This document shows positions 1 through 64,000 of a stretch of 64,000 bases of DNA, in pieces (positions within the stretch are counted from its first letter, which is position 1; each line of letters begins with the position of its first letter). The notes under the pieces are model-generated. The model was not told the origin of the DNA, did no database searches, and was given only the letters and a program-made list of their open reading frames with translations. The stretch lies in the IMG/VR virus record IMGVR_UViG_3300028840_004168, positions 1 to 64,000 of that record; one strand, given 5' to 3'. The position numbers and the translations under genes were made by a program. Origin of the DNA: a virus.

Positions 1-241
1 CAAAGCTACTCCGATGACACTTTGGAAATAAGCAGCCATCTGCAACGCTGAATAAATAAATGCTTCCATAATCAAATTATCCTCTCCATTTTTCAGGCAC
101 AGAGCATCTGTTGCAGCCTTTTTTAGTGCCGCATATGAATGAGTCTATGAACCTGTCTATGCACCAGTTCTTCTTGACACTATCCATAACAGGTGCTTTC
201 TGCGCCTTTTTGTTAGACTTCTTTTGTGCTTTCTTAGCCAT
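1..241 (-). CDS. hypothetical protein, 3'-truncated by window edge, Lys-rich N-terminus
   Basis: Manual translation: ATG at 241 after GGAGG SD, MAKKAQKKSNKKAQKAPVMDSVKKNWCIDRF..., open to position 1; perfect sigma70 promoter just upstream. Confidence 0.8.
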
Positions 242-271
242 ATAAAAAACCTCCAGTTCGAGCTAAGTTCA

Positions 272-300
272 ATTATAATTTGCTTTTTAGGAAATGTCAA
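272..300 (-). promoter_or_regulatory. sigma70-type promoter
   Basis: Minus strand TTGACA-N17-TATAAT, perfect consensus. Confidence 0.85.
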
Positions 301-317
301 GCGAAAAGTTAAGACCT

Positions 318-366
318 AAAAGCACCAAAAGCGCTAGTGCCTTAGTTCACTAAACGCCTTTGATGC
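318..366 (-). terminator. intrinsic terminator-like hairpin
   Basis: GCATCAAAGGCGTTTAGTG-AACTAAGG-CACTAGCGCTTTTGGTGC followed by TTTT; long stem with G-U pairs. Confidence 0.65.
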
Positions 367-390
367 ATTAACAAAATTTTATCAGATTAT

Positions 391-418
391 ATATTATCAA
401 ACTGATTTTAAAAGTCAA
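391..418 (-). promoter_or_regulatory. sigma70-type promoter with extended -10
   Basis: TTGACT-N16 with TGnTAATAT; shares flanks with the 506-533 promoter. Confidence 0.6.
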
Positions 419-422
419 GCAT

Positions 423-465
423 AAAAAACACAAAAAGCGCTGAAGTGATCCAACGCCTTTTGTGT
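423..465 (-). terminator. intrinsic terminator
   Basis: ACACAAAAGGCGTTG-GATCACTT-CAGCGCTTTTTGTGT followed by a T run; downstream of the methyltransferase operon. Confidence 0.75.
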
Positions 466-505
466 AGAAATCTTCTATCCAAAGCCACATTAGATAGTCG
501 ATTAT

Positions 506-533
506 ATTTTAACAACTCGGCAGCAAAAGTCAA
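506..533 (-). promoter_or_regulatory. sigma70-type promoter with extended -10
   Basis: TTGACT-N16 with TGnTAAAAT. Confidence 0.6.
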
Positions 534-547
534 GTATGTTTTTATTT

Positions 548-561
548 TCTGAAATTACAGA
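548..561. repeat. dispersed palindrome TCTGnAATTnCAGA (exact, intergenic)
   Basis: TCTGAAATTACAGA directly after the TylF stop codon and upstream of a -35 box. Confidence 0.8.
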
Positions 562-1155
562 TTATTTTATGATAACTCCTTGATGGTTGAACGCCACTGG
601 AACATTGCTGCCTTTAAAATATTCATCGACTGCAATGCGTGCGCCCTCTGTCTTAGGAAAGAAATAGTCATCGCACACAACGATGCCGTTTGAAAACAAC
701 CTGGGATAAAAGAATTCAAGGCAGTCTTTTGTAGACTGGTATATGTCAACGTCAATGTGGACGAAAGAGAACGTTAGATCTCTGATGCTGTCAGCAGTCT
801 CAGGGAACCTACCTTTGTAGATCGTAGTGTTCTTATACTCATCAAGCATGGCTATTGTGTTCTCAGCGTTCGGAGTCTTAAGCATTCCTTTCCAGCAATA
901 GTTATCTTTCTCATTTGTTTCAGGCATCCCTTCAAAAGTATCGAACAAGTGTATATGGCAGCTTGGCGCAGCTTCAGCCAGCACCATCCCTGAACCACCT
1001 TTGAATACGCCTATCTCAGCTATGTTGCTTCCAGGAAATATCATGTTAGTTCGTAATGCCAATCGATAAATCACGAATAGATTAGCAGGCGGTATGATTG
1101 TATATGACTTAGCCCTGGCCTGCAGCTTTGCAAAATCTTTATCCTGTTTCCACAT
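562..1155 (-). CDS. TylF/MycF-family sugar O-methyltransferase
   Basis: AEIGVFKGGS, HLFDTFEGMP, FVHIDVDIYQST, GIVVCDDY motifs. Confidence 0.88.
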   Translation of the reverse strand: MWKQDKDFAKLQARAKSYTIIPPANLFVIYRLALRTNMIFPGSNIAEIGVFKGGSGMVLAEAAPSCHIHLFDTFEGMPETNEKDNYCWKGMLKTPNAENTIAMLDEYKNTTIYKGRFPETADSIRDLTFSFVHIDVDIYQSTKDCLEFFYPRLFSNGIVVCDDYFFPKTEGARIAVDEYFKGSNVPVAFNHQGVIIK

Positions 1156-1750
1156 GATCTCTCCATTTCTGTTGCTTTATTTTTTTGATTACGATCTCTA
1201 TAGAGAACTCTGCATAAGGATGTTCTTTAATGCCTAAATCGTAAACATGCCCTTCATCACACTTCTTGATATAGACAACGTCACACTCTTTTCTTGGCAG
1301 AGCATCTGCTATCTCTCCTGCAGATACTATATGAGGTTCAGGGTAAGATACCATAGAGAAGTAGAACTTATGACTGGGATTCCACCTTGACGGCAGGTCT
1401 TCTTTCCTTTCATACAGATCCATATGAGGCAGGTATAGCAGGAGATGACCGTCATACTTGATCTTGCGCCACCATTGTCTCAATGCATCGAAAGGATTTG
1501 GTATGTGCTCAAGGCAATGCGATGAATAGATATAGTCGCATGTCTGATCAGGGATGCTCTCTACATCTTTAAACCTGCATCTATGCTTATCAGGCATTTT
1601 ATCAATACACTCGCAGCCAGCAACAAGCAGAGGATCACCACCTGCGCCAATATCGATACCATAGCCATTAGTATATAAATCAAAGAATCCCTCTCTTTTT
1701 CTTCTTTCCACAGCACTTGATGTGCCGCCTTTCCTGCGTGCATTATTCAT
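1139..1750 (-). CDS. class I SAM-dependent methyltransferase (type 11-like)
   Basis: GIDIGAG motif I, DYIYSSHCLEH, WWRKIKYDGHLLLYLP. Confidence 0.85.
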   Translation of the reverse strand: MNNARRKGGTSSAVERRKREGFFDLYTNGYGIDIGAGGDPLLVAGCECIDKMPDKHRCRFKDVESIPDQTCDYIYSSHCLEHIPNPFDALRQWWRKIKYDGHLLLYLPHMDLYERKEDLPSRWNPSHKFYFSMVSYPEPHIVSAGEIADALPRKECDVVYIKKCDEGHVYDLGIKEHPYAEFSIEIVIKKIKQQKWRDHVETG

Positions 1751-2411
1751 TCGATACCCTGTATATAAAGGTTATCTGGTTTGCCCTTGTATGCCCCTGC
1801 AGGTTCTTAGGGCATTCAACCTTAAGCTGTTCTATAATCTGGCCTTCACTTTTGAAAGGGCTCATGTGCCTGCCTTCGCCTGTGTTTTTTGGCTCTATAG
1901 GAATGCTGCCTAGAAGTATGCCATTAGACTTCAACAGCTTCTTTGACTTGGCAACGACCTCTTCAGGATATTTCAGATGTTCAAATATGTCTATCCCTAT
2001 GATCATATCAAATCTCGTAGTGATCTTATCCAGGATGATATTCAAATCGGCCTGGATGAAGTCACAGCTGTAAAATACTTTCTCTTTTGCAGCAAGAGCT
2101 TTGGCTGCCTCTATTCTTTTCATAGAGTAGTCGATGCCATAAGTAAGCCACTTGTATTTCTTTACCATGTGAACTGCTGTCTCGCCAGTGCCGCAACCTA
2201 TGTCCAGCACTATCTTTCCAGCGTCTGCTTTCATGTTTATCTTGTGCATCAGCTCATCAAAAGACTTGCTGGTAAAAGAACAATTAAGCCACACACTTTT
2301 GTTGTAGTAATCAAGATGGTTGTCATAAAACTGCTGCCACTTCTTTTCCTCTTCATGTTTAACATCATGAAACCTTCTTGAAGTCAGTATTCCCATGTCG
2401 TTCTTACTCAT
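1743..2411 (-). CDS. class I SAM-dependent methyltransferase
   Basis: VLDIGCGTG, YGIDYS, DIFEHL, LKSNGILL. Confidence 0.88.
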   Translation of the reverse strand: MSKNDMGILTSRRFHDVKHEEEKKWQQFYDNHLDYYNKSVWLNCSFTSKSFDELMHKINMKADAGKIVLDIGCGTGETAVHMVKKYKWLTYGIDYSMKRIEAAKALAAKEKVFYSCDFIQADLNIILDKITTRFDMIIGIDIFEHLKYPEEVVAKSKKLLKSNGILLGSIPIEPKNTGEGRHMSPFKSEGQIIEQLKVECPKNLQGHTRANQITFIYRVSNE

Positions 2412-2418
2412 GTCTACC

Positions 2419-2988
2419 TCAGTTAAACCATTTGTCGTTTCTGTTGGTCAGCTTATGCTGCAGGTATTCTTCTGTTTCATAGAGGGGCAGCCCAAGCTGC
2501 TTCATTAGAGCGTTTACACTGCGCATGTCTGTCACAATAGATTCATAGTTGGTTAATATAAAGGGCAGCGCCGCATTCTCTATCTCTCTGAATATATGAG
2601 CATACGCTTTCTGCGTTCTTTCCAGTGCAGCCTGTATCTTTTCAAATTCAGACATCTTGTTATAGTCTTTCATATCTCTCATATGCATCTTAGCCATAGA
2701 GCATGCCTGCGGATACCAGTCTCTTGACGTGATCACGACCACAATATTTTTATAGCCTGCTCTCATCAGCTTCTGTTTCATGTTAAGCATGTTAGGCCAT
2801 TCGACTCCATGAGGAACGCTCTTGCGCCACACGACAGGATCTCCGTTAGTGCCTTTGAAATCTTCCTTATCCCATTTCTGCCTGTGTTCCGCATCTCCCA
2901 GGCATCCTTTTGACAATAGTAATCGGGTAGTCATCCTTGTGCCTGTGCTTTCAGGGCCAATCACAATGTAAGCTCTGCCTTTCATCAT
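2419..2988 (-). CDS. sulfotransferase-like P-loop protein
   Basis: N-terminal IVIGPESTGTRMTTRLL resembles the 5'-PSB loop; VVITSRDW and TNYESIV resemble the 3'-PB and YEDL motifs. Confidence 0.55.
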   Translation of the reverse strand: MMKGRAYIVIGPESTGTRMTTRLLLSKGCLGDAEHRQKWDKEDFKGTNGDPVVWRKSVPHGVEWPNMLNMKQKLMRAGYKNIVVVITSRDWYPQACSMAKMHMRDMKDYNKMSEFEKIQAALERTQKAYAHIFREIENAALPFILTNYESIVTDMRSVNALMKQLGLPLYETEEYLQHKLTNRNDKWFN

Positions 2989-3836
2989 TCACTCCTTAAA
3001 AAATTTTCTAAAATTTCATAATTTATTTTTGACTGTATTGTGTAATACATTTTTTTGTCTTCGTTTGGCTTAGGAGAAAAATCTACTCCGAGAAAAGGTT
3101 TGAGCCCTGGCATCGTGCCCTTCAACGTGTGGTCTATCAGGGCATCTATATCATGTCTGAAAGTCTTTCTATGCCTGTGCTCAGAGTTGTTGCCATAGAT
3201 AGCGACAAGCTTCTTAGGCGCAAAACCAGCAGTAGCAGCAAAATGCGTGATGCCAGTATCACCGCCCACATAGACATCGGCAGTCATAATCTCTCTGGTA
3301 GTATCGTCTATACTGCCACAGACGCTGCTGATAGCCTTTGCATTCTCTTCAGTGAAAGGTATTTCACTGACTACCCTCTTCTCTCCTACTACTACAACAT
3401 CATAGCCTGTATCTCTGAGAGCGCTTACGATCTTATTAACCAGCAATACGTTCCAGTTTCTATCTGCATTGTAAGGAGCATTCATCAACGGATTAACCAC
3501 AGCTTTCTTTTTGTCATACTGGTTTTTATATATATTTTTTATCTTGAGAGTTACCTGCATGATCCTGTGAATGAAATCCCACCAAGCCCAAACATTGCCA
3601 CCATAAGGCCAATCAGGGCCTGGAGTGTCTGTAACTCTCTCTGGAAAATATTTCATCAGGTATCTTGAATTGACATCTATCGGGCACTCTGACATGTTGA
3701 ACAGTATCTCTTTTCCGTAGTGCTGCCTCATAGCTTCATTGATAGCCATTACTGCGATCAGATCTCCCATCCTGACATGACCGAAGTTTCCTTTCGTTGT
3801 ATATATGTTGCTTTCAAGGTTGTCTAATCTAAACAT
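2985..3836 (-). CDS. glycosyltransferase family 9 (heptosyltransferase-like)
   Basis: RMGDLI N-terminal motif and ADVYVGGDTGITHFAA (DsG..HlA) C-terminal motif. Confidence 0.8.
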   Translation of the reverse strand: MFRLDNLESNIYTTKGNFGHVRMGDLIAVMAINEAMRQHYGKEILFNMSECPIDVNSRYLMKYFPERVTDTPGPDWPYGGNVWAWWDFIHRIMQVTLKIKNIYKNQYDKKKAVVNPLMNAPYNADRNWNVLLVNKIVSALRDTGYDVVVVGEKRVVSEIPFTEENAKAISSVCGSIDDTTREIMTADVYVGGDTGITHFAATAGFAPKKLVAIYGNNSEHRHRKTFRHDIDALIDHTLKGTMPGLKPFLGVDFSPKPNEDKKMYYTIQSKINYEILENFLRSE

Positions 3837-3839
3837 GTT

Positions 3840-4625
3840 TTACTCCAGGTTAAGATTTATTTTTATAAAGTCTTTATCTATCGTATTGAGATAAAGAGCG
3901 CCGTTGACAACTAGCTCATACAATACTTCTTTCTGAAATTTTTTGACAGGCGCTTGGCGCTTGCTTTCGCCAGACATGTCATCTTCAAAGTTACCTTTAT
4001 CATCACACATCAATATATATCTTATCAGGTCTATACCTATCACACCGAATGCGAAAGCATCTGCCATGTCACTTACATCAGTGTCATAGTCATAGTTCTT
4101 GTATACCGATTTTATCATGAGATCTTTGGTCTTAGAAGGAGTCACTGCAGGATTCTTCTGAGACAAACCGCCAGCGTATTTCTTAGCCCTTAACGGCGGC
4201 ACACGTATACAGACTATTTCGTTATCCCACATGATAGCCCTTGTCAAGAAGCCATGCTCTCCAGACAGAGCAGCAGAGTTAGGGCTGTTGTATGAGTATC
4301 CTTCCATTACAACAAGGTCTATGCAGATGTCTCTCTCTTTCATCTCTTCCAGGATCTCACTCACCCTGTCCCTGATAATGATCAATCGCTTGTCTGTGTT
4401 GTTGATCTTGCTTGAGTTGAAAGCTATCAGCTCTTCATGGACTACATCTCTCTGTGCATCAAGCACCACTACTCCGTATGAAGTTGTAGAAGGATCTATA
4501 CCAATAGCATAGCAGTCAGCAGGAGAAGTTTCGAGCTTGGCAAAATACTCTCTCATGGAGATGATGTTTTCCTTGAAGGCTGCCTGTTTCTCTGCTTTCC
4601 TCATGTTCTTTTCTTTTTTAGCCAT
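3840..4625 (-). CDS. ruvC: RuvC-like Holliday junction resolvase
   Basis: IGIDPSTTSYG, VVMEGYSY, DMADAFA catalytic acidic motifs. Confidence 0.82.
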   Translation of the reverse strand: MAKKEKNMRKAEKQAAFKENIISMREYFAKLETSPADCYAIGIDPSTTSYGVVVLDAQRDVVHEELIAFNSSKINNTDKRLIIIRDRVSEILEEMKERDICIDLVVMEGYSYNSPNSAALSGEHGFLTRAIMWDNEIVCIRVPPLRAKKYAGGLSQKNPAVTPSKTKDLMIKSVYKNYDYDTDVSDMADAFAFGVIGIDLIRYILMCDDKGNFEDDMSGESKRQAPVKKFQKEVLYELVVNGALYLNTIDKDFIKINLNLE

Positions 4626-4966
4626 TAGATAAATTTCCTTATGTTGGCCTTTCGTTTTTTAAACTTCTTTGCGTTGATCAGACACTCATGTATTGCCTTT
4701 CTCAGATCGACAGGTATGTCATGGTTATCGTGCAGTGAGATCAAGTAGAAGAAGCCCCACCTGTTCTTGGCTATCTCACCTATGGGCTGCCCTTTATAAG
4801 CCCCTGAGAGCATGACTATCGTGCCCTCGACGTGCCTGTATTCTATGTTGGCACTCTTCTTAGTCTTTCTGACTCTGCCAGATTCGCCCTTGTCATATCC
4901 TTCTATTTTATCAAGATCAAGTGCCATGATTGAATAGTGCGTGGCAGCACATGTCTGCGCCGTCAC
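4625..4966 (-). CDS. hypothetical protein with (F/S)GxYKG motif
   Basis: ORF track; MLSGAYKGQPIGEI resembles the small FGKYKG-type domain. Confidence 0.6.
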   Translation of the reverse strand: MTAQTCAATHYSIMALDLDKIEGYDKGESGRVRKTKKSANIEYRHVEGTIVMLSGAYKGQPIGEIAKNRWGFFYLISLHDNHDIPVDLRKAIHECLINAKKFKKRKANIRKFI

Positions 4967-5009
4967 TTCTCTGTACTGCCACGCTTGTTAGCAAAAGAGC
5001 TAACGATGG

Positions 5010-5327
5010 TTAGATTGTTGTTATTTGCCGTTTCTTCTTCTGAGGCATCAAGTGACTGCCCCCTTTGTTAAACACACCTTCAGTTCGTATCTTCGCTACA
5101 ATCCTGTTAACCTGAATGATAAACTCTTCAGGGTATTCATCGAACAGGATTGTTTCGAAAATTGCATTTGCCATGTTTGTGATTGAGTCTTCTAGCGACA
5201 GCCCCAGGAAGAGGCCAGTTGTAACCATACTGTGTATCAGTGATGACAGCGATTGCGTTTCGCCGTTTAAGGAAATTTTATCTTCACCCAAGAATTTAAA
5301 ATGAAATTCCATATTTTTTTTACCCAC
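5010..5327 (-). CDS. hypothetical protein
   Basis: ORF track; tightly packed in the operon. Confidence 0.6.
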   Translation of the reverse strand: MGKKNMEFHFKFLGEDKISLNGETQSLSSLIHSMVTTGLFLGLSLEDSITNMANAIFETILFDEYPEEFIIQVNRIVAKIRTEGVFNKGGSHLMPQKKKRQITTI

Positions 5328-5511
5328 AGAGCAGATTGATGTTCTTAGCCTCTTCGGTTTTGACAGCGTCAGCCAGGATGTCTTTGGAGTCTTTAGTAAC
5401 CCAACTCAACTCAGTGAACTCTGCACCTATAGTGATGCTGAATTCCTCTGTACCATTGTCCTTGCCTACTTCAGTGTATTCTGCCGGATCTATGATTATT
5501 TCTGATGCCAT
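5320..5511 (-). CDS. acidic hypothetical protein (63 aa)
   Basis: Start revised to ATG 5511 (MASEIIIDPAEY) behind AAGGAGCAAACG. Confidence 0.7.
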   Translation of the reverse strand: MASEIIIDPAEYTEVGKDNGTEEFSITIGAEFTELSWVTKDSKDILADAVKTEEAKNINLLCG

Positions 5512-5526
5512 CGTTTGCTCCTTAAA

Positions 5527-5582
5527 GTGTGTGGCAGGGACGGTTGAGAACCGATCCCCCTGCCACAAGTCGGGCTCACACA
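5527..5582 (-). other. GC-rich intergenic stem-loop
   Basis: GTGGCAGGG..CGGTT-CTC-AACCG..CCCTGCCAC with flanking GTGTGTG/CACACAC, directly upstream of an SD. Confidence 0.65.
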
Positions 5583-5588
5583 CCCCTC

Positions 5589-5777
5589 TTAATATTTCTG
5601 CCAGACTACATCACTTTCAGCTTCAAATACTTCCTGCTTCATTTCTCTCTCTTCGAGCTGGCCCATCTGGTCTAGGAAGTCCAGAGCTTTGGTGCATTCA
5701 TCACCTGTGAAGCCCTGTGCTTCCACTTCTACTTTTCCGTTAGGACGGAATGTGATTTTAGCTTCTTCTGTTGCCAT
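5589..5777 (-). CDS. DUF2997-family protein
   Basis: ITFRPNGKVEVEAQGFTGDECTKALDFL..MG pattern; adjacent to DUF1257 and AAA genes; start revised to ATG 5777. Confidence 0.8.
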   Translation of the reverse strand: MATEEAKITFRPNGKVEVEAQGFTGDECTKALDFLDQMGQLEEREMKQEVFEAESDVVWQKY

Positions 5778-5790
5778 TGAATACACCCCC

Positions 5791-6252
5791 TTAGTATTTT
5801 TCTCTCTTCACTTCGATCTTGATAGCGCCATCGTCCTGGAAGAGAAATTTGTCGTTATAGGTTTTAGGAACGAGAATACCGTCCTTGTCACGCTGCCAGA
5901 TAGTGAACTGGCGCTTCTCTGCCTGTTCTACTGCACTGTGGGCATTATACAGGACATTGACCTTGCTGCCATTCTCTCCGATCTTACGGCTGATGCGATT
6001 GTTCCAGTCATCATACTCGAACCTGCAATTGCCCTCTGCATCTTCGACCATCGCCGCCTGATAGCCATCGTCAAAACCAGAGATCACGAACGTCCTCTGG
6101 CCTTCTTTGCCAACGTTCATGCGACCATAACCCTTGATAGTCTGCTCTCCCTGGGCTTCTACCATCTGGAGATCAAGTTCAGCAAGGGCACGCTGCAGCA
6201 TTTCTGCGCTAACGTTTTTTAACTCAGTCTTGATAGTTGATTTGTGGCTCAT
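5791..6252 (-). CDS. DUF1257 / Ycf35-like protein
   Basis: Characteristic N-terminus MSHKSTIKTELKN...LQRALAELDL; YDDW and Y..H..VEQAEKRQF. Confidence 0.8.
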   Translation of the reverse strand: MSHKSTIKTELKNVSAEMLQRALAELDLQMVEAQGEQTIKGYGRMNVGKEGQRTFVISGFDDGYQAAMVEDAEGNCRFEYDDWNNRISRKIGENGSKVNVLYNAHSAVEQAEKRQFTIWQRDKDGILVPKTYNDKFLFQDDGAIKIEVKREKY

Positions 6253-6279
6253 GTTTGCTCCTTTGCTTAAATTTGAATC

Positions 6280-6308
6280 ATTATAATCATTGCTTTCCTA
6301 TAAGTCAA
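6280..6308 (-). promoter_or_regulatory. sigma70-type promoter
   Basis: TTGACT-N17-TATAAT upstream of the DUF1257 gene. Confidence 0.8.
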
Positions 6309-6311
6309 GCA

Positions 6312-7364
6312 TTATTTGCTTTGTGCCTTTTTGAAGTTAATTTTTCTCCGCTTGTTCCTGATCAACTTGACAGTAGCCTTATCTGTGCTCTCAAGTATGC
6401 TTGAGAGTGCCTCATTTACCGCCTGAGCCGCTTTCTTGTCATCTCTAATACCTTCACCGCCACCAGACTTAGAAATCAATTTCTGAAGGTCTGAGAGCTG
6501 TCTCTCGATGCTTCTATCGCCAGTGAAGTTAAACGCCTTGACCTGATCGATCAGGATAGCCAGCCGCTTTGTATTAGCCTGAGAGATAATGTTATCCTCT
6601 TTAATCTTCCTTGCAGCCAGAGAACAGAATTCATCAATACGGTCTTTAAGGCTATCAACTACTCCACCTACAAATCCGTCTACCCTCTTCTCCATTTCCT
6701 GACAGTATTTCTTCCGAGCAGCTATCAGGGTATCAGCATCTATCTCAGTCATGGCAGCGTTAGCACCCATCTGCGGAGATCTGATTTCAAACAATACATA
6801 GTCGAAGCGATACTGCCCCTCTATATATCCCTTATCAGGCATCGCAGCTCTCAGGCTGTGGTGAAACACACTCTTGAATTGTTCGATAGTGCCTTTGTAT
6901 CCCCTTGCTACGGCGTTAGTATATGCTGCCTGTGTGATATTATCATAGGACTCAAGCAGCTTGTTCAGCCTGTTTACATAGGAATTGATTACGTCCTCAG
7001 CAGCAGACTCGAACTCTTCTCTGATCTCATCCAGCTTCTCAGTGACAGTCTCTATAAAATTATAAGGAATGAAGAAGAGTCCATTAGCCAGGAAAGGCAT
7101 TCCATACTGCTGCAGGATGTTCCTTGCTTTGGCATCAGCGTTCCTGGGTTTGTTCCTCAGCTCTCTGGATATGAGATACTTGGAACCAAGAGACATGACC
7201 TCTTTGTTAATGTCTTCATCATTCAATCCGAGATCGGACGGCTTGATAGCCTTACGCCCTGTCCAAAATGAAATGTTCAGGGCGCAGACTACTCCGTTCT
7301 CATAGATCCTGTCAGTGATCGGCTTGGCTTTGATCTGTCGTTTCTTTTTAGTTTCGTTTACCAT
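6312..7364 (-). CDS. DUF3150-like helical protein
   Basis: LNISFWTGRKAI..DLGL...LGSKYLI...GMPF..GLFFIP pattern; start revised to ATG 7364 (the track start lies inside the promoter). Confidence 0.6.
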   Translation of the reverse strand: MVNETKKKRQIKAKPITDRIYENGVVCALNISFWTGRKAIKPSDLGLNDEDINKEVMSLGSKYLISRELRNKPRNADAKARNILQQYGMPFLANGLFFIPYNFIETVTEKLDEIREEFESAAEDVINSYVNRLNKLLESYDNITQAAYTNAVARGYKGTIEQFKSVFHHSLRAAMPDKGYIEGQYRFDYVLFEIRSPQMGANAAMTEIDADTLIAARKKYCQEMEKRVDGFVGGVVDSLKDRIDEFCSLAARKIKEDNIISQANTKRLAILIDQVKAFNFTGDRSIERQLSDLQKLISKSGGGEGIRDDKKAAQAVNEALSSILESTDKATVKLIRNKRRKINFKKAQSK

Positions 7365-7392
7365 CGTTTGCTCCTTTAAAGCATTTTCTTCA

Positions 7393-7421
7393 AGTATACT
7401 TGGCTTTTTAAAAACTGTCAA
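7393..7421 (-). promoter_or_regulatory. sigma70-type promoter
   Basis: TTGACA-N17-TATACT; -10 lies within the palindrome CAAGTATACTTG. Confidence 0.8.
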
Positions 7422-7430
7422 GTATTTTTT

Positions 7431-7444
7431 TCTGAAATTTCAGA
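7431..7444. repeat. dispersed palindrome TCTGnAATTnCAGA (perfect, intergenic)
   Basis: TCTGAAATTTCAGA directly after the AAA gene stop and upstream of a -35 box. Confidence 0.85.
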
Positions 7445-9049
7445 TCAAACATTTATGTTCCTTTTCTTTTTCTGGCCTTGCGACTTCTTCTCCATCGGAG
7501 TAGAAGCTGGCATTGCCCTTCCAGACAGCTTAGCCCTCATGGTATCTATCTGTGTCTTCATAGTCTTTGTCAGAGGGTTAATCTCTCTCAGCTCTGCTTC
7601 CAGATCCTTGTCAGCCAGCTTGCGTTTTCCATCGCTGAAAGACCTGAACAGCGCTCCATTGACTATTTCTTCGATCTCGCTGCCAGTCAGATCCTGAGCC
7701 ATGTTAGACAGCTTCTCAAGGTTATAGTTTTTAGGCTTGCGACCCCTTTTCTTCAGGTGGATCTCAAAGATCTCTTTACGCTCTTTGTGATTTGGAAGAT
7801 CGACATATACCAGATTGTCGAAACGCCCTCTGCGCAGGAACTCAGGCGGTAAGCTGTCGATGTTATTGCAGGTAGCAACTACAAAAACAAAAGACTTCTT
7901 TTCCTGCAGCCACGTGAGCAGCTTTCCGAAGACCCTTGCAGTAACACCGCTATCGGTATTGCCAGAGCTCTGCACCCCTGCCAGACCTTTTTCGATCTCA
8001 TCAACGAACAGGATACAGGGAGCCATAGCTTCGGCAGTAGCAATGATCTTGTTGACATTGGCCTCAGACTGGCCTACCAGAGAACCGAACACCTTGCCGA
8101 TGTCAAAGTATAACAAGGGCAGACCCCAGTTTACAGCGATGGCCTTACCCACCAGAGACTTACCACAGCCAGGGATACCCAGGAGCATGATGCCCTTCGG
8201 TATCGGGAGCCCATAATCTCTGGCCTCTTTGGTGAATGCGCTTTTGCGCAGCTCAAGCCAGCCTTTAAGTCTGTCAAGGCCGCCTACTTCATTCATGTTG
8301 GTTTCAGGATGGAAGACATCTATCAGCGTGCTCTTCTTCAGCTGCTTGCTCTTTTCTTCCTGAATAGTTTCAGGATCAAGATCGCCCTGCTTCTTGACGA
8401 TGCCTAAAGCATATGCGCCAGATATCTCCTGGGAAGTCATACCCTGAGCTGATCTTACCAATGCAGCTATCCTGTCTTCTTCGATCTCTTCCATATCAAG
8501 ATCGGCATCTTTAAGAGTATCTTCCAGACAGATCTTAACTTCTTCTTCTGTAGGAAGTGCAAACTCCATCCAGGCCACATCTTTTTCGATCTCGATAGGC
8601 AGCTCGATCTGTGCGCCAGTGATAATCAGGTTCTTGCTGACCTGTCTGAATTCAGCGCCCAGGTCTTTGATATACTGTTTTACCATAGGATGCTTCAAGT
8701 ATTCATGGAAGTTGAACATCACTATAATGCTCTTGTCTTCAAAGCTTCTGGTATAGGACAGTGCCTGAATAGCATCCAGTATAGGCCTGTCATTACCACC
8801 ATTTTCTCCAGTAGCTACCGCTACATCAGCATGGTCTTTAAACCCTTCAGTGCATGTCCACTTGTAGTATTTGACCTCTCTATCAGAGGCGTATACCTTA
8901 GCAGCAACGAGCTTGATAGCATCTTCCAGTCTATGATCTTCATATGACTGAATGGTTATTACGCCCATACTGGCATTGAAATGATCCCAAAGGCTTTGCT
9001 GGAATTCGGTAAGCTCAATTTTTTCAACATCAATTTTTTCTTCGTCCAT
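7445..9049 (-). CDS. Ycf46-like AAA+ ATPase
   Basis: Walker A GIPGCGKS, SLVGQSE pore loop, Walker B ILFVDEIEKG, sensor TCN, Arg finger FLRRGRFD, degenerate N-terminal AAA domain. Confidence 0.9.
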   Translation of the reverse strand: MDEEKIDVEKIELTEFQQSLWDHFNASMGVITIQSYEDHRLEDAIKLVAAKVYASDREVKYYKWTCTEGFKDHADVAVATGENGGNDRPILDAIQALSYTRSFEDKSIIVMFNFHEYLKHPMVKQYIKDLGAEFRQVSKNLIITGAQIELPIEIEKDVAWMEFALPTEEEVKICLEDTLKDADLDMEEIEEDRIAALVRSAQGMTSQEISGAYALGIVKKQGDLDPETIQEEKSKQLKKSTLIDVFHPETNMNEVGGLDRLKGWLELRKSAFTKEARDYGLPIPKGIMLLGIPGCGKSLVGKAIAVNWGLPLLYFDIGKVFGSLVGQSEANVNKIIATAEAMAPCILFVDEIEKGLAGVQSSGNTDSGVTARVFGKLLTWLQEKKSFVFVVATCNNIDSLPPEFLRRGRFDNLVYVDLPNHKERKEIFEIHLKKRGRKPKNYNLEKLSNMAQDLTGSEIEEIVNGALFRSFSDGKRKLADKDLEAELREINPLTKTMKTQIDTMRAKLSGRAMPASTPMEKKSQGQKKKRNINV

Positions 9050-9088
9050 CGTTGGCTCCTTAAAAAATATTTAAAACATCTAAATGCA

Positions 9089-9116
9089 ATTATACTTATC
9101 TCTTCACGTTTGTCAA
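9089..9116 (-). promoter_or_regulatory. sigma70-type promoter
   Basis: TTGACA-N16-TATAAT with A-rich UP element (plus-strand TGTCAACTATTTTTTT, identical at 16797). Confidence 0.75.
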
Positions 9117-9144
9117 CTATTTTTTTTATTTAATTACATTTTTT

Positions 9145-9471
9145 TTAATCGCCATCGCTTTCATCCAGGGCTTTGTCCAACGCATCTCCTATGTCTCTCT
9201 GGATTATATCTATCTTTATATTTCCTATTCTCTTCTGCATGCTCCATTTAGCATAGATCAGATACCAGCACCCAGTAAAGCAAATCAGTATATACCAAAG
9301 CGCAGCTGCTGACAATGCAAGAGGATGCTCTCTAAGTGCTTCAGCAGGTATCCTCTTCAAGCTGTTAAGAACGTTGTCCATGTTAGTGTAGACGGCATAC
9401 AGGTATGCCGATATCGGCCCTAAAATAATGAGCCCCCATTTGATGATTTCCATTGCTGTTTGTTTGTCCAT
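9145..9471 (-). CDS. small membrane protein (two hydrophobic segments)
   Basis: WGLIILGPISAYLYAVY and LSAAALWYILICFTGCWYLIY; GGAGG SD. Confidence 0.7.
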   Translation of the reverse strand: MDKQTAMEIIKWGLIILGPISAYLYAVYTNMDNVLNSLKRIPAEALREHPLALSAAALWYILICFTGCWYLIYAKWSMQKRIGNIKIDIIQRDIGDALDKALDESDGD

Positions 9472-9506
9472 ACAAACCTCCTAAGTATATTTTACTCCTA
9501 TTTCCA

Positions 9507-9534
9507 AGTATACTTAGATTTATACGAAAGTCAA
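9507..9534 (-). promoter_or_regulatory. sigma70-type promoter
   Basis: TTGACT-N16-TATACT; CAAGTATACTT shared with the 7393 promoter. Confidence 0.6.
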
Positions 9535-9586
9535 GATAAAAATATATTTTATCCCTTAGCCAAACCGCCCTTTCTAAAACTCCAAA

Positions 9587-10135
9587 TTATTGCGAGACGA
9601 TCAATATAAACCTGAAGTAGCCGACAGGATGGATGAGATGGCTGTTCAGTATTTCGTCATGGATATATACCCTGGGAGTTTTGTAGTATGACTCTCCGAA
9701 CATCCTCTGCATGTGAGTTCTATATGTGGTCAGGTCATAGTTGAACTGGCGCTTGACTTCATCTTCGTCAGTAAGACCATGCTGTTCTTCGTAATTTATT
9801 TCAAACTTAACAATCCTGACAAACAATTCTTCGTCAGTAATCGCAGCCTTTAAATGAGCAAGCATATCTATGGGCTTACCAATGAGCTCTTGAGGGATGC
9901 TGTCTTTTACAGGCGGCCCATCCGATCTGATGGTAGTAAGGATGTTACCCCTGTATTTGCTTTCGATGTAGTCAGCTACAACATGTCTTATTATCCCCTC
10001 TATATTCTTGTGAATGCCGTCTGGCGGTCTTTGCTCTAGCAGCTTGATCGTTTCTTCAGTGAGTTCAACAGTCACATCGTATGTGACTTTTGTGTCATCG
10101 ACACGCAACTTCCCTTTCTTTTTTGGTTCGTCCAT
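9587..10135 (-). CDS. hypothetical protein, possible N-terminal ribbon-helix-helix-like DNA-binding region
   Basis: YDVTVELTEETIKLLE...IEGIIRHVVADYI strand-helix-helix pattern; AAGGAG SD. Confidence 0.55.
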   Translation of the reverse strand: MDEPKKKGKLRVDDTKVTYDVTVELTEETIKLLEQRPPDGIHKNIEGIIRHVVADYIESKYRGNILTTIRSDGPPVKDSIPQELIGKPIDMLAHLKAAITDEELFVRIVKFEINYEEQHGLTDEDEVKRQFNYDLTTYRTHMQRMFGESYYKTPRVYIHDEILNSHLIHPVGYFRFILIVSQ

Positions 10136-10157
10136 CGGTTAGCTCCTTTCTATTTTT

Positions 10158-10331
10158 TTATATGTCTTTGCCGCAATTGACGCAATACAGCACATCTTCA
10201 GTGTAGCACATCCTGTCATCCATGCGCCATCCCATTTCTTCAAGCGGCACTTCAGCAGGCTTGCCTTCTGTCATCTTCGACACGCACTCTTTACAATAAA
10301 GCTCTTTCCCTAAAACATGAACAGCTTCCAT
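10158..10331 (-). CDS. small Zn-ribbon protein (57 aa, below track cutoff)
   Basis: Manual translation MEAVHVLGKELYCKECVSK...LYCVNCGKDI; AGGAG SD. Confidence 0.7.
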   Translation of the reverse strand: MEAVHVLGKELYCKECVSKMTEGKPAEVPLEEMGWRMDDRMCYTEDVLYCVNCGKDI

Positions 10332-10340
10332 CGCAATCTC

Positions 10341-10628
10341 CTATATATCTTCTATAAGCCACGCATAGATAGGAGTCTTCTCGCCCATGTATGCGCCGCC
10401 TATATTAAAGTCAAAGAACTCCAGCGCTTCTTCTCTGGTCATGCCGTCTCTTTTCATCAGCACTTCCACTATTTTGCCGATGCTGTAGATGACAAGGTCG
10501 TTTCCCATTACGGTTGTTACTCCAACGATTGCGTCATCCAGCCCATCGGCGACAAGCAGATTTTCATACTGCTCGGAAAGTTTTTCTTGAATTTCAGATT
10601 TTTTATTCTGATTTTTTATCTCCGACAT
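10341..10628 (-). CDS. conserved phage hypothetical protein
   Basis: ADGLDDAIVG...YS..KIVEVLM..DGMT.EEA.EFFDFNI.GAYMGEKTP pattern recognised from phage ORFs. Confidence 0.75.
   Translation of the reverse strand: MSEIKNQNKKSEIQEKLSEQYENLLVADGLDDAIVGVTTVMGNDLVIYSIGKIVEVLMKRDGMTREEALEFFDFNIGGAYMGEKTPIYAWLIEDI
10585..10598. repeat. dispersed palindrome, one mismatch
   Basis: TCTTGAATTTCAGA, codes SEIQE. Confidence 0.6.
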
Positions 10629-11079
10629 TTTCCAAGTCCTTCTCGATCTCGATAAGTTTTATTTGCTCAAGCATGAATTGCTTCTTATCTTCAAGCTCTT
10701 TTTCTTTTTTCTTTATCAGCATATCAAGCTCTCGTATCATCTCTTTCATAAAGTCAGTGCAGGCATCCCCTCTGGCCTCACACCTGTCTTCCAGCTTCCA
10801 TTTGCGCTCTGTAGCGGCTGCTATTTCGTCCTGTATTATTTTATGTTCAAGCTTGTAATCAAAGACAACAGTATTCTTATAAAGCTGCTGCCTGACATCC
10901 TGGATATTCTTCTGCGCCTTCTGGTCTACTTTTTTGACATCATCTGCTTTGGCAAAATAAGCATTAAATCCCAAGACAATGCTAACAAAAGCAGCCATAG
11001 TCATAATAGAGGCTATTATAACTTTTATGTTAGTGATAAATTTAAGCACTCCATTCTTCTTGTCATTATCATTTGCCAT
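10603..11079 (-). CDS. membrane-anchored coiled-coil protein
   Basis: Hydrophobic IIASIMTMAAFVSIVLGF followed by charged heptads. Confidence 0.7.
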   Translation of the reverse strand: MANDNDKKNGVLKFITNIKVIIASIMTMAAFVSIVLGFNAYFAKADDVKKVDQKAQKNIQDVRQQLYKNTVVFDYKLEHKIIQDEIAAATERKWKLEDRCEARGDACTDFMKEMIRELDMLIKKKEKELEDKKQFMLEQIKLIEIEKDLENVGDKKSE

Positions 11080-11314
11080 CCTGTTTCTCCTTCAATACTT
11101 TTTCTTTGTCTATCCATCCCCACTTGTCTCTGTTGATCGTAAAAGCAAGCGTCATATCTTTACAGATTTTAGACTTTTCACAATACCTGCAAACTATCTG
11201 GTAAGGATGGTAGTGCATCCCGAATTTGTCGCATAAAGAATCTACTGGAAAATAATCTGCAAACAAATCTTTCCAGTCTTCAAGCCTCATTCTCTTTGCA
11301 GCTTCGGTTATCAT
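11069..11314 (-). CDS. small Cys-motif protein
   Basis: CDKFG...CRYC..SKIC motif. Confidence 0.65.
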   Translation of the reverse strand: MITEAAKRMRLEDWKDLFADYFPVDSLCDKFGMHYHPYQIVCRYCEKSKICKDMTLAFTINRDKWGWIDKEKVLKEKQDGK

Positions 11315-13218
11315 TTTCTTTTCTCCATCCTGCTGATGCCGCCTTCCTTAACAACAAACAGCACGTTGTCAAAATTCTTCTTGAGTTCTACCCTATGGCT
11401 GACAAGCAATACCTTGCTCTTCAGCCTTTGGAAGTAACCCATGAAAGCTTTAATGCCAGCAGCGTCCAGAGATTCAAAAGCGCTTTCGTCTTCGATGCTG
11501 AAATCTATGTTCCTGGATTGCATGACTTGATGCTCGATAGCGCTGTCCATTGCAAACTCTACAGCCGCAAGCTCTCTGCCGCTAAGCACGTTCAGCGGCT
11601 TAGGTTGATTGGCCTTATCGAATATGCTGAATTCGATTTCGCCAGATCTTTTGTCTGTTACGCTTATTTCAACTCTTATCTCATCGTCTATCTCTTCAAG
11701 CGTTTCGTTGACGGCGATGTTGATCTCAGGTATCACTTCTTCCAGCAGCATCTTCTTGACATTGTCCCTGCCAAACCGCATAGACATGAAGTCATAATAC
11801 CTGATGTCGTTTCTCAGAGATTTAACCCTGTAGGTTGCTTCCTTGATCTGTTGTTTTATAGATTCAATTTGTTCTGCCGTATTGGTTAATGATTTTTCGT
11901 AAGCCTCTATTTTCTCTCTGGCAGCGCTGATCGTAGATGTGCGTGAAGCTATATCTTCCTTTACACCGCCAGTGGCTTCTCTTGCCAGTTCTATTTTGCT
12001 CTTGATAGACTTCTGTTTCTCAGAGAGCTTTTTCATCGTAGCATCTCTTTTATCTTTCACTTCCTGTATCTTTGCCGTCAATGCTTTATGGTCAGCATCG
12101 GTATTTGCAAGATTGGCTGTATCTGATTCAACCTTTTTCCTTGCTTCTTTTAAAATTTTGAAAAGGTCTTTTCTGATAACGTCTTTATGTTTTTCTCCTA
12201 CATCCTGTTTGCATGTAGGGCAGTTTTCTATTTTTGTTATGACTTGTATCTGGTGCTCTATCCTGTTTATTTCTCTTTTGCTGTCCTCTATTTTGCTGTT
12301 AATCATAGTCTTGGAAGCATCAAGCTTGCCTTCTTCTTTGTTCATGCTTTGCAATTTCTCTGAGCACTCTCTTTCAATGTCAGCTTTTTTTATTGCAATT
12401 TCATTATTTTCTTTTACAAGTTTAGACTCATCGCCATGCTTCTTCTTGCTTTTAGCCAGTTTGATTTTCAGATTTTTAATTTCTGCATCTTGCCGTTTGA
12501 TCTTCTCTTTCTCACCAGCTATAACATCGTCATAGTCAGCACTTTCTTTTTCGAAGTGTTCTTGGCTGCGCCCCAGGTCTTCTAGCTTGCTTTCCAGCCT
12601 GCTCCTTTCAGCAGCCATGCTATTGAGCTCTCCGTCTATGTATTTCTTTGCATCGTCTATCCATCCCCAATTCATGATAAACAGAAGGAAGTCCTGGCGC
12701 TCGGCATTACCCATGTGCAGGAACCGCTTGTTAGCTTTCTTTGTAAACCTCTCGTAGTGAGACTGATGATGGAAGACAGTCTTAAGCATCTGGTCTTTAG
12801 TGAATCCTAGAAGATCAACTATCTCTTTGTTTACATCAGAAGGGCGCATCTGTTTTGTAATACAGCTTCGCTTGGCTCCATCGTATTTGTAGATATGAAC
12901 TTCGTTCTTGAATTCAGAATGCTTCCTATGGCGCACGATAGCATACTTGTTGCCGTCTGCGTGCATAAACTGAAGCTCTCCCCTGCATCCTTTTTCAAAA
13001 ACTCCCAGGATAGAATCTCCTGTAATGTTGTTAGGAGTTTCGCCAAAAGGTATCCACAGAAAACAAGACAGGAAGTTACTCTTGCCTGCTTTATTGGCTA
13101 TGCAGTCATCTTCGTCTCTGTTGTCACCAGTTATGAAATAAACTCCGTTGTCTGTTAGATCTACTTCTGCATGTTCAAAAGTTATATACTTATCCAGTAT
13201 TACTTTAGTTGGGTTCAT
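11311..13218 (-). CDS. sbcC: SbcC/Rad50/gp46-like recombination ATPase
   Basis: Walker A NKAGKS, coiled coil with CPTC zinc hook, LSGRE signature, IEDE Walker B, VSH. Confidence 0.92.
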   Translation of the reverse strand: MNPTKVILDKYITFEHAEVDLTDNGVYFITGDNRDEDDCIANKAGKSNFLSCFLWIPFGETPNNITGDSILGVFEKGCRGELQFMHADGNKYAIVRHRKHSEFKNEVHIYKYDGAKRSCITKQMRPSDVNKEIVDLLGFTKDQMLKTVFHHQSHYERFTKKANKRFLHMGNAERQDFLLFIMNWGWIDDAKKYIDGELNSMAAERSRLESKLEDLGRSQEHFEKESADYDDVIAGEKEKIKRQDAEIKNLKIKLAKSKKKHGDESKLVKENNEIAIKKADIERECSEKLQSMNKEEGKLDASKTMINSKIEDSKREINRIEHQIQVITKIENCPTCKQDVGEKHKDVIRKDLFKILKEARKKVESDTANLANTDADHKALTAKIQEVKDKRDATMKKLSEKQKSIKSKIELAREATGGVKEDIASRTSTISAAREKIEAYEKSLTNTAEQIESIKQQIKEATYRVKSLRNDIRYYDFMSMRFGRDNVKKMLLEEVIPEINIAVNETLEEIDDEIRVEISVTDKRSGEIEFSIFDKANQPKPLNVLSGRELAAVEFAMDSAIEHQVMQSRNIDFSIEDESAFESLDAAGIKAFMGYFQRLKSKVLLVSHRVELKKNFDNVLFVVKEGGISRMEKRK

Positions 13219-14003
13219 GATGCCTCAAGGTTGTCTAGGTTTATAAGTTTTATTTCTCCATCTATTATTTCAGCACAGGTAGCATGCTCATAGAAATCTC
13301 CGATACAGATAACCTCTTTGTTTCCAAGCTGCCATCTTCCCTGCCTGTGCATATGCCCCATTATTATAGTGTCTTCTCCAGGAAGCACAGATGACATTTT
13401 CTCTACAAGGTGCTCTCCATAAGCTTCTGCTATACGGCTGTTATGTGCGGTATAAGCTGATATAGAGATAGCTTCTGGATTCCCCTTGAGTTTTCTCACT
13501 ATCTTGCCAAAGAAATTTTCAGTCCTGAGAAACGGAGCCAGGACTTGTTTGTAGTCGTGCCAGTGATTATCGAATGCGTCACCATGCATAAATCTGGTAA
13601 GTCTGTCTCCTACCATCGCAGTAAACCCAATAGTAGGATAGATAGTGATCTGAGCTCCGTCAAGTTCATCATAAGAAAGCTCATGATCTCCATAAAAGCC
13701 ATAGAATCCAAACATAGTCTGAGGCAGATACTGCATCGCTTTCAGCTCATGATTGCCGATGCACCAGATGATCTTGTCAAAGCAGCATGTCGCTTTAACA
13801 AAGAACCAGTGCGCTTCTTTCATTATGTGCCAGATCTGCTCTCTCACAATATCTAATCCATCTCCCAGGATGATAAGAGTATCTATCCTGTCAGGCTTTG
13901 TGGTTACATAGTTAGTAAAAAATTTTTCAAATATAATCCTTCCACTCTTATGGAATTCAGAACCAAAATGTATATCAGAAACTAATAATGCATTGTTAAC
14001 CAT
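13215..14003 (-). CDS. metallophosphoesterase, LpxH-like
   Basis: SDIHFG, LGDGLD, GNHE, HGDAFD, MGHMH, IGDF. Confidence 0.8.
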   Translation of the reverse strand: MVNNALLVSDIHFGSEFHKSGRIIFEKFFTNYVTTKPDRIDTLIILGDGLDIVREQIWHIMKEAHWFFVKATCCFDKIIWCIGNHELKAMQYLPQTMFGFYGFYGDHELSYDELDGAQITIYPTIGFTAMVGDRLTRFMHGDAFDNHWHDYKQVLAPFLRTENFFGKIVRKLKGNPEAISISAYTAHNSRIAEAYGEHLVEKMSSVLPGEDTIIMGHMHRQGRWQLGNKEVICIGDFYEHATCAEIIDGEIKLINLDNLEAS

Positions 14004-14280
14004 TGCTCCCTAACTCCTTGATCATCTTTAGATGATCGAAGTGAGGGCATGCAGGATTTAAATGTGTCAAACTATAAACTATTAAATAATTGCCGATATC
14101 GGCCTTGTGCTTCTCAACGAATACCCTTCTGTTTTTCTTAAGCAGGCTCAAGGGTATTCGCTGCTGGTATGTCCCTCTGGTCTTCTGACCGCCGACCACA
14201 GGGCCGATAGAAGCTATTACTTCACTACAGGTGCAGGTGTCAGGAACTTCTTTGTAATGCTTTATGGGAACGTCTTTCAT
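13996..14280 (-). CDS. hypothetical protein
   Basis: ORF track; GGAG SD; overlaps the next start. Confidence 0.6.
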   Translation of the reverse strand: MKDVPIKHYKEVPDTCTCSEVIASIGPVVGGQKTRGTYQQRIPLSLLKKNRRVFVEKHKADIGNYLIVYSLTHLNPACPHFDHLKMIKELGSNG

Positions 14281-14288
14281 GTTGTCTC

Positions 14289-14915
14289 CTAATTCCAGTT
14301 GGTTTCATCATCATCTTTTTTCTTTTTGCTAGGCTCCCAACTGTCCAGGTCGAAGTTGCTCTTTCCTTCTCTGACTGCTTTCTTTATCGTATGTTTGATA
14401 TTACCCATGAACGCTTCGAATAGTTGATGGGAGATAATGTTATTATGCATCATAACATGAACTGTGCATATCAGAGCAGGAACCATGATGGCCTGCATTA
14501 CATCCCCTATCCTGCCGCTTACCAAACCAGCAGTCATCTTGAAGCCATCCAGTTCATCAGGCAGATCTTCAAAAAGATCTTCACCAAAAGCTTTGCTCAG
14601 CTTGCTCATGGAATAATCAAACATGTCATTAAACACAAAGCCCATGTCATATTTCTTAATCAAACTTCTGACAGCCCTATAGCCTTCGTAGTCAGTAACT
14701 CCGTCAACCATGATATCAAATATAGCCCTGTGCTTGATCTGTTCAGGGTATTTATCAAGCACTTCATGGTATTCATCTGCATCTCTCACGTTCACGAGCT
14801 CTGACTTCAGATCTAAATACAGCTGGTCATCACTCTTAGCAGTGCTCTCCTGCGGAGTTTCACACGTTATTGTTTTCTTTTCTTCTTTACTGCTTTTTTG
14901 GGATTTCTTTACCAT
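14289..14915 (-). CDS. hypothetical protein
   Basis: Start revised to ATG 14915 (MVKKSQKSS) behind AAGGAGCAAACG. Confidence 0.7.
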   Translation of the reverse strand: MVKKSQKSSKEEKKTITCETPQESTAKSDDQLYLDLKSELVNVRDADEYHEVLDKYPEQIKHRAIFDIMVDGVTDYEGYRAVRSLIKKYDMGFVFNDMFDYSMSKLSKAFGEDLFEDLPDELDGFKMTAGLVSGRIGDVMQAIMVPALICTVHVMMHNNIISHQLFEAFMGNIKHTIKKAVREGKSNFDLDSWEPSKKKKDDDETNWN

Positions 14916-15339
14916 CGTTTGCTCCTTTCTCTGGTTTTGGTTTTTCCTGCTTCTCAGCAGTTTCTTCAAGCTGCTTTACTGCAGGTTGTTTTGGTATCTG
15001 AATAAGCATGTTAAGCTCAAGGTCATAAGCCATCATATACTCATCAGATGTTTTAATAAAAAAGCGAACGGCCCCTTGTCTAGTTGTAATAAAAAAGGAC
15101 GATATGCCCCCAATGTTTAATGGTTTGATGTATTGTATGTCTGCATAGCTTTTTATTAGCTGCACAAGCTGCAGATCTTCAGGAGACACATGCCTGTCTG
15201 ACTCTATGACAATAGGCTCAAAGTTTTTTATTTTGCTATACTGATAGCCTGTTAATGCACCCATCATCAATATGATTGCCAGTAAAAAACTAATTACATA
15301 CCCACTAAGATTACGTTCGCTTTTTGTTGTCATTATCAT
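14887..15339 (-). CDS. N-terminally membrane-anchored protein
   Basis: YVISFLLAIILMMGALTGY hydrophobic segment followed by a soluble domain. Confidence 0.65.
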   Translation of the reverse strand: MIMTTKSERNLSGYVISFLLAIILMMGALTGYQYSKIKNFEPIVIESDRHVSPEDLQLVQLIKSYADIQYIKPLNIGGISSFFITTRQGAVRFFIKTSDEYMMAYDLELNMLIQIPKQPAVKQLEETAEKQEKPKPEKGANDGKEIPKKQ

Positions 15340-15611
15340 TTCCCTTCTTTTTCTTTCATCTCTGCTTCGCCTTCTTTAAGCGCTTCTTTGACAGTCTTGC
15401 CCCATTTAATAGGCTTACCCTGTCCATCACGCAATCCGATGGTTGCAGCAGCGATCATTATTATTTCCACCAGCGTTCCTACATCTATCTGTCCACCTGT
15501 GTAGGCACTGACGGCTGCGACCACTCCAAAAAGAGCAGCCAATATTGATTTTGATTTCCAAGCAGATTTTATTTCCTGCTTTGTAGCTAAATGATATTCT
15601 TTTTCAGTCAT
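15336..15611 (-). CDS. small holin-like membrane protein
   Basis: AWKSKSILAALFGVV...IIMIAAATIGLR...PIKW; two hydrophobic segments and a charged C-terminus. Confidence 0.55.
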   Translation of the reverse strand: MTEKEYHLATKQEIKSAWKSKSILAALFGVVAAVSAYTGGQIDVGTLVEIIMIAAATIGLRDGQGKPIKWGKTVKEALKEGEAEMKEKEGK

Positions 15612-16753
15612 GATATCTCTCCTAATATCTTTCTTCCAATATCTCTCAATTTAGTTTTCTTCAGTGTTGTATCATCTGTGTTGATGATATGTTCCATTAG
15701 TTCTTTCCTGTTGTCCGAATTTTTTGATAGGAGAGGTTTTTTATTATTGGTTTCTTCTTTGAGCTTGTATGTCGCTTTCGTGTTAACAAAATCTTTTATT
15801 TTTTCTGAAATTTCAGATTTTATTTTTAAAGTAACGTTCGTAACTTTCAGCCTTGCTGTATGCCGAGTATATTTTTTTAAAATGCCCCTGATGTCATCCA
15901 GGTTCTGATTAAAGTCACGAGTATGGTCATAATTAAAATCGATGTCTTTAAATTTTGTAAAGCTGTTAAGGTCTAAGGACTCCCAGGTATCAGCCAGATT
16001 GCCTTCTTCGCTAGTCCTTACCCTTACCGCACGCTTGATCTCATCAAGGTCGTTGAAGTCTTTCATATATGGATTCCCAGGTATAATAATATTCCCAAGA
16101 CCTGCCACATTATCGTAATAGTGATGACAGTGACCAATAGCGATAAGATCATATGTGCCAGAAAGAATACGTAAATCTTTTTGAGAAAGACCGCTATCAA
16201 AGATTTCCCTTTTATCATGCCTGATTCCTTTCACTGGCGCATGCATGATGCACACAGTCTTGAGATCGAACAGCTTAGTGCCGTCTGTATCTTCAAGTTC
16301 TTTGTCTGGTTCAATAGCTTCTGTCTCTGAACCATATGGATAAAAGAAATATGCTGTGTCTGTAGATCTGTCTACTACTACTGTGGGATTTAAGATAGGA
16401 ACGAAGTAATCTGGCCTGAAGACTTCATACTGGCTGAGAATATTATAGTCCTGAGAATACATTTCATGGTTGCCAAGCATAGCGAAGATGCGAAGAGCTG
16501 TGCCGTGTTTATCTCTCAATCTTTTCATCAGCCTTGCAAACCTGCTGGCAGTCTCTGAGTCCAAAAAGTTGTTTTCAAATACATCGCCAGCTACTATGAT
16601 AGCACCCCAATCATCTTCCTCTGTGGAATACTCTGCTATCTCTTCTATAGCCGCTTCAGCATTGTCTATGCCATTATAAGGGAGGCTGGCATCCAAGTGC
16701 CAGTCAGCGGTTATTATTGGATCTCCTAAGTCCCAACGCATTTTAATCATCAA
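15608..16753 (-). CDS. sbcD: SbcD/Mre11/gp47-like nuclease
   Basis: ADWHL, AGDVFE, GNHE, MHAPV, IGHCH phosphoesterase motifs; near the Rad50-like gene. Confidence 0.88.
   Translation of the reverse strand: MMIKMRWDLGDPIITADWHLDASLPYNGIDNAEAAIEEIAEYSTEEDDWGAIIVAGDVFENNFLDSETASRFARLMKRLRDKHGTALRIFAMLGNHEMYSQDYNILSQYEVFRPDYFVPILNPTVVVDRSTDTAYFFYPYGSETEAIEPDKELEDTDGTKLFDLKTVCIMHAPVKGIRHDKREIFDSGLSQKDLRILSGTYDLIAIGHCHHYYDNVAGLGNIIIPGNPYMKDFNDLDEIKRAVRVRTSEEGNLADTWESLDLNSFTKFKDIDFNYDHTRDFNQNLDDIRGILKKYTRHTARLKVTNVTLKIKSEISEKIKDFVNTKATYKLKEETNNKKPLLSKNSDNRKELMEHIINTDDTTLKKTKLRDIGRKILGEIS
15804..15817. repeat. dispersed palindrome (perfect, inside sbcD)
   Basis: TCTGAAATTTCAGA in an AT-rich island, codes SEISE. 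Confidence 0.8.
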
Positions 16754-16773
16754 GCCACCTTTCTACAAATCAA

Positions 16774-16802
16774 AGCATATCAAGCTTTTTATTTATTGTC
16801 AA
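16774..16802 (-). promoter_or_regulatory. sigma70-type promoter
   Basis: TTGACA-N17-TATGCT with A-rich UP element. Confidence 0.65.
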
Positions 16803-16965
16803 CTATTTTTTTATCTTCTTTTATTAATTTTACTAGTTCTACTACGGCCCAGTCAAGCGCCTGTTCTCTTGTGTGCAGTTCAGATACTTTATTGCGCATA
16901 ACTTTAGCGTTCCATTTGGTTTCAGAGTCATAGTAGATAAAACAAATGTCTTTATCGTAACTCAT
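16789..16965 (-). CDS. small hypothetical protein (58 aa, below track cutoff)
   Basis: Manual translation MSYDKDICFIYYDSETKWNAK...EQALDWAVVEL...; AGGGAG SD. Confidence 0.6.
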   Translation of the reverse strand: MSYDKDICFIYYDSETKWNAKVMRNKVSELHTREQALDWAVVELVKLIKEDKKIVDNK

Positions 16966-17009
16966 GCCCTTTCTCCCTGTTGAGAGTTTTTATTCACGGC
17001 AATATTTTT

Positions 17010-17023
17010 TCTGAAATTTCATA
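17010..17023. repeat. dispersed palindrome, one mismatch (intergenic)
   Basis: TCTGAAATTTCATA. Confidence 0.65.
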
Positions 17024-17065
17024 TTATTTTATCAAAAAGCTATGCGCAATTGCAATCATTATTTT

Positions 17066-17548
17066 TTAATCTTCTTTCTTGATTTTCTTAATCAATCTTA
17101 CAAGTAATTCGGCTATCGCTATAATCACAGCAGCTGCCAATATAAGCCCAATAGCAGCTTTAAACCATAAAACCCAAAAAGATTTCCTATCCTGCTTAGC
17201 AACAGGCAGATTGTCACTGCCAGCATGACTATCTGTATTTGCAGCCATAACGCCATGAGCAAGTGGTTCGCCAGCAATGCTCCACTCACCTGTAAAGGCA
17301 GCATCTTCAGTCCTGGCAAACGCTTCCAAAGCAACGCTCCTTTTTTTTCTGAACACAGTGCTTCTTGTCCCATCCTCATTGATCTCTACCCTGTCTTCAT
17401 ATATGTTTATCGTGCACCACTTGCCTTTATACATGAGCTCTATCTCTACAGCCTTGTCTATATCTGCACCTATAGGCTCTTCAGGCGTATAAACCCATGC
17501 AATCATCAGGACTGCAAGTATAATTATAATCTGTTTCATAATTATCAT
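17066..17548 (-). CDS. membrane protein with N- and C-terminal hydrophobic segments
   Basis: IIIILAVLMIAWVY and FWVLWFKAAIGLILAAAVIIAIAELLV. Confidence 0.7.
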   Translation of the reverse strand: MIIMKQIIIILAVLMIAWVYTPEEPIGADIDKAVEIELMYKGKWCTINIYEDRVEINEDGTRSTVFRKKRSVALEAFARTEDAAFTGEWSIAGEPLAHGVMAANTDSHAGSDNLPVAKQDRKSFWVLWFKAAIGLILAAAVIIAIAELLVRLIKKIKKED

Positions 17549-17760
17549 TTTTCCTCTTCCAATATTTTTTTTAGCCTTACTCTGAAATCATCCATGTCAT
17601 CGAAAATATCATCTAAGTTTAAAGGCTGTCTGTCTGACTCAGAACGTGGCCTTGTGCATTTCGGATTGTTACATGACACTCTGCCGTTGTCGTCTAATAT
17701 AACTCCCCCATGCCTTATTACCCTGCCACAGTAAGGACATTCATCTTTGAATTGGAACAT
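17545..17760 (-). CDS. small Zn-finger protein
   Basis: CPYC...CNNPKC; start revised to ATG 17760 behind GGAG. Confidence 0.6.
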   Translation of the reverse strand: MFQFKDECPYCGRVIRHGGVILDDNGRVSCNNPKCTRPRSESDRQPLNLDDIFDDMDDFRVRLKKILEEEK

Positions 17761-17762
17761 AC

Positions 17763-18221
17763 CTATCTCCAATCTACATAAGAACCATATATATCTACAA
17801 CCCATACTGTAATAGGAAGGTCATAGTAATCTATAGTTTCAAATAATCGCTTGATGTGCTTCTTATCTTTATCAAGATCTTTTGCCACTATCAAGATCGC
17901 TGCCATCTTGTCAAGTTTAGCTGCATAGTATAGTGACTGCCCAACTGCATTATACCACTTATGAGCGAAGTCTATCTCTACAGCATACTGCTTAGTGACA
18001 CAATCGCATCTAGGAGAATTCCTGTTGAAAGTCTCTACTCTTACCTCTGTGTCATATGGCTTGATGCACCACCTGTCACGATACCAAGCTTCGTCATGAT
18101 CAGTTGACTGAGCATACAAATAGCAGAATGGAGTAATCATTGCCATGCACACTACAAAAAAGAAAAACCTGCTGACAACAAAAAACTTAAACGTAGGTAA
18201 ATAATTTTTATTTTTTTTCAT
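17763..18221 (-). CDS. PD-(D/E)XK nuclease-like protein with N-terminal hydrophobic leader
   Basis: E..Y...WC...E...RCDC...AVEIDF..KW.NAVGQSLYY pattern; leader FFVVSRFFFFVVCMAMI. Confidence 0.55.
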   Translation of the reverse strand: MKKNKNYLPTFKFFVVSRFFFFVVCMAMITPFCYLYAQSTDHDEAWYRDRWCIKPYDTEVRVETFNRNSPRCDCVTKQYAVEIDFAHKWYNAVGQSLYYAAKLDKMAAILIVAKDLDKDKKHIKRLFETIDYYDLPITVWVVDIYGSYVDWR

Positions 18222-18349
18222 TTGTCATCTCCAAAGCAAAATTTTAAACCAAACATGGGAATAGGAAGGAAATATAAAATTCTATCTTTTTTGTCCCAAT
18301 AAAATCCTATCCAAAAATCTTCCCATGCAAATAATAATTCAATCCTCAT
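18218..18349 (-). CDS. small aromatic-rich phage protein (43 aa)
   Basis: Manual translation MRIELLFAWEDFWIGFYWDKKDRILYFLPIPMFGLKFCFGDDK; ATGA overlap with the next gene. Confidence 0.65.
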   Translation of the reverse strand: MRIELLFAWEDFWIGFYWDKKDRILYFLPIPMFGLKFCFGDDK

Positions 18350-18350
18350 G

Positions 18351-18506
18351 CTATTCTCCTAAATATTCTTTTACATATTTATCTAACTCTTTATCCGCTT
18401 CCTCTTTAGTTTCAAACGGCCCATGCCTGTCTGCCCAGGTTTCATCCCAAAAATACCACTTGCCATCTTCTTGATGCACTATGTCTTTGGCTTTTTTATT
18501 CTTCAT
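18351..18506 (-). CDS. small phage protein (WYFWDETW..GPF motif)
   Basis: Start revised to ATG 18506 (MKNKKAKDIVHQEDGKWYFWDETW). Confidence 0.65.
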   Translation of the reverse strand: MKNKKAKDIVHQEDGKWYFWDETWADRHGPFETKEEADKELDKYVKEYLGE

Positions 18507-19737
18507 CCATGATCTCCTGCAGCTTTGTTTTGGCTTTGTAATTATCCTGGAAGTAACGGACAAACTTGTGCTGGCCTTCAGGGTCAAGCTTCTCAAACTC
18601 TCTGCCTAACTTGTCAAACATTTTATATTTGAACTCAATATCATCTATGGCTATCTCTGCTTCGCCAGTAGCTGCCACCAATCCGCTTTTCCGAACAAGC
18701 TTGTCAAGGTCATAAATAAAGTTATATCCCTCATTGAATAGTATTTTATACTCAACCATCTTGATATCAGGCTGTCTGCCTTTGAGCTCCCTGACTTCTA
18801 TTTCGCCTTTAAGCCCTACCCTTACGCCGTTATCCTCTATCCACTCTTTGCGCTTGATGTAGAGCAGCACAGTAGTAGCAAAAGACACAGCATCTTTGGT
18901 CAGAAATGTGTTGCTTCCATAGCCAATAGTGCTTGTCTTCTGTGCTACCAGAAACAGCATAGCCCCTGTTTCTACTACATCATCGTAGATCTCACGAAAC
19001 AATTCTCTCATGGCTTTGCTGTGACTCCCTGGCTGTGCTGCTTTTACAGTGCTTTCGCTGGCCTCTGCATCGTCATACTTAGGATCTCCTTTGGTAGTCT
19101 TCTTCTTAGTCATCCTTTTGACTTCAGCCTCACTTGTAGTTGCAGATATGCTGTCCCATATGATTACCACAGGGAAGTAACCATACTTGTTTCTCAGCTC
19201 TCTTATTTTTTTAAACATAGCAAACAGGCGCACGCCTATTTCTTCGATGGTTAAGCGTCTGCCTTTTTCAAACATCTCTTTGCTTGGCTGCATCATGATA
19301 AAATTTTCTGAAATTACAGATTGGGAAATGCCATATCTGCCATAGAGCTTTTGCACATACTCATCAGTCAACGTCCGTTCCTGGTCTATGTAGATCACGA
19401 TGCCTTCTTTCAAGAGGATTGATTTTGCCACTTCCAAAGCAAATGTAGTCTTGCCAACTTTAGCAGGGCCGAAGATTGTAACAGCCCTGCCCATCGGCAA
19501 TCCGTAATCTCCTGTCGTAACTGATTTGACCACAGCCCTTTCCAGGTGTGGCAGTCCGATCTGCAGCACTTCTTTGATGTTTGACTTAAGCTCTATAGGC
19601 GCAACCGCCGTCCCTTCTCCGAACAGCTTATTAGCAAAGACACTAAGAGTGCTGCCTACTTTTTTCTGAGCTTTTGGAACTGATTTTTTCTTGCCAGAAT
19701 TATTTGTAATGGCCTTCTTTGCTGCTTTCTTAACCAT
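18496..19737 (-). CDS. recA: RecA/UvsX-like recombinase
   Basis: GLPMGRAVTIFGPAKVGKTT Walker A, YIDQERTL, IIWDSISA Walker B. Confidence 0.88.
   Translation of the reverse strand: MVKKAAKKAITNNSGKKKSVPKAQKKVGSTLSVFANKLFGEGTAVAPIELKSNIKEVLQIGLPHLERAVVKSVTTGDYGLPMGRAVTIFGPAKVGKTTFALEVAKSILLKEGIVIYIDQERTLTDEYVQKLYGRYGISQSVISENFIMMQPSKEMFEKGRRLTIEEIGVRLFAMFKKIRELRNKYGYFPVVIIWDSISATTSEAEVKRMTKKKTTKGDPKYDDAEASESTVKAAQPGSHSKAMRELFREIYDDVVETGAMLFLVAQKTSTIGYGSNTFLTKDAVSFATTVLLYIKRKEWIEDNGVRVGLKGEIEVRELKGRQPDIKMVEYKILFNEGYNFIYDLDKLVRKSGLVAATGEAEIAIDDIEFKYKMFDKLGREFEKLDPEGQHKFVRYFQDNYKAKTKLQEIMDEE
19307..19320. repeat. dispersed palindrome (exact, inside recA)
   Basis: TCTGAAATTACAGA, codes SVISE. Confidence 0.8.
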
Positions 19738-19745
19738 GACTGCTC

Positions 19746-20186
19746 CTATGTTTCTATATAATTATTATGGATCTTCAGATGGCATATCTCGCACAGCACC
19801 ATGACATTCAAAGGACTGTCATAATCTTCATGGTGCAGACATAGCTTGTCTATAGCCCCACAGCATTCGCACTTTTCTTTTGCAATCTTGCCAATTTTAG
19901 CTGCATACTTAGATTTAGATCGTGCCAATATTTTGTCACGATTCTTCTCATAGTATCTCTTATCCCTTATGCGCTTGGCTGCTTTGGCTGCATCCGTCTG
20001 GCGATAAGCCCTGTCATGCGCCCTTTCTCTTTCTATATTTTTGACATAATTATTATGGCGCTGAAGATTACAGCATGTCTTGCATGCATAGGCCAGTCCA
20101 TCCTTTGTCTTTTTATGTTTATGGTATTCAGACAAAGGCTGGAACTGACCGCATTTGGTGCATTGTTTGATATCGCTGTTATTCAT
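19746..20186 (-). CDS. free-standing HNH endonuclease-like protein
   Basis: N-terminal CTKC...CKTC zinc finger; C-terminal CECCG...HHEDY...LCEICHLKIH. Confidence 0.8.
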   Translation of the reverse strand: MNNSDIKQCTKCGQFQPLSEYHKHKKTKDGLAYACKTCCNLQRHNNYVKNIERERAHDRAYRQTDAAKAAKRIRDKRYYEKNRDKILARSKSKYAAKIGKIAKEKCECCGAIDKLCLHHEDYDSPLNVMVLCEICHLKIHNNYIET

Positions 20187-20200
20187 ACAATGCTCCTTTG

Positions 20201-21271
20201 TCAGAAGGGGATGTCCTCTTCGCTATCAACTGGTTTAGGAGCACTCTTCTTGCCACTAGCTTTTTTGCCACTAGCTTTTTTGCCTGAACGTGCAGGAGGC
20301 TTAGGCTCTGGCTCTGCCGTCTCTCCCTCTTCTGCTTCATCTATGCAAGCAGCAAGCTGTATACAGTCTTTACACTCTTCTTTTTCTATGCTGTATTTAC
20401 CGAAGCATGGTTTGATATTGGCATTAGGAGCGCTTTCAGATGCCTCTGTAAGCCCTTCCATTATGCGATTCTGGTCTTCCAGCGTAGGAATGCCAGTGAA
20501 CTCAGGAACATCAAGATTAGGTATAGCTGCCTCTATATCTTCCCTGACTGATGCATCAGATAAAAACTCAGTTATAGCTTCCGTTACATGAGGGGGAGCC
20601 ATTTCTACCTGATAATCTGTATTGATGCCACTACCTTCTTTTATAATTACGACAGGCTGAGGATGTTCCAGGTCAGTGATATCTCCATACAGATTAATTT
20701 TATTCCTGATACCTTTTTGAACAGTAACGCCAGCAGTAGCTACCTGTATAAAGTTCTTACAGGAGCCGCCGTAAGTCTTCTTATCATCGATCTTTATGGC
20801 GTTGTTAAAAGGACAACCGTTGCACTGCTCGACATTATCAAGATGATTTTCATCTTTAAAATAACCGAAACAATCAGGAATGGCCTTAGTCTTCTCGAAT
20901 AGCGGAGTCAGGTCAATAATGTTCATCCTGTACTGCACCTTTCGAGCTTTCATGTTGAATTTTCTTTGCTCATCTTGTGGAAGGCTTTTGAAGTCCTCAG
21001 CCCATATCGTAGGATAAACGCTATTGCAGACAGCGCAATCCTCTACAGGCTGCTGCTTTTCCCATCTACGACAATTGACTACCTTGTTGTTAGGGCCGAC
21101 ATTGAAGTGCTTGACGGTCTTAACCCAGGGCACTCCGTCCATGTCGTCATGCGGTGGACAAAGCAACCAGATGTTTTCACCATGAAAAATTTTTGTGTAA
21201 TAATTGAAGCCGCTGCCAGTCTCTTCACTTGCTCCAGACTGTTTAGTCTTCTCTACATTTAACTTACCCAT
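20201..21271 (-). CDS. gp32-like single-stranded DNA-binding protein
   Basis: KHF...NC...CAVC, YRMNII, DITD...IIKEGSG..T.Y.V pattern; acidic tail ending EEDIPF. Confidence 0.75.
   Translation of the reverse strand: MGKLNVEKTKQSGASEETGSGFNYYTKIFHGENIWLLCPPHDDMDGVPWVKTVKHFNVGPNNKVVNCRRWEKQQPVEDCAVCNSVYPTIWAEDFKSLPQDEQRKFNMKARKVQYRMNIIDLTPLFEKTKAIPDCFGYFKDENHLDNVEQCNGCPFNNAIKIDDKKTYGGSCKNFIQVATAGVTVQKGIRNKINLYGDITDLEHPQPVVIIKEGSGINTDYQVEMAPPHVTEAITEFLSDASVREDIEAAIPNLDVPEFTGIPTLEDQNRIMEGLTEASESAPNANIKPCFGKYSIEKEECKDCIQLAACIDEAEEGETAEPEPKPPARSGKKASGKKASGKKSAPKPVDSEEDIPF
20250..20285 (-). repeat. 15-nt tandem repeat coding SGKKA
   Basis: TTGCCACTAGCTTTT repeated. Confidence 0.8.
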
Positions 21272-21378
21272 AATTGCACTCCTTTCCTTGCGTGCTTAAA
21301 TTAAATTAATGGCTGTACTTGCCTTAGTTTTAGTAATGCTGTAATTGGAGTATTAGCACTGGGCTAATATTTCAAAGA

Positions 21379-21963
21379 TCAATCTGTATCTATCTTCTCT
21401 TCTATCCTGTTCTTGCGTTTGTGAAGGTATCCATCAGTTCTGTCTGTGTCTACCCTTGATTCCAACGCTCTGAACTTGATAGAAAGAGCATTGATAGAAG
21501 TCTTTAACTTTTTATAGATCGTATCCGCAGCGGATATATCAGACTTCTTTTTAGCGTAAAGCGGATCAGCTTTAATAGTATTTGAAATTGCAGTTTCTGT
21601 CAACTTTTCTTTTGCGTCTTTCTTTTCCTGGTAATAGCGGTTAGCCCACCAGCTTTCAAAATCGATTTCAAGGCTGTCTCTTAACGCCCTGAACTCTTCA
21701 CGCAAAATACCAATGTTGTACATCTCCGTTGATATTTCGTCAAGCATGTCTAAGACATTATGACTGCGAAGCAGTAATGCCAGAGGCTTTACAACTATCT
21801 CATGTTCGTCCATAACAACAGCTATAGTGCCAAGTTCTTTCATCTTGGCTTCTATGGCTGCATCTGTAAGCCTCTTCTGACTGACAGTTTCATGGATAGA
21901 GATTACTGATTCGCTGCTAGGAGATGATTTTTTAGAACTTTTTTTCTGAGCTGTCTTCGCCAT
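21379..21963 (-). CDS. UvsY-like recombination mediator
   Basis: Y.QEKK...LTETAI..TIKADP.Y...helical pattern; located between HU and SSB/RecA. Confidence 0.6.
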   Translation of the reverse strand: MAKTAQKKSSKKSSPSSESVISIHETVSQKRLTDAAIEAKMKELGTIAVVMDEHEIVVKPLALLLRSHNVLDMLDEISTEMYNIGILREEFRALRDSLEIDFESWWANRYYQEKKDAKEKLTETAISNTIKADPLYAKKKSDISAADTIYKKLKTSINALSIKFRALESRVDTDRTDGYLHKRKNRIEEKIDTD

Positions 21964-21973
21964 AAGTCATCTC

Positions 21974-22384
21974 CTATTCATCATCAGGATAAAGATGTGG
22001 GTTGAGCTGCCGCATGAGCTTCTTAGACATCTTGTAGACTATCTTAGTTCTTTCAGCAACTGTGATTTCTTCACCAGTTCTAGGATTCCTGCCAGGATAA
22101 GCATCTCTGGTATACACATGGAACTTGCCAATGTATGAAGAAAGAGAAACGTCTTCGCCTCTCATCAGATGATCACCAAAAGCAATGTCAAAAAACTTAT
22201 TGATTATGTTTTTAACATCTACGTTTGAGATATCATAGCCGTCTGCTCTCATAGCAGCAGCTACTTCCTTCTGAAGATCTTCATAATAGACATGCAGTTT
22301 GCGTGGTTCATTCTTCTTACTGGTTTTCTTTTTGGTTGTTTTCTTTTTAGCTACCGTCTTTTTAGCAGCTGCTTTCTTAGCCAT
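21974..22384 (-). CDS. HU/IHF-family DNA-binding protein with Lys-rich N-tail
   Basis: GEDVSL...GKF....R....GRNPRTGEEITV.....VYK.SKKL. Confidence 0.92.
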   Translation of the reverse strand: MAKKAAAKKTVAKKKTTKKKTSKKNEPRKLHVYYEDLQKEVAAAMRADGYDISNVDVKNIINKFFDIAFGDHLMRGEDVSLSSYIGKFHVYTRDAYPGRNPRTGEEITVAERTKIVYKMSKKLMRQLNPHLYPDDE

Positions 22385-22388
22385 TTTG

Positions 22389-25300
22389 TTACCCCCTATG
22401 TAGGATATTAAGCTTGCATTCAGGTTCTAAAATGAAAGACTTAGTGCCATTCCTCATGTTTCCTTTAGCACATATTAAAATTACATCGCCTTTCTTTGGT
22501 TTCTTACTTTTGTCTTTTTGAATCTCTTTCCAAAAGTCATTGAATGCAACGACACTCGCATCAGCGCCTTTATCTCTGATAGTAATGAATGCCATCCGTC
22601 CTTTTTTTGAAACATGTTCTTTAAATCCAACAACTTTTCCGAGTAAATTGTATTCGTTACCTATAAACACTGTATCCATTTTAGCAAAGTCATGCGTTTT
22701 GTCAACAAAATTTTGATACACTCCATCAAAAAGCTCGGTATAGTTGATCATATCTACACCTAACACTTCTGACCGCCTCATAACCAAGTCTATTTCATCA
22801 CTTGCAGTTAAATCTTCTGGAAGCAGTTCTCTGCGTTCGTTATAGTAAAGAGCTAATTGTTCTTTTATTGACAGATCGGTTATGTCAGCAAAGCAGCCGC
22901 CGATAATCATGTTAGTAGCAGCTGTTTTGTTTGCCATCTTTTTATTTTCTGTAATTACAGAAACAAAATACTCAAAGCTATCGAACGGCAACATGTTCAT
23001 AATATTGCCATAGACAGAATCGCCTACGCCTTTTATCATATTTAAAGGCATAACTATTCTGTTACCATCAAGCATAAACCTGTCCCTGCTGGCATTAATA
23101 GATGGATATACCAGATCTACATCAAACCTGCTTACCTCTCTGATCACTTCATGCAGCTTAGATTTCTCTGTATAGTTAAGCCATGCTGTAAAAAACTCTA
23201 AAGAGTAGTATACCTTTAAATACATGCACACTACGGCATACAGGCTGTAGGCAGTAGCATGCGCCTTTGGAAAATTATACCTGCCGTGTTCTGCTATCAG
23301 CTTCCAGATCTCATTTGCTATATATCTAATAGTATCTTTATTTTCATCAGTCCATTTGGCTACAGCCCCTTTTACAAAGTCATCTTTAAAAGCCATGAAC
23401 TCTTCACGCTTCTTGCCTTTCTGCAGCTTGCGAAGTCTGTCTGCATCCACAGAAGGAAGTCCAGCAAAGTCAGTAACAAGGTGCATCATGTGTTCACTGT
23501 ATATAGGCACTCCAAACGTTTCTTTCAAAATAGCTTCAACAGATGGATGCAGGTATTCTACTTTAGCCTCTCCTTTTTTTCGTGCCAGGAAAAGCTTATG
23601 AGCACCAGACTGCAGAGGCCCAGGCCTGTTTAATGCATTCACAGCTATAATCTGTTCGAAGGTTTCAGGTTCAAGCTGCTTGAGGAACTTTGTTACATTA
23701 GGCCCCTTGAACTGAAACACGCCGCCTGTGTTGCCGAATCCAAACTGTTCTATGACACGCTTATCATTGACATCTATATTTCCTATATTCACATCTTCAT
23801 CATGCCTCTCACGTATAGAATCAAATGCCTCTTTAAATATAGACATAGTCTTGACTCCCAGGATATCAAGAGTCATAATGCCGCATGCATTAAGGAACTC
23901 TCCACCAGTATGACTATTCTCTGTTTCAGTAACTATGCCGCCTTCTTTAGACTTCATTACAGACAGGTAATCAGAATATTTTTCTGGCGTAATGATCAGT
24001 CCAGCGGCATGGACGCTCTTTGATTTAACAACTCCGATAACAGGCTTGACATACTTGAGATACCATTTATAGTTCTCATATCCATTACTGGCAAGCCAGT
24101 TTTTACCGAAGTCATCAAGGCCGAGATCGAATATGTTAGAAATGAAATCAGACTGCTGAATAAATATATCTTTGGTCAGTTTATTTATCAGCTGGAATTG
24201 AAAGCGATTCATCTCAATCTTATCGTCTTCCAGTTCAGCCATTTTATATCTTACGCTGGCAAGGCTTTTTAATGCCTGCTTAATCTGCAAACGCTGGTAT
24301 GCGCCTACCCTGCACACTCTTTCTTCACCATATTTCTCAGACATATATTCAAATATTTCATCTCTCCTATCACTCTCAACATCTATGTCTATATCAATAT
24401 CGTTCTCTCCAGATTCAATCCTGGCAGGGCTTATAAATCTGTCAAAAGATATTTTATGTTTAACAGGATCAAACAATATAAAATCCAGAAGGTATGCTAC
24501 CAGTGAGCCACCGACAGAACCTCTACAATGAGCCAGTATATCGTTGACATAGCAAAACTCAAACAGATCATCTACAATCAGGAAATAGTCTATCGCATCA
24601 AGCTGCACAATGGTTTCAAACTCATACTCCAGGCGCTCAACATACTTGCTGTATTCTTTGTCTAGCATCTTTTCTTTATCTGCCAGTTCTTTTAAGCGAT
24701 CATTCAGCAACAAGTAGAAAAGCTGATTCTTTTTGTTATGGCTGGCACAAGGCGGCATCTTGCTAGGGCGCACAGTGTTCCAGTTTATATGTTTAAAGTA
24801 GTAATGCTTCCTGATATTGTAATCAGGTATTTTGAAATCTCCCAAAGGCATCTCATAATCACACTTACTGACCACATCGTCCACATTGTCTATCGCTTCT
24901 CTGATTTCGCTTCTGAACCTGGAATAAGTTTGAGGGCAGTTCTTTTTGAATCCAATAATCATGCCATGCTTGTTCTTATAGTAGATGTCATCATTGTTGT
25001 ATTCAAAATTGATATTGCTTATCTTGATAAAGTCCTTGTGCATCTGCTGCTGGCGCTTGTAGAGGAAATGAACGTCATTAGTAGCGACAACGCCTATGCT
25101 TTCCTTCTTGGCATAAGAAAACAAAGCATAGTTTAACTCATCGTATACGCCTTCATAATCCAGAGGCATTACTTCAAAATAAAAATCTTTGCTAAATGCT
25201 TTTTTAAACTGATCTATTCTCCCCTTTATTTCTTTTGAAATTACATAATTATTTTTTCTAATAATGGAAGGAATGTAGCCGCCCATGCAGGCAGTCATAC

Positions 25301-26033
25301 AAATAACGCCTTCACTGTGAGCCAACAAACTATCAACATCCATTCTCGGATTGTAATAGAAATTTTCAGTGGCGTATCTGTTAAGCGCAAGTATGTTCTT
25401 GTAGCCTGTTTCATTCTTAGCTATCAAAGTTATATGATACCTGGATTCATCCTTGTCGTGCTCGCTGGCATCATGATCTACAAGATATCCTTCTACTCCG
25501 AAAATAGGCTTCACGCCAGCTCTTCTGGCTTCAAGAAATAGCGGCAGATGACATCCTAGCGCCCCATGATCTGTGGCGCATACTGCAGGTATGCTATGTT
25601 TAATAGCAAAATCTACTAAATCCTTTGGTCTAATGATGCCATCCAGCACGCTATATTCCGTATGCATGTGCAGCTGCACAAAATCATATTCTTTTTCCTG
25701 CGTAAATATTTCAGACACTTCAAAATCATCCATCAATGCATCTTTCAGGTAATACTCGTTCTTTCCATCGTTATCGCTTTTGATAGACAGCGCCTCTTCA
25801 GGAGTTAAAGATGCAAGTTTTTCATTGTAAAACATTAAAAGCTTGTAATCCCTGCGCTGGCATAAGTCTATTATTTGCTTGTTCACAGGGACGATGTCGT
25901 TATGGCTGAATGTAAGAACTGCTTCTACAGGAATGTGCACTTCGCCGTTTATTATAAACTTACCCTTCTCTACCTTATGGTCTATAAAGTAGTTATGATT
26001 TAACAATAATTCAAACACTTCCATTTGGCTCAT
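22389..26033 (-). CDS. dnaE: DNA polymerase III alpha subunit (family C)
   Basis: PHP LHMHTEYSVLDG, RGSVGGSLVAYLL, DIDIDVE, LDILG, YNFPKAHATAY, C-terminal OB fold. Confidence 0.97.
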   Translation of the reverse strand: MSQMEVFELLLNHNYFIDHKVEKGKFIINGEVHIPVEAVLTFSHNDIVPVNKQIIDLCQRRDYKLLMFYNEKLASLTPEEALSIKSDNDGKNEYYLKDALMDDFEVSEIFTQEKEYDFVQLHMHTEYSVLDGIIRPKDLVDFAIKHSIPAVCATDHGALGCHLPLFLEARRAGVKPIFGVEGYLVDHDASEHDKDESRYHITLIAKNETGYKNILALNRYATENFYYNPRMDVDSLLAHSEGVICMTACMGGYIPSIIRKNNYVISKEIKGRIDQFKKAFSKDFYFEVMPLDYEGVYDELNYALFSYAKKESIGVVATNDVHFLYKRQQQMHKDFIKISNINFEYNNDDIYYKNKHGMIIGFKKNCPQTYSRFRSEIREAIDNVDDVVSKCDYEMPLGDFKIPDYNIRKHYYFKHINWNTVRPSKMPPCASHNKKNQLFYLLLNDRLKELADKEKMLDKEYSKYVERLEYEFETIVQLDAIDYFLIVDDLFEFCYVNDILAHCRGSVGGSLVAYLLDFILFDPVKHKISFDRFISPARIESGENDIDIDIDVESDRRDEIFEYMSEKYGEERVCRVGAYQRLQIKQALKSLASVRYKMAELEDDKIEMNRFQFQLINKLTKDIFIQQSDFISNIFDLGLDDFGKNWLASNGYENYKWYLKYVKPVIGVVKSKSVHAAGLIITPEKYSDYLSVMKSKEGGIVTETENSHTGGEFLNACGIMTLDILGVKTMSIFKEAFDSIRERHDEDVNIGNIDVNDKRVIEQFGFGNTGGVFQFKGPNVTKFLKQLEPETFEQIIAVNALNRPGPLQSGAHKLFLARKKGEAKVEYLHPSVEAILKETFGVPIYSEHMMHLVTDFAGLPSVDADRLRKLQKGKKREEFMAFKDDFVKGAVAKWTDENKDTIRYIANEIWKLIAEHGRYNFPKAHATAYSLYAVVCMYLKVYYSLEFFTAWLNYTEKSKLHEVIREVSRFDVDLVYPSINASRDRFMLDGNRIVMPLNMIKGVGDSVYGNIMNMLPFDSFEYFVSVITENKKMANKTAATNMIIGGCFADITDLSIKEQLALYYNERRELLPEDLTASDEIDLVMRRSEVLGVDMINYTELFDGVYQNFVDKTHDFAKMDTVFIGNEYNLLGKVVGFKEHVSKKGRMAFITIRDKGADASVVAFNDFWKEIQKDKSKKPKKGDVILICAKGNMRNGTKSFILEPECKLNILHRG
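22948..22961. repeat. dispersed palindrome (perfect, inside dnaE)
   Basis: TCTGTAATTACAGA, codes SVITE. Confidence 0.8.
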
Positions 26034-26230
26034 TGCATCTTTTCCTATAGTCAGCGATATCAGCGATTGTTATCAGGCCGATATTTGTGTAGTATTTCCT
26101 CAGCCACACACGACAGATGAATTCTTTAGGGTGTGAGCACGAATCATTGGTCAAAAGATATTTACAGTATTTGTGATCTGACTCTAATCTGTGCTCACAC
26201 CTTGAGGTAGCTGTGAGAATAACTTCTTTG
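26011..26230 (-). CDS. possible small Cys-rich protein without an ATG start
   Basis: Open frame RCEHRLESDHKYCKYLLTNDSCSHPKEFICRVW fills the gap before dnaE; start unclear, so the 5' coordinate is approximate. Confidence 0.4.
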
Positions 26231-27037
26231 TTAACCTCTGCCTCTACCAGCCCCTCTGCCTGTTCCTCTGCCTGTTCCAGTTTTCTTTGGAGCTGCTTTG
26301 CCAGCGCCTTTAGAATTAGTTGGCTTAGGAGCAGTAGCCTTCTTACCACTACCGCCTCTGCCACTGCTTTTGGAGCTGCTTTTAGCAGACTCCTTTTTAG
26401 AAGCAGGTTCTGCTTTCTTTGTTTCTTCTTTGACAGTATCTTTCTTAGGAGCAGGAGCTGCTTTTGCAGCAGGAGCTGCTTTTGCAGCAGGAGCTGCTTT
26501 TGCAGCAGGAGACGGCGCAGGCGCTTCAATGCTTTCAATCGCCTTTACAAATTTGGCAACGCCAGTTTCGATACCATCTCCTACCTTTTTAATAATAGCT
26601 TCGACAGCCTTGATCAACTTGTTGATCTGAACGTTTAATTCTTTCAGCTCTTCCTCAACAGCAGTCAGATCAATGCCTGCATCTGCATCTTCTTCTTCTA
26701 CAGCCTCATCGTCTTCTACAGCCTCATCGTCTTCTACAGCCTGATCGTCTTCTACAGCCTCATCTTCTTCTACAGCCTCATCGTCTTCTACAGTCTCATC
26801 TTCTTCTACAGCCTGATCGTCTACATCATCACCTTGAAACTCTTTGTATATAGCAGTAAGCCTTACACAGTCATCACATAGATCAGGGTTATCTTCCTTG
26901 CACTGAATGCATTCCTCATGATTAGGCAGATGATATGCTCCGAAGTCGCTACAGTCCAGCTCAGAATATTTCTCTCTTGTCTCAGCTACATCTTCACGCC
27001 AGTTAACTTCTAAATCTTGTCCTTTCTTTTTAGCCAT
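26231..27037 (-). CDS. low-complexity protein: Cys motif, acidic repeats, coiled coil, AKAAP repeats, RG tail
   Basis: ORF track; AAGGAG SD. Confidence 0.8.
   Translation of the reverse strand: MAKKKGQDLEVNWREDVAETREKYSELDCSDFGAYHLPNHEECIQCKEDNPDLCDDCVRLTAIYKEFQGDDVDDQAVEEDETVEDDEAVEEDEAVEDDQAVEDDEAVEDDEAVEEEDADAGIDLTAVEEELKELNVQINKLIKAVEAIIKKVGDGIETGVAKFVKAIESIEAPAPSPAAKAAPAAKAAPAAKAAPAPKKDTVKEETKKAEPASKKESAKSSSKSSGRGGSGKKATAPKPTNSKGAGKAAPKKTGTGRGTGRGAGRGRG
26451..26510 (-). repeat. 18-nt tandem repeat (AAKAAP)
   Basis: GCAGGAGCTGCTTTTGCA x3 plus a partial copy. Confidence 0.9.
26694..26824 (-). repeat. 18-nt tandem repeat (EDDEAV)
   Basis: TCTTCTACAGCCTCATCG-like unit, about 7 copies. 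Confidence 0.9.
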
Positions 27038-27050
27038 GATTAAGCTCCTT

Positions 27051-28106
27051 TCATAAGTCTAGGTTTAAACCTATTTTAAAAGTTGTTATTATTTGTTTAT
27101 TTCTAAACAATTCATTCATCACATCTAAATCAACTATGTCATTTGGATCGCCAGACTCTAGCTGAATGACCGACAACGCCCCGCCAAAAAAATCTAAAAT
27201 TACAGATTTATTTTTCTCAAGATCATTTTCTTTGACATCAGAATCAAGCATCAAAATTATTTCTTCAGGAGCAAGTGCTGATAGAAGATAGGCCTGATAC
27301 TCACTTATCTTAGATCCAAGTATAGCTACAGTATTATGATAATCATAATCCCACATTCTGACAGCATCGAATATTCCTTCTGTAACCAGGACATAGTCTA
27401 TATGTTCAAGAGTAAGCAATCTATTATATCCAAACAGCATCCTGTTCTTGAAAGAGCCAGGGGGATTTTCCGTCTTAGGATCTCCATCAAGAAATGTTAT
27501 TGCCTGAAAGGTGTGTTCGTCCAGCGTAGTGATAGGAACAAATATCCTGTTCTCATACCTGGGCTTGATAATACCATCTTGTTTTTTCCTGCAGCTTTTT
27601 ATAGGTTCTGTGTATATGCATTCATAGCATATCCTGCAGCTAAGATCAGAAGCTTTAGCAAAGTCTAGCCCTCTGCCTGTCAGGTATTCAGGATAGTCAT
27701 CTTCGAGCAGCACTTCACTGCAGTCTGGTATAGATATCTTTACCTTTTTATCTTCAGTAGCAAATGATTCTATATGATCTGGCATTCTAACATGAATATT
27801 AAATGAATCAGAATCTTTCTTGTAAAGGTCTTCTACTGTATCTATAGGTATATCAAGATATTCGCCAACGAATTGTATAAAGTTGCCTGACCAGCTGCAT
27901 CTTGCACGATAACAAAATCCAGCTCCAGTTTTTTCATTTAAGAAAAACTTTTGTGATTTGTAAGATATATTTTGCCGTTGGCAAAAAGGGCAATCGAAAT
28001 TCAATTCGTTCCCTCTGTGAGCATTGCTTGAACGCACAACTCTATACCTAATGTTATGTTCTTCAAGGAATGCCTTGATATCAAATAATTCTCCGAGTAG
28101 CGGCAT
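27051..28106 (-). CDS. DNA primase (Zn finger plus Toprim)
   Basis: CPFC...CYRARC zinc-binding region, LVTEGIFDA, LMLDSD. Confidence 0.88.
   Translation of the reverse strand: MPLLGELFDIKAFLEEHNIRYRVVRSSNAHRGNELNFDCPFCQRQNISYKSQKFFLNEKTGAGFCYRARCSWSGNFIQFVGEYLDIPIDTVEDLYKKDSDSFNIHVRMPDHIESFATEDKKVKISIPDCSEVLLEDDYPEYLTGRGLDFAKASDLSCRICYECIYTEPIKSCRKKQDGIIKPRYENRIFVPITTLDEHTFQAITFLDGDPKTENPPGSFKNRMLFGYNRLLTLEHIDYVLVTEGIFDAVRMWDYDYHNTVAILGSKISEYQAYLLSALAPEEIILMLDSDVKENDLEKNKSVILDFFGGALSVIQLESGDPNDIVDLDVMNELFRNKQIITTFKIGLNLDL
27193..27206. repeat. dispersed palindrome, one mismatch (inside primase)
   Basis: TCTAAAATTACAGA with AA/TT flanks, codes SVILD. Confidence 0.65.
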
Positions 28107-28408
28107 TAGCTTTGAGCCTTCTTACCTTTCCTCTGGCCTTGTTTATTAGTGCCTGAACGCTGTCCTGCAAGATCATTTTCCAATGCTCCATCAATATTAA
28201 ACAGCAAGCCCTGGCCTTTTAAAGCAGCTGTAGCACAGTATTTCTCGAATGCATCAAAGAACTGCTCTTTGGCATGCCTCAACTCTTTATCGAAGTTACC
28301 CATGTCTTCTATCTCTACTTCGATCTGCATTGAAGGCTTAATGTTAGAGTATTGTTTCTTCAAAGGAATAGTGATCGCAGCTTCTAAAGCTACTTTTTTT
28401 ACTTTCAT
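28106..28408 (-). CDS. hypothetical protein
   Basis: ORF track; AGGAG SD; promoter upstream. Confidence 0.7.
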   Translation of the reverse strand: MKVKKVALEAAITIPLKKQYSNIKPSMQIEVEIEDMGNFDKELRHAKEQFFDAFEKYCATAALKGQGLLFNIDGALENDLAGQRSGTNKQGQRKGKKAQS

Positions 28409-28435
28409 TTTGGCTCCTAGTGCAAATTATAAGTA

Positions 28436-28465
28436 ATTATATGCTTAGCTTTTGGCAAATGTCAA
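28436..28465 (-). promoter_or_regulatory. sigma70-type promoter
   Basis: TTGACA-N18-TATAAT between the helicase and primase blocks. Confidence 0.7.
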
Positions 28466-28473
28466 GAAAAAAA

Positions 28474-29817
28474 TTAATCGCCAGTATAATCCGTAATCAA
28501 TGCCAAACCTTTCATGGCTGTTAACGGTATATTTTGCCTGCTTTCTCCTTCTCGCCATTTTGATAAAAATCCATTCATTTGATTCTGTGCTTCCATTTCT
28601 CTATTTTCACCTAAACCAAAAATTATGTCAAGTATCTTTGCCTTATCATACGCTTCACTGACATCTTCTTTTGTCAATACGGTTTTATCGGCTGATACTT
28701 TTGCTTGTATAGCTGTCCATCCAGATCTCTTTTCGTCTTTCATCCAGTCTTTATATGCCTGACAATTTTCTTTCTGTTTAAATCTTTCTTCTGTGGCCTT
28801 ACCGTTATATCCAACTATATCTAAATAATCAATATTTATTTGATGAAATTTTAATCCAAGTTCTCTTTCTTTTGTGTGTGTGATATGTTTCAATTCATCC
28901 ATAGTTTCAGAGCTGCATTCAACGATTTCAACATGCCCTGTTGTGCTTGAGTTTTTTATCTGGTTCATTATCCTGTTGGCTTCATGCGTTTCTCTTCTGG
29001 ACATGCCGCAATTCTTTATCTTATAGAAGTCTATCCCAAGCGTCCTGGCATCCAGCCTTGTAGTGACAAGGGACTGGACATCTTCAAATGTAAATATTAT
29101 GACGTTATAGCTATTCATCATGGCTGAATATGCCATGTTTACCAGGAATATTGACTTGCCTACATTGGGCTTTGTAAGGACGGCAGCTGCCTTAGTAGCA
29201 TCTACACCGCCATACAGGTATCCATCCAGCTGCATTATGCCAGTAGGTATCATAAAATCATTATCGTCTATTTCTCCCCTCAGAGTAGTCATCCTGCGAT
29301 GACGCTCATACCTCATTGCCTGTCTATCTTCCCAGTTGCCAACAAAGTCAATAGATTCTGATTCGTCCGACACTCCTATCTCTGCCAAAGAGCTTTTAAC
29401 ATTGCTAAGCTCTCTGTAGAAGTCACCGCCGTTTAAAATAGAATCTCCAAAAGAATCTATGACGTTCTTTACCTGCACCATATCAAAGTATTCTTTAATT
29501 TCTGCTAAGGCAAAGTCAGCATCCCTGACAGCTTTTGCCTGCAGCTCTTTAAAATCCATATAATAGATGTCTTTTTTCTTGTCGCTTATCTTCCTGTCTT
29601 TATCAAGAATCCTTCTCAATACTTTTCTGCTAAGCGGCCTGTCTTGCTGCCAGCGCTTGAAAATGCACTGGTAGAAGTAGTTGTGCTGAGGCATCCTGAA
29701 TATGCGTCTATTGCCTACAAAAGTGCAGAGCATAGAACAAAACTCAGTATCTCTCAAAGCTTTAGCTAGTATGTCTCTCTCAAAAGCAGGCGTTAGTTTT
29801 GGACTACCATCAGCCAT
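28474..29817 (-). CDS. dnaB: DnaB-like replicative helicase
   Basis: PTGIMQLDGYLYGG, KPNVGKS Walker A, FTFED, IDYLDI, WTAIQ. Confidence 0.88.
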   Translation of the reverse strand: MADGSPKLTPAFERDILAKALRDTEFCSMLCTFVGNRRIFRMPQHNYFYQCIFKRWQQDRPLSRKVLRRILDKDRKISDKKKDIYYMDFKELQAKAVRDADFALAEIKEYFDMVQVKNVIDSFGDSILNGGDFYRELSNVKSSLAEIGVSDESESIDFVGNWEDRQAMRYERHRRMTTLRGEIDDNDFMIPTGIMQLDGYLYGGVDATKAAAVLTKPNVGKSIFLVNMAYSAMMNSYNVIIFTFEDVQSLVTTRLDARTLGIDFYKIKNCGMSRRETHEANRIMNQIKNSSTTGHVEIVECSSETMDELKHITHTKERELGLKFHQINIDYLDIVGYNGKATEERFKQKENCQAYKDWMKDEKRSGWTAIQAKVSADKTVLTKEDVSEAYDKAKILDIIFGLGENREMEAQNQMNGFLSKWREGESRQNIPLTAMKGLALITDYTGD

Positions 29818-29825
29818 AGTGACCT

Positions 29826-30683
29826 CTATATATTAAACCTGTAATCAATGGTTGTATCTAATAAAATAAATTCATATCTTTCTTGTAATACAGAGACTAT
29901 CGAATCATTGTATTCATCACACAAATCATCAGGGCTGTAATTGGTGCTGATTATAGTAGCCAGCCCATTGTCCACTCTGTATTTTATTATTGTTTCAATA
30001 GCCGTCTGAACCTCAAAAGCCATCTTCTCAACCTTTGTCTCTTTGCCAAATTCGTCTATGGCGAGAAAGTCGCAATTGAGAATGACCTTAAAAAGTTTTT
30101 TATAAAAAGCGCTTTGTTCATTTATATATCTTTTAGAACTGCTCATGAAAATATCAACCAGATCTCTCATGCTCGCATAGTATAAAGAAAAATCTGGAAT
30201 TTCAGAAAATTTATCCATCAAGTCGAGCATAGTTATCGTTTTGCCACAGCCATTTGGCCCGAACAAAAATAATGACTTGCCATCTTTATACCTTTCATTG
30301 CTGATATAGCTATTGATCCTGTCTTTATACAGGAACATCACTTTGCCAGGAGAAGACTTGTAAACAGCTTCGCCATCTACTATTTCTTTTCTGAAACGAT
30401 ATGGCACGCATTTCTTTTCAAAGATGCCTCTCCTTGAGTCTTTTACTTTATCAAGCTTGCTTGTCGGAATGCCTGCTTTGACCAGCGTTGCCAGCCTGTC
30501 ATATCTTTTAACACATTTGCATCTGGCAACTTTAGGCATCCGCTTCTTCATGTCGAACGTTACAACATTCCCATTGTCACACTCATTACAAGCGCCCACT
30601 ATACTGCGCCGTAGAGCGTCCAGCCTGTCGGCATTCATTTCATAAAGTATATTTTCTTCTGACAATACTACATCTTCAAGCAC
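29826..30683 (-). CDS. DnaC/IstB-like helicase loader ATPase
   Basis: N-terminal CNEC...CKC, FGPNGCGKT, FLAIDEFGKE, IISTNY. Confidence 0.85.
   Translation of the reverse strand: MLEDVVLSEENILYEMNADRLDALRRSIVGACNECDNGNVVTFDMKKRMPKVARCKCVKRYDRLATLVKAGIPTSKLDKVKDSRRGIFEKKCVPYRFRKEIVDGEAVYKSSPGKVMFLYKDRINSYISNERYKDGKSLFLFGPNGCGKTITMLDLMDKFSEIPDFSLYYASMRDLVDIFMSSSKRYINEQSAFYKKLFKVILNCDFLAIDEFGKETKVEKMAFEVQTAIETIIKYRVDNGLATIISTNYSPDDLCDEYNDSIVSVLQERYEFILLDTTIDYRFNI
30193..30206. repeat. dispersed palindrome (exact, inside the loader gene)
   Basis: TCTGGAATTTCAGA, codes SEIPD. Confidence 0.8.
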
Positions 30684-30693
30684 ATTACATCCT

Positions 30694-31248
30694 TTACTTA
30701 AACATTTCTGTTTCTATCTTTGACTTGGAAACAGTTCCTCTAGCGCCCTTCCTCTTATTAAATTTTTTGTCTTTGTTTAAAAAGTTTATGAGCATCTTAG
30801 AGCTACATATAAAACCTACCAATATCGCAACAGAGTTAGTATAATTCATCCTGGCTATGTCTGAGTTATAATAATATTCATATATATAGTTCAGATAAAT
30901 GCCATATTCATCTTTAGGAATGTAATCATATCCATGATCATTAAGGAATGTTACAATTTTCCTTCTGGTATCTTTGTCAGGAAATCCAGGCGCTATCAAA
31001 TCGTTTCTGTTTAAAAGCTCTTTTATAGCGTCAATAAATGCCTCAGACTTTGTATCTACTTTATCAGTATAAATTCTGATATTCCTCTGCGGCGTTTTTA
31101 ATATCTTTGATATCTCTTCTTTTATTGTGGCATTAGATAAGCCAAGCTCTATCAGATCAAGCGCTTCAGCGTTTATTCTTACTTTTATTTTTGTTTGCTT
31201 TGGCCCTTCTTGGCTTTTTTTGCCTTGTGCTTTCTTTGCCATTATCAA
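30694..31248 (-). CDS. hypothetical protein
   Basis: ORF track; MAKKAQGKK N-terminus. Confidence 0.65.
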   Translation of the reverse strand: MIMAKKAQGKKSQEGPKQTKIKVRINAEALDLIELGLSNATIKEEISKILKTPQRNIRIYTDKVDTKSEAFIDAIKELLNRNDLIAPGFPDKDTRRKIVTFLNDHGYDYIPKDEYGIYLNYIYEYYYNSDIARMNYTNSVAILVGFICSSKMLINFLNKDKKFNKRKGARGTVSKSKIETEMFK

Positions 31249-31516
31249 GCTCTAATGTTAATAGGTTAATAAGTGACTTGTTCAAATCAGGAATTGCAAA
31301 TATCCCCAGCTTAACAATCTGCTCAGTCCTGTATTCACAGACCAGTCCTGTGCAATCCCATTCGATGTCGTATGTCAAAGAAACCCTTAGCTCCTGCGTT
31401 AATACATGCTGCTTGCCGCATATGATCGGCTTGTTGTAAACCTCTTTGACAGTGCCAAGCATGTCTCCTTCAGGGTAATAGACCCTGTCTCCTTTGTTAA
31501 GCAACTTGCTGTTCAT
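31166..31516 (-). CDS. hypothetical protein (SH3-like beta N-terminus possible)
   Basis: KGDRVYYPEGDMLGTVKEV...YDIEWD pattern. Confidence 0.6.
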   Translation of the reverse strand: MNSKLLNKGDRVYYPEGDMLGTVKEVYNKPIICGKQHVLTQELRVSLTYDIEWDCTGLVCEYRTEQIVKLGIFAIPDLNKSLINLLTLELDNGKESTRQKKPRRAKANKNKSKNKR

Positions 31517-32990
31517 GTACTGTCAAAGCAGGCTCACTGTAATAAACGCCCAATCGCCCAAAGCTGTGAGCGCTTAAATACTTATTCTGCCTGTGCAGAT
31601 AGTCAACGTAATAAACCTTCTGATGCTTATTAGGATCGATGTCAACAGCTCCAGGATCTTTTCTCTTTCTTAGTATCCTGCCGAGCTTTTGAACTGTAGC
31701 CACAGGGCTATCGCCCCCACAGGCATTGATTGCAGCATCAGCTTCAGGGAAGTCTAACCCTTCGTTGCCTAGCTTTGTAATCAGCAGCCCACGCAGATCA
31801 CCAGATCTGTAAGCATCAAAAATTTCTTCACGTTGATCTGTTTTTATTTTGCCATGAACGAACTCGTAATGATCTTCATGCAGTTTCTTGCTTTCTGTGA
31901 TCATCTGTTTGATCTTGTAGCCATGTTCAAGGCGGTCAACAAATATAATGAATTGCAGTCCACGCTCGTAAAAGAATCGTGCACGTTTAACTATATCTAT
32001 ATTTAAAGGTTCGAAATCTACGATTGCATTCTGGTATACTTCAGTCCAGTGATCGCCGCCTATACCAGCAGCAGGCATGTTATATACCATAATACTGGCA
32101 TCGGCAAGCCATCCCCTTTCTATCAATTCAGAGGTAGACATGTTATAGATGACATTGCCGACATGCCCTTCCAGATACAGGTCATCGTCATACTTACGAA
32201 AGGCTGTAGCTGAAAATCCCCAACGGCATCCAGTATTGGTGCAGCGCCGTATTATAGTCCTGAACATCTTGCTGGCGCTATGATGGTATTCGTCAAGTAT
32301 AAGGCCGTCTACCCCTGCCAGCCATTCCTTCATAAATTTGTTTTGCCTTTTGTCTTTGCTCCTATTCTTTTCATACAGCGACTTAACAATGGCAATAGTA
32401 AAAGGCTTATCGAACTCATAGTTACCATCTCCTATCATGCCAACGTTATCTTCGCCAACAAGGTTCTTGTAGAATTTAACATGCTGATAAGCAATAGAAC
32501 TCAGGTCGATCACGATGAGCATTCTATTAAATTTGTAGGCGTTGCTTAAAAGGCCCATGATCAAGCTTTTGCCAGAGCCAGTAGCCATAGAAAAACCGCC
32601 ACAAGCATTGTCTATACCAGCCTGCAAAGCTTCATTCTGGTAGTCCCTGGGCACAAATGGCATCCCCTGAATAAAGGAAGCAAGTCTGGCCTCATCGTGG
32701 TCTACCTTAGTCCTCTCATCCTCTATCTCAATGTTCCTAAACCCTGCATTATATATGGCTGTGCATACATGATTTGTGAGTCCAGAAGGGAATGTTTTAT
32801 ATTTTTCGTTGAATAGCTTGACATAAGGAGACAAGGTATACCCTTGTTTTAACAAATTCTCTTTATTAGGATCATAGAATTTTGTTTCATTTCCTATAAT
32901 CTTAAGTATATCTTGATATGCATCAAGTTTTATATTAGTCACGAAAGTCTTGTTATTCTTGACTTTCAATGAAATATCAGGTCTAGGCAT
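31497..32990 (-). CDS. UvsW-like superfamily 2 helicase
   Basis: PRDYQ Q-motif, ATGSGKS, DEYH, SAT, EGLDFP, QKLGRILR. Confidence 0.9.
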   Translation of the reverse strand: MPRPDISLKVKNNKTFVTNIKLDAYQDILKIIGNETKFYDPNKENLLKQGYTLSPYVKLFNEKYKTFPSGLTNHVCTAIYNAGFRNIEIEDERTKVDHDEARLASFIQGMPFVPRDYQNEALQAGIDNACGGFSMATGSGKSLIMGLLSNAYKFNRMLIVIDLSSIAYQHVKFYKNLVGEDNVGMIGDGNYEFDKPFTIAIVKSLYEKNRSKDKRQNKFMKEWLAGVDGLILDEYHHSASKMFRTIIRRCTNTGCRWGFSATAFRKYDDDLYLEGHVGNVIYNMSTSELIERGWLADASIMVYNMPAAGIGGDHWTEVYQNAIVDFEPLNIDIVKRARFFYERGLQFIIFVDRLEHGYKIKQMITESKKLHEDHYEFVHGKIKTDQREEIFDAYRSGDLRGLLITKLGNEGLDFPEADAAINACGGDSPVATVQKLGRILRKRKDPGAVDIDPNKHQKVYYVDYLHRQNKYLSAHSFGRLGVYYSEPALTVHEQQVA

Positions 32991-32992
32991 TA

Positions 32993-35236
32993 CTATTCCT
33001 TATCTGGATTAGTCACATCTACCAAATCACTTGCTGCGTCTATAACATGCATGGACTCATATAGCTGGAAGCATGGTGAAGGCAACCCCATGATGCATGG
33101 CTCATGTCCATGAGTAAAACAGTTGTGAACAGTCCATGTCTTAGCTATATACGATTCATCGCCTTGCACTTCCAGGTTATATACAGTGCCTGTGTGCTTC
33201 TTCACAGAACAGCTTTCCACCTTTAGGAACTTCTTATCTCCAATCGATCTGACATCTATCTGTTTGTTTACCGAAGTCAGCTTGTAGTTAAAGTTAGGCT
33301 CTCCTGTGATATCAGCAAATTCATTAATAGCCCTCATCATTATCGCAATACTGTAGATATACCTTTTGTTTCGTGATCTGACAGTAAAGGGCTCTTCATC
33401 GTTATTGATTTTGAATCCTGCCAGAAAGCTGGCTATGTTGCGTTCATCCAGCCCAAAGAACCATCTCGGTATGATCTTATCCCTGTATGGCTGTTTAGCT
33501 CCGAACAAGCGCTGTAAGAATCTGGCAAGGATATCGCATTCGATCAGGATTATAATTTTGCCGTCTGCATTATATTTAAATTTAATAACACTATCATCAA
33601 GGTCAAATAAATATTTTGTAATTGCAGAAATTTCATCTTTGGCTTGATCGTTTTTGGCAGCTATGTCTACTATAAATCTTGACTTGGTTCCTTTCTCTTC
33701 AGCCATAATTCCTATCCTGCCGCTACTTACAAAGATACCGAAGAACTTCAACAGCTCAGGAGTAAGGCTGAGCTTGTTATCTATCCTTATTCCTTTTGAC
33801 TTATCAAAGACAGTGTGTATGGTTTTATCTTTTTCATCATAGATTATATCTTCACTGTCAAGTGAGCGAGTATCTTTATCTGTAAGAGTTTTGGAGATGA
33901 GCAGGTTAACAAGGTTTACATAGACATTATAATCGAAATAATTAATGTAGACATCTTTGTTATCGTTTATCATGCTCTTTATCGTCTTTATAGGCAGATA
34001 TCCGATTATAGGTTCCATGCCTGCATGCGGATGGTCATACGTGCACAGCACTGGATGATCTTCTGTAGCCTTTAGAGGTTCGCTAATTCCTTTTATATTG
34101 AGAACCACTATGTCTTCATCTTTAACATCACGTCTCATTACATCAGTCACAGGCATGAACCGTCCCTGGTCTGTAAGCACTTTGTCTGTGCTTATATCTA
34201 TATGAGATATAGGCTTTACTATATTCTTCTCTACCATTATTTCCTGGTTTCCCAGGAAGCATGGAGCGCATGGAGGCTTTACATCTAATGCCCTAACGTT
34301 AGTATAATACCTCATTCTCAGATCAGATGGGAATGGGCCGTATATAGCCACAGTAGGTTTCTTTAACGCACCAGCCAGATGCCCTATAGATGAATCAGGC
34401 ACTACAGCAAGGTCGCACAGGTCTATAAGTGCTATCACCTGTTGCCAAGTAGGACATATATCAGCAGAGAAGTAGTAGTCATCAGGGTTAACTCTGAAGA
34501 ACCTCAGATCGTTCTTTATAGATACAGCCTCTCTTGCAGACGATGCCATAACTACATTCCATCCTGTGTCTTTAAAATAGCTGGCAACCTCTACTTGCTT
34601 CTTCTGATCTGGAGTCCTGATTGGAGAAGATGCCCTCATGTGTATCACAAGAGTCTTCTTGCCGTTAGATAAGAATACATTATCTTCTATAAGCTTTTCC
34701 TGCAGTTCTTTATCTACATGCACATAAGGAAGCTTTTCTTCTGCAGGAATAGGCTCATGATCTATGAAAAGCCTTTCCAGGAACAGATCATAGGCATTCA
34801 TCTGTGAAGCTTTTTCGCTTCCTTCAATTATGCCTTCAAAAATAATATGGTAGTCAGCTGCTTCCCATTCCTTAAGCAGCAAAGGTGCAGATCCTATTAC
34901 ATCTATATATGGATTGCCCTCTATAACTCCATGATATCTTTCAGCACAATACACATGGACTATTGCTTCTGGATATTTCTTTTTCAAATGTTTGATTGCT
35001 ACGGAAAGGAAGAGTATGTCACCAGCGCCGCCGTTTCTCAAGGCATACAGCGTCTTGCCATTCAGGTCTTCACCTTCATATTTTTTATAGTAGCTGTAAA
35101 AGTCAGCCACCATATACTTTTCAGGGTTGCGTCCTACCAGATCCTGCCATTGCCTTGCCGTCATGTCATTGACGACATAAAACTCGTCAGGGACTATCTG
35201 CTCCGAGACTTTGTCCTTCAACATTATCAGTCTCAT
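32993..35236 (-). CDS. GT9-family glycosyltransferase containing an intein
   Basis: GGAGDILF, DSSIGHLAGAL..PTVAIYGPF GT9 motifs; exteins rejoin as PPCAP-CFTHGHEPC. Confidence 0.88.
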   Translation of the reverse strand: MRLIMLKDKVSEQIVPDEFYVVNDMTARQWQDLVGRNPEKYMVADFYSYYKKYEGEDLNGKTLYALRNGGAGDILFLSVAIKHLKKKYPEAIVHVYCAERYHGVIEGNPYIDVIGSAPLLLKEWEAADYHIIFEGIIEGSEKASQMNAYDLFLERLFIDHEPIPAEEKLPYVHVDKELQEKLIEDNVFLSNGKKTLVIHMRASSPIRTPDQKKQVEVASYFKDTGWNVVMASSAREAVSIKNDLRFFRVNPDDYYFSADICPTWQQVIALIDLCDLAVVPDSSIGHLAGALKKPTVAIYGPFPSDLRMRYYTNVRALDVKPPCAPCFLGNQEIMVEKNIVKPISHIDISTDKVLTDQGRFMPVTDVMRRDVKDEDIVVLNIKGISEPLKATEDHPVLCTYDHPHAGMEPIIGYLPIKTIKSMINDNKDVYINYFDYNVYVNLVNLLISKTLTDKDTRSLDSEDIIYDEKDKTIHTVFDKSKGIRIDNKLSLTPELLKFFGIFVSSGRIGIMAEEKGTKSRFIVDIAAKNDQAKDEISAITKYLFDLDDSVIKFKYNADGKIIILIECDILARFLQRLFGAKQPYRDKIIPRWFFGLDERNIASFLAGFKINNDEEPFTVRSRNKRYIYSIAIMMRAINEFADITGEPNFNYKLTSVNKQIDVRSIGDKKFLKVESCSVKKHTGTVYNLEVQGDESYIAKTWTVHNCFTHGHEPCIMGLPSPCFQLYESMHVIDAASDLVDVTNPDKE
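33122..34261 (-). mobile_element. intein (380 aa) with degenerate LAGLIDADG endonuclease
   Basis: Block A CFLGNQEI, block B ATEDHP, block F VYNLEV, block G TVHN followed by +1 Cys; FFGIFVSSG and FLAGF remnants. Confidence 0.9.
33615..33628. repeat. dispersed palindrome, one mismatch (inside intein)
   Basis: TTTGTAATTGCAGA, codes SAITK. Confidence 0.6.
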
Positions 35237-35717
35237 ATATTATTCTCCTTTCCTGTTCACTCCCATGTTGATATGATGTTAACTCCAGGCTACCATGCAT
35301 CCTACCAGTATCATCCATACCAGTAACAGTTATGATAAGCCTATTAAGGTTAGATCTGTATTCTTCTTTATTTATAGCTTCTGTTTCATTTAAATATTCT
35401 ATAAGGGTATTTAGATTTATAAAGGTGGAGTAAGTAGATGTTTTCAATTCCTGAATGGTAGCACTATTGAGAGCATTGTCGTGCAGTATCTGCTGCCTGA
35501 ACTTTTCAAAAGAAAGCAGCAGCCTTATCGCTTCGCCTCTGGTAAAATTAGGATTGTTTGCTTGAGTTGGATCTAGGATAGGCTGATTTAGGCCTTGACT
35601 GGCTATTGCTTGAACTAAAGGATCTTTTCTTGCTCTCTTACGGTCTTGCGCTTTTTGAATTGCCTTCTTTCTTGGTGGTTTTTTCTTTTTCGTCATGTTT
35701 TCTACCATCTCTTTCAA
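35187..35717 (-). CDS. hypothetical protein with basic N-terminus
   Basis: ORF track; helical composition. Confidence 0.65.
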   Translation of the reverse strand: MKEMVENMTKKKKPPRKKAIQKAQDRKRARKDPLVQAIASQGLNQPILDPTQANNPNFTRGEAIRLLLSFEKFRQQILHDNALNSATIQELKTSTYSTFINLNTLIEYLNETEAINKEEYRSNLNRLIITVTGMDDTGRMHGSLELTSYQHGSEQERRIIYETDNVEGQSLGADSP

Positions 35718-35877
35718 GATAATTCATTATAAGTTTGTTTAATATTTTGGTTATGCTTGTGCCGTTTCCTATTGCATTTAACTTAAGTTCATTTTTGATA
35801 TCTGTAGGCAAAAAGAACCCTACATAGCTTTTGTTATCTATATCCACAGCAACTCTTCCCTTGTTAAATTTTCCCAA
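35638..35877 (-). CDS. ribbon-helix-helix (CopG/Arc-like) DNA-binding protein
   Basis: SYVGFFLPTDIKNELKLNAIGNGTSITKILNKLIMNYL; first gene after a promoter. Confidence 0.75.
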   Translation of the reverse strand: MGKFNKGRVAVDIDNKSYVGFFLPTDIKNELKLNAIGNGTSITKILNKLIMNYLERDGRKHDEKEKTTKKEGNSKSARP

Positions 35878-35895
35878 TTTTGCCAGCTAGATTTA

Positions 35896-35924
35896 ACCGT
35901 AACAAAAGAAAAAATCATTGTCAA
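35896..35924 (-). promoter_or_regulatory. sigma70-type promoter at the virion/replication module boundary
   Basis: TTGACA-N17-TACGGT with an AT-rich upstream tract. Confidence 0.55.
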
Positions 35925-35968
35925 GCTAATTTTTAAATTTTTAAAAAAAAGCTTGGAAAGCTGTATTA

Positions 35969-36598
35969 TTAACTATTATTGGGTATCGGGATTGTCTTGT
36001 GCGCTTTGCACGATGGACAGTATACTTTCACACTCTTACTTCCGCAACACTTGCCTTTAATCACTAATTCAGCGCCGCAACGTGGGCAAGGATTGTAAGG
36101 CAGCTTGTTTTCAGGCTGTGCAGTTGCATGTTTTACTTTTGTTTCTCTTACAATCTCTTTTTTGACAACTGGAGTAGGAGCCATATTCTTACCATGACCA
36201 GGAATATCTTCTGGCCTTTGTGCGAAAAATGCACTATCCGCACCTGGATAAATAAACCCAGCCCTCTGCGTAATTTCCACAATAGTTTCTTTTGGAATTT
36301 TAGATAAAATCTTTTCCTGGTAATTCTTACTTTCCTCTTTCATTTTTTTAATTTCTTCTTCTGACAGCTGTGGAACTGGAGTTATCTCATGTGCATACTT
36401 AGGATGAAATAAGGTAGTAACCATTAGATTTTCTATTGGTACTATTCCTTTTTTGAATACAGGTTTAATGTCCTCATAAGGCACTTCAAAACCTGAAAAT
36501 TCAATTATAATTTTCTTATTATCATCATCAAAAATCATTTTAGTTTCCATACTATGTTCCTTATAAAACGCCAGTTGTGTCTTGAGATTGACCATCAT
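35969..36598 (-). CDS. hypothetical protein with C-terminal CPxCG..KCCG..CxxC domain
   Basis: PCPRCGAELVIKGKCCGSKSVKVYCPSC; true start may be internal. Confidence 0.7.
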   Translation of the reverse strand: MMVNLKTQLAFYKEHSMETKMIFDDDNKKIIIEFSGFEVPYEDIKPVFKKGIVPIENLMVTTLFHPKYAHEITPVPQLSEEEIKKMKEESKNYQEKILSKIPKETIVEITQRAGFIYPGADSAFFAQRPEDIPGHGKNMAPTPVVKKEIVRETKVKHATAQPENKLPYNPCPRCGAELVIKGKCCGSKSVKVYCPSCKAHKTIPIPNNS

Positions 36599-38855
36599 AA
36601 AAACAAATTTGATACATCATGTTGTAATAAGTATAATCGCCATAGATGCAATACTGCACAGGAGGCCACTCAAGATCATCTATCCAACAAAATTCTGTAA
36701 GCTGCATCCTGCTGTATCTCCGTCTCGGCTGATACACTTCGTTTTGAAACCCTTTTGGATATTCTGCCAATTTTGTGCTTCTTTTGATTTCCCATAGCCC
36801 TTCATCCAACGGTTCTGGCTCAGGGCTTGATGAGCCAAAAAAAGTAAATTGATCAAGGCCAATCCCTCCGCAAAATTCTCCTAGAGGTATTTCAATTCCA
36901 AAACCATTAAGCCCTGCTACGAACGCAGGGACAGAGCAGCCGTCTCCTGGTATATAATGCTGTGTTTCAGAAGGAACCAGCACCCCTACCTGTTGAGGAA
37001 ACCCTGCTACTCTGACAGCGTTAGGAGCGCTAAATGGGCTTGTAATAAAGAAAGGTTTTCTCTGTTCATAAGGATCTGTCGGCTCGTCTTCTTGTAGAGA
37101 AAATATTTGCTTGTTAAAGGCATTTGTAATCTGAAACCCTTCCATAGCCTCTACATCAGAGGCATAAGAAGCGCTTACATGAGGGAACCAGCGTGGCGTA
37201 GAGATCAATGCATTTCTCGTAGGTTGAACCTTTATTTCCTGACCATACTGATTAGTATAGCAATGACCGCCAAGCGTCCTGATGAGCGTGCCCTTCCCAA
37301 ATTTACCAGTTTCAAATTCCAGATAGAAAATGCCCCATCTCTCTGCAGTCTCTCCGCATTCGCTTAAACTTGTACCAGAAGCTGTCTGCCTGTCTATAAG
37401 CGCCACGCATGCGCTATGGTTTACTGGAACCACCCATCTTACTGTCTCTTCAAAATTAGATTCCCAGTCTCTTCCCCATTCAAGATGCTGCCACTTGTAA
37501 TTAATAGTTGCCCATCCTAAATCAATATCTTTATGCCTGATCTTTCTAAAATATTTAGCTGGATCGTTAAACCCACTTTCATCCCATCCACGATTGCTAT
37601 CAGCCTGCGCTATGATATAATCAAACTTGTTCATTGTGTCGTAAGCTATCCCTTTAAATTGACTGTATGGGTTGTAAGGAATGTCAAATTCACAACGCCA
37701 GTATGCACCTAGAATGCATAGGTTCTCTTCTGCATAAGGCCTGTAAAGGCAAGCTATCATAGGAAGCGCCGTCCCAGCATCGGCTCCCCAGTAAGGAGTT
37801 GGGAACCTTTTAAATGCTCCTAAGTCTGTCCTTATATTTTTTGCATACCACGACTCGCCACTTATTTTAATCACCTGTTCAGTTTTATTCCACACCAGAG
37901 GATATATCATTACATGCATCGTTGACTGATTGCCCATCTTCCTGTTTTGACAATCACGCCAGTCTGTGCAAGGGAACCTAGTGGAGCCAGGGCCACCCCC
38001 GCATCCTGGTTGCACGTATGACAAATCAGCCCATCTATCCCAAGTGATCCTGTAAAGCATCCCTATTTCATTACCGGAAGGAGTGTTCTTATCTATTATT
38101 CTGTAATTAGCATAAGCATAAAGGCCATCACCAGGAAGGCCATTATAAATTGAAGCATCAGAAGTAGTGCCCCATGTTACATATGGAATGCCACACCCCC
38201 TCTGACCCAGAGAATACATATCCAGCATGCCAAGCTCCAACTCTGATTGTGACCAGGGAACTTCTGCATACCTGGCAGAGCCTTCTTCTATTTTGTCGTA
38301 TATATCCATTTCACCATTTTTATGATCCCATGCTTTTCCTTTGAATTCATAGTATCTGGCATGCCCTTCACTTGGACTATAGTTATGATATTTTCCTTCG
38401 ATTATATAGCCGCCTGCGCCGCATGATCCACCAGCAGGATGTTTCCCTACTACAGCAACAGGGTTGCCGCTTAAAAACATCAATATAACCCTGTCTTTTT
38501 TTGCAAAAGGAGTATCGGTATGCCAATACCCTTCACTTTCAAACTGGCTGCTCAATCCAGGTATATATCCATGAGTGGTATAATAATTAGGATCATCAGT
38601 TGTAGGAGAAGCGCAATGGTAATGTATAGGTATGTCTTCATATATGACAGTCCTTCTGTGTGGCTCACATTCTGTTCTAGTTGGATTTGCTTGAGTCACA
38701 CATTCAGAATTATCCCAGTCAGGCATTTCTTCTACCTTGACACTGCAGTTCACCCCATGCACTAGCTCAACTATCTCTCCTACTTTGAAAGTAACCTTGT
38801 ATTCTTCGTCTGATGGATAAGCAAGATATGACATTATATTATCCCAATTCCCCAA
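36561..38855 (-). CDS. Cys/Trp-rich tail-tip protein, putative receptor-binding or virion protein
   Basis: 764 aa, 20 Cys by manual count, beta-rich, at the distal end of the tail operon. Confidence 0.6.
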   Translation of the reverse strand: MGNWDNIMSYLAYPSDEEYKVTFKVGEIVELVHGVNCSVKVEEMPDWDNSECVTQANPTRTECEPHRRTVIYEDIPIHYHCASPTTDDPNYYTTHGYIPGLSSQFESEGYWHTDTPFAKKDRVILMFLSGNPVAVVGKHPAGGSCGAGGYIIEGKYHNYSPSEGHARYYEFKGKAWDHKNGEMDIYDKIEEGSARYAEVPWSQSELELGMLDMYSLGQRGCGIPYVTWGTTSDASIYNGLPGDGLYAYANYRIIDKNTPSGNEIGMLYRITWDRWADLSYVQPGCGGGPGSTRFPCTDWRDCQNRKMGNQSTMHVMIYPLVWNKTEQVIKISGESWYAKNIRTDLGAFKRFPTPYWGADAGTALPMIACLYRPYAEENLCILGAYWRCEFDIPYNPYSQFKGIAYDTMNKFDYIIAQADSNRGWDESGFNDPAKYFRKIRHKDIDLGWATINYKWQHLEWGRDWESNFEETVRWVVPVNHSACVALIDRQTASGTSLSECGETAERWGIFYLEFETGKFGKGTLIRTLGGHCYTNQYGQEIKVQPTRNALISTPRWFPHVSASYASDVEAMEGFQITNAFNKQIFSLQEDEPTDPYEQRKPFFITSPFSAPNAVRVAGFPQQVGVLVPSETQHYIPGDGCSVPAFVAGLNGFGIEIPLGEFCGGIGLDQFTFFGSSSPEPEPLDEGLWEIKRSTKLAEYPKGFQNEVYQPRRRYSRMQLTEFCWIDDLEWPPVQYCIYGDYTYYNMMYQICFYDGQSQDTTGVL

Positions 38856-40663
38856 TCATCATAGTTAGCAAATCTATAAGGCATTATCATGTAACTGTCT
38901 TGCGCAGGGACGTTAACGCCCATCTCTGCCAGAGCTTCAAAACATTCTTCTATAGTTGTTATACTGGCAGCTATACTTTCACATTCAGGCTGCCAATAGC
39001 TCTGGCAATCTTTGTTTGAATTGTGTTTCAAAGCAAGCTCCCATTGCTCCATTTCATCTGACTCAATAAAATCTTCTTCTTTTGCAGTGCTGGGAAGAGG
39101 CATATTGATAGCGCAATTAACCTCAATGCATGAGCTTACAAATTGCTGCTTGGCCTGCCCCATATTATCTGTGCGAGTAGGGCAAACATTCCTCATATTT
39201 GGCTGCACTTTATTAAGATTGCCTAAAGCATCTTGCTGATACGGCTCTTCACATGCTACCTTTGCAATAGCGTAATAGTCATCAATAGCCCATGAGGTAG
39301 CGTCCATCGAAGCGCAGTTCAAAAAACCGCCTTCGCATTCCATCACATATATAATAGTTACCTCTCCTTGTAAACTGCCTATATATGCCCATCTCAAGTA
39401 TCCTCCTGTAAATCCAGGAGTTCTGTAATATGTCAGACTAAGGACATAGTAATCAAGAAAGCTTGACTGCCAGTTCTCAGTACCATAATTATATTTCTGT
39501 GCAAAATACTGTCCATTACACAGATGCCCTTCTGGAAACGTCATTGTAACAGTAATAGATTCACCAGGAACATTCCTGTCATGAGTCAGCTGCCTTATTA
39601 CTTTATTATCATTATCGCATTCAGCACAGCAGCGCTCAACATATTGAACCCACTCATCAGACATCACTACTAAATCAGCGTTGTAGCCTGACGGATCGCC
39701 AATGTTCTCTATATAAATCAAGCCGCTTAATGAAGTAATTACATACACTGTGGCTTTGCAAGTATTAGTTATTTTATTATAATAAATCTCAAGAGCGCCT
39801 AATGGCCTTACTTCCCAAAAGAAATAAGAAAGCTTATTAAAGTTGCAAATGCAGTAATGGCTGGAATACAAATAATAGTCAGGCTCAGGATAAACCGCAT
39901 TTTGCACTTGGGCATTATTAAACCCAGGAGCATAGCCAGACCAGTATATAGGACGTATAGCAGCAGTAGGGCACATGTCTACCTCAACCACATTAGGATT
40001 GCAATTCGAACCTTTTTCGCATATCAAAGCTTCTACTATAGTATGTCCATATGCATTCGGAGCTATATTTTGATAGTTCTCTTCTCCCTCTGCAACCTCC
40101 AGCCTTTGATCTACACAAGGATCTTGATATGGTTTGCATTGATCAGGTATTATCTGAGGGCATGCTCTTGTGCAGGCTTCTATATTAACTACACTTTGAG
40201 CGCATTGAAGATAGCTGTTAAGCCGTTGCTGGTAGACAGGCCAGGGCTCGAAAGGCTGCTGCTGAGGCAGCGCACCGCACCTGCCCTCTATGCATTCATC
40301 AAAACACTGGGTAGCGTTTTGTGCATCCCCATCAGTGTTTCCAAACTCTTTAGGGCACGCATCTTTACAGGATTGCCTTTCTGCTTCAACACAGTATTCA
40401 TAAGTAGCCATCCGATAATAAAACGACCTCCAGTTTTCAGTATCAGACTGTTCTGGCATTTTACCACATTTATCTTCTATACATATATCATAACAGCTTA
40501 GGTCTATAACTCTTATTCCAGGCTCATATTTGACATCTATAGCCCTGACTTGCTGAGGCATAGGATTACATATGTCTAAAGTAAAGGTGAGGCTTTTTTG
40601 ATTTTCAATAAATATGGTAGGCTCAACTGGGACTTTTACATCTCCGTCATCTCCGTTTGCCAT
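38834..40663 (-). CDS. very Cys-rich tail-tip protein with internal repeats
   Basis: 609 aa, 34 Cys by manual count; CIExxCG..P..W..Y..R..Y..C...C..ACP repeated. Confidence 0.65.
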   Translation of the reverse strand: MANGDDGDVKVPVEPTIFIENQKSLTFTLDICNPMPQQVRAIDVKYEPGIRVIDLSCYDICIEDKCGKMPEQSDTENWRSFYYRMATYEYCVEAERQSCKDACPKEFGNTDGDAQNATQCFDECIEGRCGALPQQQPFEPWPVYQQRLNSYLQCAQSVVNIEACTRACPQIIPDQCKPYQDPCVDQRLEVAEGEENYQNIAPNAYGHTIVEALICEKGSNCNPNVVEVDMCPTAAIRPIYWSGYAPGFNNAQVQNAVYPEPDYYLYSSHYCICNFNKLSYFFWEVRPLGALEIYYNKITNTCKATVYVITSLSGLIYIENIGDPSGYNADLVVMSDEWVQYVERCCAECDNDNKVIRQLTHDRNVPGESITVTMTFPEGHLCNGQYFAQKYNYGTENWQSSFLDYYVLSLTYYRTPGFTGGYLRWAYIGSLQGEVTIIYVMECEGGFLNCASMDATSWAIDDYYAIAKVACEEPYQQDALGNLNKVQPNMRNVCPTRTDNMGQAKQQFVSSCIEVNCAINMPLPSTAKEEDFIESDEMEQWELALKHNSNKDCQSYWQPECESIAASITTIEECFEALAEMGVNVPAQDSYMIMPYRFANYDDWGIGII

Positions 40664-40675
40664 CTGTTGCTCCTG

Positions 40676-40942
40676 TTATAAATATACTACGGTTGTTGGA
40701 TTTATGCGTTTGCCTTGCGCTTTACCTATTATTCTCATCCTATTAGTTTTGCCATCTATAAGTCCAAGCAACACTCTGTCATCGACATTGTATGATTCAT
40801 TATTCAGCACCACGCCGTTTTTAATAATACCCCCAGCAGTTAGCTTGACTTCATATTTGCTGCCGTTCCTGGCTGTAATAACACCTTCCTGGACACTGTC
40901 TTTAAATGCAGCTTTGGCTATGGCAATAATAGCTGTTTTCAT
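40676..40942 (-). CDS. small OB-fold-like tail-tip protein
   Basis: EGVITARNGSKYEV......Y.V.DRVL pattern like spike/hub-adjacent OB domains. Confidence 0.5.
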   Translation of the reverse strand: MKTAIIAIAKAAFKDSVQEGVITARNGSKYEVKLTAGGIIKNGVVLNNESYNVDDRVLLGLIDGKTNRMRIIGKAQGKRINPTTVVYL

Positions 40943-41280
40943 GATGGCTGTTCATACCTCTCTAAATTAAGTTGATCGGTCATAGTTGTTCTGGTTATTA
41001 TAATCTGTCTGTTCCTCAAAAAGTATAAAGATGATACATTAAATTTTTCTGAATTTACATAAATTTTATCTCCATCTTTTACATGTTCCCTGATGGATAA
41101 ATTTGTTTTAACATTTAATGCTACAGGCTCATAATAATATCCATTCAAAACTATAGTGCCACGCCTGACTGCCATGTTTTCTGTAACCAGCATTTCATCC
41201 TGCAATGGTGGAGCCTCTTTGTCACCAGGATTTCTTATCAGCCTTACACTTACTGTAGGCGGCACGCTTGGGAATGCCAT
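40939..41280 (-). CDS. tail hub C-terminal-like small protein
   Basis: AVRRGTIVLNG...LNV....VKDGDKIYV pattern. Confidence 0.45.
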   Translation of the reverse strand: MAFPSVPPTVSVRLIRNPGDKEAPPLQDEMLVTENMAVRRGTIVLNGYYYEPVALNVKTNLSIREHVKDGDKIYVNSEKFNVSSLYFLRNRQIIITRTTMTDQLNLERYEQPS

Positions 41281-41282
41281 TT

Positions 41283-42329
41283 TTAAACTCCAAATTTATC
41301 ATTGGCTAAGCCATCTTTATCAGACGGTATGTAGCCAGTTTTTTCTATTAATATACTGTGAGTGCCACTTTGCGTTTGGCCTATGGAGATGCTGCCATCG
41401 CTTGCTGTAACCCCTACAAACTGACCATCTACATACACCTTAGCGCCTCCCAGTAATTCTTTAGTATTAAAATCTCTCACCTTGATCGTAACAAGCTTGT
41501 CTTCAGCTACATCGCAAGCTTCACTGATTTCAAACTGCAATGTAGTGTAAACCGTCTCGCTTACAACTGTGTCTTCTGATTGCAGCTGCTCTACCTTGTG
41601 CAAAAATAATGCTAACACTTCGCCAGGATCATTGATTTGAGCATACAAAGAATCATATGCTGCCCTGTAAGATACCTTAGCTATTCCAAATCCAAAATCT
41701 TTGAGATCAGCATTAGGGCCATTGTTCTGCTGAAACGGCAGCGCATCAGGATCATAAGGATTGTCAACATCTCTTTTGCTTATCTGGACAATACCTCCTA
41801 CAGTGTTTCCAGCAAGCGTAGATCCAGTAGGAACTATAATATTAGCGCCTCTTCCATAAAATATTTTAGTTCCTCCAGGGCCGTCAATGGCCTGTGAGCC
41901 ATAGTCTGTGAAGCCGCCTATATCCCCACTTTGATCAGTGCATCCAGTATCGAAATTGCCGCCTTCAACTACAATCTGTGTGCCTCCTGATTCATAGTCA
42001 TAGCTTCCTAAAGATACTCCCAGCCATCCCAGTTTAAATCCGCTGTAGATAGGCTTGCTCGTGTTGGCAACGAAATTATTGAATATAATAACCTCTTCTA
42101 TTTCTTCATAAGCCGTTCCTGCTTTAACAAAAAATCCTTTAGTGAGATATTTATCATAGTCAACATTACTATATACTCTCACATATACAGGTTCTCCAAC
42201 TTGAAAGCAGCTACGCCCACAGTTCTTATCGTCATCAAGCTGTGCCATTATAACTCTTTGAGCGCCTGCAAGATTACGCAAACACCCCACTTCAAACTGA
42301 AGCGTTGAAATAACTACTTGTTCAGCCAT
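41283..42329 (-). CDS. tail-tip protein, paralog of 42346-42903, with C-terminal PEGA-like domain
   Basis: KNCGRSCFQVGEPVYV; C-terminal GAKVYVDGQFVGVT..DG...GTHSILIEKTGY. Confidence 0.65.
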   Translation of the reverse strand: MAEQVVISTLQFEVGCLRNLAGAQRVIMAQLDDDKNCGRSCFQVGEPVYVRVYSNVDYDKYLTKGFFVKAGTAYEEIEEVIIFNNFVANTSKPIYSGFKLGWLGVSLGSYDYESGGTQIVVEGGNFDTGCTDQSGDIGGFTDYGSQAIDGPGGTKIFYGRGANIIVPTGSTLAGNTVGGIVQISKRDVDNPYDPDALPFQQNNGPNADLKDFGFGIAKVSYRAAYDSLYAQINDPGEVLALFLHKVEQLQSEDTVVSETVYTTLQFEISEACDVAEDKLVTIKVRDFNTKELLGGAKVYVDGQFVGVTASDGSISIGQTQSGTHSILIEKTGYIPSDKDGLANDKFGV

Positions 42330-42345
42330 GCTTCACCTTCTAATT

Positions 42346-42903
42346 TTATAGTTCAGCCCATGCCAGCAACAGGGCAGTAGCTTCAGACTCTCCCAGCACA
42401 TCTGGATTGGTAACGAGAACTCTAATCTCATCCCAGTCTGCAGAATAAATCACATGTGCTACCCCAGGAAGTATTACACCTTCCTCATCTTCAGTGGCGC
42501 ATCCTCCACCTGAATCTGTAGGAAAGGCTGTAATCCTGTTTGACCCTACTGGATTGTTAATTAGCGGCCCTGCGTCTGGCGGCTCCAGCCCAAACCATTC
42601 AAGAGTGTCAATGTCTGTGATTGGCTTAGAGACAGATCCTTCATAACCATCCAGCACTATGAACTCATCAAATTCATCAGTCTCACCACTAACAACAGAA
42701 GCATTGCCTACATTAGAATACGCTGATGGAGTAAGCGTCAATGGATACTTGTAAGCTTTGACAAATACCGTATCTCCGACCTGAAAACAATTGCGCCCAC
42801 AATTTTTGTTATCATTTAATTCAAGGTCAATAGAGGCATCCGACTCAGCTTCACAGACTCCAACTGTGAATTCTAATGATGATACTACTACATTCGTTGC
42901 CAT
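42346..42903 (-). CDS. tail-tip protein, paralog of 41283-42329
   Basis: KNCGRNCFQVGDTVFV...EFIVLDGYEGSVSKPI. Confidence 0.65.
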   Translation of the reverse strand: MATNVVVSSLEFTVGVCEAESDASIDLELNDNKNCGRNCFQVGDTVFVKAYKYPLTLTPSAYSNVGNASVVSGETDEFDEFIVLDGYEGSVSKPITDIDTLEWFGLEPPDAGPLINNPVGSNRITAFPTDSGGGCATEDEEGVILPGVAHVIYSADWDEIRVLVTNPDVLGESEATALLLAWAEL

Positions 42904-42913
42904 CTTAAACTCC

Positions 42914-44299
42914 TTATTCTAAGTAAGTTTCTTTTTCACTTAGCTCTAAAAAAACTTTATGACATTCATTTTCTTCGCCTGCTGGCGATTGACAAATATA
43001 TCTAAACCTGAGAAATTCAGTTTTATAAGAAGCTATAAACACGCCGCAGTAAGGATGTTCAGTCGTCACCAACTTATAACCGTCTGAGTAAGTATAATCT
43101 CCCAGGTCTTTGCCGAAGTATCTGCCAGTCAGTTCTTTGGCAGGTCTTGCCAGCGTGCCTACGCCGTCATTGATCACTATCTCTTCTTCTTCTATTTCTT
43201 CTTCTTCAAGCGTAAGCAACAGAAAACTGGTTATCTCAGCAGTAGTATCTGTCTGGCTGGTCAAACAATATTCAAATCTTTCATCAAATGCTTCCTGCAG
43301 ATCCATGTCGGCTCGTATAAACGGACTAATGTAAGCCCTTATATACCCTTCTTCTCCATAATCAAACGATGACTCACCACATTCTATTTCAAGGTCTATG
43401 CTGTGATCGAGATCAGCGCCAGTCTCTTCAACGCCTGTTATAAGAAGGTTGTTGTATCCCGTATTTGCAGACTCATCAAAATCGATTGACTCTATATAAT
43501 TATAGTCGAACAGCATCGCATCAGGACTTACAATTATATTATCCCAATCCCTGTTGTTATTGGCACAGCCAGCATTGATCTCTTTGATAAACAGGTTTCC
43601 AAAAACATCTGGATCACTGCTGGTAGCGTCAGGTTGATCATGTGAATTCCTTATTCTAAATCCAATTATATCACAAACATTAGCAATCACCTGCAAAGGT
43701 GTGCTGTTAGAAACAGAAAACGTGCCAGGGTAAACAGGGAAGCTTTCTTTGAAGAAATTTTCAGTAGAAGTGCTGTCATACATGACATCTAATAAAGATA
43801 TCAGCCCTGAGCTCCCCCAATAATCATTAGACGTATCTATCATCTCTTGCACTATATCATGTGCAAAAATTAATTCTGAAGACTGCCACACGTAAGGAGT
43901 AGCGCCTGCTTCTATCTCTTCGTCTGTTTTGTCCGTGATCGTGATCGTATAAGGATTGTCTAACCTGGCTAATTTAGCTCTTCCCCAAATAGAGTATGCA
44001 CCGCTTCTGATATCGTTCTTGCCGCTTACTTCTTCAATTAGAAATCTGAACTCCCAGTATGCAGGCGGCGTATCTCCTTCGATATAACTCCGCATCCTCA
44101 GCCATATACGCTCGTTTCCATCAAGGCGATATTCATTCATCAAGTCATAGTAGGTATCATCTATAAATGATATTTCAACAGTATCTGAGAATGATGACTC
44201 ATCGATGTTTAGAGATATCTGCTCAATATACTCCTGCAGCTCTATATCGCTGGTGCTATCAACCCTTAATATTATTTTTACGTCATGTATTAAATGCAT
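42914..44299 (-). CDS. tail hub (Tal/gp27-like) N-terminal protein plus paralog domain
   Basis: IEQISLNIDESSFSDTVEISF, GRAKLARL, FSVSNSTPLQVIANVCDIIG; C-terminal domain related to the two downstream genes. Confidence 0.55.
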   Translation of the reverse strand: MHLIHDVKIILRVDSTSDIELQEYIEQISLNIDESSFSDTVEISFIDDTYYDLMNEYRLDGNERIWLRMRSYIEGDTPPAYWEFRFLIEEVSGKNDIRSGAYSIWGRAKLARLDNPYTITITDKTDEEIEAGATPYVWQSSELIFAHDIVQEMIDTSNDYWGSSGLISLLDVMYDSTSTENFFKESFPVYPGTFSVSNSTPLQVIANVCDIIGFRIRNSHDQPDATSSDPDVFGNLFIKEINAGCANNNRDWDNIIVSPDAMLFDYNYIESIDFDESANTGYNNLLITGVEETGADLDHSIDLEIECGESSFDYGEEGYIRAYISPFIRADMDLQEAFDERFEYCLTSQTDTTAEITSFLLLTLEEEEIEEEEIVINDGVGTLARPAKELTGRYFGKDLGDYTYSDGYKLVTTEHPYCGVFIASYKTEFLRFRYICQSPAGEENECHKVFLELSEKETYLE

Positions 44300-44301
44300 C
44301 T

Positions 44302-45195
44302 TTAAAACGCCACTTCGTAAGATGTTATATCGACAGCGATGTTATAGCTAACGATTACTTCTTCTATTGCCAGATCTTTATCAACTATTTCGTATGGTAT
44401 GACAACATCGCTGCTAACAGTTTCTAAAAGAGCGTTTACAATGATAGTCTCTTCGCTCTCAAGTCCTACCAGATCATAGACAATAATCATGTCAGATCCA
44501 ACTTCGATACTATAAGAAACTACCAAGTCTTCTTTTGCCAGTGGCTCCAGCTCATATACAATAACAACGTCATCGCTTATAACCACTGTTCCAACAGAAT
44601 AAGGCACGATTACTTCAGATGACATGGTAAGAGAATATGAAACGATAACTTCTTCGCTGGCTAATGGTTCCAGCTCATATACGATTATAGTGTCGCTGCT
44701 TACCGTAGTCACGCCGATGTTGTAATCAATGATCATCTCTGACGCAAGCATAATGCTGTAATCAACGATCATCTCTTGACTTGCAAGTGCGCCTATCTCA
44801 TTAACAATTATAGTCTCATCTGAGATAACACTCATCAACCCATACAGGATGATCTTCTCGTTGGCAGTCAATATCGGAATTACAACTACCGTCTCTTGAG
44901 ATATATACAGTTCTAACCTGATGTCATGATCTTTGTTTTGCGTCTGTCCGTCAAAGAGCATATATATATCATGATCTTTATCTTGATGCTGCCCATCAAG
45001 GCTCAAGAATATATCATGATCTTTATCATACTGAACCTCTACTAAAATAACATTATCAGAAAGCTCTCCTACAACAGCAAGAGTGTGTATTACTGAATCA
45101 CTGTTTTCACCTGCAACAATTCCTTGATCCACTATTGCAGAGTCAGAATAGTTAACAGAGGAAATTCCTCTTGAGCCAAACCAGGGCAATAGCAT
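44302..45195 (-). CDS. acidic beta-repeat virion protein (fibre or solenoid-like)
   Basis: 3x DKDHDI repeats, then about 12 repeats of 13-15 aa S(D/E)xx(I/V)(I/V)xY. Confidence 0.65.
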   Translation of the reverse strand: MLLPWFGSRGISSVNYSDSAIVDQGIVAGENSDSVIHTLAVVGELSDNVILVEVQYDKDHDIFLSLDGQHQDKDHDIYMLFDGQTQNKDHDIRLELYISQETVVVIPILTANEKIILYGLMSVISDETIIVNEIGALASQEMIVDYSIMLASEMIIDYNIGVTTVSSDTIIVYELEPLASEEVIVSYSLTMSSEVIVPYSVGTVVISDDVVIVYELEPLAKEDLVVSYSIEVGSDMIIVYDLVGLESEETIIVNALLETVSSDVVIPYEIVDKDLAIEEVIVSYNIAVDITSYEVAF

Positions 45196-45207
45196 GCTAA
45201 ATTCCTA

Positions 45208-45828
45208 TTATACATCCACAGTCATAGCCGCACGAGTTCTGATCGAAATGTTGGTATAAACAACTGAATTCGGATCGACAGGCACAGTAACCCTGCGCCA
45301 GAATGTTTCCGATGCAGGCGCAGTCAGATTGCCAAGTGCCAAATCTGCCCCTGGAACTGCTGTGGTATCCAAGCCTGCTTGCGTCTCAGCAAATTTATAC
45401 CATGTTTCCTGCGCATCGCCAGGGACAGCAGGAGTAAGATCATACGGCCCGACTGTTAAGTTAGTAGCATCATACACTGCATACAATAACGATCCTGTGC
45501 TATGCGTAACAGCAGTAGTGTCAAGAAACCCACGCACTACAGTCAATGTCTTTCCATTGACTGCCGTGATAAGTATCTTCTCGCTGTCTACCTGCGCTAC
45601 TACAACTTCACCAAACATCCCATCGATAGTGCTATCGTTGATAGCTATAAACGTATCAGCAGCTCCGATAGACCCATCTAAAGTAGTTTGTTCCGCAGCA
45701 ATCCATAGCTGTTCGTCTTGAGTAGTAGAGTCAGAAGGAATAATAGCATAATCAGGATTATTATAATATTGCAACTGGCTTACTCTGTCTGTCAAAGCAG
45801 CATCTTTATATATTCTTAGAATAGGCAT
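45208..45828 (-). CDS. tail structural protein, paralog of 45845-46468
   Basis: LRIYKDAALT..NPD, VVRGFLDTTAVTHSTG, FWRRVTVP. Confidence 0.7.
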   Translation of the reverse strand: MPILRIYKDAALTDRVSQLQYYNNPDYAIIPSDSTTQDEQLWIAAEQTTLDGSIGAADTFIAINDSTIDGMFGEVVVAQVDSEKILITAVNGKTLTVVRGFLDTTAVTHSTGSLLYAVYDATNLTVGPYDLTPAVPGDAQETWYKFAETQAGLDTTAVPGADLALGNLTAPASETFWRRVTVPVDPNSVVYTNISIRTRAAMTVDV

Positions 45829-45844
45829 AATTACCTCTTAATGC

Positions 45845-46468
45845 TTATGATGGACGATGCACTAAACGTTTAGCTCTAACTCTCCATCTTAAATCACTCT
45901 TGTAAAACGCAGACTGCCCAGGTGGAACAACAATATTGCGATAAAACATCACAGTCTCATTGTAAGCCACACTGCCGATGTTCAGCTGCAAAGCAGCAGT
46001 AGTATCCCATTCAGGAGAAGAGGCATCGTAATAAGTCAACGAAACCCTGCACCAGCCAGACTCATCAGTAGCATCTGTATCATGACCGCTTACTGTTATA
46101 TCAGCATAATCGTAAGCAGCCCTTACCACAGTGCCTGCAGTATAGCTCTGTATCGCAGTTCCCAGGACACCCCTGTCAATTGTATAATGACCGCCTCCTA
46201 GATCGCCAATTATAGCTGCAAGCTCAGTAGCGCCCAGGAATACAATATCTCCAGCATCGAAAACACCCTGCGCCAGAAACATATCACCAGCAGTAGCGTC
46301 AAGAGCGTTTGCAAGCTCTGTACGCATATTCCCCAGGTAAAGAGTCTCTACCTCACGCTGCCCGATAGTGCCGTTAAACACGCCTGAGTCTGGATTAGTC
46401 ATCGTGCCGTCAAGAGACAATGGCCTTGTTAAAGCTTCGTCTTCGAAGATTCTAAGTGAAACAGACAT
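45845..46468 (-). CDS. tail structural protein, paralog of 45208-45828
   Basis: LRIFEDEALT..NPD, IDRGVLGTAIQSYTAG, FYRNIVVPPG. Confidence 0.7.
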   Translation of the reverse strand: MSVSLRIFEDEALTRPLSLDGTMTNPDSGVFNGTIGQREVETLYLGNMRTELANALDATAGDMFLAQGVFDAGDIVFLGATELAAIIGDLGGGHYTIDRGVLGTAIQSYTAGTVVRAAYDYADITVSGHDTDATDESGWCRVSLTYYDASSPEWDTTAALQLNIGSVAYNETVMFYRNIVVPPGQSAFYKSDLRWRVRAKRLVHRPS

Positions 46469-46479
46469 TCAAGCCTCCG

Positions 46480-47544
46480 TTATGCACTTTCGCCAGCCTG
46501 ATTCAAATGCGGATCATTTCTCGACTCACTAGCTGAATTAGCTGGAATGATTTCTTTGACCCACACCCCTTTAGCAGATTGACTGGTAGTAAACACTATC
46601 TGATTCCCAGCAACCCAGCTACCAGCGCCCCATGCATCTGTAGGAATATAAAAGTAATAAGAGCTTCCATTGATAGCATAGTAAGCTGAACTTTTATTGC
46701 CTGGAGGAAGAGCGCCTGTAGCTGCTCCAGAAACAGTGAAAGCAGTAGAACTTGTAAACGTAATTGTCCAAGTATCAACTATACTTCCAATATTATAAAC
46801 ATAGACATTATCGACAATAAAAGTAGCAGGCCCAGTCTGACTGACAATCGCCTTGTCTGCCTGCGTATCTCCCAGCTCTACGCATGAAGCTCCAAAGGTA
46901 TAATAGCTGGTAGCATGTGTTGGCCCTAAAGTATAAGCGTTCCATGAATAGCGTGTAGCCGTAGAAAGCAAAATAGTAGCTACATTGCTTATCCATGAGA
47001 CAGCGCCAGAAGGTATTGCCCTGACATACTCTTCTTGCTTAACAACAAAGATGCCCTGAGAGTCATTGTATTCATACTCTGCCAGTCTAATAAGAGCACC
47101 ATCGTCAACGCCATCGTAAGGCCCACCTGAAGGCCCATCAAACGCAAGGGCTATGCTGGTAGAATCAGCAGCTATGTTAGCATTGATTTTACCGCATCCA
47201 TGCCAGCTGGGAACTGACCCTATGGCTGCCTGCGTATCTGTGTTAGTCCCTGCGCCTAGCCTGAGCCAGTCATCTCCAGGACTCTGTCTGCCTACACATA
47301 TGCGATGATTGACAAGCGCCAATCCATCTCTAGTGGCATCGCTAAGATCAGCTTCGTTCTTACAGAAGAGTTTACGATATCTGGTAAGACCAGTTATGCG
47401 TTCCGCTTCTGAAACATTAGGAAGCAGATTTTCTGCAACATTAGAAGTAATCCTGTTGCTAGAAATACCGCCGCCATTCGTAGGATCGTCACTGTTTACC
47501 AACGCCCGAAACATTTTTAAATCGGCTGAAACAATCCCTGCCAT
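46480..47544 (-). CDS. conserved phage tail/virion structural protein
   Basis: NGGG.S.......ENLLPNVSEAERITGLTRYRKLFCKN motif seen in phage tail modules; VWVKEIIPA. Confidence 0.7.
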   Translation of the reverse strand: MAGIVSADLKMFRALVNSDDPTNGGGISSNRITSNVAENLLPNVSEAERITGLTRYRKLFCKNEADLSDATRDGLALVNHRICVGRQSPGDDWLRLGAGTNTDTQAAIGSVPSWHGCGKINANIAADSTSIALAFDGPSGGPYDGVDDGALIRLAEYEYNDSQGIFVVKQEEYVRAIPSGAVSWISNVATILLSTATRYSWNAYTLGPTHATSYYTFGASCVELGDTQADKAIVSQTGPATFIVDNVYVYNIGSIVDTWTITFTSSTAFTVSGAATGALPPGNKSSAYYAINGSSYYFYIPTDAWGAGSWVAGNQIVFTTSQSAKGVWVKEIIPANSASESRNDPHLNQAGESA

Positions 47545-47555
47545 TGTAAAACCTC

Positions 47556-47954
47556 CTAATTAAGATTCTCTGATAATGTTTTTACTTCTTCATCTGTTAA
47601 ATCTAATTCGCCTTCTTTAGATTTAGAATAAATTAAATCATAAACCGCATGTAAATAATTCGATAGCCTGTGAATTATTATACCAACAAAAAACGGAATA
47701 GCAAAAAATAAAATATGAAATTCAATATTTTTTATTTCCATATATATAAACGCTGCAACATATGCCACAACCCATCCAAGCCAAACGGATTGACAATACT
47801 TACAATCTAGGAACTCTTGATAATGCTTGTTATCAGAAAAAGATTTGACAAACCTTCTCAGCGGCTGCACAGGCAGCCCATCAACCCACAATTGGCACAA
47901 TGCCTCAGTTAGTATCGCTGCTAGTATTATCATAAGTATTGCCAGTCCCATCAA
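47556..47954 (-). CDS. DUF1360-like membrane protein with CxxC
   Basis: Three hydrophobic segments; EFLDCKYCQSVWLGW. Confidence 0.65.
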   Translation of the reverse strand: MMGLAILMIILAAILTEALCQLWVDGLPVQPLRRFVKSFSDNKHYQEFLDCKYCQSVWLGWVVAYVAAFIYMEIKNIEFHILFFAIPFFVGIIIHRLSNYLHAVYDLIYSKSKEGELDLTDEEVKTLSENLN

Positions 47955-47955
47955 T

Positions 47956-48096
47956 TTATCTCCTTTGTTGTCTTTTATGTTTTAAAAAGTTATAACTGCA
48001 ATTAGCCCTGCTACACCTTTTCTTTTTATATGTTCTGCCACAGCATTTCTTCGTGACCTTATAAATAAGGTTGCTGCCGCACTTCGGACACTTCAT
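47956..48096 (-). CDS. small basic six-Cys protein (46 aa, below track cutoff)
   Basis: Manual translation MKCPKCGSNLIYKVTKKCCGRTYKKKRCSRANCSYNFLKHKRQQRR; ATGA overlap with the upstream gene. Confidence 0.7.
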   Translation of the reverse strand: MKCPKCGSNLIYKVTKKCCGRTYKKKRCSRANCSYNFLKHKRQQRR

Positions 48097-48491
48097 ATTT
48101 CTTCCAGTATCAAAGTATAAGTCCGTTCATTTCCTCTGAACGCAGGTGAAAACCCTACCCTCCTTACCCTATAAAGCGGCACATAAGTAATAAAACCAGA
48201 GCCAGAAGTTACTACCTCATGAATAGTCCTGGTATTTGATTCTTGAGTTATCGGTATGCCATCCCTGAAAGTCAGTTCTCCTTTGACATTTGCCAACTGA
48301 CTTAACCATGCATATTGAGTCTCAGTGATAGCACTGATAGTGAAGCGCTTCTTTATTTTCTCAGGATTAGACTGCAGCAGCTGACCAGCAATATTTCTTC
48401 TGACTTCTCCGAACCACATGTCTTCAGGCTCATAAGACTCTGGCTGATGCTCTATCAAAGTATTATTTATATATATTCCATCATAAGCCAT
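48093..48491 (-). CDS. distal tail (Dit)-like protein
   Basis: IYINNTLI...P.SYEPE......RRNIAGQL.....IKKRFTI...Q pattern, just downstream of the tape measure block. Confidence 0.55.
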   Translation of the reverse strand: MAYDGIYINNTLIEHQPESYEPEDMWFGEVRRNIAGQLLQSNPEKIKKRFTISAITETQYAWLSQLANVKGELTFRDGIPITQESNTRTIHEVVTSGSGFITYVPLYRVRRVGFSPAFRGNERTYTLILEEI

Positions 48492-48507
48492 TATTTACCT
48501 CTATTAC

Positions 48508-48696
48508 TTATTGTTGAATCCTACAATATATTAAACCAGATGGTCGCCATAATAATCTTGTCTTATTGTATGAAACAATAAAATTATCATCAAAAGCAGC
48601 TCTTAAAGCAATAGTTTTTTCTTTTAAACTTCTTATAGAACCAATAACAACACCGCTTAATTCCCTCCTTAGTCTCAAAGCTTTTGTTAATTTCAA
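48508..48696 (-). CDS. small basic hypothetical protein
   Basis: ORF track; fills the gap in the operon. Confidence 0.45.
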   Translation of the reverse strand: MKLTKALRLRRELSGVVIGSIRSLKEKTIALRAAFDDNFIVSYNKTRLLWRPSGLIYCRIQQ

Positions 48697-48703
48697 TCAT
48701 CTG

Positions 48704-49876
48704 CTATTTCGCTCTCTCTACAAAGATCATGACATCATTCAAAGCGTTAAAGTTAAGAGTGTAAGTTATCACATAGCCGTCTCTTACAGGAGTGAAGGGC
48801 TCAAGGGTAGCTCTCCTGGCGCATACTATGACCTTGTCATTGCTGGAGGCACATTCAGCCACCATAACAAAATTAAATATGTCACCATCCAGGTAGCTCT
48901 GGTAGTCGCTCCTGTTATAAAATCTTATATCCACAGATCCAGCCACAGTCCTGCTTTTTAAAGAGTAAGCCATAGCTTCATCATCGCCAGGAAAATAATC
49001 TGGTCTTAGATCATTTATTATATCGATGTCAAATCCTGATGCTTCCGCTACTTGCAGCCCTTTGTATAGCCGCAGCGTCAGAGGATCTATTAAAGAAGGA
49101 TAGTGAGGATCGACAGTATAAGCGCCAACTGCTGATGTAGAATCAACTGCCTCTCTAGCAGCTATAAGGCCTGCAGACAGGCCAGCAATAGTATCAACAC
49201 TAAAGGTAAAGCTCAGCGCATTAACCTTGACACCGTTGTATAGGTAATAATCTATATCCCTCTGAGACTGCATACAGAGGCTCACAGGGAGATTGAAATG
49301 AACATCAGTATAGTAATTAGGGACGATGGCATACACATCACTGGCAGTTGAATCTACCAGCCCAAAGAACGCTTCTTCAGCAAAGTATCTCTTCGCATAT
49401 GTTGATTGCTCGCCTCTAGTCACTGTAAAGGTATAGTTGGGCGGCGGAGATCCATGCTTGTTTGCACTGACCAAGTCAAGCACTTCGCCCCCAACGAGAA
49501 AAGTATCCACGCCATCAAAGCCATCAGGGTCAAGTGTATTAACTTCGAAGTCCGTAGCAGTGCTGTCGGTAACGTCTTGATTGAGTGTGCCATAAATAAA
49601 CCCCTTACTTCCAAATAAACTTTTGTCAGTAAATTCGATCTTTCTACCAATGGCGGCTGTCATTACATCTATAATAGAAAGATCAGCCGATAGATCGACA
49701 TTGAGAGGCCCACTGCCAATGTAGTTAGTCTTCGCTAACTCACCATAGTTAATAAAGTTAAGCACATTGTAATCGTTTAAAGTAGAAACCACTCCCTCAG
49801 ATACCAAAGGGAAATATTTATCTGGAATTCCAGATTTAAAACTTGACTCTGTGCCTATGTATACAAACGATGCCAT
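48704..49876 (-). CDS. second tail-tube paralog (tube initiator or minor tube)
   Basis: IGTESSF...FPLVSE, YNGVKVNALSFTF, GFDIDIINDL, RTVAGSVDIRF parallel the major tube motifs. Confidence 0.7.
   Translation of the reverse strand: MASFVYIGTESSFKSGIPDKYFPLVSEGVVSTLNDYNVLNFINYGELAKTNYIGSGPLNVDLSADLSIIDVMTAAIGRKIEFTDKSLFGSKGFIYGTLNQDVTDSTATDFEVNTLDPDGFDGVDTFLVGGEVLDLVSANKHGSPPPNYTFTVTRGEQSTYAKRYFAEEAFFGLVDSTASDVYAIVPNYYTDVHFNLPVSLCMQSQRDIDYYLYNGVKVNALSFTFSVDTIAGLSAGLIAAREAVDSTSAVGAYTVDPHYPSLIDPLTLRLYKGLQVAEASGFDIDIINDLRPDYFPGDDEAMAYSLKSRTVAGSVDIRFYNRSDYQSYLDGDIFNFVMVAECASSNDKVIVCARRATLEPFTPVRDGYVITYTLNFNALNDVMIFVERAK
49821..49834. repeat. dispersed palindrome (perfect)
   Basis: TCTGGAATTCCAGA, codes SGIPD. 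Confidence 0.8.
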
Positions 49877-49879
49877 TTA

Positions 49880-52800
49880 TCAATCCTGTATCTTTAACAT
49901 CTTTTCACGTTTAAGATCATCCCTGAAGCTCTTTGCCACTTCAGATCTGGTAACGAATTGTCCTTGATACTGCCTGTCTCCCACAGTCAATGTAAGATTG
50001 ATGCTGCCCATGTCTTCAGGATCTTTAGCAGTAGCAGCAGGCCTTTGCGATTCAGGCGCAACCATTCCACCAGAGTAAAATCTTTGTGAAGCGCTTGTCT
50101 CGAAAAATTCTTTATTAGCCCTGACCCCCTTGCGGCTCATCACAAAAGAACCTTCAGGCAGCACTGTCTGAATCCTGTCTATACCAGGAGTTCCAGAGAA
50201 CATGCTTACGCCTCTATTCATCAGCTTGAACATCTGCTTGTTCTGTTTGAACAACTGTGCAGGTATAAAAGCCTCTCCATCAGATACTCTTACAGGAACC
50301 ATACCGCCATGCTGGAAACTGCCTACTTCGCCACCTTGATATCCTCTACTTCCCATTATAGTAGTAGCAATGTCCTCAGCTCCTTCCCTAAAAGCTCTCT
50401 CAATCCTTTCAGCCATATAATCTGCTGTATCTCTGCCTTTGTCTTCAAGATAGTTCCAGGTCTTATTTAAATTATCTCTCACTGACTCAGATGCATCTGC
50501 AAAAGCTTCTCCCACTGGATCTCTTTCTATAAATTCCATAAAGCTGATTGCTCCCTGGAATATATCTGTAGATGCAAATTCAGCCAAAACTTTTTCAAGG
50601 CTTTCCTTTGTATAGTCAGCAGCTTCTTTTGATTTTTTCTCTAAGTAGTTTGCAGCTGCGTCATAATAAAGAGCTCCATCTTTAGAAGCACTAACAAGCT
50701 TGTCTTTAATTGTATCTGCAATCTCCTTAGTAACAGGAGATTCTTTAGTAGCCATCTGTTCTTGTAATTCTAGCTGCTTTTCATATTCCGCTACTGCCTT
50801 TTCAGCTACAGCAAGATTGTGTTCTTCAAGCCTTTGTTTTTCTGCAGCAGCCTCTACCTGTTTTGCTGCAATAGCTAAGTTCTGGCCCAACTCTTTCTTG
50901 CTTATCTCAACAGTTCTTTCCAGCTCTGTATTGTAATATGCTATCTTATCTCCTAAATCAGCATAGCCACCATACTGCGCCACGATTTCATCAAGAGTAA
51001 GCTTGTTAGCATCTTTCACTGCTTCTACCTGCTCTTTAACTCCAGCAGCCTCATCTTTAATAGATGACATTATCTCTTTATTCTTTTCCAGATTTACATT
51101 GGCACTCTCTACACTGACATTCATACTGTCCATTTGTGTAGCAGCTGTAGATACGCTTTCAGCACCGCTTTCCATATTAGCCTTAAAAATTTCAGCCGTT
51201 TTATTTACATCTTCAGAAGCTTGGCGCAACTCAATAATCTTATCCACGCTTGCCTGAATACTTGGACTTGCATCTGTAGATTTGACAAAGAGCGCCATCA
51301 CATAGGCAAGATCTTTTAAAACAGAAGTCATCTCTCTTAACTGTGCAACCATCTTATTCAGCGCTTCTTCAGAAGTAAGCAATTCGTTTTTAGCCTTTGC
51401 AAGTATAAATTGCTCTTCGGCATTAAGAGTATTCCTATTCCCCAATTCATCGACTATAGCCTTCTGGATCTTGACTTGCGCCTTAGCCACATCAAGACTT
51501 CCTTTATTAAGCATTTCTATAGTTCTATTTATATCTTGATATTCATCTTTTATCTTAACTAAAGCAGCTACCCTATCGTCATCATCGCTATCTTGAGCTT
51601 TTGCCAGCTTGTTAGCTCTCTCCATCTGATCTTCTAAGAGCTTCTTCTGATCTTCATAAAGCTCTATTGTTTTTTCAACAGATTCTCTCTGCCTGTCCAT
51701 CTGATGCACTGCCTGTGTGCCAACGCCGACAATACTTTTCTGCTCCTTATTTGCCTTTTGCAGCTCTTCAGATATTGCCGCAGTTTTAAGTCTCCACTCT
51801 TCAGTTATTCCAATCTCTTCCTCTATGAGCTTTTTATTATCTGCCAGCTGATTTTCAGTTCTCGCTAAAGCCTCAGTGGCAAGACCTACAGCTTCAGCAT
51901 AAAGTTCGCTGTTTGCTCTAATTTCTTTCAGGTCATCGTCCATTTTATTATATTTAGTTTCCAGCTTTTCTATTGCATATGTCTGGTTTAATACAGCCTC
52001 TGTATCCCAGGGATCTATATCTACCAGCTTTTTTCTTTCAGCGGCAATTTTTATAGTCAAGTCTTTCTGTTTTTCAAGTGTGTCTGTGCGCTTCTTCTCG
52101 GCCTTAACATAATCGTCCAGCCCCACACCAGCCTTTTCAAATATGTCCAGATCAGCAGCAGCCCTGTTAAAGTCTATGACTGCTTTTTCAGCTTCTCTTT
52201 GCGCATCTATATATTCCAGAAGTGCTTCCTGATTTCCTAATATAAGGCCGTTTAAATCAGAGTATGCGTCAAGAGCAGCACCAATTGCCTGTTTTGATAT
52301 ATCTCCAAACAGCTTTTGTTGCTGTCCTAGCTCATCGATGGAATGAGTAGTTCTGTTAACAGATCCTCTAAGAGTATCAATAAATTTCCTGGCCTTATCC
52401 ATACCTACACCAATCTTATCAAACTCTGCAGCCGCTTCGATACCAGCTATCCTTGCCATCTGTGCCTGGATATCCTGATAAATCACAGAAGTATCTTCAA
52501 GATTATCATTCCTGTCTTCTTCAAGTTTTACTATGGCAGCGATCACGCCTTCCACTTTTTCAGTAGTCCTTATCATCTCTGCCCAAGCTTCTTCATAATC
52601 CGTAGTAGTTTTTATAAGATGCCTGCTTTTATCGTCAACCACATCCATCTGGACAGCCCATACTTCGTAGACAGCCTCTGCAGTTCTGCCTAAAGTATTC
52701 ATATCCATGATAGCCTTATGCGTATTTAACGCCACATCGAGATCTACCTCAAGCATCTTAGCTTCAAAATGTCTCTGCAGCTGATCAACTATAATATCGG

Positions 52801-55800
52801 CTAACGATTTAATACTTTCTATCTGTTCGTTTAAATTTTCAAACCCTGCAAAATCAAGCTTAGTGTCAGCCATAGTCTTGGAAATAGACTTCATATTCTT
52901 TTCGACAATCCTATTCATGAGAGAGAAGCTATATCCGTAAGCGCCCACCATATTAGTAAGATCTTCTACTGTAGCGTCTTTAAGCGTATCCATTTTAAGC
53001 TTCAACGCATCCACTCCTGCCTCTACGCCCTTCATGCTTTTAGGAACCTCAATGCCGAAGAGATTGAAGCCTTCTGCCATAGCTCTTGCATAAGCTTCAC
53101 CAGTGACCTTGTCTTCCTTAAGCCTTTTGCTAAGAGCAAGCAACACATTTTTTACCGATTCTATCTTATCTTCTGGCCTCAACTCTGACATCAGCAATAA
53201 AGCCTTTGTAAACTCTTCAGTAGAATCAGCCCCTTCTGTCAGTAATTCAGCCATCCCTTGTGCTGCCTTAGATATGTCTATGAAAGACCTTTGCATCAAC
53301 GGACTTGCATCTATAGCATCTTCCGTTGCTGAAAACATTTTGCGCATTCCTTCTGTATAGTCTGTAGTCTTTACATTGGCATCATCCAGTTCTTTTATTA
53401 CATCGCCATATGACTCTCCTAATTCTCTTTGCGCTAACTTTAATTTGACAGCTAATCCAGCCTGTCTCTCAACAGCAGCAGAATACCTTTCCATATCCTC
53501 AGCCTTTGCAAATTCTTCCATATCTTTTGTGGCTGCTTGATACTCTGACCTGATGTTTTGTATCTCTCCTACCTGCTCTCCTAATGATTCACTAACACTT
53601 TTAAGACTTGGAAATATTTTATCCCAAACGCTTTTGATTGTATCGGCAAAAATCCCCCAAGCGGTCATTCCCTTAAGCATTCTCTTGATGAAATTAAAAA
53701 AAGTTCTTTCTGTCTTGCCTACCGCTTTATCAAAAGCTTCAACCCCTTTTATCATCTCCTTAAATGCTCTTGCCCTGAGAATCTTCTGCTGCTCCAGCTT
53801 CATCCTCTCAAGATGTTTTGTATTCTGCTCCAGATCTTTCCTGATTGCCTCTAATTGGCTTCTGTATTTATCCGCATCGACAATTCTTATATCAGGAACA
53901 TGTTTCCCTAAAAGAACAAATGCTTGGCTTACTTCTCTGGTATACTGATTCACATCTATCAAACTATTTTTATAATCATCAATAGCCTTAACAGCTTTTT
54001 TAATAGAATCTACTTGCTGATTATTTTCACCTATCTGCTGGTCAAGCAATTGAATGTTTTCTTTGATCTCTTCATTTGTAAGCTTTACCACTTTAATAAA
54101 CCATTTTAGCGCCATGATTGCCAGTTGAGCATAGATATAAAAACTTACAAGCCTTTGAGCCACTATTCCTAAAGTAGACCCTAAAATAGACAGCATGCCT
54201 ACAAAACTCATTCCTCCAGCTCTAAATATCTTAATTGCCTTTCCTGCGAGCTGCATTTTTTCTCCAAAGGTTTGAGCATTCTGCGATGCATTTATAAAGG
54301 CAGTCTGCATCTCTTGCTGTGCTGCAGCCAATCCGTTATATGCACCCTTCAGCTTATCAGTAATTCCTGCATTCTGAAGCATCTCAGCCGACAATGTTTT
54401 GCCTAAAGCGGCACTCTGGCTGACTGCATTTGAAAATCTAAACTGCTCTTTCCTTAATATTGCCTGCGATGTTGTAACTGCCTTCAGCTTGCCGTCCAGT
54501 TTATCTAAAGATGCCTGGAACGCCTTAGACCCTGCAGTCAGCCCTCTTCCAAATAAGTCTCCTTTTTTAGCTGCCGCACGTTCCGCTTCATTCATAGCCC
54601 TGGCAAGTTCATTTTCAAGTCTGATTTGTTCTTTAGTTGCGCCTCCAAATATCTTAAGCCTTTTAGCATTTCTAACATAAGACATTCCTAATGTCTTAAG
54701 ACCCTTAGCCTCTAATCCTATATACTGAGCATAATTCAGGGCTGTATACCCCAAAACATGATTAGTAAATAACGCCATTGACTTAGTCGTAGCTACCAGC
54801 ACTATTTTCCACGCAGCCCATACAGCTGCGATTTTTGCTATACTAGAAAGCGCACCACCAAACTTTTGATCAAGATTAATAACACCTTCAACTACTTTAG
54901 AAACTACATTGGCAAGACTAAGAAATGTCTCAACAAAAGGAGCCATGTTTATTCTCATCACCGCATCTATAGCCGCAGCCAGTCTTTTAAATACAAACTC
55001 AGGCTTATCAGCCATTTCATCGAACATCTCATCAGTAGCCGCTATTGCGTCTGTGCGCAAAGTATTGATAGACTCCCTTACTTCATCAGCATATTTAACC
55101 AGTGTGATAAATGACTTTGCACCACGCAGACCTAACCTTTCAAATACAACTCCTACATCTCCTGCCGTTAATGCTCCTGCCTCCATCCTTATGGCAACCT
55201 GATCAAGTATATCCAGGAAGTCAAGCGGTTTTGTAAGATCTATCTCTATGTCAAACGCCGCTGCAAACTTGTCAGCGTCTTTAGACATCCTTGCGAAGAT
55301 AACCTGCAAGCTACGGCCTGCGATACCAGCTTTAATCATATGGTCATTTAGAACGCCAAGTATACCTGAAAGATCATCATACGACAGGCCGACCTCTTTA
55401 GCTGTAGCGATTGAATATTTCATACCATCTCTGAGCTCGCTCATTTCAACAAGATGGTCACGGAACGTAGCAACCAGTGTGTCATTTATACTCTGGAACT
55501 GAGCTGTCTGATCACCTGTAGCCGATAATTCATCTCTGAAGTTTTTATAAATACCTGTCACCAGCTTTGTATAATCGCCGACTTCTTCTTCAGTAGCCAA
55601 GATAGCTTTCAATGTTGAATCAAACGCAGCCAGAGATTCTTCTGCCTGCAGACCAGCTGAACCTAACTGATAGAACAGCTCTCCAGTCTGTTCAAAAGTA
55701 GACCCTAATCCAGTAGCGGCCTGTATCATCTTAGAACGCATTACCACAGCGACTTCAGCTGTAGACATCATCTCACTTCGAACAGTTCTTAAAGCCCTGG

Positions 55801-58420
55801 CAAGCTGATCATAGATATCTACGATAGACTCTATTGCGCTTTTAAGTTTATCAAATGCTCCAAAGAACAAGGCAAAACCGATCAGCCATGCCGCCTGCGA
55901 CTTGACCATCTGAGTAAACCCTGAAACAGTCCATCTAGCCATCGCCTTGGTAGCATCAGCACTTCTAGCCATCATCAACTGAGATTGTTCCAGCTGCTTC
56001 CTGTATTCAGCCTGCTGCCTGTTTACCTTCTCCATCTCCATATTCAATATGTTAAGAGTTTGGATATGGCCTTTCTCAGAAACCTTAAGCGCATTTATTT
56101 TAGCACTTGTATCTCCAGATGATTTTCCAAGTCTTTCCATCTCTGATCTTGTCCACGCAATCTTTTCACTGGTAATGATCTGGTGCTGCAGCATCTCATT
56201 AAACTTCTGGTCTAAAAGGCCTATAGATTTATGAAGAAGGCTCGCTGATCTCGATGCCTCTCCTAACGATTGACCGAAAGACCTCTGACTTTGTTTGATA
56301 TCTTTAAGCATCCTGTCAAGCACTTCTAAGCTGCTGACAGTTTTATTATTGGTAAGATTGAATTTAAGAGCAGCCTGATTAGACTTGCTAAGTCCAGCTA
56401 CAAGATGTTTATACCCCTGAGAAGTTTTATCAAAATAAGGGATTACCTTCATCAGTCCTTTTTGCATCTTCTGGCTAAGCTCTATACCTAAAGCCTTTGC
56501 CGCCTGTGTATCTCTAAGCATAGTTATATTTAACTTTTCAAGCCCTTGTTCAGCCAGTTTGATAGCATTGGCAGCGTCTGTAAAGTCTTTCTCTGTAGCT
56601 ATTCCAAGCTTATCCATTGCCTGAACAAATTTCTCAACCTGTGATATTTGCTTTTGAAGTTGGAATGCTTTGCCCTGTTCGTTTAATGCTTTAAATCCCT
56701 GTGCGGCATCTAAGAACTGTTTATCAACGCCCTTCAGCATATTCATCTGGCCTATCATTCCTCTGATCACCTGATCTGTAGATACAAAGCTGGAACGTAA
56801 ATCTATTACCTTTTTATCCATTGCATCAAAAGTCTGATTAGTTTTCTGAAGCGCCTGCACATTTACCATGCCAGCAGTCATTGCCTGTTGTATTTTAGCA
56901 GTCTCATTTCCTAGCTGTGTAACTTTTTGTCTAACAGCATCTATGGTAAACCCATACTCCTGCAGAACAGCTTCCATCTCTTTCAAAGCTTCAGGGCTAA
57001 GACCACCTGGTATTCGTTTTTTACCAGTTGCTTGTCTGGCTTCAAGCTCTTGGAGATACTGTGACCACTTGACAAGCTCTTCCAAGCTCACCGCATACTT
57101 CTCTGATGCAGCGGCAGCCTCTTTCATGGATTTATCAGTCGTTTTTGCAAAATCCTGAGTAGACTTAGCAAGGTTGTGCCAGCGCAAGCTGGTCTTATCA
57201 GCGTTCTCTCTCAGCTTAGCTACATGCACCCCTACTCTGTCCATGATCTGCTGGAACGGTTCATACTCTCTGACCACGTCTCCGAACCATTTTAATTTTC
57301 CTGGCTGCTTGAGTTGTTGGAAGAAGCTACCAGCTACCAGTTCTGCTTTCTTCATGATATCAATAACCATTCGATACTGGTTTGCTTCTTCAGTTAAGGC
57401 CGCAGCCATGTCTTTAGCGCCAGCCTCTTGAGATTTACTAAGCTCTTTTATCTTGATATTCAGCGTCTCTAAATGCGCCTCCATGTCTTTAATGTGAGGC
57501 GATACTTCGTCAAACGCCTTTCCAAGCTGCGCTACCGCTTCTATCTCTGTTATCTTGCTCACGTCCATCTTGGAAAGATCGAATCTGAGATCTACATCTT
57601 TAAGCCCTATTACAGATTGTTTTGCTTTATCTATATATAAAGTAAATTTTTTCCATTCTTCAGCAGTTAAAGAAGTTCTGCTTTTAACCTTATCCATCAA
57701 CTCAGTTATCGTTTTCAAGCCTCTTTCTATAGCAGCCATATCGCCAGGAAGTATTTTTTCAACGCCACTCCTAGCTTCCTCACTCATAGCAGCCTGCAGG
57801 CGCTTGTCTATTCCAGGAGTCTTAACTGAAAGCACTATGGGATTATCCTTAGCAGCCGCACGCAATTTATTCCATGTCTCATTAAATCTGGCTACTATCT
57901 CGGTCAGCTTATCAGTGATAGGAAGCTCGGAAGAACCTTTTCCTTTGATGTCGATCACAATTTTTTTCTCAGAAAGTGTGGCTATCTTTGAAACAAACAT
58001 TTCTAGTTCTGCAGATGCCATTTTTATAGAGTCAACTATAGATTGGAATTGAGTAGCCACTCCACCTATAGTATTTGCGCTCTCACTAGCTATGCCAGTA
58101 TAAGCCTTTTGTAGAGCAGCAAGCTGCTTGGCTGCAGCACCAGCGTTAGCTTGTAATGCTTTTAGGCTGGCAGCTGTTTCAGCGATAACTGCATTGGCAG
58201 ACTCTGCTGCCCCTACAAGGCCGCTGTAGTTCGTATGTAGCGTCTCTATAGCTTCAACCGTTCCTTTAGCTACCTTGAAGTCTATATTGGCCTTAACAGC
58301 CTTAATCTCCTTAAGCTTCTCTTTTATCTCTTTAATCTGTTTAGTGACTATGCTGGATATAGTGCTCTGTCCAGGCTTAGCACTTACACTTATAGTTATA
58401 GTCTTATCAGCCTCTGGCAT
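49880..58420 (-). CDS. tail tape measure protein (2846 aa)
   Basis: Long helical Ala/Lys/Glu-rich chain; TP901-type core (ELFYQLGSAGL, GMKYSIATAKEVGLSYDDLSGILGVL, AGRSL); C-terminal F.HGG.V and EGSFVM motifs. Confidence 0.93.
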   Translation of the reverse strand: MPEADKTITISVSAKPGQSTISSIVTKQIKEIKEKLKEIKAVKANIDFKVAKGTVEAIETLHTNYSGLVGAAESANAVIAETAASLKALQANAGAAAKQLAALQKAYTGIASESANTIGGVATQFQSIVDSIKMASAELEMFVSKIATLSEKKIVIDIKGKGSSELPITDKLTEIVARFNETWNKLRAAAKDNPIVLSVKTPGIDKRLQAAMSEEARSGVEKILPGDMAAIERGLKTITELMDKVKSRTSLTAEEWKKFTLYIDKAKQSVIGLKDVDLRFDLSKMDVSKITEIEAVAQLGKAFDEVSPHIKDMEAHLETLNIKIKELSKSQEAGAKDMAAALTEEANQYRMVIDIMKKAELVAGSFFQQLKQPGKLKWFGDVVREYEPFQQIMDRVGVHVAKLRENADKTSLRWHNLAKSTQDFAKTTDKSMKEAAAASEKYAVSLEELVKWSQYLQELEARQATGKKRIPGGLSPEALKEMEAVLQEYGFTIDAVRQKVTQLGNETAKIQQAMTAGMVNVQALQKTNQTFDAMDKKVIDLRSSFVSTDQVIRGMIGQMNMLKGVDKQFLDAAQGFKALNEQGKAFQLQKQISQVEKFVQAMDKLGIATEKDFTDAANAIKLAEQGLEKLNITMLRDTQAAKALGIELSQKMQKGLMKVIPYFDKTSQGYKHLVAGLSKSNQAALKFNLTNNKTVSSLEVLDRMLKDIKQSQRSFGQSLGEASRSASLLHKSIGLLDQKFNEMLQHQIITSEKIAWTRSEMERLGKSSGDTSAKINALKVSEKGHIQTLNILNMEMEKVNRQQAEYRKQLEQSQLMMARSADATKAMARWTVSGFTQMVKSQAAWLIGFALFFGAFDKLKSAIESIVDIYDQLARALRTVRSEMMSTAEVAVVMRSKMIQAATGLGSTFEQTGELFYQLGSAGLQAEESLAAFDSTLKAILATEEEVGDYTKLVTGIYKNFRDELSATGDQTAQFQSINDTLVATFRDHLVEMSELRDGMKYSIATAKEVGLSYDDLSGILGVLNDHMIKAGIAGRSLQVIFARMSKDADKFAAAFDIEIDLTKPLDFLDILDQVAIRMEAGALTAGDVGVVFERLGLRGAKSFITLVKYADEVRESINTLRTDAIAATDEMFDEMADKPEFVFKRLAAAIDAVMRINMAPFVETFLSLANVVSKVVEGVINLDQKFGGALSSIAKIAAVWAAWKIVLVATTKSMALFTNHVLGYTALNYAQYIGLEAKGLKTLGMSYVRNAKRLKIFGGATKEQIRLENELARAMNEAERAAAKKGDLFGRGLTAGSKAFQASLDKLDGKLKAVTTSQAILRKEQFRFSNAVSQSAALGKTLSAEMLQNAGITDKLKGAYNGLAAAQQEMQTAFINASQNAQTFGEKMQLAGKAIKIFRAGGMSFVGMLSILGSTLGIVAQRLVSFYIYAQLAIMALKWFIKVVKLTNEEIKENIQLLDQQIGENNQQVDSIKKAVKAIDDYKNSLIDVNQYTREVSQAFVLLGKHVPDIRIVDADKYRSQLEAIRKDLEQNTKHLERMKLEQQKILRARAFKEMIKGVEAFDKAVGKTERTFFNFIKRMLKGMTAWGIFADTIKSVWDKIFPSLKSVSESLGEQVGEIQNIRSEYQAATKDMEEFAKAEDMERYSAAVERQAGLAVKLKLAQRELGESYGDVIKELDDANVKTTDYTEGMRKMFSATEDAIDASPLMQRSFIDISKAAQGMAELLTEGADSTEEFTKALLLMSELRPEDKIESVKNVLLALSKRLKEDKVTGEAYARAMAEGFNLFGIEVPKSMKGVEAGVDALKLKMDTLKDATVEDLTNMVGAYGYSFSLMNRIVEKNMKSISKTMADTKLDFAGFENLNEQIESIKSLADIIVDQLQRHFEAKMLEVDLDVALNTHKAIMDMNTLGRTAEAVYEVWAVQMDVVDDKSRHLIKTTTDYEEAWAEMIRTTEKVEGVIAAIVKLEEDRNDNLEDTSVIYQDIQAQMARIAGIEAAAEFDKIGVGMDKARKFIDTLRGSVNRTTHSIDELGQQQKLFGDISKQAIGAALDAYSDLNGLILGNQEALLEYIDAQREAEKAVIDFNRAAADLDIFEKAGVGLDDYVKAEKKRTDTLEKQKDLTIKIAAERKKLVDIDPWDTEAVLNQTYAIEKLETKYNKMDDDLKEIRANSELYAEAVGLATEALARTENQLADNKKLIEEEIGITEEWRLKTAAISEELQKANKEQKSIVGVGTQAVHQMDRQRESVEKTIELYEDQKKLLEDQMERANKLAKAQDSDDDDRVAALVKIKDEYQDINRTIEMLNKGSLDVAKAQVKIQKAIVDELGNRNTLNAEEQFILAKAKNELLTSEEALNKMVAQLREMTSVLKDLAYVMALFVKSTDASPSIQASVDKIIELRQASEDVNKTAEIFKANMESGAESVSTAATQMDSMNVSVESANVNLEKNKEIMSSIKDEAAGVKEQVEAVKDANKLTLDEIVAQYGGYADLGDKIAYYNTELERTVEISKKELGQNLAIAAKQVEAAAEKQRLEEHNLAVAEKAVAEYEKQLELQEQMATKESPVTKEIADTIKDKLVSASKDGALYYDAAANYLEKKSKEAADYTKESLEKVLAEFASTDIFQGAISFMEFIERDPVGEAFADASESVRDNLNKTWNYLEDKGRDTADYMAERIERAFREGAEDIATTIMGSRGYQGGEVGSFQHGGMVPVRVSDGEAFIPAQLFKQNKQMFKLMNRGVSMFSGTPGIDRIQTVLPEGSFVMSRKGVRANKEFFETSASQRFYSGGMVAPESQRPAATAKDPEDMGSINLTLTVGDRQYQGQFVTRSEVAKSFRDDLKREKMLKIQD

Positions 58421-58423
58421 AAG

Positions 58424-59293
58424 CTATCTCCTGGGAGATCTCGAAGAGCTTTTAAACTTGCCCTTGCTTGAGTTTTTATGATCATCCTTGTTCTGCTGCT
58501 GTTTATCCAACTCAGCTCTGGTAGCAGATTCTTCACTTAAGACTGTCTGCCTGATCTCATATGCAATGTTCGTCTGATCAAGGATGCCGCCGCTATTAAA
58601 AAGAACGTTGCTGTTATTTGCCCAGTATACCAGCGATACGGCGTTCTCTACATCATCAGATACAATTGACAATGGACATGTGCTAAACTTCTTAGATCCG
58701 ATAGCTAACACATCACTACCAAAATTATCTTCATCAGGTTTGCTATCGGACTTCTTAACTAAATGATACTTGCTTACCTTCTTTTTTTCAACTCTTTTTA
58801 TTTCTGAAATTTCAGATTTTTCTTCCTCATCCATCTCAACTTTATCAAGACCGAACCTCTGGCAATTACGCCTGCCGTTCAAATGCTGCTTCAGACAGTC
58901 ATCGCAATTCCAGGTGTTGTTCTTGTTATATTCCATGAACACATGCATCCTCACCAGCCCTTTGATATCATTTCTTATATCTTTGGCAATAGAGGAATTA
59001 TCAAATATAAAGTTATATATTTCTTCTAAGTATTTCTTCGGTATCATGCCTAAGTTATCAACACTATAAGGCACTTCATTGTCGGACTCATCTTTGAAAT
59101 TAGACCAGCCGACTATATTACTAGCCAGTATCTTGAGCATAATATCATTCATCCCTGGCCTCTCACGATCAAGCTGCAGCCGCTGTCCTACTGTCAGAAA
59201 CTGAACATAAAAAACTGTCTGCTCCTGTTCGGGCTTGTCTTTGTCATCCTCTACAATAAAAGGACAGATATAGTTAGCATCTAAGCAAATCAT
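58424..59293 (-). CDS. tail assembly chaperone, gpG-like domain fused to a gpT-like domain
   Basis: N-half parallels 59374-59730 (IVGWSNFKDE); C-half has CDDC..NC, CP and GGILDQ.N motifs; directly before the tape measure gene. Confidence 0.7.
   Translation of the reverse strand: MICLDANYICPFIVEDDKDKPEQEQTVFYVQFLTVGQRLQLDRERPGMNDIMLKILASNIVGWSNFKDESDNEVPYSVDNLGMIPKKYLEEIYNFIFDNSSIAKDIRNDIKGLVRMHVFMEYNKNNTWNCDDCLKQHLNGRRNCQRFGLDKVEMDEEEKSEISEIKRVEKKKVSKYHLVKKSDSKPDEDNFGSDVLAIGSKKFSTCPLSIVSDDVENAVSLVYWANNSNVLFNSGGILDQTNIAYEIRQTVLSEESATRAELDKQQQNKDDHKNSSKGKFKSSSRSPRR
58803..58816. repeat. dispersed palindrome (perfect)
   Basis: TCTGAAATTTCAGA, codes SEISE. Confidence 0.8.
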
Positions 59294-59297
59294 AATT

Positions 59298-59336
59298 AAA
59301 CAAAAAGGGGCATAAGTCTATAGCTTCCTATGCCCC
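59298..59336 (-). terminator. intrinsic terminator between the two chaperone genes
   Basis: GGGGCATAGG-AAGCTATAGA-CTTATGCCCC followed by TTTTTGTTT. Confidence 0.75.
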
Positions 59337-59373
59337 TCTTTCATCCTACATACCTCCGACTAATTAATATTTT

Positions 59374-59730
59374 TTAATCTTCATCCGCACCTGCTTGTCC
59401 TAAAATTGCGTCTGCCAGTTCCCTTCTGGCATCCGCAGGAATAGAAGAGAATAAATTAACATCATTAGAGAACGGTATATCTTCTCCGTCCTCATCCTTG
59501 AAATTCTCCCATCCTGCAAGTCCTTCCTGGAGTATCTTCATCTGATTGTTTCCAGTCCTGATCTTCTCTTCTCGCCTCTTGCCGATACCAGTAGCTTTAT
59601 ACAGTTCGTCTTCGATCTTAGCAAGTTTGGGGAGTGGAATACGCCGTAAGGTAAAAATAGTCTGTTCTTCAACAGGTAAATCTCTGTCATCTTTGCAGAT
59701 ATACTTTTGCTGCGCTGGTAGTGCTCTCAT
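59374..59730 (-). CDS. tail assembly chaperone (gpG-like)
   Basis: Start revised to ATG 59730 behind GGAGG; FTLRRIP...LAGWENFKDEDGEDIPF...IP...ELADAI. Confidence 0.8.
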   Translation of the reverse strand: MRALPAQQKYICKDDRDLPVEEQTIFTLRRIPLPKLAKIEDELYKATGIGKRREEKIRTGNNQMKILQEGLAGWENFKDEDGEDIPFSNDVNLFSSIPADARRELADAILGQAGADED

Positions 59731-59963
59731 GTTGTCAAACCTCCATTTGGTTAAAAGTTTCCAAAAAAGTTTATGTTTAAAATATTGTAGCCCATTCTCT
59801 TTCAGGCTGCTTCCTAACTTTATCAGCGTCTTTAGATAAAGAGCTGTAAAGCGATACTTGATAAAGACTTTTATTAAATATGGCAATGCAAAAAATATTA
59901 TTAAAGCCTTTAAGATTTCTTTTCTGTTTATACATACTATTCCAATTAACATCATGTTGTTGA

Positions 59964-60011
59964 GCAAGGGGCAGGACAACATAGGAGCCAACCAAAGCGC
60001 CCTGCCCCTGC
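59964..60011 (-). other. GC-rich stem-loop after the major tail tube gene
   Basis: AGGGGCAGG...CCTGCCCCT inverted repeat, no U tract; likely mRNA 3' stabiliser. Confidence 0.6.
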
Positions 60012-60019
60012 TACTGGAT

Positions 60020-61501
60020 CTATATGCTCGACTCGGTATTGACAATCACCAAATAAACTTCAGGCAGATTGTTCTCCAAGTCAGGATATGCGTCAAACGG
60101 CATATCAGCAGTGATCAAACTTTCATCGGCAATTACAGGAGTGCTCCCAGTATACTTGACTCTTGGGAAGACAACGTATTTCTGACGATATACGCCAGTG
60201 CTGCCGATTTCACCTTCGACACGGTCATCAATAAGAGCAAATTCGATCTTAGCAGGAATGTCATTCACGAACTTACTGTAGATGATCATATCATCAAACT
60301 CGATGTTAACCATTCCAGAAACTTCTCTCTGCTGTTCTGGCAACTGACTTCTTCCACTAAAACCGAACGGAATTTTATCAGGGAATAGATTGTTGTTAAT
60401 CGTATATTCACCTGACATAATTTCAGTCCAGTCACCATCAAGATAAAATGCACCCATGAAAGAAGTAAGAGGATCAGTAGAGCTTGGAGATCCTGAACCT
60501 GTGGTAGTCTGCAGAGATACAGGTTCATACTGCTCATGGTCGCTCTCGATAGAATTATCGCCAGCACCAGGAATTCCTGTCAAACGATATTCACCAGCTA
60601 CTATGGCCTTACCAGTGTAAGTAATGTCATTCTCACGACCAATCATGAGAGTGCCGCCGCCACTTGGGAACCCATCATATTCTTCCTGGGTTCTCAAAAC
60701 AACGTATACATCACCAATGCTGGCTGCCTGATCTAACAGGCCCATTGACCATTCTACTTTGCCTAACAGCGAATAGACGGCTGTGCAGATATCGTTCTCA
60801 GGAAATGTCTCTGTAAGGTTGTCAATCTTACAACCAGTATAAATAAATGCTGCAATATCACGCAACACTTCGATGCTTATTCCAGGCAGCAAGTCTGCTG
60901 AAACATCCATTACGTGAGTATATATTGCAGAGTAATTGGTGGAGTCATATAAGAAGATCCTTGAACCCTGAGTATAGTTAGCAGTAATACCTGAAACGCC
61001 TGTAAACTGATCGTTTCCAGCACCTGCAATGCCTGTATAGGCAAATTGCTCAGATGTAAGATCGCCAGTGTTGGCATCTCTACCAACTATGACTGCATCT
61101 CCACCAGTATTAATAAATCCTTCAGCAATCAGATCTCTGTCTGTATCAATAGTAACAGCAGGCGAAGTATAGCTTGCTGATGTTACTGCTGCTATGCCGC
61201 CGTCTACATATTGAAGTGACAAATAATCATCGCCATAGGCATTCTTCAACATCGTGGTCTGACCTTCTATATTCTGCTCGACATTGATATCGCCTGCAAT
61301 ACTTGCAGATCCACGAACCGATGTCGCTCTTGAACGGTCAGCCCTCAACTCATTAGAAACTAAGTAGGCTATCTCGTTGCTGATGCTTTCAGAGGTAAAT
61401 CTTAGAACTTTGTTCAGAGTAGCAAGAACGCCGTAACTAGCCTCTTCACCATAATGTATTACTCCACGAGCGCCTACCGCTGGAGTAGGTATGCCACCCA
61501 T
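60020..61501 (-). CDS. major tail tube protein with two inserted decoration domains
   Basis: YGEEASYG...FTSESI, IAGDINVE, YTGCKIDNLT, YTINNNL, REVSGMVNIEFDD, PRVKYTG; no sheath gene nearby. Confidence 0.85.
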   Translation of the reverse strand: MGGIPTPAVGARGVIHYGEEASYGVLATLNKVLRFTSESISNEIAYLVSNELRADRSRATSVRGSASIAGDINVEQNIEGQTTMLKNAYGDDYLSLQYVDGGIAAVTSASYTSPAVTIDTDRDLIAEGFINTGGDAVIVGRDANTGDLTSEQFAYTGIAGAGNDQFTGVSGITANYTQGSRIFLYDSTNYSAIYTHVMDVSADLLPGISIEVLRDIAAFIYTGCKIDNLTETFPENDICTAVYSLLGKVEWSMGLLDQAASIGDVYVVLRTQEEYDGFPSGGGTLMIGRENDITYTGKAIVAGEYRLTGIPGAGDNSIESDHEQYEPVSLQTTTGSGSPSSTDPLTSFMGAFYLDGDWTEIMSGEYTINNNLFPDKIPFGFSGRSQLPEQQREVSGMVNIEFDDMIIYSKFVNDIPAKIEFALIDDRVEGEIGSTGVYRQKYVVFPRVKYTGSTPVIADESLITADMPFDAYPDLENNLPEVYLVIVNTESSI

Positions 61502-61522
61502 ATTAAACCTCCATATTTAAAT

Positions 61523-62002
61523 TTAATTGTGTTCAGTATATCGCCTTTTCGTTATTTGAAAGTTAATAATGCCGCCGTAAAAGACACCATTAATTCTGCC
61601 CACTCTAACTCCAGGCCTGGAGCCAGTTACAGCAGTTCGCCTGTCATGAACATATCCATCTAGGTTAGAATACTTTGTGAAAAGCCTTGATATTTCATCG
61701 ATGTTCTCTCTCAACTCTTTGAACAACAGCCTTTCACTGAACTGTTCTTGATAAAAGATTATGTTATATACGTTGGTTATATCATGTTCACTTCTATACC
61801 TGTTAATTACCTTATGGCCTGAATGAATCGCTTCTACCCAGTCAATCGCAAGGCTTGGAGTAGAAGGAACATAAAGCACGTCTTCTGCGAATATGTTGTT
61901 GTTGCCAATACTCAGGCCATATTCGGCTTGATGTTCTTTAAAAGTTTCAACGATGTTTTCTGCACCATCGTCAATAAAGTTGCCAGTATCTATTACCGCC
62001 AT
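61523..62002 (-). CDS. tail terminator/completion-like protein
   Basis: Position directly before the tube gene; PSTPSLAIDW beta-rich pattern. Confidence 0.6.
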   Translation of the reverse strand: MAVIDTGNFIDDGAENIVETFKEHQAEYGLSIGNNNIFAEDVLYVPSTPSLAIDWVEAIHSGHKVINRYRSEHDITNVYNIIFYQEQFSERLLFKELRENIDEISRLFTKYSNLDGYVHDRRTAVTGSRPGVRVGRINGVFYGGIINFQITKRRYTEHN

Positions 62003-62616
62003 TATACTAATCCTACATTCGACAAGATGTTCCCTACATTTATCGAAATTACTTCCATTACTTTATCGGCAAATGGAATGCCGCTTTCACCTGATAAAAA
62101 TTCTTTTGTAAGTTTCTCTCTGTAGTTAGCTCCTAAAAAATTGCTACGACTAAAAAAATGGTGAGGGTATGAACTATGGAATCCATCGAAGTTTACGCCT
62201 GTAGTTATAAAATCTGGTGGCCCACCTGTTCGTAATATAGCCGCTGTTGCAGATACTGCGTCAGGCGTAAGAAGGAATGCATTCTCTAAGGCAGCTGTTC
62301 TTAATCCAGGCTCTGTATATCTCGCTGCATCGATAGGATCGGTTCTCCCTTTATAAGTCGGAACGTCTTCGCTTTTATTAATATAACGTTCATACCTCTC
62401 GATAGTAGTCTGTTTTTTCGATGGCACATTTAGTGACTCGTATAAAGCCAGCCATCCGCTTCTCATCAAGTTCTCGATGGTAGTAAAGTTATTTTTCAAG
62501 TAGCTAGTGCCTGCACCTGGGCCAAAGATCTGCTTGTCAGCATCTTTCACTGCCCTCATGACAGCGCTGCCGTCTATCTTGAAATCGAATATTATGCCAA
62601 ACCCTTTATCTGCCAT
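62002..62616 (-). CDS. neck / virion morphogenesis protein
   Basis: Position between head-tail adaptor and terminator; R.FLG-like NFLG motif. Confidence 0.5.
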   Translation of the reverse strand: MADKGFGIIFDFKIDGSAVMRAVKDADKQIFGPGAGTSYLKNNFTTIENLMRSGWLALYESLNVPSKKQTTIERYERYINKSEDVPTYKGRTDPIDAARYTEPGLRTAALENAFLLTPDAVSATAAILRTGGPPDFITTGVNFDGFHSSYPHHFFSRSNFLGANYREKLTKEFLSGESGIPFADKVMEVISINVGNILSNVGLV

Positions 62617-63095
62617 TAGAACACATCTTGATTAACGAAATTAGTTGGATATTTAGGCGTTGAAGTAAAATCAGTAAGATTAGGAGTACTTAACCTGGGA
62701 GCCGATGTCAATCCAGACCAAGTAGCTTCATAAACGCCCTGTTTATAGTTATGTATAAATTTCTCAAGGAACTCTTTATACTGGCCTTCAAAGAAATCAT
62801 CGATACCGCCTTCATCTCTTATGTTGAACTGAGTATAGAAGTTAGATCCAGAAATCAACTGAGATGATAGAAATGAAGTGGCATAAACAATATCATCTGG
62901 CACAGGAGCTGTTATCGGCAAACTGCCTGTAGGCAAATGCTCTCGCAACCTACCATCTATTTTGGTGCTTGCGATATTAATGAAGATCTCACATTGATCT
63001 GGAGTCATGTGATCATCAGTAGCAGTTCCAATGAGAAACTTCGAATTCTTTATTTGAAGTATATCTTTAACATTCTGAACAGTGCAATATCCCAT
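62616..63095 (-). CDS. head-tail adaptor (gp36/DUF1320-like)
   Basis: MGYCTVQNV...I..AS..IDGRL....LPI..PVP..I. Confidence 0.7.
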   Translation of the reverse strand: MGYCTVQNVKDILQIKNSKFLIGTATDDHMTPDQCEIFINIASTKIDGRLREHLPTGSLPITAPVPDDIVYATSFLSSQLISGSNFYTQFNIRDEGGIDDFFEGQYKEFLEKFIHNYKQGVYEATWSGLTSAPRLSTPNLTDFTSTPKYPTNFVNQDVF

Positions 63096-63110
63096 TACGA
63101 CCTCACTTTG

Positions 63111-63773
63111 TTATGAGGAACTTTTCTTACTGCTCTTGCCTGAACTTTTCTTGCCTGAACTTTTCTTGCCTGAACTTTTCTTACCACTGGACTTTTTACT
63201 GGAAGTCCTTCTCGTAACAGCCCTTTTCTTTTTAGAAGCAGGCGCAGGTTCTGGCTCAGGTTCTGGCTCAGGTTCTGGCTCAGGTTCTGGTTCTGGCTCA
63301 GGTTCTGGTTCAGGTTCTGGTTCTGGCTCAGGTTCAGGTTCAGGTTCAGATTCAGGTTCAGGTTCAAGCTCAGGTTCTGGTTCTGGCTTTGGAGCTGCTT
63401 TTGGTTTTGGATCAGGCCTTACTATCGGAGCTGGCATAGGAACAGTATCTGGATTTAAAAGACCAGAAGGAGTATTATCTGCTGCATCGCTGGCAGATGT
63501 TTCAGCTGTAAGCGCATCCAGCCTTGCTTTTGCATCTTCCATAGTGCCAGATACAATCTCAAATACAGGAGTGGTCTTTTTGGTTTTAGGATTAGTGTAT
63601 AACTCATCGTCATTCACTACATCGGTCAAAATCCTTATTGCAGCAGCCAAAGGCATGTCAGGATCATCCATGTCAAACTTATGGCCTGCATTGAAATTAG
63701 CTTGCCGCCTAGTCAAATCAAACTGCTTAATATAATGCCCTGGCACGTTAGTCTTAATAACGAGATCTCCCAT
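63111..63773 (-). CDS. low-complexity protein after the capsid gene (EP linker, SGKKS tail)
   Basis: ORF track; GGAGG SD. Confidence 0.75.
63131..63182 (-). repeat. 15-nt tandem repeat coding SGKKS
   Basis: TGCCTGAACTTTTCT repeated. Confidence 0.85.
63245..63382 (-). repeat. 6-nt-based repeat coding (EP)n
   Basis: GGTTCT/GGTTCA/GGCTCA array. Confidence 0.9.
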
Positions 63774-63800
63774 GATTGTTTTTCCTCCGTGTTGAATCTA

Positions 63801-63824
63801 CCAGGGGGCGATAAAGCCCCCTGG
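63801..63824 (-). terminator. strong hairpin after the capsid gene
   Basis: CCAGGGGGC-6 nt loop-GCCCCCTGG; no U tract, so a terminator or stabiliser. Confidence 0.6.
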
Positions 63825-63846
63825 CAAATAAATTTTGAAATTACAT

Positions 63847-64000
63847 TTAAAAGATTGTTGCCACAATGAAATCATCATTGCGATAACGAACAGGAAGTCC
63901 ATTAACGCCAGTGATAATGTCAATCCTCTTAGGATCTACTTTGTCATTAACTACAGTTTCAGCGAACACTCCAGGTTTAGGAGCCAGCATGTTGCCTTCG
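63847..64000 (-). CDS. major capsid protein C-terminus (lambda gpE-like family), 5'-truncated
   Basis: Manual translation ...KPGVFAETVVNDKVDPKRIDIITGVNGLPVRYRNDDFIVATIF*; G.F...DP...LPV...ATI pattern and gene order. Confidence 0.7.
   Translation of the reverse strand, partial: EGNMLAPKPGVFAETVVNDKVDPKRIDIITGVNGLPVRYRNDDFIVATIF

Follow-up and report, generated by a model that had tools for sequence, protein, structure and literature searches.

A 14-bp palindrome, TCTGNAATTNCAGA, is scattered over the genome of an uncultivated phage (129,910 bp; the window analysed here is its first 64 kb) and is probably the core of a putative protein-binding element of approximately 30 bp that serves as an operator of the phage transcription programme. 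Judging from sequence and placement, a single phage regulator most likely binds it. Eight exact and four one-mismatch copies had been claimed for the window in the original prediction and all were recovered, the expectation from dinucleotide shuffles being 0.02 for exact copies and 0.46 for copies with at most one mismatch. When the whole genome was compared with third-order Markov controls, 15 exact copies were counted against 0.05 expected, eight one-mismatch copies against 1.0 and 19 two-mismatch copies against 10.2, with 23 copies carrying no more than one mismatch; the relaxed core TGnAATTnCA occurs 33 times genome-wide, where 2.9 would be expected. The copies are denser in the early and replication regions (0.26-0.43 per kb) than in the structural region (0.10 per kb), and the earlier suggestion that they mark the early/replication region is correct as a description. 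A literature search for the literal motif returned coincidental strings only.

The conserved span extends over approximately 30 bp, in which the core (TCTGnAATTnCAGA) is bordered on either side by eight A/T-rich bases. These flanking positions are 83-100% A/T, save for one upstream position at 74%, which bears out the A/T-rich islands previously described around the copies. The core has perfect twofold symmetry about a base step, with T3, G4 and A12 invariant and C11 present in 33 of 35 copies, and the element as a whole comprises three A/T tracts spaced about 11 bp apart. The A-runs in the flanks follow the sense strand, with T-runs occurring exceptionally at 27193, 30193, 102844 and 109400, which indicates that the requirement is for A/T richness and not for a particular strand. 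An UP element, expected as an A/T-rich tract between -40 and -60 in which no particular G/C positions are needed, fits the flanks but not the fixed G/C positions, and the presence of copies far from any promoter also counts against this identity.

The operator interpretation is supported by the position of the copies relative to promoters. Seven of the 33 core copies lie 4-16 nt upstream of promoters with at least 11 of 12 matching positions, where 0.10 would be expected by chance, and these copies serve eight promoters, with one of them common to a divergent pair. The promoters are near-consensus and of the sigma-A type (TTGACA-17-TATACT), and the seven copies are found 6-12 nt before them. 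A further three promoters have degenerate copies, and at about eleven early promoters the element is centred near -50 and ends 6-14 nt upstream of the -35 box. All promoter copies leave the -35 and -10 boxes free, the A-tract that separates the palindrome from the -35 box resembles a proximal UP subsite, and the element is missing at about half of the strong promoters. In the window, the exact intergenic copy at 548..561 directly adjoins the stop codon of ORF 562-1155 and precedes by 14 nt a minus-strand promoter with an extended TG (TTGACT-16-TAAAAT, 533->506), and the exact intergenic copy at 7431..7444 abuts the stop codon of ORF 7445-9049, 9 nt upstream of a minus-strand TTGACA-17-TATACT (7421->7393), both much as had been predicted. 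A degenerate copy at 9127..9140 (AATGTAATTAAATA in gene sense) is found 10 nt upstream of a 12/12 promoter (9116->9089); a separate promoter scan recovers the promoters at 7421, 9116 and 533. Beyond the window, the genes first in line behind motif-bearing promoters include 97623-97946, 98108-98341, 99385-99684, 100534-100872 and 102502-102774 (genome coordinates). A two-mismatch copy with A/T flanks at 3007..3020 (TATGAAATTTTAGA in gene sense), 19 nt before the start codon at 2988, is a probable weak member. Also between genes are a one-mismatch copy at 17010..17023, 45 nt upstream of the small gene 16789-16965, and a weak, core-only member at 63834..63847, between ORFs 63111-63773 and 63847-65118. 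The early promoter cassettes are partly paralogous, having common leaders, spacers and upstream repeats, and some of the promoter copies may be similar by descent.

The same placement has been retained in a related metagenomic phage with a DnaE 49% identical, in a comparison that covers one relative and 31 kb of its sequence. The early region of this relative (L066), with 50-60% tblastx identity to five early genes of the phage described here, contains six core copies against 0.45 expected. On the strand shown, four of the six are followed after 8-10 nt by a TTGACA or TTGACT box. The copies at 4934 and 5875 have a TTGACA box 11 nt upstream on the opposite strand, and a divergent promoter pair thus seems to flank the copy at 5875. 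The outer motif positions read TNTG in the relative, as against TCTG here. The core has been kept while the surrounding cassette sequence has diverged. The replication module of the relative holds one core copy against 0.5 expected, and its replication genes are without the intragenic copies, leaving the position upstream of promoters as the only conserved placement. Beyond this phage, the motif is not enriched in a more distant DnaE relative (32% identity, L072/L073), and searches for close relatives in the phage collection and IMG/VR with DnaE, the terminase and the SbcD-like gene gave best identities of 29-34% or no match. A metagenome scan produced eight hits, L066 alone being a relative. 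A motif-plus-promoter scan of IMG/VR was discarded as yielding chance matches (50 single hits, none with a second copy), and a 215-aa early protein proved uninformative for finding kin, since the family to which it belongs is very large and found in many bacteria.

Most of the copies away from promoters are located within coding sequence, in frame. Exact copies occur at 15804..15817 in the Metallophos/SbcD-like gene 15608-16753 (peptide KIKSEISEKIK), at 19307..19320 in the RecA-like gene 18496-19737, at 22948..22961 in DnaE (residue 1025), at 30193..30206 in the AAA loader 29826-30683, at 49821..49834, which is 55 nt into the tail-tube-like gene 48704-49876 directly downstream of the 2846-aa tape-measure gene, and at 58803..58816 in ORF 58424-59293, upstream of the tape-measure gene. 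One-mismatch copies are found at 10585..10598, at the junction of the overlapping ORFs 10603-11079 and 10341-10628 (frame S-E-I-Q-E), at 27193..27206 in the Toprim primase 27051-28106, and at 33615..33628 in the glycosyltransferase-intein gene 32993-35236. Weaker members comprise two-mismatch copies with an intact core at 21581..21594 (ORF 21379-21963) and 25234..25247 (DnaE, residue 263) and, probably, a core-only copy with A-rich flanks at 12392..12405 (TGAAATTGCA, ORF 11311-13218). The gene labels assigned earlier to the copies at 15804, 19307, 22948, 27193, 30193 and 49821 were roughly right. The copy at 25234 is missing in the relative, as are those at 27193, 30193 and 33615 in its orthologs.

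Several observations suggest that the intragenic copies are under selection at the DNA level. Nine exact copies lie within coding sequence, as against 0.14 when synonymous codons are shuffled with each protein kept and 0.02 when codons are permuted; a codon-preserving control had been called for in the original prediction. The constant reading frame S-x-I-x-(E/D/K) described there is present in every intragenic copy checked. The other frames of the element mostly, though not always, meet TGA or TAA. The intragenic copies align without gaps to variable segments of the relative's orthologs, where neither motif nor peptide is present, as is seen for the 22948 copy and the variable DnaE segment of the relative; this gap-free alignment excludes an origin by insertion or from a mobile element. 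About twenty more stand-alone copies, in variable segments of early and replication genes, have arisen via amino-acid-changing substitutions. No enriched hexamer was detected within 90 nt on either side of the stand-alone copies, and an alternative promoter class at these sites was rejected, with no -35/-10 pair at a fixed distance.

A mechanism compatible with these features would involve a symmetric phage-encoded oligomer that contacts TCTG and CAGA through two consecutive major grooves separated by one turn of the helix, with the narrow minor grooves of AATT and of the flanking A/T lying under it. A helix-turn-helix dimer would be one possibility, a ribbon-helix-helix dimer of dimers another. 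Its binding would modulate the early promoters, most likely through shut-off or insulation, since the core promoters are already consensus. A position at -50 with a spacing of 6-14 nt is classical neither for a repressor nor for an activator, and the direction of regulation is thus a guess. At the intragenic copies, binding would impede elongation through early and replication genes, with the late genes being spared. A bolder extension may be put forward tentatively, and is regarded as rather doubtful: no fewer than 15 coding sequences across the early and replication genes would have acquired a symmetric operator through amino-acid-changing substitutions, one every 2-3 kb or so, allowing one small protein, perhaps the Arc-like protein described below, to control elongation or DNA architecture in half of the genome and leave the late genes unaffected, as a palindromic, intragenic counterpart of the stoperator in an apparently virulent phage.

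The best identified candidate for the regulator is a 69-aa Arc-like ribbon-helix-helix protein encoded at 35638..35847 on the minus strand, with a 136-aa IHF/HU-family protein (PF00216) at 21974..22384, also on the minus strand, as the alternative. The Arc-like gene, which heads the replication module, has a TTGACA promoter of its own, matches four PHROG families annotated as "Arc-like repressor" (E 1e-4 to 3e-3) and has ribbon-helix-helix structural neighbours (TM 0.6-0.69). No motif copy is present in the 140 nt upstream of it. The relative has no such gene at the syntenic site, nor was one detected in the 31 kb examined. In the tentative extension given above, the gene would be an insertion at its present place, and the relative from which it is absent is also the one without intragenic copies. 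The IHF-like protein carries a Lys/Ala-rich N-terminal tail, its gene adjoins that of DnaE, and its best PDB matches are to IHF alpha (E 1e-8 to 1e-11). It is kept in the relative at 40% identity, with DNA-binding arms that differ strongly between the two phages despite the common motif. Both had been put forward as binders; an Arc-like fold is supported for the former and the presumed HU is better described as IHF-like. As readers of the motif, both are candidates. A third proposed binder, the 9587-10135 protein, has no detected DNA-binding domain. In a scan of about 110 proteins for helix-turn-helix regulators, only the Arc-like and IHF-like proteins, an HNH endonuclease and a 104-aa HTH_OrfB_IS605 fragment were retrieved. 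PDB sequence searches with two early proteins gave no match, and no immunity repressor or lysogeny module has been identified.

The arrangement shares features with several known systems. The operators and stoperators of the immunity repressor of mycobacteriophage L5 and cluster A consist of one short site with 20-35 copies per phage genome; some copies are at early promoters, and others occur elsewhere within transcription units, where they are believed to stop elongation (PMC9283540). As in L5 and other cluster A phages, more than 20 copies are distributed genome-wide here, seven of them directly upstream of sigma-A-type promoters. The L5 sites, however, are asymmetric 13-mers, bound by a monomer in an orientation-dependent manner, and occupy the short gaps between genes in a temperate phage, whereas the present element is a perfect palindrome with A/T flanks whose non-promoter copies are mostly in coding sequence, and whose promoter copies lie upstream of the -35 box and not over the promoter. 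In geometry, the element matches the operator of phage 434 repressor and Cro, a 14-bp site of the form ACAA-N6-TTGT, since its 4-bp outer half-sites (TCTG and CAGA) are separated by one helical turn and enclose an A/T-rich centre. A ribbon-helix-helix protein encoded in the window is likewise reminiscent of systems of the Arc/Mnt/CopG type. The operators of 434 and of Arc/Mnt/CopG, however, overlap the core promoter beside the regulator gene and number 2-6 per genome, in contrast to the approximately 30 copies found here, none of which lies over a -35 or -10 box or at the promoter of the Arc-like gene. A further loose parallel is the large phage SPO1, combining a Gram-positive-type host, consensus sigma-A early promoters and its own HU/IHF-family protein, TF1, which reportedly binds preferred SPO1 sites that include early promoters and inhibits early transcription in vitro. 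The TF1 sites nevertheless contain no strict 14-bp palindrome and depend on hydroxymethyluracil, and binding by the IHF-like protein here is a candidate activity.

A different reading of the same sites is that a phage nucleoid-type protein, for example the IHF-like protein, binds them to bend, loop or compact the early/replication half of the genome, with effects on transcription being secondary. This appears unlikely, even though a 30-bp span with three A/T tracts about 11 bp apart suits a DNA-bending protein and an IHF-sized footprint, the intragenic copies have no promoter or other motif nearby, and an IHF-family gene is present in both phages. Against it, the DNA-binding arms of the IHF-like protein are not conserved although the motif is. 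In HU and IHF structures the kinks are 9 bp apart, which implies a site centred on a base pair and not, as here, on a base step. The 11 copies over 9.5-35.3 kb, in the replication module, are evenly spaced (CV 0.32, P ~3e-4; for the strict copy set, CV 0.37, P ~0.01), but this interval was chosen post hoc and the evenness disappears genome-wide. The relative, moreover, keeps only the promoter-upstream placement, and its replication module is not enriched.

The comparison with chromosome-organising systems (MatP/matS, SlmA/SBS, Noc/NBS, RacA/ram and ParB/parS) drawn in the original prediction holds insofar as these also use dispersed 12-16-bp palindromes, many of them intragenic and enriched in part of a replicon, and the even spacing in the replication module leaves an architectural role as a minority view. 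Overall it is weak, given the strong link to promoters and the lack of conservation of the intragenic copies. The element, TCTGnAATTnCAGA, also differs by eye from the consensus sites for matS, SBS, NBS, ram and parS (GTGACRNYGTCAC, GTGAGTACTCAC, ATTTCCCGGGAAAT, TGACGCCGGCGTCA and TGTTNCACGTGAAACA), and Pfam and PHROG scans of about 110 proteins (about 80 genes lying outside the scan) detected no homolog of MatP, SlmA/TetR, Noc/ParB or RacA.

It is similarly improbable that the element is read by a host protein present at injection, such as a global regulator, or by the RNA polymerase alpha subunits together with intrinsic DNA curvature, to boost or condition early transcription, the intragenic copies serving to trap or titrate the factor in the manner of the host Spo0A and Spo0J sites of phi29. 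In its favour, no phage protein is yet present when early promoters fire, the A-tract before the -35 box looks like a proximal UP subsite, and the element is common to two phages in which the identified DNA-binding proteins are poorly conserved. On the other hand, the core promoters are already consensus, and UP elements do not need the conserved G/C positions. A search for the motif with A-tract and TTGACA across 185,579 species genomes gave only four isolated hits in unrelated taxa, and no host regulon or prophage was found. The element is also not known to match any Firmicute regulator site, those compared being CodY, cre, ARG box, Zur/Fur/PerR, PlcR, Spo0A, ComK and parS; some half-sites are similar, with spacings that differ.

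A role other than that of a double-stranded DNA operator, either as an RNA hairpin processing site in A-rich mRNA or as the nick target of a phage nuclease such as the conserved early HNH endonuclease 104716-105075, is very unlikely. In its favour, the A-runs track the sense strand, and a divergent promoter pair bearing the motif immediately precedes the HNH gene, which is 54% identical in the relative. Yet an RNA hairpin of a 4-bp stem and a 6-nt loop would not be stable, divergent promoters do not transcribe the copies that lie upstream of them, the flanks consist of T-runs at the four sites listed above, and a palindromic target would be cut on both strands. Least credible of all is that the copies have no function of their own and are leftovers of duplicated promoter cassettes, which are visibly paralogous, together with chance matches in A/T-rich coding sequence, considering the excess over both codon controls, the evidence that intragenic copies are not insertions, and the retention of the core in the relative while the flanking cassette diverged.

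To our knowledge, the temporal programme of large virulent phages infecting Gram-positive-type hosts has been worked out in only a few models, such as SPO1 and phi29. The present lineage is known from metagenomes only, and its regulatory layout can be read from sequence, with a 30-bp element that marks a defined subset of early promoters and that appears to have also been selected into protein-coding DNA at a cost to protein sequence. The element thereby offers a concrete handle, a probe and a few candidate proteins, for in vitro work on a genome that is opaque in other respects. Should all copies be bound by one protein, the element would constitute a compact and portable pairing of promoter operator and roadblock, and a clear case of selection at the DNA level overriding coding constraints.

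The window is the first 64 kb of a single contig of 129,910 bp and 40.9% GC. This contig is a tailed-phage genome with its genes running on the minus strand from position 1 to about 83 kb and small genes grouped in early-type blocks in the 84-128 kb interval. The recurrence of a 14-bp palindrome, TCTGNAATTNCAGA, along this genome is real, statistically strong and far above chance. All eight exact copies which the original prediction had placed in the window were recovered (0.02 expected), with 12 matches at up to one mismatch (0.46 expected). Genome-wide, 15 exact, 8 one-mismatch and 19 two-mismatch copies compare with 0.05, 1.0 and 10.2 in third-order Markov controls, while the inner core TGnAATTnCA has 33 occurrences where 2.9 are expected, and an unbiased palindrome count also ranks it first in the genome. 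The excess holds within coding sequence under codon-preserving shuffles, proposed earlier as a check, with nine exact copies against 0.14 when synonymous codons are shuffled with every protein kept and 0.02 under codon permutation.

Thirty-five copies were aligned in gene sense, two of them (95164 and 95240, without A/T flanks) being left out of the later counts of 33. Positions T3, G4, A6, A7, T8, T9 and A12 are invariant and C11 is present in 33 of the 35, with positions 1, 2, 13 and 14 being softer. The eight bases on each side are 83-100% A/T, except for one upstream position at 74%, and this conservation on both sides makes the element about 30 bp long. Its A/T tracts (left flank, central AATT and right flank) are centred about 11 bp apart, and the gaps between these tracts hold TCTG and CAGA, set one helical turn from each other. 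Most flanks are A-runs on the sense strand; since T-runs occur at 27193, 30193, 102844 and 109400, the requirement looks like A/T richness and not a particular strand, intragenic A-runs (Lys, Glu and Asn codons) simply being easier to tolerate than T-runs (Phe). As had been claimed, all copies inside genes are read in the frame S-x-I-x-E/D/K. In most copies the other two frames run into a stop, TGA within the core or TAA within a flank, and elsewhere they would encode L-K-F-Q, so that a shared peptide is not needed to account for the single frame. Two further repeats were recorded. At genome 95,120-95,300 (L002:11821-12001, beyond the window), a direct repeat of about 45 bp in two copies contains TCTGGAATTCCAAC without A/T flanks; both copies adjoin TATAAT/TATACT-like boxes and differ from the main element, and they could represent small transcripts. 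At window 26,455-26,510, an 18-bp unit (GCAGGAGCTGCTTTTGCA, plus strand) is tandemly repeated three to four times within ORF 26231-27037.

A subset of the host-type early promoters has the element on its upstream side. Scanning for TTGACA-(16-18)-TATAAT/TATACT, with 11 or more of the 12 positions matching, gave 35 sites. Seven of the 33 copies stop 6-12 nt short of the -35 box of such a site, on its upstream side, where random placement would give 0.10. Eight promoters are served by these seven copies, with copy 105139 lying between divergent promoters at 105129 (minus) and 105164 (plus). Degenerate copies occupy the same position at promoters 9116, 98437 and 108133, and 14 nt separate copy 548 from a TTGACT-16-TAAAAT promoter downstream of it, which has an extended TG. 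The dyad is centred near -50, at a distance from the -35 box that varies over as much as 8 bp. None of the copies extends into a -35 or -10 box, and the element works in both orientations. About half of the strong intergenic promoters (e.g., 300, 6308, 9534, 16802 and 28465) have no copy.

Cassettes of the early region follow the order terminator, GGTTTGAC box pair, cassette-specific short-repeat tract, palindrome, A-tract, TTGACA and TATACT. There are 17 genomic copies of the box GTCAAACC (GGTTTGAC in gene sense), all on the plus strand, 15 of them within genome 97,036-102,973 (L002:13737-19674, outside the window). Mostly paired, 14-29 bp apart, they sit upstream of early promoter cassettes, past the preceding terminator and before the palindrome. 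The early region of a related metagenomic phage (L066) also has TCAAACC boxes, around 3066 and 5054, and the boxes could form a second conserved element, either protein-binding or a decoy -35. Directly after the -10 box and before the ribosome-binding site, (T)TAGGATGA is common to six early promoters (genome 102,803(-), 105,094(-), 105,197, 106,743, 108,166 and 109,460, on the L003 stretch) and other cassettes have CATGATACGGGA or ACATAAGGAAGGGAGC in common, and the early leaders therefore form paralogous families. The TATACT box often lies within a 10-bp palindrome, AAGTATACTT, the second most frequent of the genome with eight copies (window 7,392 and 9,506; genome 95,492, 96,933, 100,905, 106,730, 110,402 and 111,405). 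At window 428-533, no more than about 40 nt separate a promoter (533->506) from a 17-pair hairpin and T-run (465->428). There is no ORF, and the array, which lies upstream of the 12/12 promoter at 300, has the look of a short non-coding transcript.

No close relative was found in the phage collection or IMG/VR. The DnaE has one homolog of 49% identity on a 62-kb metagenomic contig, the examined part of which (L055; 16.9 kb, 37% GC) consists of a replication module in syntenic order, and a metagenome scan for motif, A-tract and TTGACA returned L066 (14.2 kb, 37% GC, same sample series), encoding homologs of five early genes at 50-60% identity. L066 has six core copies against 0.45 expected, four of them 8-10 nt upstream of TTGACA or TTGACT followed by TATACT-like -10 boxes. 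An opposite-strand TTGACA box lies 11 nt upstream of copies 4934 and 5875, from which 5875 appears to be flanked by a divergent promoter pair; the sixth copy (3117) is not beside any -35 box. Outer positions are looser in this phage (TNTG...CANA), and the element is conserved across about 50% protein divergence. In the 129,910-bp genome itself, one early protein of 215 aa (genome 105,492-106,139; L003:2593-3240) matches no Pfam family. Its homologs, of about 50% identity, number more than 2,000 and come from a very diverse range of metagenomes and bacterial genomes, Rhodobacteraceae among them.

L055 has a single core copy (0.5 expected), against eleven in the corresponding part of the phage's own genome. 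In pairwise alignments of DnaE, primase, loader and glycosyltransferase, the intragenic copies fall in variable segments, their orthologs having neither the DNA motif nor the peptide; an origin of these copies as insertions is ruled out by the same alignments. Given that the relative keeps promoter copies and its orthologs lack intragenic ones, the promoter-upstream copy is the conserved form and presumably the primary one. The intragenic copies are a lineage-specific expansion through amino-acid-changing substitutions, an origin that speaks for selection at the DNA level. In a relative whose DnaE is more distant (32% identity), the motif was not enriched. Copies away from promoters are selected into early and replication genes, and the element is depleted from late genes. 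Copy density is 0.32 per kb at 0-9.5 kb, 0.43 across the replication module (9.5-35.3 kb) and 0.26-0.38 for early blocks past 84 kb, against only 0.10 in the structural and packaging region (35-84 kb). Spacing of the 11 replication-module copies is more even than random (CV 0.32, P ~3e-4; CV 0.37, P ~0.01 for copies with at most one mismatch), which is suggestive only, as the region was chosen after inspection of the data. No extra motif or promoter was found beside the stand-alone copies.

The geometry of the element, a dyad whose 4-bp half-sites are spaced by one turn and whose centre and flanks are A/T-rich, is the one classically seen with symmetric proteins that reach into two successive major grooves and curve the DNA towards themselves. 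It is found at the 14-bp operators of phage 434 and with Arc and CopG, which bind as ribbon-helix-helix tetramers. A search of about 110 proteins with Pfam or PHROGs for DNA-binding domains gave a 69-aa Arc-like ribbon-helix-helix protein (35638-35847), a 136-aa IHF-like protein with a Lys/Ala-rich N-terminal tail (21974-22384), an HNH endonuclease (104716-105075) and a 104-aa HTH_OrfB_IS605 fragment (genome 83,959-84,273; L002:660-974). The last matches only the N-terminal domain of that family (E 3e-14); it is a remnant of TnpB or else a helix-turn-helix protein that has been domesticated.

On a rough split, some other early protein is tentatively favoured as the binder. The IHF-like protein is a possible but doubtful candidate; it is conserved in both phages, but its DNA-binding arm is not (GRNPRTGE vs IKIPTRPDE in the relative). 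Its N-terminus forms a histone-H1-like Lys/Ala-rich tail of about 28 residues, and the relative's homolog, with its non-canonical arm, is missing most of it. A host factor is unlikely, and the Arc-like protein is the least probable of these four. The latter matches four PHROG 'Arc-like repressor' families (E 1e-4 to 3e-3), has ribbon-helix-helix structural neighbours (TM 0.6-0.69) and weak PDB matches to SvtR, AvtR and Mnt, and is encoded at the head of the replication module behind its own TTGACA promoter. The relative has no such gene at the syntenic position: its Cys-rich gene (homolog of 35969-36598) directly neighbours the homolog of the 169-aa protein, which has 143 aa there, and 18 nt separate the Cys-rich gene from the homolog of 35187-35717 that follows it. 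Relative to that phage, the gene and its promoter (window 35,638-35,990) constitute an insertion of about 250 bp. The relative also lacks intragenic copies, a correlation from a single case. Counting against this protein, its own promoter has no motif copy, and the relative without the gene at the syntenic site still has promoter copies. In the 9587-10135 product, also put forward originally, no DNA-binding domain was detected.

Of the two roles first envisaged, the operator is upheld by the position upstream of early promoters and its retention in the relative, and a MatP/Noc-type chromosome organiser is not favoured. Taking into account that the core promoters are already consensus and that spacing is not phase-locked, the element is more likely a handle by which early promoters would be turned down or insulated than an activator site. 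Stand-alone copies could serve as roadblocks or extra binding sites, which would extend the same control to genes without a regulated promoter of their own. In phage SPO1, early promoters are shut off by TF1. This shut-off resembles the proposed scheme, as does the operator-plus-stoperator logic of L5-type mycobacteriophages (PMC9283540), and both differ from it in symmetry, position and intragenic location. The element, which is clear-cut and testable in vitro, would be a dispersed phage operator, a known kind of system, whose unusual feature is a set of intragenic copies, evenly spread and gained at a cost to protein sequence.

Follow-up and report, generated by a model that had tools for sequence, protein, structure and literature searches.

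The window, a stretch of 64,000 nucleotides, belongs to a phage genome of 129,910 bp (a phage of roughly 130 kb) with terminal repeats. Its minus-strand genes from 35969 to 48096 lie behind a Cys-free tape measure gene of 2846 aa and make up an operon for the distal tail, with baseplate and tip. The phage is uncultured and long-tailed, and the tail context is supported by the tape measure and by tube-fold and tail phrog matches. The genes are given below in minus-strand order, with identities to a syntenic metagenome relative, L002, where these helped to define them.

49880..58420, minus strand: tape measure protein, 2846 aa, 0 Cys (ORF list and Cys count); precedes the tube-like and minor tail genes and marks the start of the distal-tail operon
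48704..49876, minus strand: 390-aa tube-fold or distal tail protein (Pfam Phage_tube_2, 1.9e-12; phrog_290 minor tail protein, 2e-17)
48093..48491, minus strand: 132-aa protein, function unassigned; its stop overlaps the start of the six-Cys ORF; no Pfam or PHROG matches
47956..48096, minus strand: free-standing six-Cys protein, 46 aa (CPKCG...KCCG...C-x4-C), 6 Cys; weak Zn_ribbon_Top1 match
47556..47954, minus strand: 132-aa predicted three-helix membrane protein with CKYC, distant DUF1360/phrog_781 member (62-sequence alignment and matches of its relatives)
46480..47544, minus strand: tail or baseplate protein of 354 aa, matched in its C-terminal domain by phrog_6128 and phrog_9261; L002 ortholog 54% identical
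45208..46468, minus strand: two Cys-poor paralogs of about 206 aa (paralogy E = 1e-12), the second matching tail proteins phrog_1101 and phrog_6284
44302..45195, minus strand: 297-aa repeat-rich protein, 0 Cys (ORF and translation); L002 ortholog 32% identical
42914..44299, minus strand: 461-aa tail protein, possibly the hub (phrog_6079 tail protein, 1.8e-4)
41283..42903, minus strand: paralogs of 185 and 348 aa with a common N-terminal domain bearing a conserved C...C-G-R/K-x-C motif
40676..41280, minus strand: two small baseplate proteins (113 and 88 aa), 0 Cys (ORFs; L002 orthologs 49% and 40% identical)
38834..40663, minus strand: 609-aa orphan Cys-rich tip protein, 34 Cys (5.6%)
36561..38855, minus strand: 764-aa Cys-rich tip protein, 20 Cys (2.6%); the database form begins at Met8 and has 757 aa
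35969..36598, minus strand: 209-aa protein, last gene of the operon, with a C-terminal six-Cys ribbon (CPRCG...KCCG...CPSC); candidate helper of the tip proteins

Because genes in the block are tightly spaced or overlapping and no convincing terminator was found inside it, co-transcription of the tail genes with the membrane gene, which a preliminary description of this DNA had asserted outright, is plausible. The Cys counts given there for the 609-aa and 764-aa proteins were exact on recount. Cys accounts for 1.84% of residues in the whole proteome, 0–1.5% in the rest of the structural module and 0 in the tape measure; the phage is Cys-rich overall, and its genome encodes many zinc-finger genes.

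All components of the block are present in L002 in syntenic arrangement, and their retention makes the pattern more than chance. The L002 set includes a 50-aa six-Cys ORF, two Cys-rich proteins of 517 aa (26 Cys) and 720 aa (17 Cys), a membrane protein (49% identity) and a 151-aa protein with the six-Cys ribbon at its C-terminus. The most conserved protein of the block is the 132-aa product of 48093..48491 (61% identity to L002), while the 390-aa tube-fold or distal tail protein is 36% identical to its ortholog and the 461-aa tail protein, which gave no matches in a PDB sequence search, is 52% identical with most Cys retained. The paralogous relationship between the 185-aa and 348-aa proteins (37% identity over 111 residues, E = 6e-19) and their shared CGRxC motif, both of which had been noted before, held up on closer analysis, the C-x3-C being retained in both L002 orthologs; the 348-aa paralog ends in a CarboxypepD_reg/PEGA-like beta-sandwich. 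The tail matches and L002 together bear out the tail-tip reading of this operon, whose proteins are unusually rich in Cys and conserve them.

Conservation of Cys is most striking in the 609-aa protein, in which all 26 of the L002 homolog's Cys align with Cys at an overall identity of 34% (30% at non-Cys residues), while none of the four His is conserved. It is laid out as two tandem helical modules, then a core rich in beta structure and a C-terminal part that also bears Cys, its helicity being taken from an AlphaFold model of low confidence built on a two-row alignment (pLDDT 32). The modules (residues 57–103 and 120–168) follow the pattern C-x3-C-x4-C-x24-C-x7/9-C-x3-C and represent an internal duplication (z = 14.9); a third Cys module (residues 494–574) was considered as a further repeat and rejected, since its similarity to the first two was not significant. 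There is a single CxxC among the 34 Cys; pairs at short range (x3 to x7) are numerous, and a CC-x2-C occurs. These Cys are most likely disulfide staples, the choice of disulfide over metal being drawn from their spacing, because the duplicated helical module is nested in the manner of twin-CX3C/CX9C hairpins, with a C-x3-C at each end and an inner pair. If the habitat of the phage is anoxic sediment, extracellular disulfides would be unstable, a consideration that weighs against disulfides.

Both Cys-rich proteins are isolated in sequence space. An exhaustive HMMER search of 1.8 billion cluster representatives recovered one homolog of the 609-aa protein; close relatives of it and of the 764-aa protein were absent from 50,697 phage records and from the results of IMG/VR pattern scans and a word-based search, and Pfam, PHROG and PDB sequence searches with the two proteins gave zero matches. 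Alignment of the 764-aa protein with its L002 ortholog is limited to residues 8–153, the remainder being divergent, and its conserved N-terminal region of about 150 aa is probably an OB-fold anchor. ESM Atlas offers a lead in this direction, with a Phage_base_V cluster at 0.89 and structural neighbours that are all OB folds (TM about 0.4); a search against Pfam Phage_base_V (PF04717) gave no match at E ≤ 10. The protein may have kept only its N-terminal anchor while its C-terminal part evolved freely, in the manner of spikes and receptor-binding proteins.

The motif C-P-x-C-G...CCG...C-x(2-4)-C occurs at exactly two sites in a six-frame translation of the 129,910-bp genome, one at each end of the block, and the six-Cys domains of the 46-aa and 209-aa proteins are similar to each other by pairwise BLASTP (E = 5e-6), so that the reported twin domains at the two ends are confirmed. 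All six Cys of the 209-aa protein fall within its final 40 residues, behind a short conserved N-terminus and a variable middle, and in the 151-aa L002 ortholog the ribbon and about 35 N-terminal residues are retained. Judged by its sequence, the domain looks like a zinc ribbon: the 46-aa protein scores 15.6 bits against Zn_ribbon_Top1, below the cut-off of 32, and the tail of the 209-aa protein gives sub-threshold matches to several ribbon families. In a PDB profile search it was the first knuckle alone that matched, to plain zinc knuckles. The spacing of the second knuckle varies (x1, x2 or x4), and the additional CC is invariant.

The adjacent membrane protein had been called DUF1360-like. 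Its own score against Pfam DUF1360 (PF07098) is 14–15 bits (14.7, E = 0.03), below the gathering cut-off of 21, and the match spans only profile positions 55–79 (25 of 102); the assignment is carried instead by its homologs, of which seven of eight match DUF1360 (best E = 5e-5) and all eight match phrog_781. By this transitive homology it is, on sequence grounds, a member of DUF1360/phrog_781, and its ESM Atlas neighbours are DUF1360 clusters, mostly viral, with DUF1360 in 13–14% of the nearest clusters' members. A tblastn search with the protein and two relatives against annotated phages gave zero matches, and a profile search of MAG contigs gave five, with no reliable host, two of which (32,411 and 30,307 bp) equal viral contigs of the set in length and are probably the same contigs. 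Nine residues are invariant across 62 membrane sequences (E17, C51-x2-C54, S56, W58, H95, R96, N99 and H102). AlphaFold predicts three long helices with high confidence (pLDDT 93), and K/R counts place loop 1 and the C-terminal tail inside the cell, so that, by the positive-inside rule, the invariant Cys2/His2/Glu site probably faces the cytoplasm. An invariant CxxC together with two His in this position suggests a metal site. The model has no match among solved folds, the best Foldseek/VIA-align hit (Z 6.1) being at the noise level for helical proteins.

The genes for the six-Cys protein and the DUF1360-like membrane protein form a genuinely conserved pair. A free-standing six-Cys gene lies directly upstream of the membrane gene in three lineages (siphovirus, podovirus-like and myovirus): an ortholog or analog adjoins the membrane gene in L002, at about 12 loci of a class that we call B, and, in a permuted form, in the myovirus L067, where the pair is flanked by the sheath and tube genes. 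Of the 55 distinct membrane-gene loci surveyed, 12 have the six-Cys partner. In 10 of these 12 an orphan Cys-rich protein is encoded no more than 3.5 kb upstream, and one more, L060, encodes a 753-aa protein with 18 Cys that is weakly related. The other 43 loci lack the partner, and an orphan Cys-rich protein was found in none of them. Cys-rich neighbours seen at capsid-linked or partnerless loci proved to be HNH or LAGLIDADG homing endonucleases and were discarded as support. In two of the three pair lineages the operon of the pair also encodes orphan fibre or tip proteins rich in Cys, along with another zinc-ribbon helper. Every class-B locus seen carries a cassette of four genes, for a Cys-rich fibre, a ribbon helper, the six-Cys protein and the membrane protein, the helper (about 130 aa) following directly after the Cys-rich protein, in parallel with the 209-aa protein of the window phage. 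In the third lineage, that of L067, no Cys-rich protein was found within 10 kb. In the window phage itself the pair is 7–10 kb from the Cys-rich genes.

Co-occurrence of the pair with Cys-rich tail proteins, which had been put forward as a check on the original proposal, is therefore found in two of the three pair lineages, L067 being the exception. The positives come from only two independent lineages. A functional link between the pair and the Cys-rich proteins is plausible. Because the pair recurs in unrelated phages beside other Cys-rich fibre proteins, it may help to mature them; because most carriers of the membrane gene lack both partner and Cys-rich neighbours, the core role of the membrane protein cannot depend on either.

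We propose that the locus specifies Cys-cross-linked tip proteins together with a membrane-anchored helper pair, an explanation to which, taken as a whole, we assign a probability of about 0.4. The 609-aa and 764-aa proteins would be lineage-specific virion tip proteins in which Cys serve as structural cross-linkers. The free-standing six-Cys module, of zinc-ribbon type, would be the fixed partner of a three-helix, inner-membrane DUF1360-like protein, and the pair would act on, or hold, the Cys-rich fibre or tip proteins during assembly, with the second ribbon, on the 209-aa protein, serving as an adaptor for the tip proteins. As to the chemistry of the pair, our first choice would be zinc-mediated docking or chaperoning and our second thiol oxidation. 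Gene content, the conservation of the Cys and of the gene pair, and their co-occurrence are observations, from which the membrane topology, the preference for disulfides over metal and an effect of the pair on the tip proteins are inferred.

It is also possible, if in our judgement doubtful, that the pair is unconnected with the Cys-rich proteins and is a late-expressed membrane module for some other purpose, such as lysis timing by a class-I-holin-like protein and a regulator, superinfection exclusion, or support of genome ejection or entry, its co-occurrence with them being a coincidence of lineage in Cys-rich phages. The membrane protein has the format of a class I holin (about 105–130 aa, three helices, N-out/C-in, charged tail) and a weak SieB-like phrog match (0.002), its gene is found at varied sites in virion operons (after the major capsid gene, in the sheath-tube gap, before Cys-free ejection-like proteins), and the high overall Cys content and many zinc-finger genes of the window phage would fit such a coincidence. 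However, nine invariant polar residues across very diverged sequences would be unusual in holins or exclusion proteins, the class-B pair is fixed in its four-gene cassette with a Cys-rich protein and a ribbon helper at all loci seen, and the gene next after those for the tip proteins has, both here and in L002, a fused ribbon of the same type.

A second alternative, compatible with any reading of the pair, concerns the tip proteins: their Cys may ligate metals, as zinc or iron-sulfur sites, rather than form disulfides. A [4Fe-4S] cluster on four Cys is established in tail-tip proteins of the lambda gpL type (PMC10721106), the 609-aa protein is rich in short-range Cys pairs and has the CC-x2-C, the 185-aa and 348-aa paralogs retain a compact set of about four conserved Cys, and metal sites would persist in a reducing habitat. 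We nevertheless consider ligation unlikely: a genome search with Phage_tail_L (PF05100), the gpL-type family, gave no match at E ≤ 10, the 609-aa protein has just one CxxC and no conserved His, and the nested, symmetric spacing of its duplicated helical module is a better fit to disulfide-stapled hairpins.

The preliminary description had gone further, proposing a dedicated system that oxidises or metallates the tip proteins. Spelled out, a DsbB/VKOR-like membrane oxidase would do this in the reducing cytoplasm, with the six-Cys protein shuttling disulfides or metal, and we regard this as improbable. In its favour, the CxxC is invariant at the membrane interface with a buried Glu adjacent, the six-Cys partner is obligatory in lineages with Cys-rich fibre or tip proteins, no other encoded oxidoreductase is available for the oxidation, the Cys spacing of the 609-aa protein resembles that of disulfide-relay substrates, and the literature describes no such phage machinery (PMC13576161). 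Against it, sequence and fold searches linked the membrane protein to none of DsbB, VKOR, Erv1 and the thioredoxin folds, the two invariant His next to its CxxC point to a Cys2His2 metal site and not to a free redox pair, it lacks a second Cys pair and any flavin or quinone motif, 43 of 55 membrane-gene loci have neither partner nor Cys-rich neighbours, and the six-Cys domain has a first knuckle of the plain zinc type. DsbB and VKOR were absent among the Foldseek and VIA-align matches of the membrane model, in which only two Cys are conserved. Six-frame searches of the genome at E ≤ 1 found no member of the Erv1/ALR (PF04777), thioredoxin (PF00085), glutaredoxin (PF00462) or DsbA (PF01323) families, and the DsbB and VKOR profiles (PF02600, PF07884) were likewise without match genome-wide at E ≤ 1. 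We found no evidence for dedicated oxidising or metal-loading chemistry.

In its broadest form, the proposal would make the two-gene module, found in at least three morphotypes, a dedicated maturation system for Cys-rich virion fibre or tip proteins at the inner face of the host membrane, acting by disulfide catalysis or templating, metal loading or some other Cys modification. We think this improbable as well; if true, it would give phages their first equivalent of the cytoplasmic disulfide pathways of poxviruses and giant viruses. Disulfide-linked phage tails are now emerging from cryo-EM structures, and the window locus and the class-B four-gene cassette provide concrete candidate genes for their formation in a reducing cytoplasm. 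Even if the pair is redox-inactive, it gives a first genomic handle on DUF1360/phrog_781, and the locus defines a class of unusually Cys-dense tail-tip proteins that could serve as stable binding scaffolds.

Several known systems invite comparison. Twin CX3C/CX9C proteins of the mitochondrial intermembrane space are helical hairpins of two antiparallel helices with paired Cys, and residues 57–103 and 120–168 of the 609-aa protein similarly put C-x3-C pairs in nested register on predicted helices; unlike them, the module has a third, inner Cys pair, and the likeness is one of spacing. DUF1360/phrog_781 comprises small membrane proteins of phages and bacteria, a widespread phage late-gene family with no known function. 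The window protein shares its size (about 100–130 aa), its multi-helix membrane format and its conserved C-x2-C-x-S-x-W segment, but falls below the Pfam cut-off and has a six-Cys partner that is missing from the published family descriptions we found. DsbB and VKOR are membrane thiol oxidases built as four-helix bundles, in which the CxxC lies on the extracytoplasmic side and a further Cys pair in a loop, and poxviruses encode a cytoplasmic disulfide pathway, E10R-A2.5L-G4L. With these the present proposal has in common, by analogy only, a membrane or virus-encoded CxxC protein acting in the formation of virion-protein disulfides; unlike DsbB/VKOR, the window protein has a CxxC that is probably cytoplasm-facing and two invariant His, and it lacks the second Cys pair and any sequence or fold match.

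Lambda gpL-type tail tips (PMC10721106) likewise have conserved Cys in a siphophage tail-tip protein, with a role that is structural or unknown, although the number and spacing of Cys differ from those of the window proteins, which have no Phage_tail_L match. The assumption that phage tails contain few Cys and no disulfides was overstated, given this tail-tip Fe-S cluster, the disulfide-linked baseplate wedge and fibres of cyanophage Pam3 (PMC9942802), the inter-ring disulfides of siphovirus tail tubes (PMC13576161), and the sheath and baseplate disulfides of phage Milano, as cited in the last of these papers. That 2026 paper also states that no dedicated thiol-oxidising or disulfide machinery is known in phages (PMC13576161), in agreement with the earlier impression that no such system had been described. 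As in these published tails, the Cys of the window phage are placed in distal tail, baseplate and fibre proteins, where they may act as covalent stabilisers, assembly is cytoplasmic, and a canonical oxidoreductase is not encoded. Whereas the published examples have few Cys per protein, here 34 are concentrated in one tip protein with a duplicated six-Cys helical module, the disulfides are deduced from Cys conservation and spacing, and a conserved candidate helper pair is present.

The window covers the initial 64 kb of a phage genome of 129,910 bp (IMG/VR) with direct terminal repeats. All genes between about 32 and 64 kb, those of the block at 35969-48096 included, are carried by the minus strand. 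The features of interest are as follows.

49880-58420, minus strand: tape measure protein, 2846 aa
48704-49876, minus strand: tube-fold minor tail protein (Phage_tube_2, 1.9e-12; phrog_290, 2e-17), which with the tape measure directly precedes the block
47956-48096, minus strand: 46-aa six-Cys protein
47556-47954, minus strand: 132-aa membrane protein
38834-40663, minus strand: 609-aa Cys-rich protein
36561-38855, minus strand: 764-aa Cys-rich protein
35969-36598, minus strand: 209-aa protein with a six-Cys ribbon at its end

After the tube-fold gene come a 132-aa protein of unassigned function, the six-Cys protein, the membrane protein, a 354-aa protein, paralogs of 207 and 206 aa, proteins of 297 and 461 aa (the latter a phrog tail protein), paralogs of 185 and 348 aa with C-G-R-x-C, proteins of 113 and 88 aa, and finally the 609-, 764- and 209-aa proteins. 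Neighboring genes touch or overlap one another, and the block holds no convincing terminator, which makes a single late operon plausible. Its sole sizeable intergenic space is the 212-nt gap between the tube-fold and 132-aa genes (48492-48703); a 62-aa ORF there (48508-48696) is probably not a gene, since it lacks a counterpart in the syntenic metagenome contig L002, where the gap measures 97 nt.

The assignment of a distal-tail operon whose orphan tip proteins are exceptionally Cys-dense, with conserved Cys, is solid. The Cys counts of the preliminary description, 34 and 20 in the 609- and 764-aa proteins, were exact on recounting and correspond to 5.6% and 2.6% of residues. Since the rest of the structural module contains 0-1.5% Cys and the tape measure none in 2846 residues, these two proteins are true outliers among virion genes. 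The proteome mean of 1.84% is high for a phage in our judgment. When 1.8 billion cluster representatives were searched exhaustively with HMMER, the 609-aa protein had a single homolog, a 517-aa protein (P0003; 34% identity) encoded on L002, which is collinear with the window over 20 genes. All 26 Cys of P0003 align to Cys, while identity at non-Cys positions is about 30%. The surplus in the 609-aa protein comes mainly from a module of ~50 residues, C-x3-C-x4-C-x24-C-x7/9-C-x3-C, that is duplicated at residues 57-103 and 120-168 (z = 14.9 vs shuffles) and present a single time in P0003. The 764-aa protein resembles its 720-aa, 17-Cys counterpart in L002 only over the first 150 residues or so, the pattern of a putative spike or receptor-binding protein of the tail whose anchor is conserved; in the ESM Atlas it leads to OB folds and, at 0.89, to a Phage_base_V cluster, without confirmation from Pfam. 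Its listed TTG start yields 764 aa; Met8 is the start in the database form and in the L002 ortholog (MSYLAY / MSFLNY), which gives 757 aa with the same Cys count. It is unlikely that the tip-protein Cys bind metal instead of forming disulfides, a matter independent of what the six-Cys and membrane proteins (the pair) do.

Just downstream of the operon lies an intein-interrupted GT9 (heptosyltransferase-like) glycosyltransferase gene (32993-35236, minus strand), kept in L002 (14627-16861; 744 aa, 45% identity, 18 Cys). L085, a contig of the podovirus-like lineage described below (class B), encodes an 848-aa GT1+GT9 protein with 22 Cys (66-2612) near its Cys-rich fibre cassette. Such GT9 genes beside Cys-rich tip or fibre genes may point to virion glycosylation.

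The six-Cys motif, said to bracket the block, indeed occurs just twice when the whole genome is translated in all six frames, once at each of the named places, and the two domains match each other with a pairwise E of 5e-6. L002 has a 50-aa six-Cys ORF, a 151-aa protein ending in a six-Cys ribbon, and a membrane protein with 49% identity to that of the window and an identical motif, DCKYCQSVWLGW. The window membrane protein alone falls under the DUF1360 cut-off; relatives, encoded on at least 154 IMG/VR contigs, tie it to phrog_781 and to DUF1360, a family essentially unstudied in the literature and mentioned in two papers. Its confident AlphaFold model (pLDDT 93) consists of three long helices, with no significant PDB match by Foldseek or VIA-align (the best Z, 6.1, amounts to noise for helical proteins); DsbB and VKOR were absent from the matches. 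Nine residues are invariant among 62 aligned sequences (E17, C51, C54, S56, W58, H95, R96, N99 and H102). The distribution of K/R (4.8 in loop 1, 2.8 in the C-tail, 0.2 in the N-terminus, 0 in loop 2) implies a predicted N-out/C-in topology placing all of these at the cytoplasmic leaflet, where they read as one predicted Cys2His2(Glu) site.

Among the loci fetched, the membrane gene has four settings, one being that of the window phage and L002. In the majority it comes after the major capsid gene (phrog_2522) and the six-Cys partner is absent; nearby Cys-rich ORFs proved to be HNH or LAGLIDADG homing endonucleases. This junction is an insertion hot spot for such genes (HNH, HNH-Mom-like, LAGLIDADG), one or two of which occur in many loci (L022, L032, L047, L051, L062, L069, L070, L124, L146 and others). 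In myovirus L067, the membrane gene and a six-Cys protein whose order is permuted (CC...CPxC...CPxC) lie between the sheath and tube genes. Class B, with at least 12 distinct loci, has a fixed four-gene cassette: an orphan Cys-rich protein (287-753 aa, 14-24 Cys, Ig-like repeats), a ~130-aa helical and C4-ribbon protein, a six-Cys protein (CPxC...CCG...CxC) overlapping the membrane-gene start, and the membrane protein. Following a hypervariable, very Cys-dense stretch, the C-terminus of the Cys-rich protein (L043, L048, L052, L056, L057, L060, L061, L085, L090, L092 and L102) is usually D-x-R-T-x-x-M-x-x-x-G-C-C-P-x-Q-L-L, perhaps a tag for recognition or modification. Two adjacent Cys are likewise an invariant feature of the six-Cys partner (CCG) and occur in the 609-aa protein (CCAEC/CCPEC). 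Downstream of the class-B membrane gene are Cys-free proteins, one with a lytic-transglycosylase-like segment; three such proteins total about 2500 aa (L043, 10338-17956; L093, 8297-13634). Together with the Cys-free tape measure, they suggest selection against Cys in proteins ejected through the tail.

The co-occurrence across phages proposed as a check in the preliminary description was thus found in a second, unrelated lineage, as a cassette with Cys-rich fibre proteins. The six-Cys partner is present in 12 of 55 distinct membrane-gene loci with upstream context, and an orphan Cys-rich protein lies within 3.5 kb in 10 of these 12 (11 with L060) vs 0 of 43 partnerless loci (Fisher p = 2e-9, the positives all being one lineage; counted independently, two of the three six-Cys lineages are positive, including the window's own by its Cys-rich genes 7-10 kb away). 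Because BLASTP against these loci gave, besides the membrane protein, two weak matches (E about 1e-5), both outside the block, nothing else of the window operon is common to them. Membrane-gene contigs L149 and L151 (QNDS01000009.1, JBAZEO010000021.1), probably the same viral contigs as IMG/VR ones of equal size (32,411 and 30,307 bp), were assigned to MAGs of Fermentibacteria and Dehalococcoidia, which hints at best weakly at anaerobic hosts.

We favor, with a probability of about 0.4, a pair that serves as a membrane-anchored assembly or maturation helper, its chemistry unspecified and probably zinc-based. A membrane function unrelated to the Cys-rich proteins is somewhat less probable, and a true redox relay is improbable. 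Profile searches across all six frames of the complete genome found no Erv1/ALR, thioredoxin, glutaredoxin, DsbA, DsbB or VKOR, and no gpL-type Fe-S tip protein. The first six-Cys knuckle matches ordinary zinc knuckles; the central CC of the domain is invariant, and the spacing of its last Cys pair varies (x1, x2, x4). Nothing thus marks a catalyst, and putative zinc sites would explain the conserved residues as well or better. Dedicated thiol oxidation or metal loading, as first suggested, is unsupported.

Cys use in phage tails is not new, since disulfide-linked baseplates and fibres of Pam3 (PMC9942802), disulfides in sheaths, baseplates and tail tubes (PMC13576161 and work cited there) and the [4Fe-4S] cluster of lambda gpL (PMC10721106) have been published. 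According to PMC13576161, a dedicated thiol oxidoreductase system has yet to be described in phages. What is new is the conserved pair of six-Cys and DUF1360-like genes, together with the cassette that joins it to Cys-rich fibre proteins in a phage lineage unrelated to the first; both give the original idea of a tail-tip thiol or metal pathway a real, testable footing.
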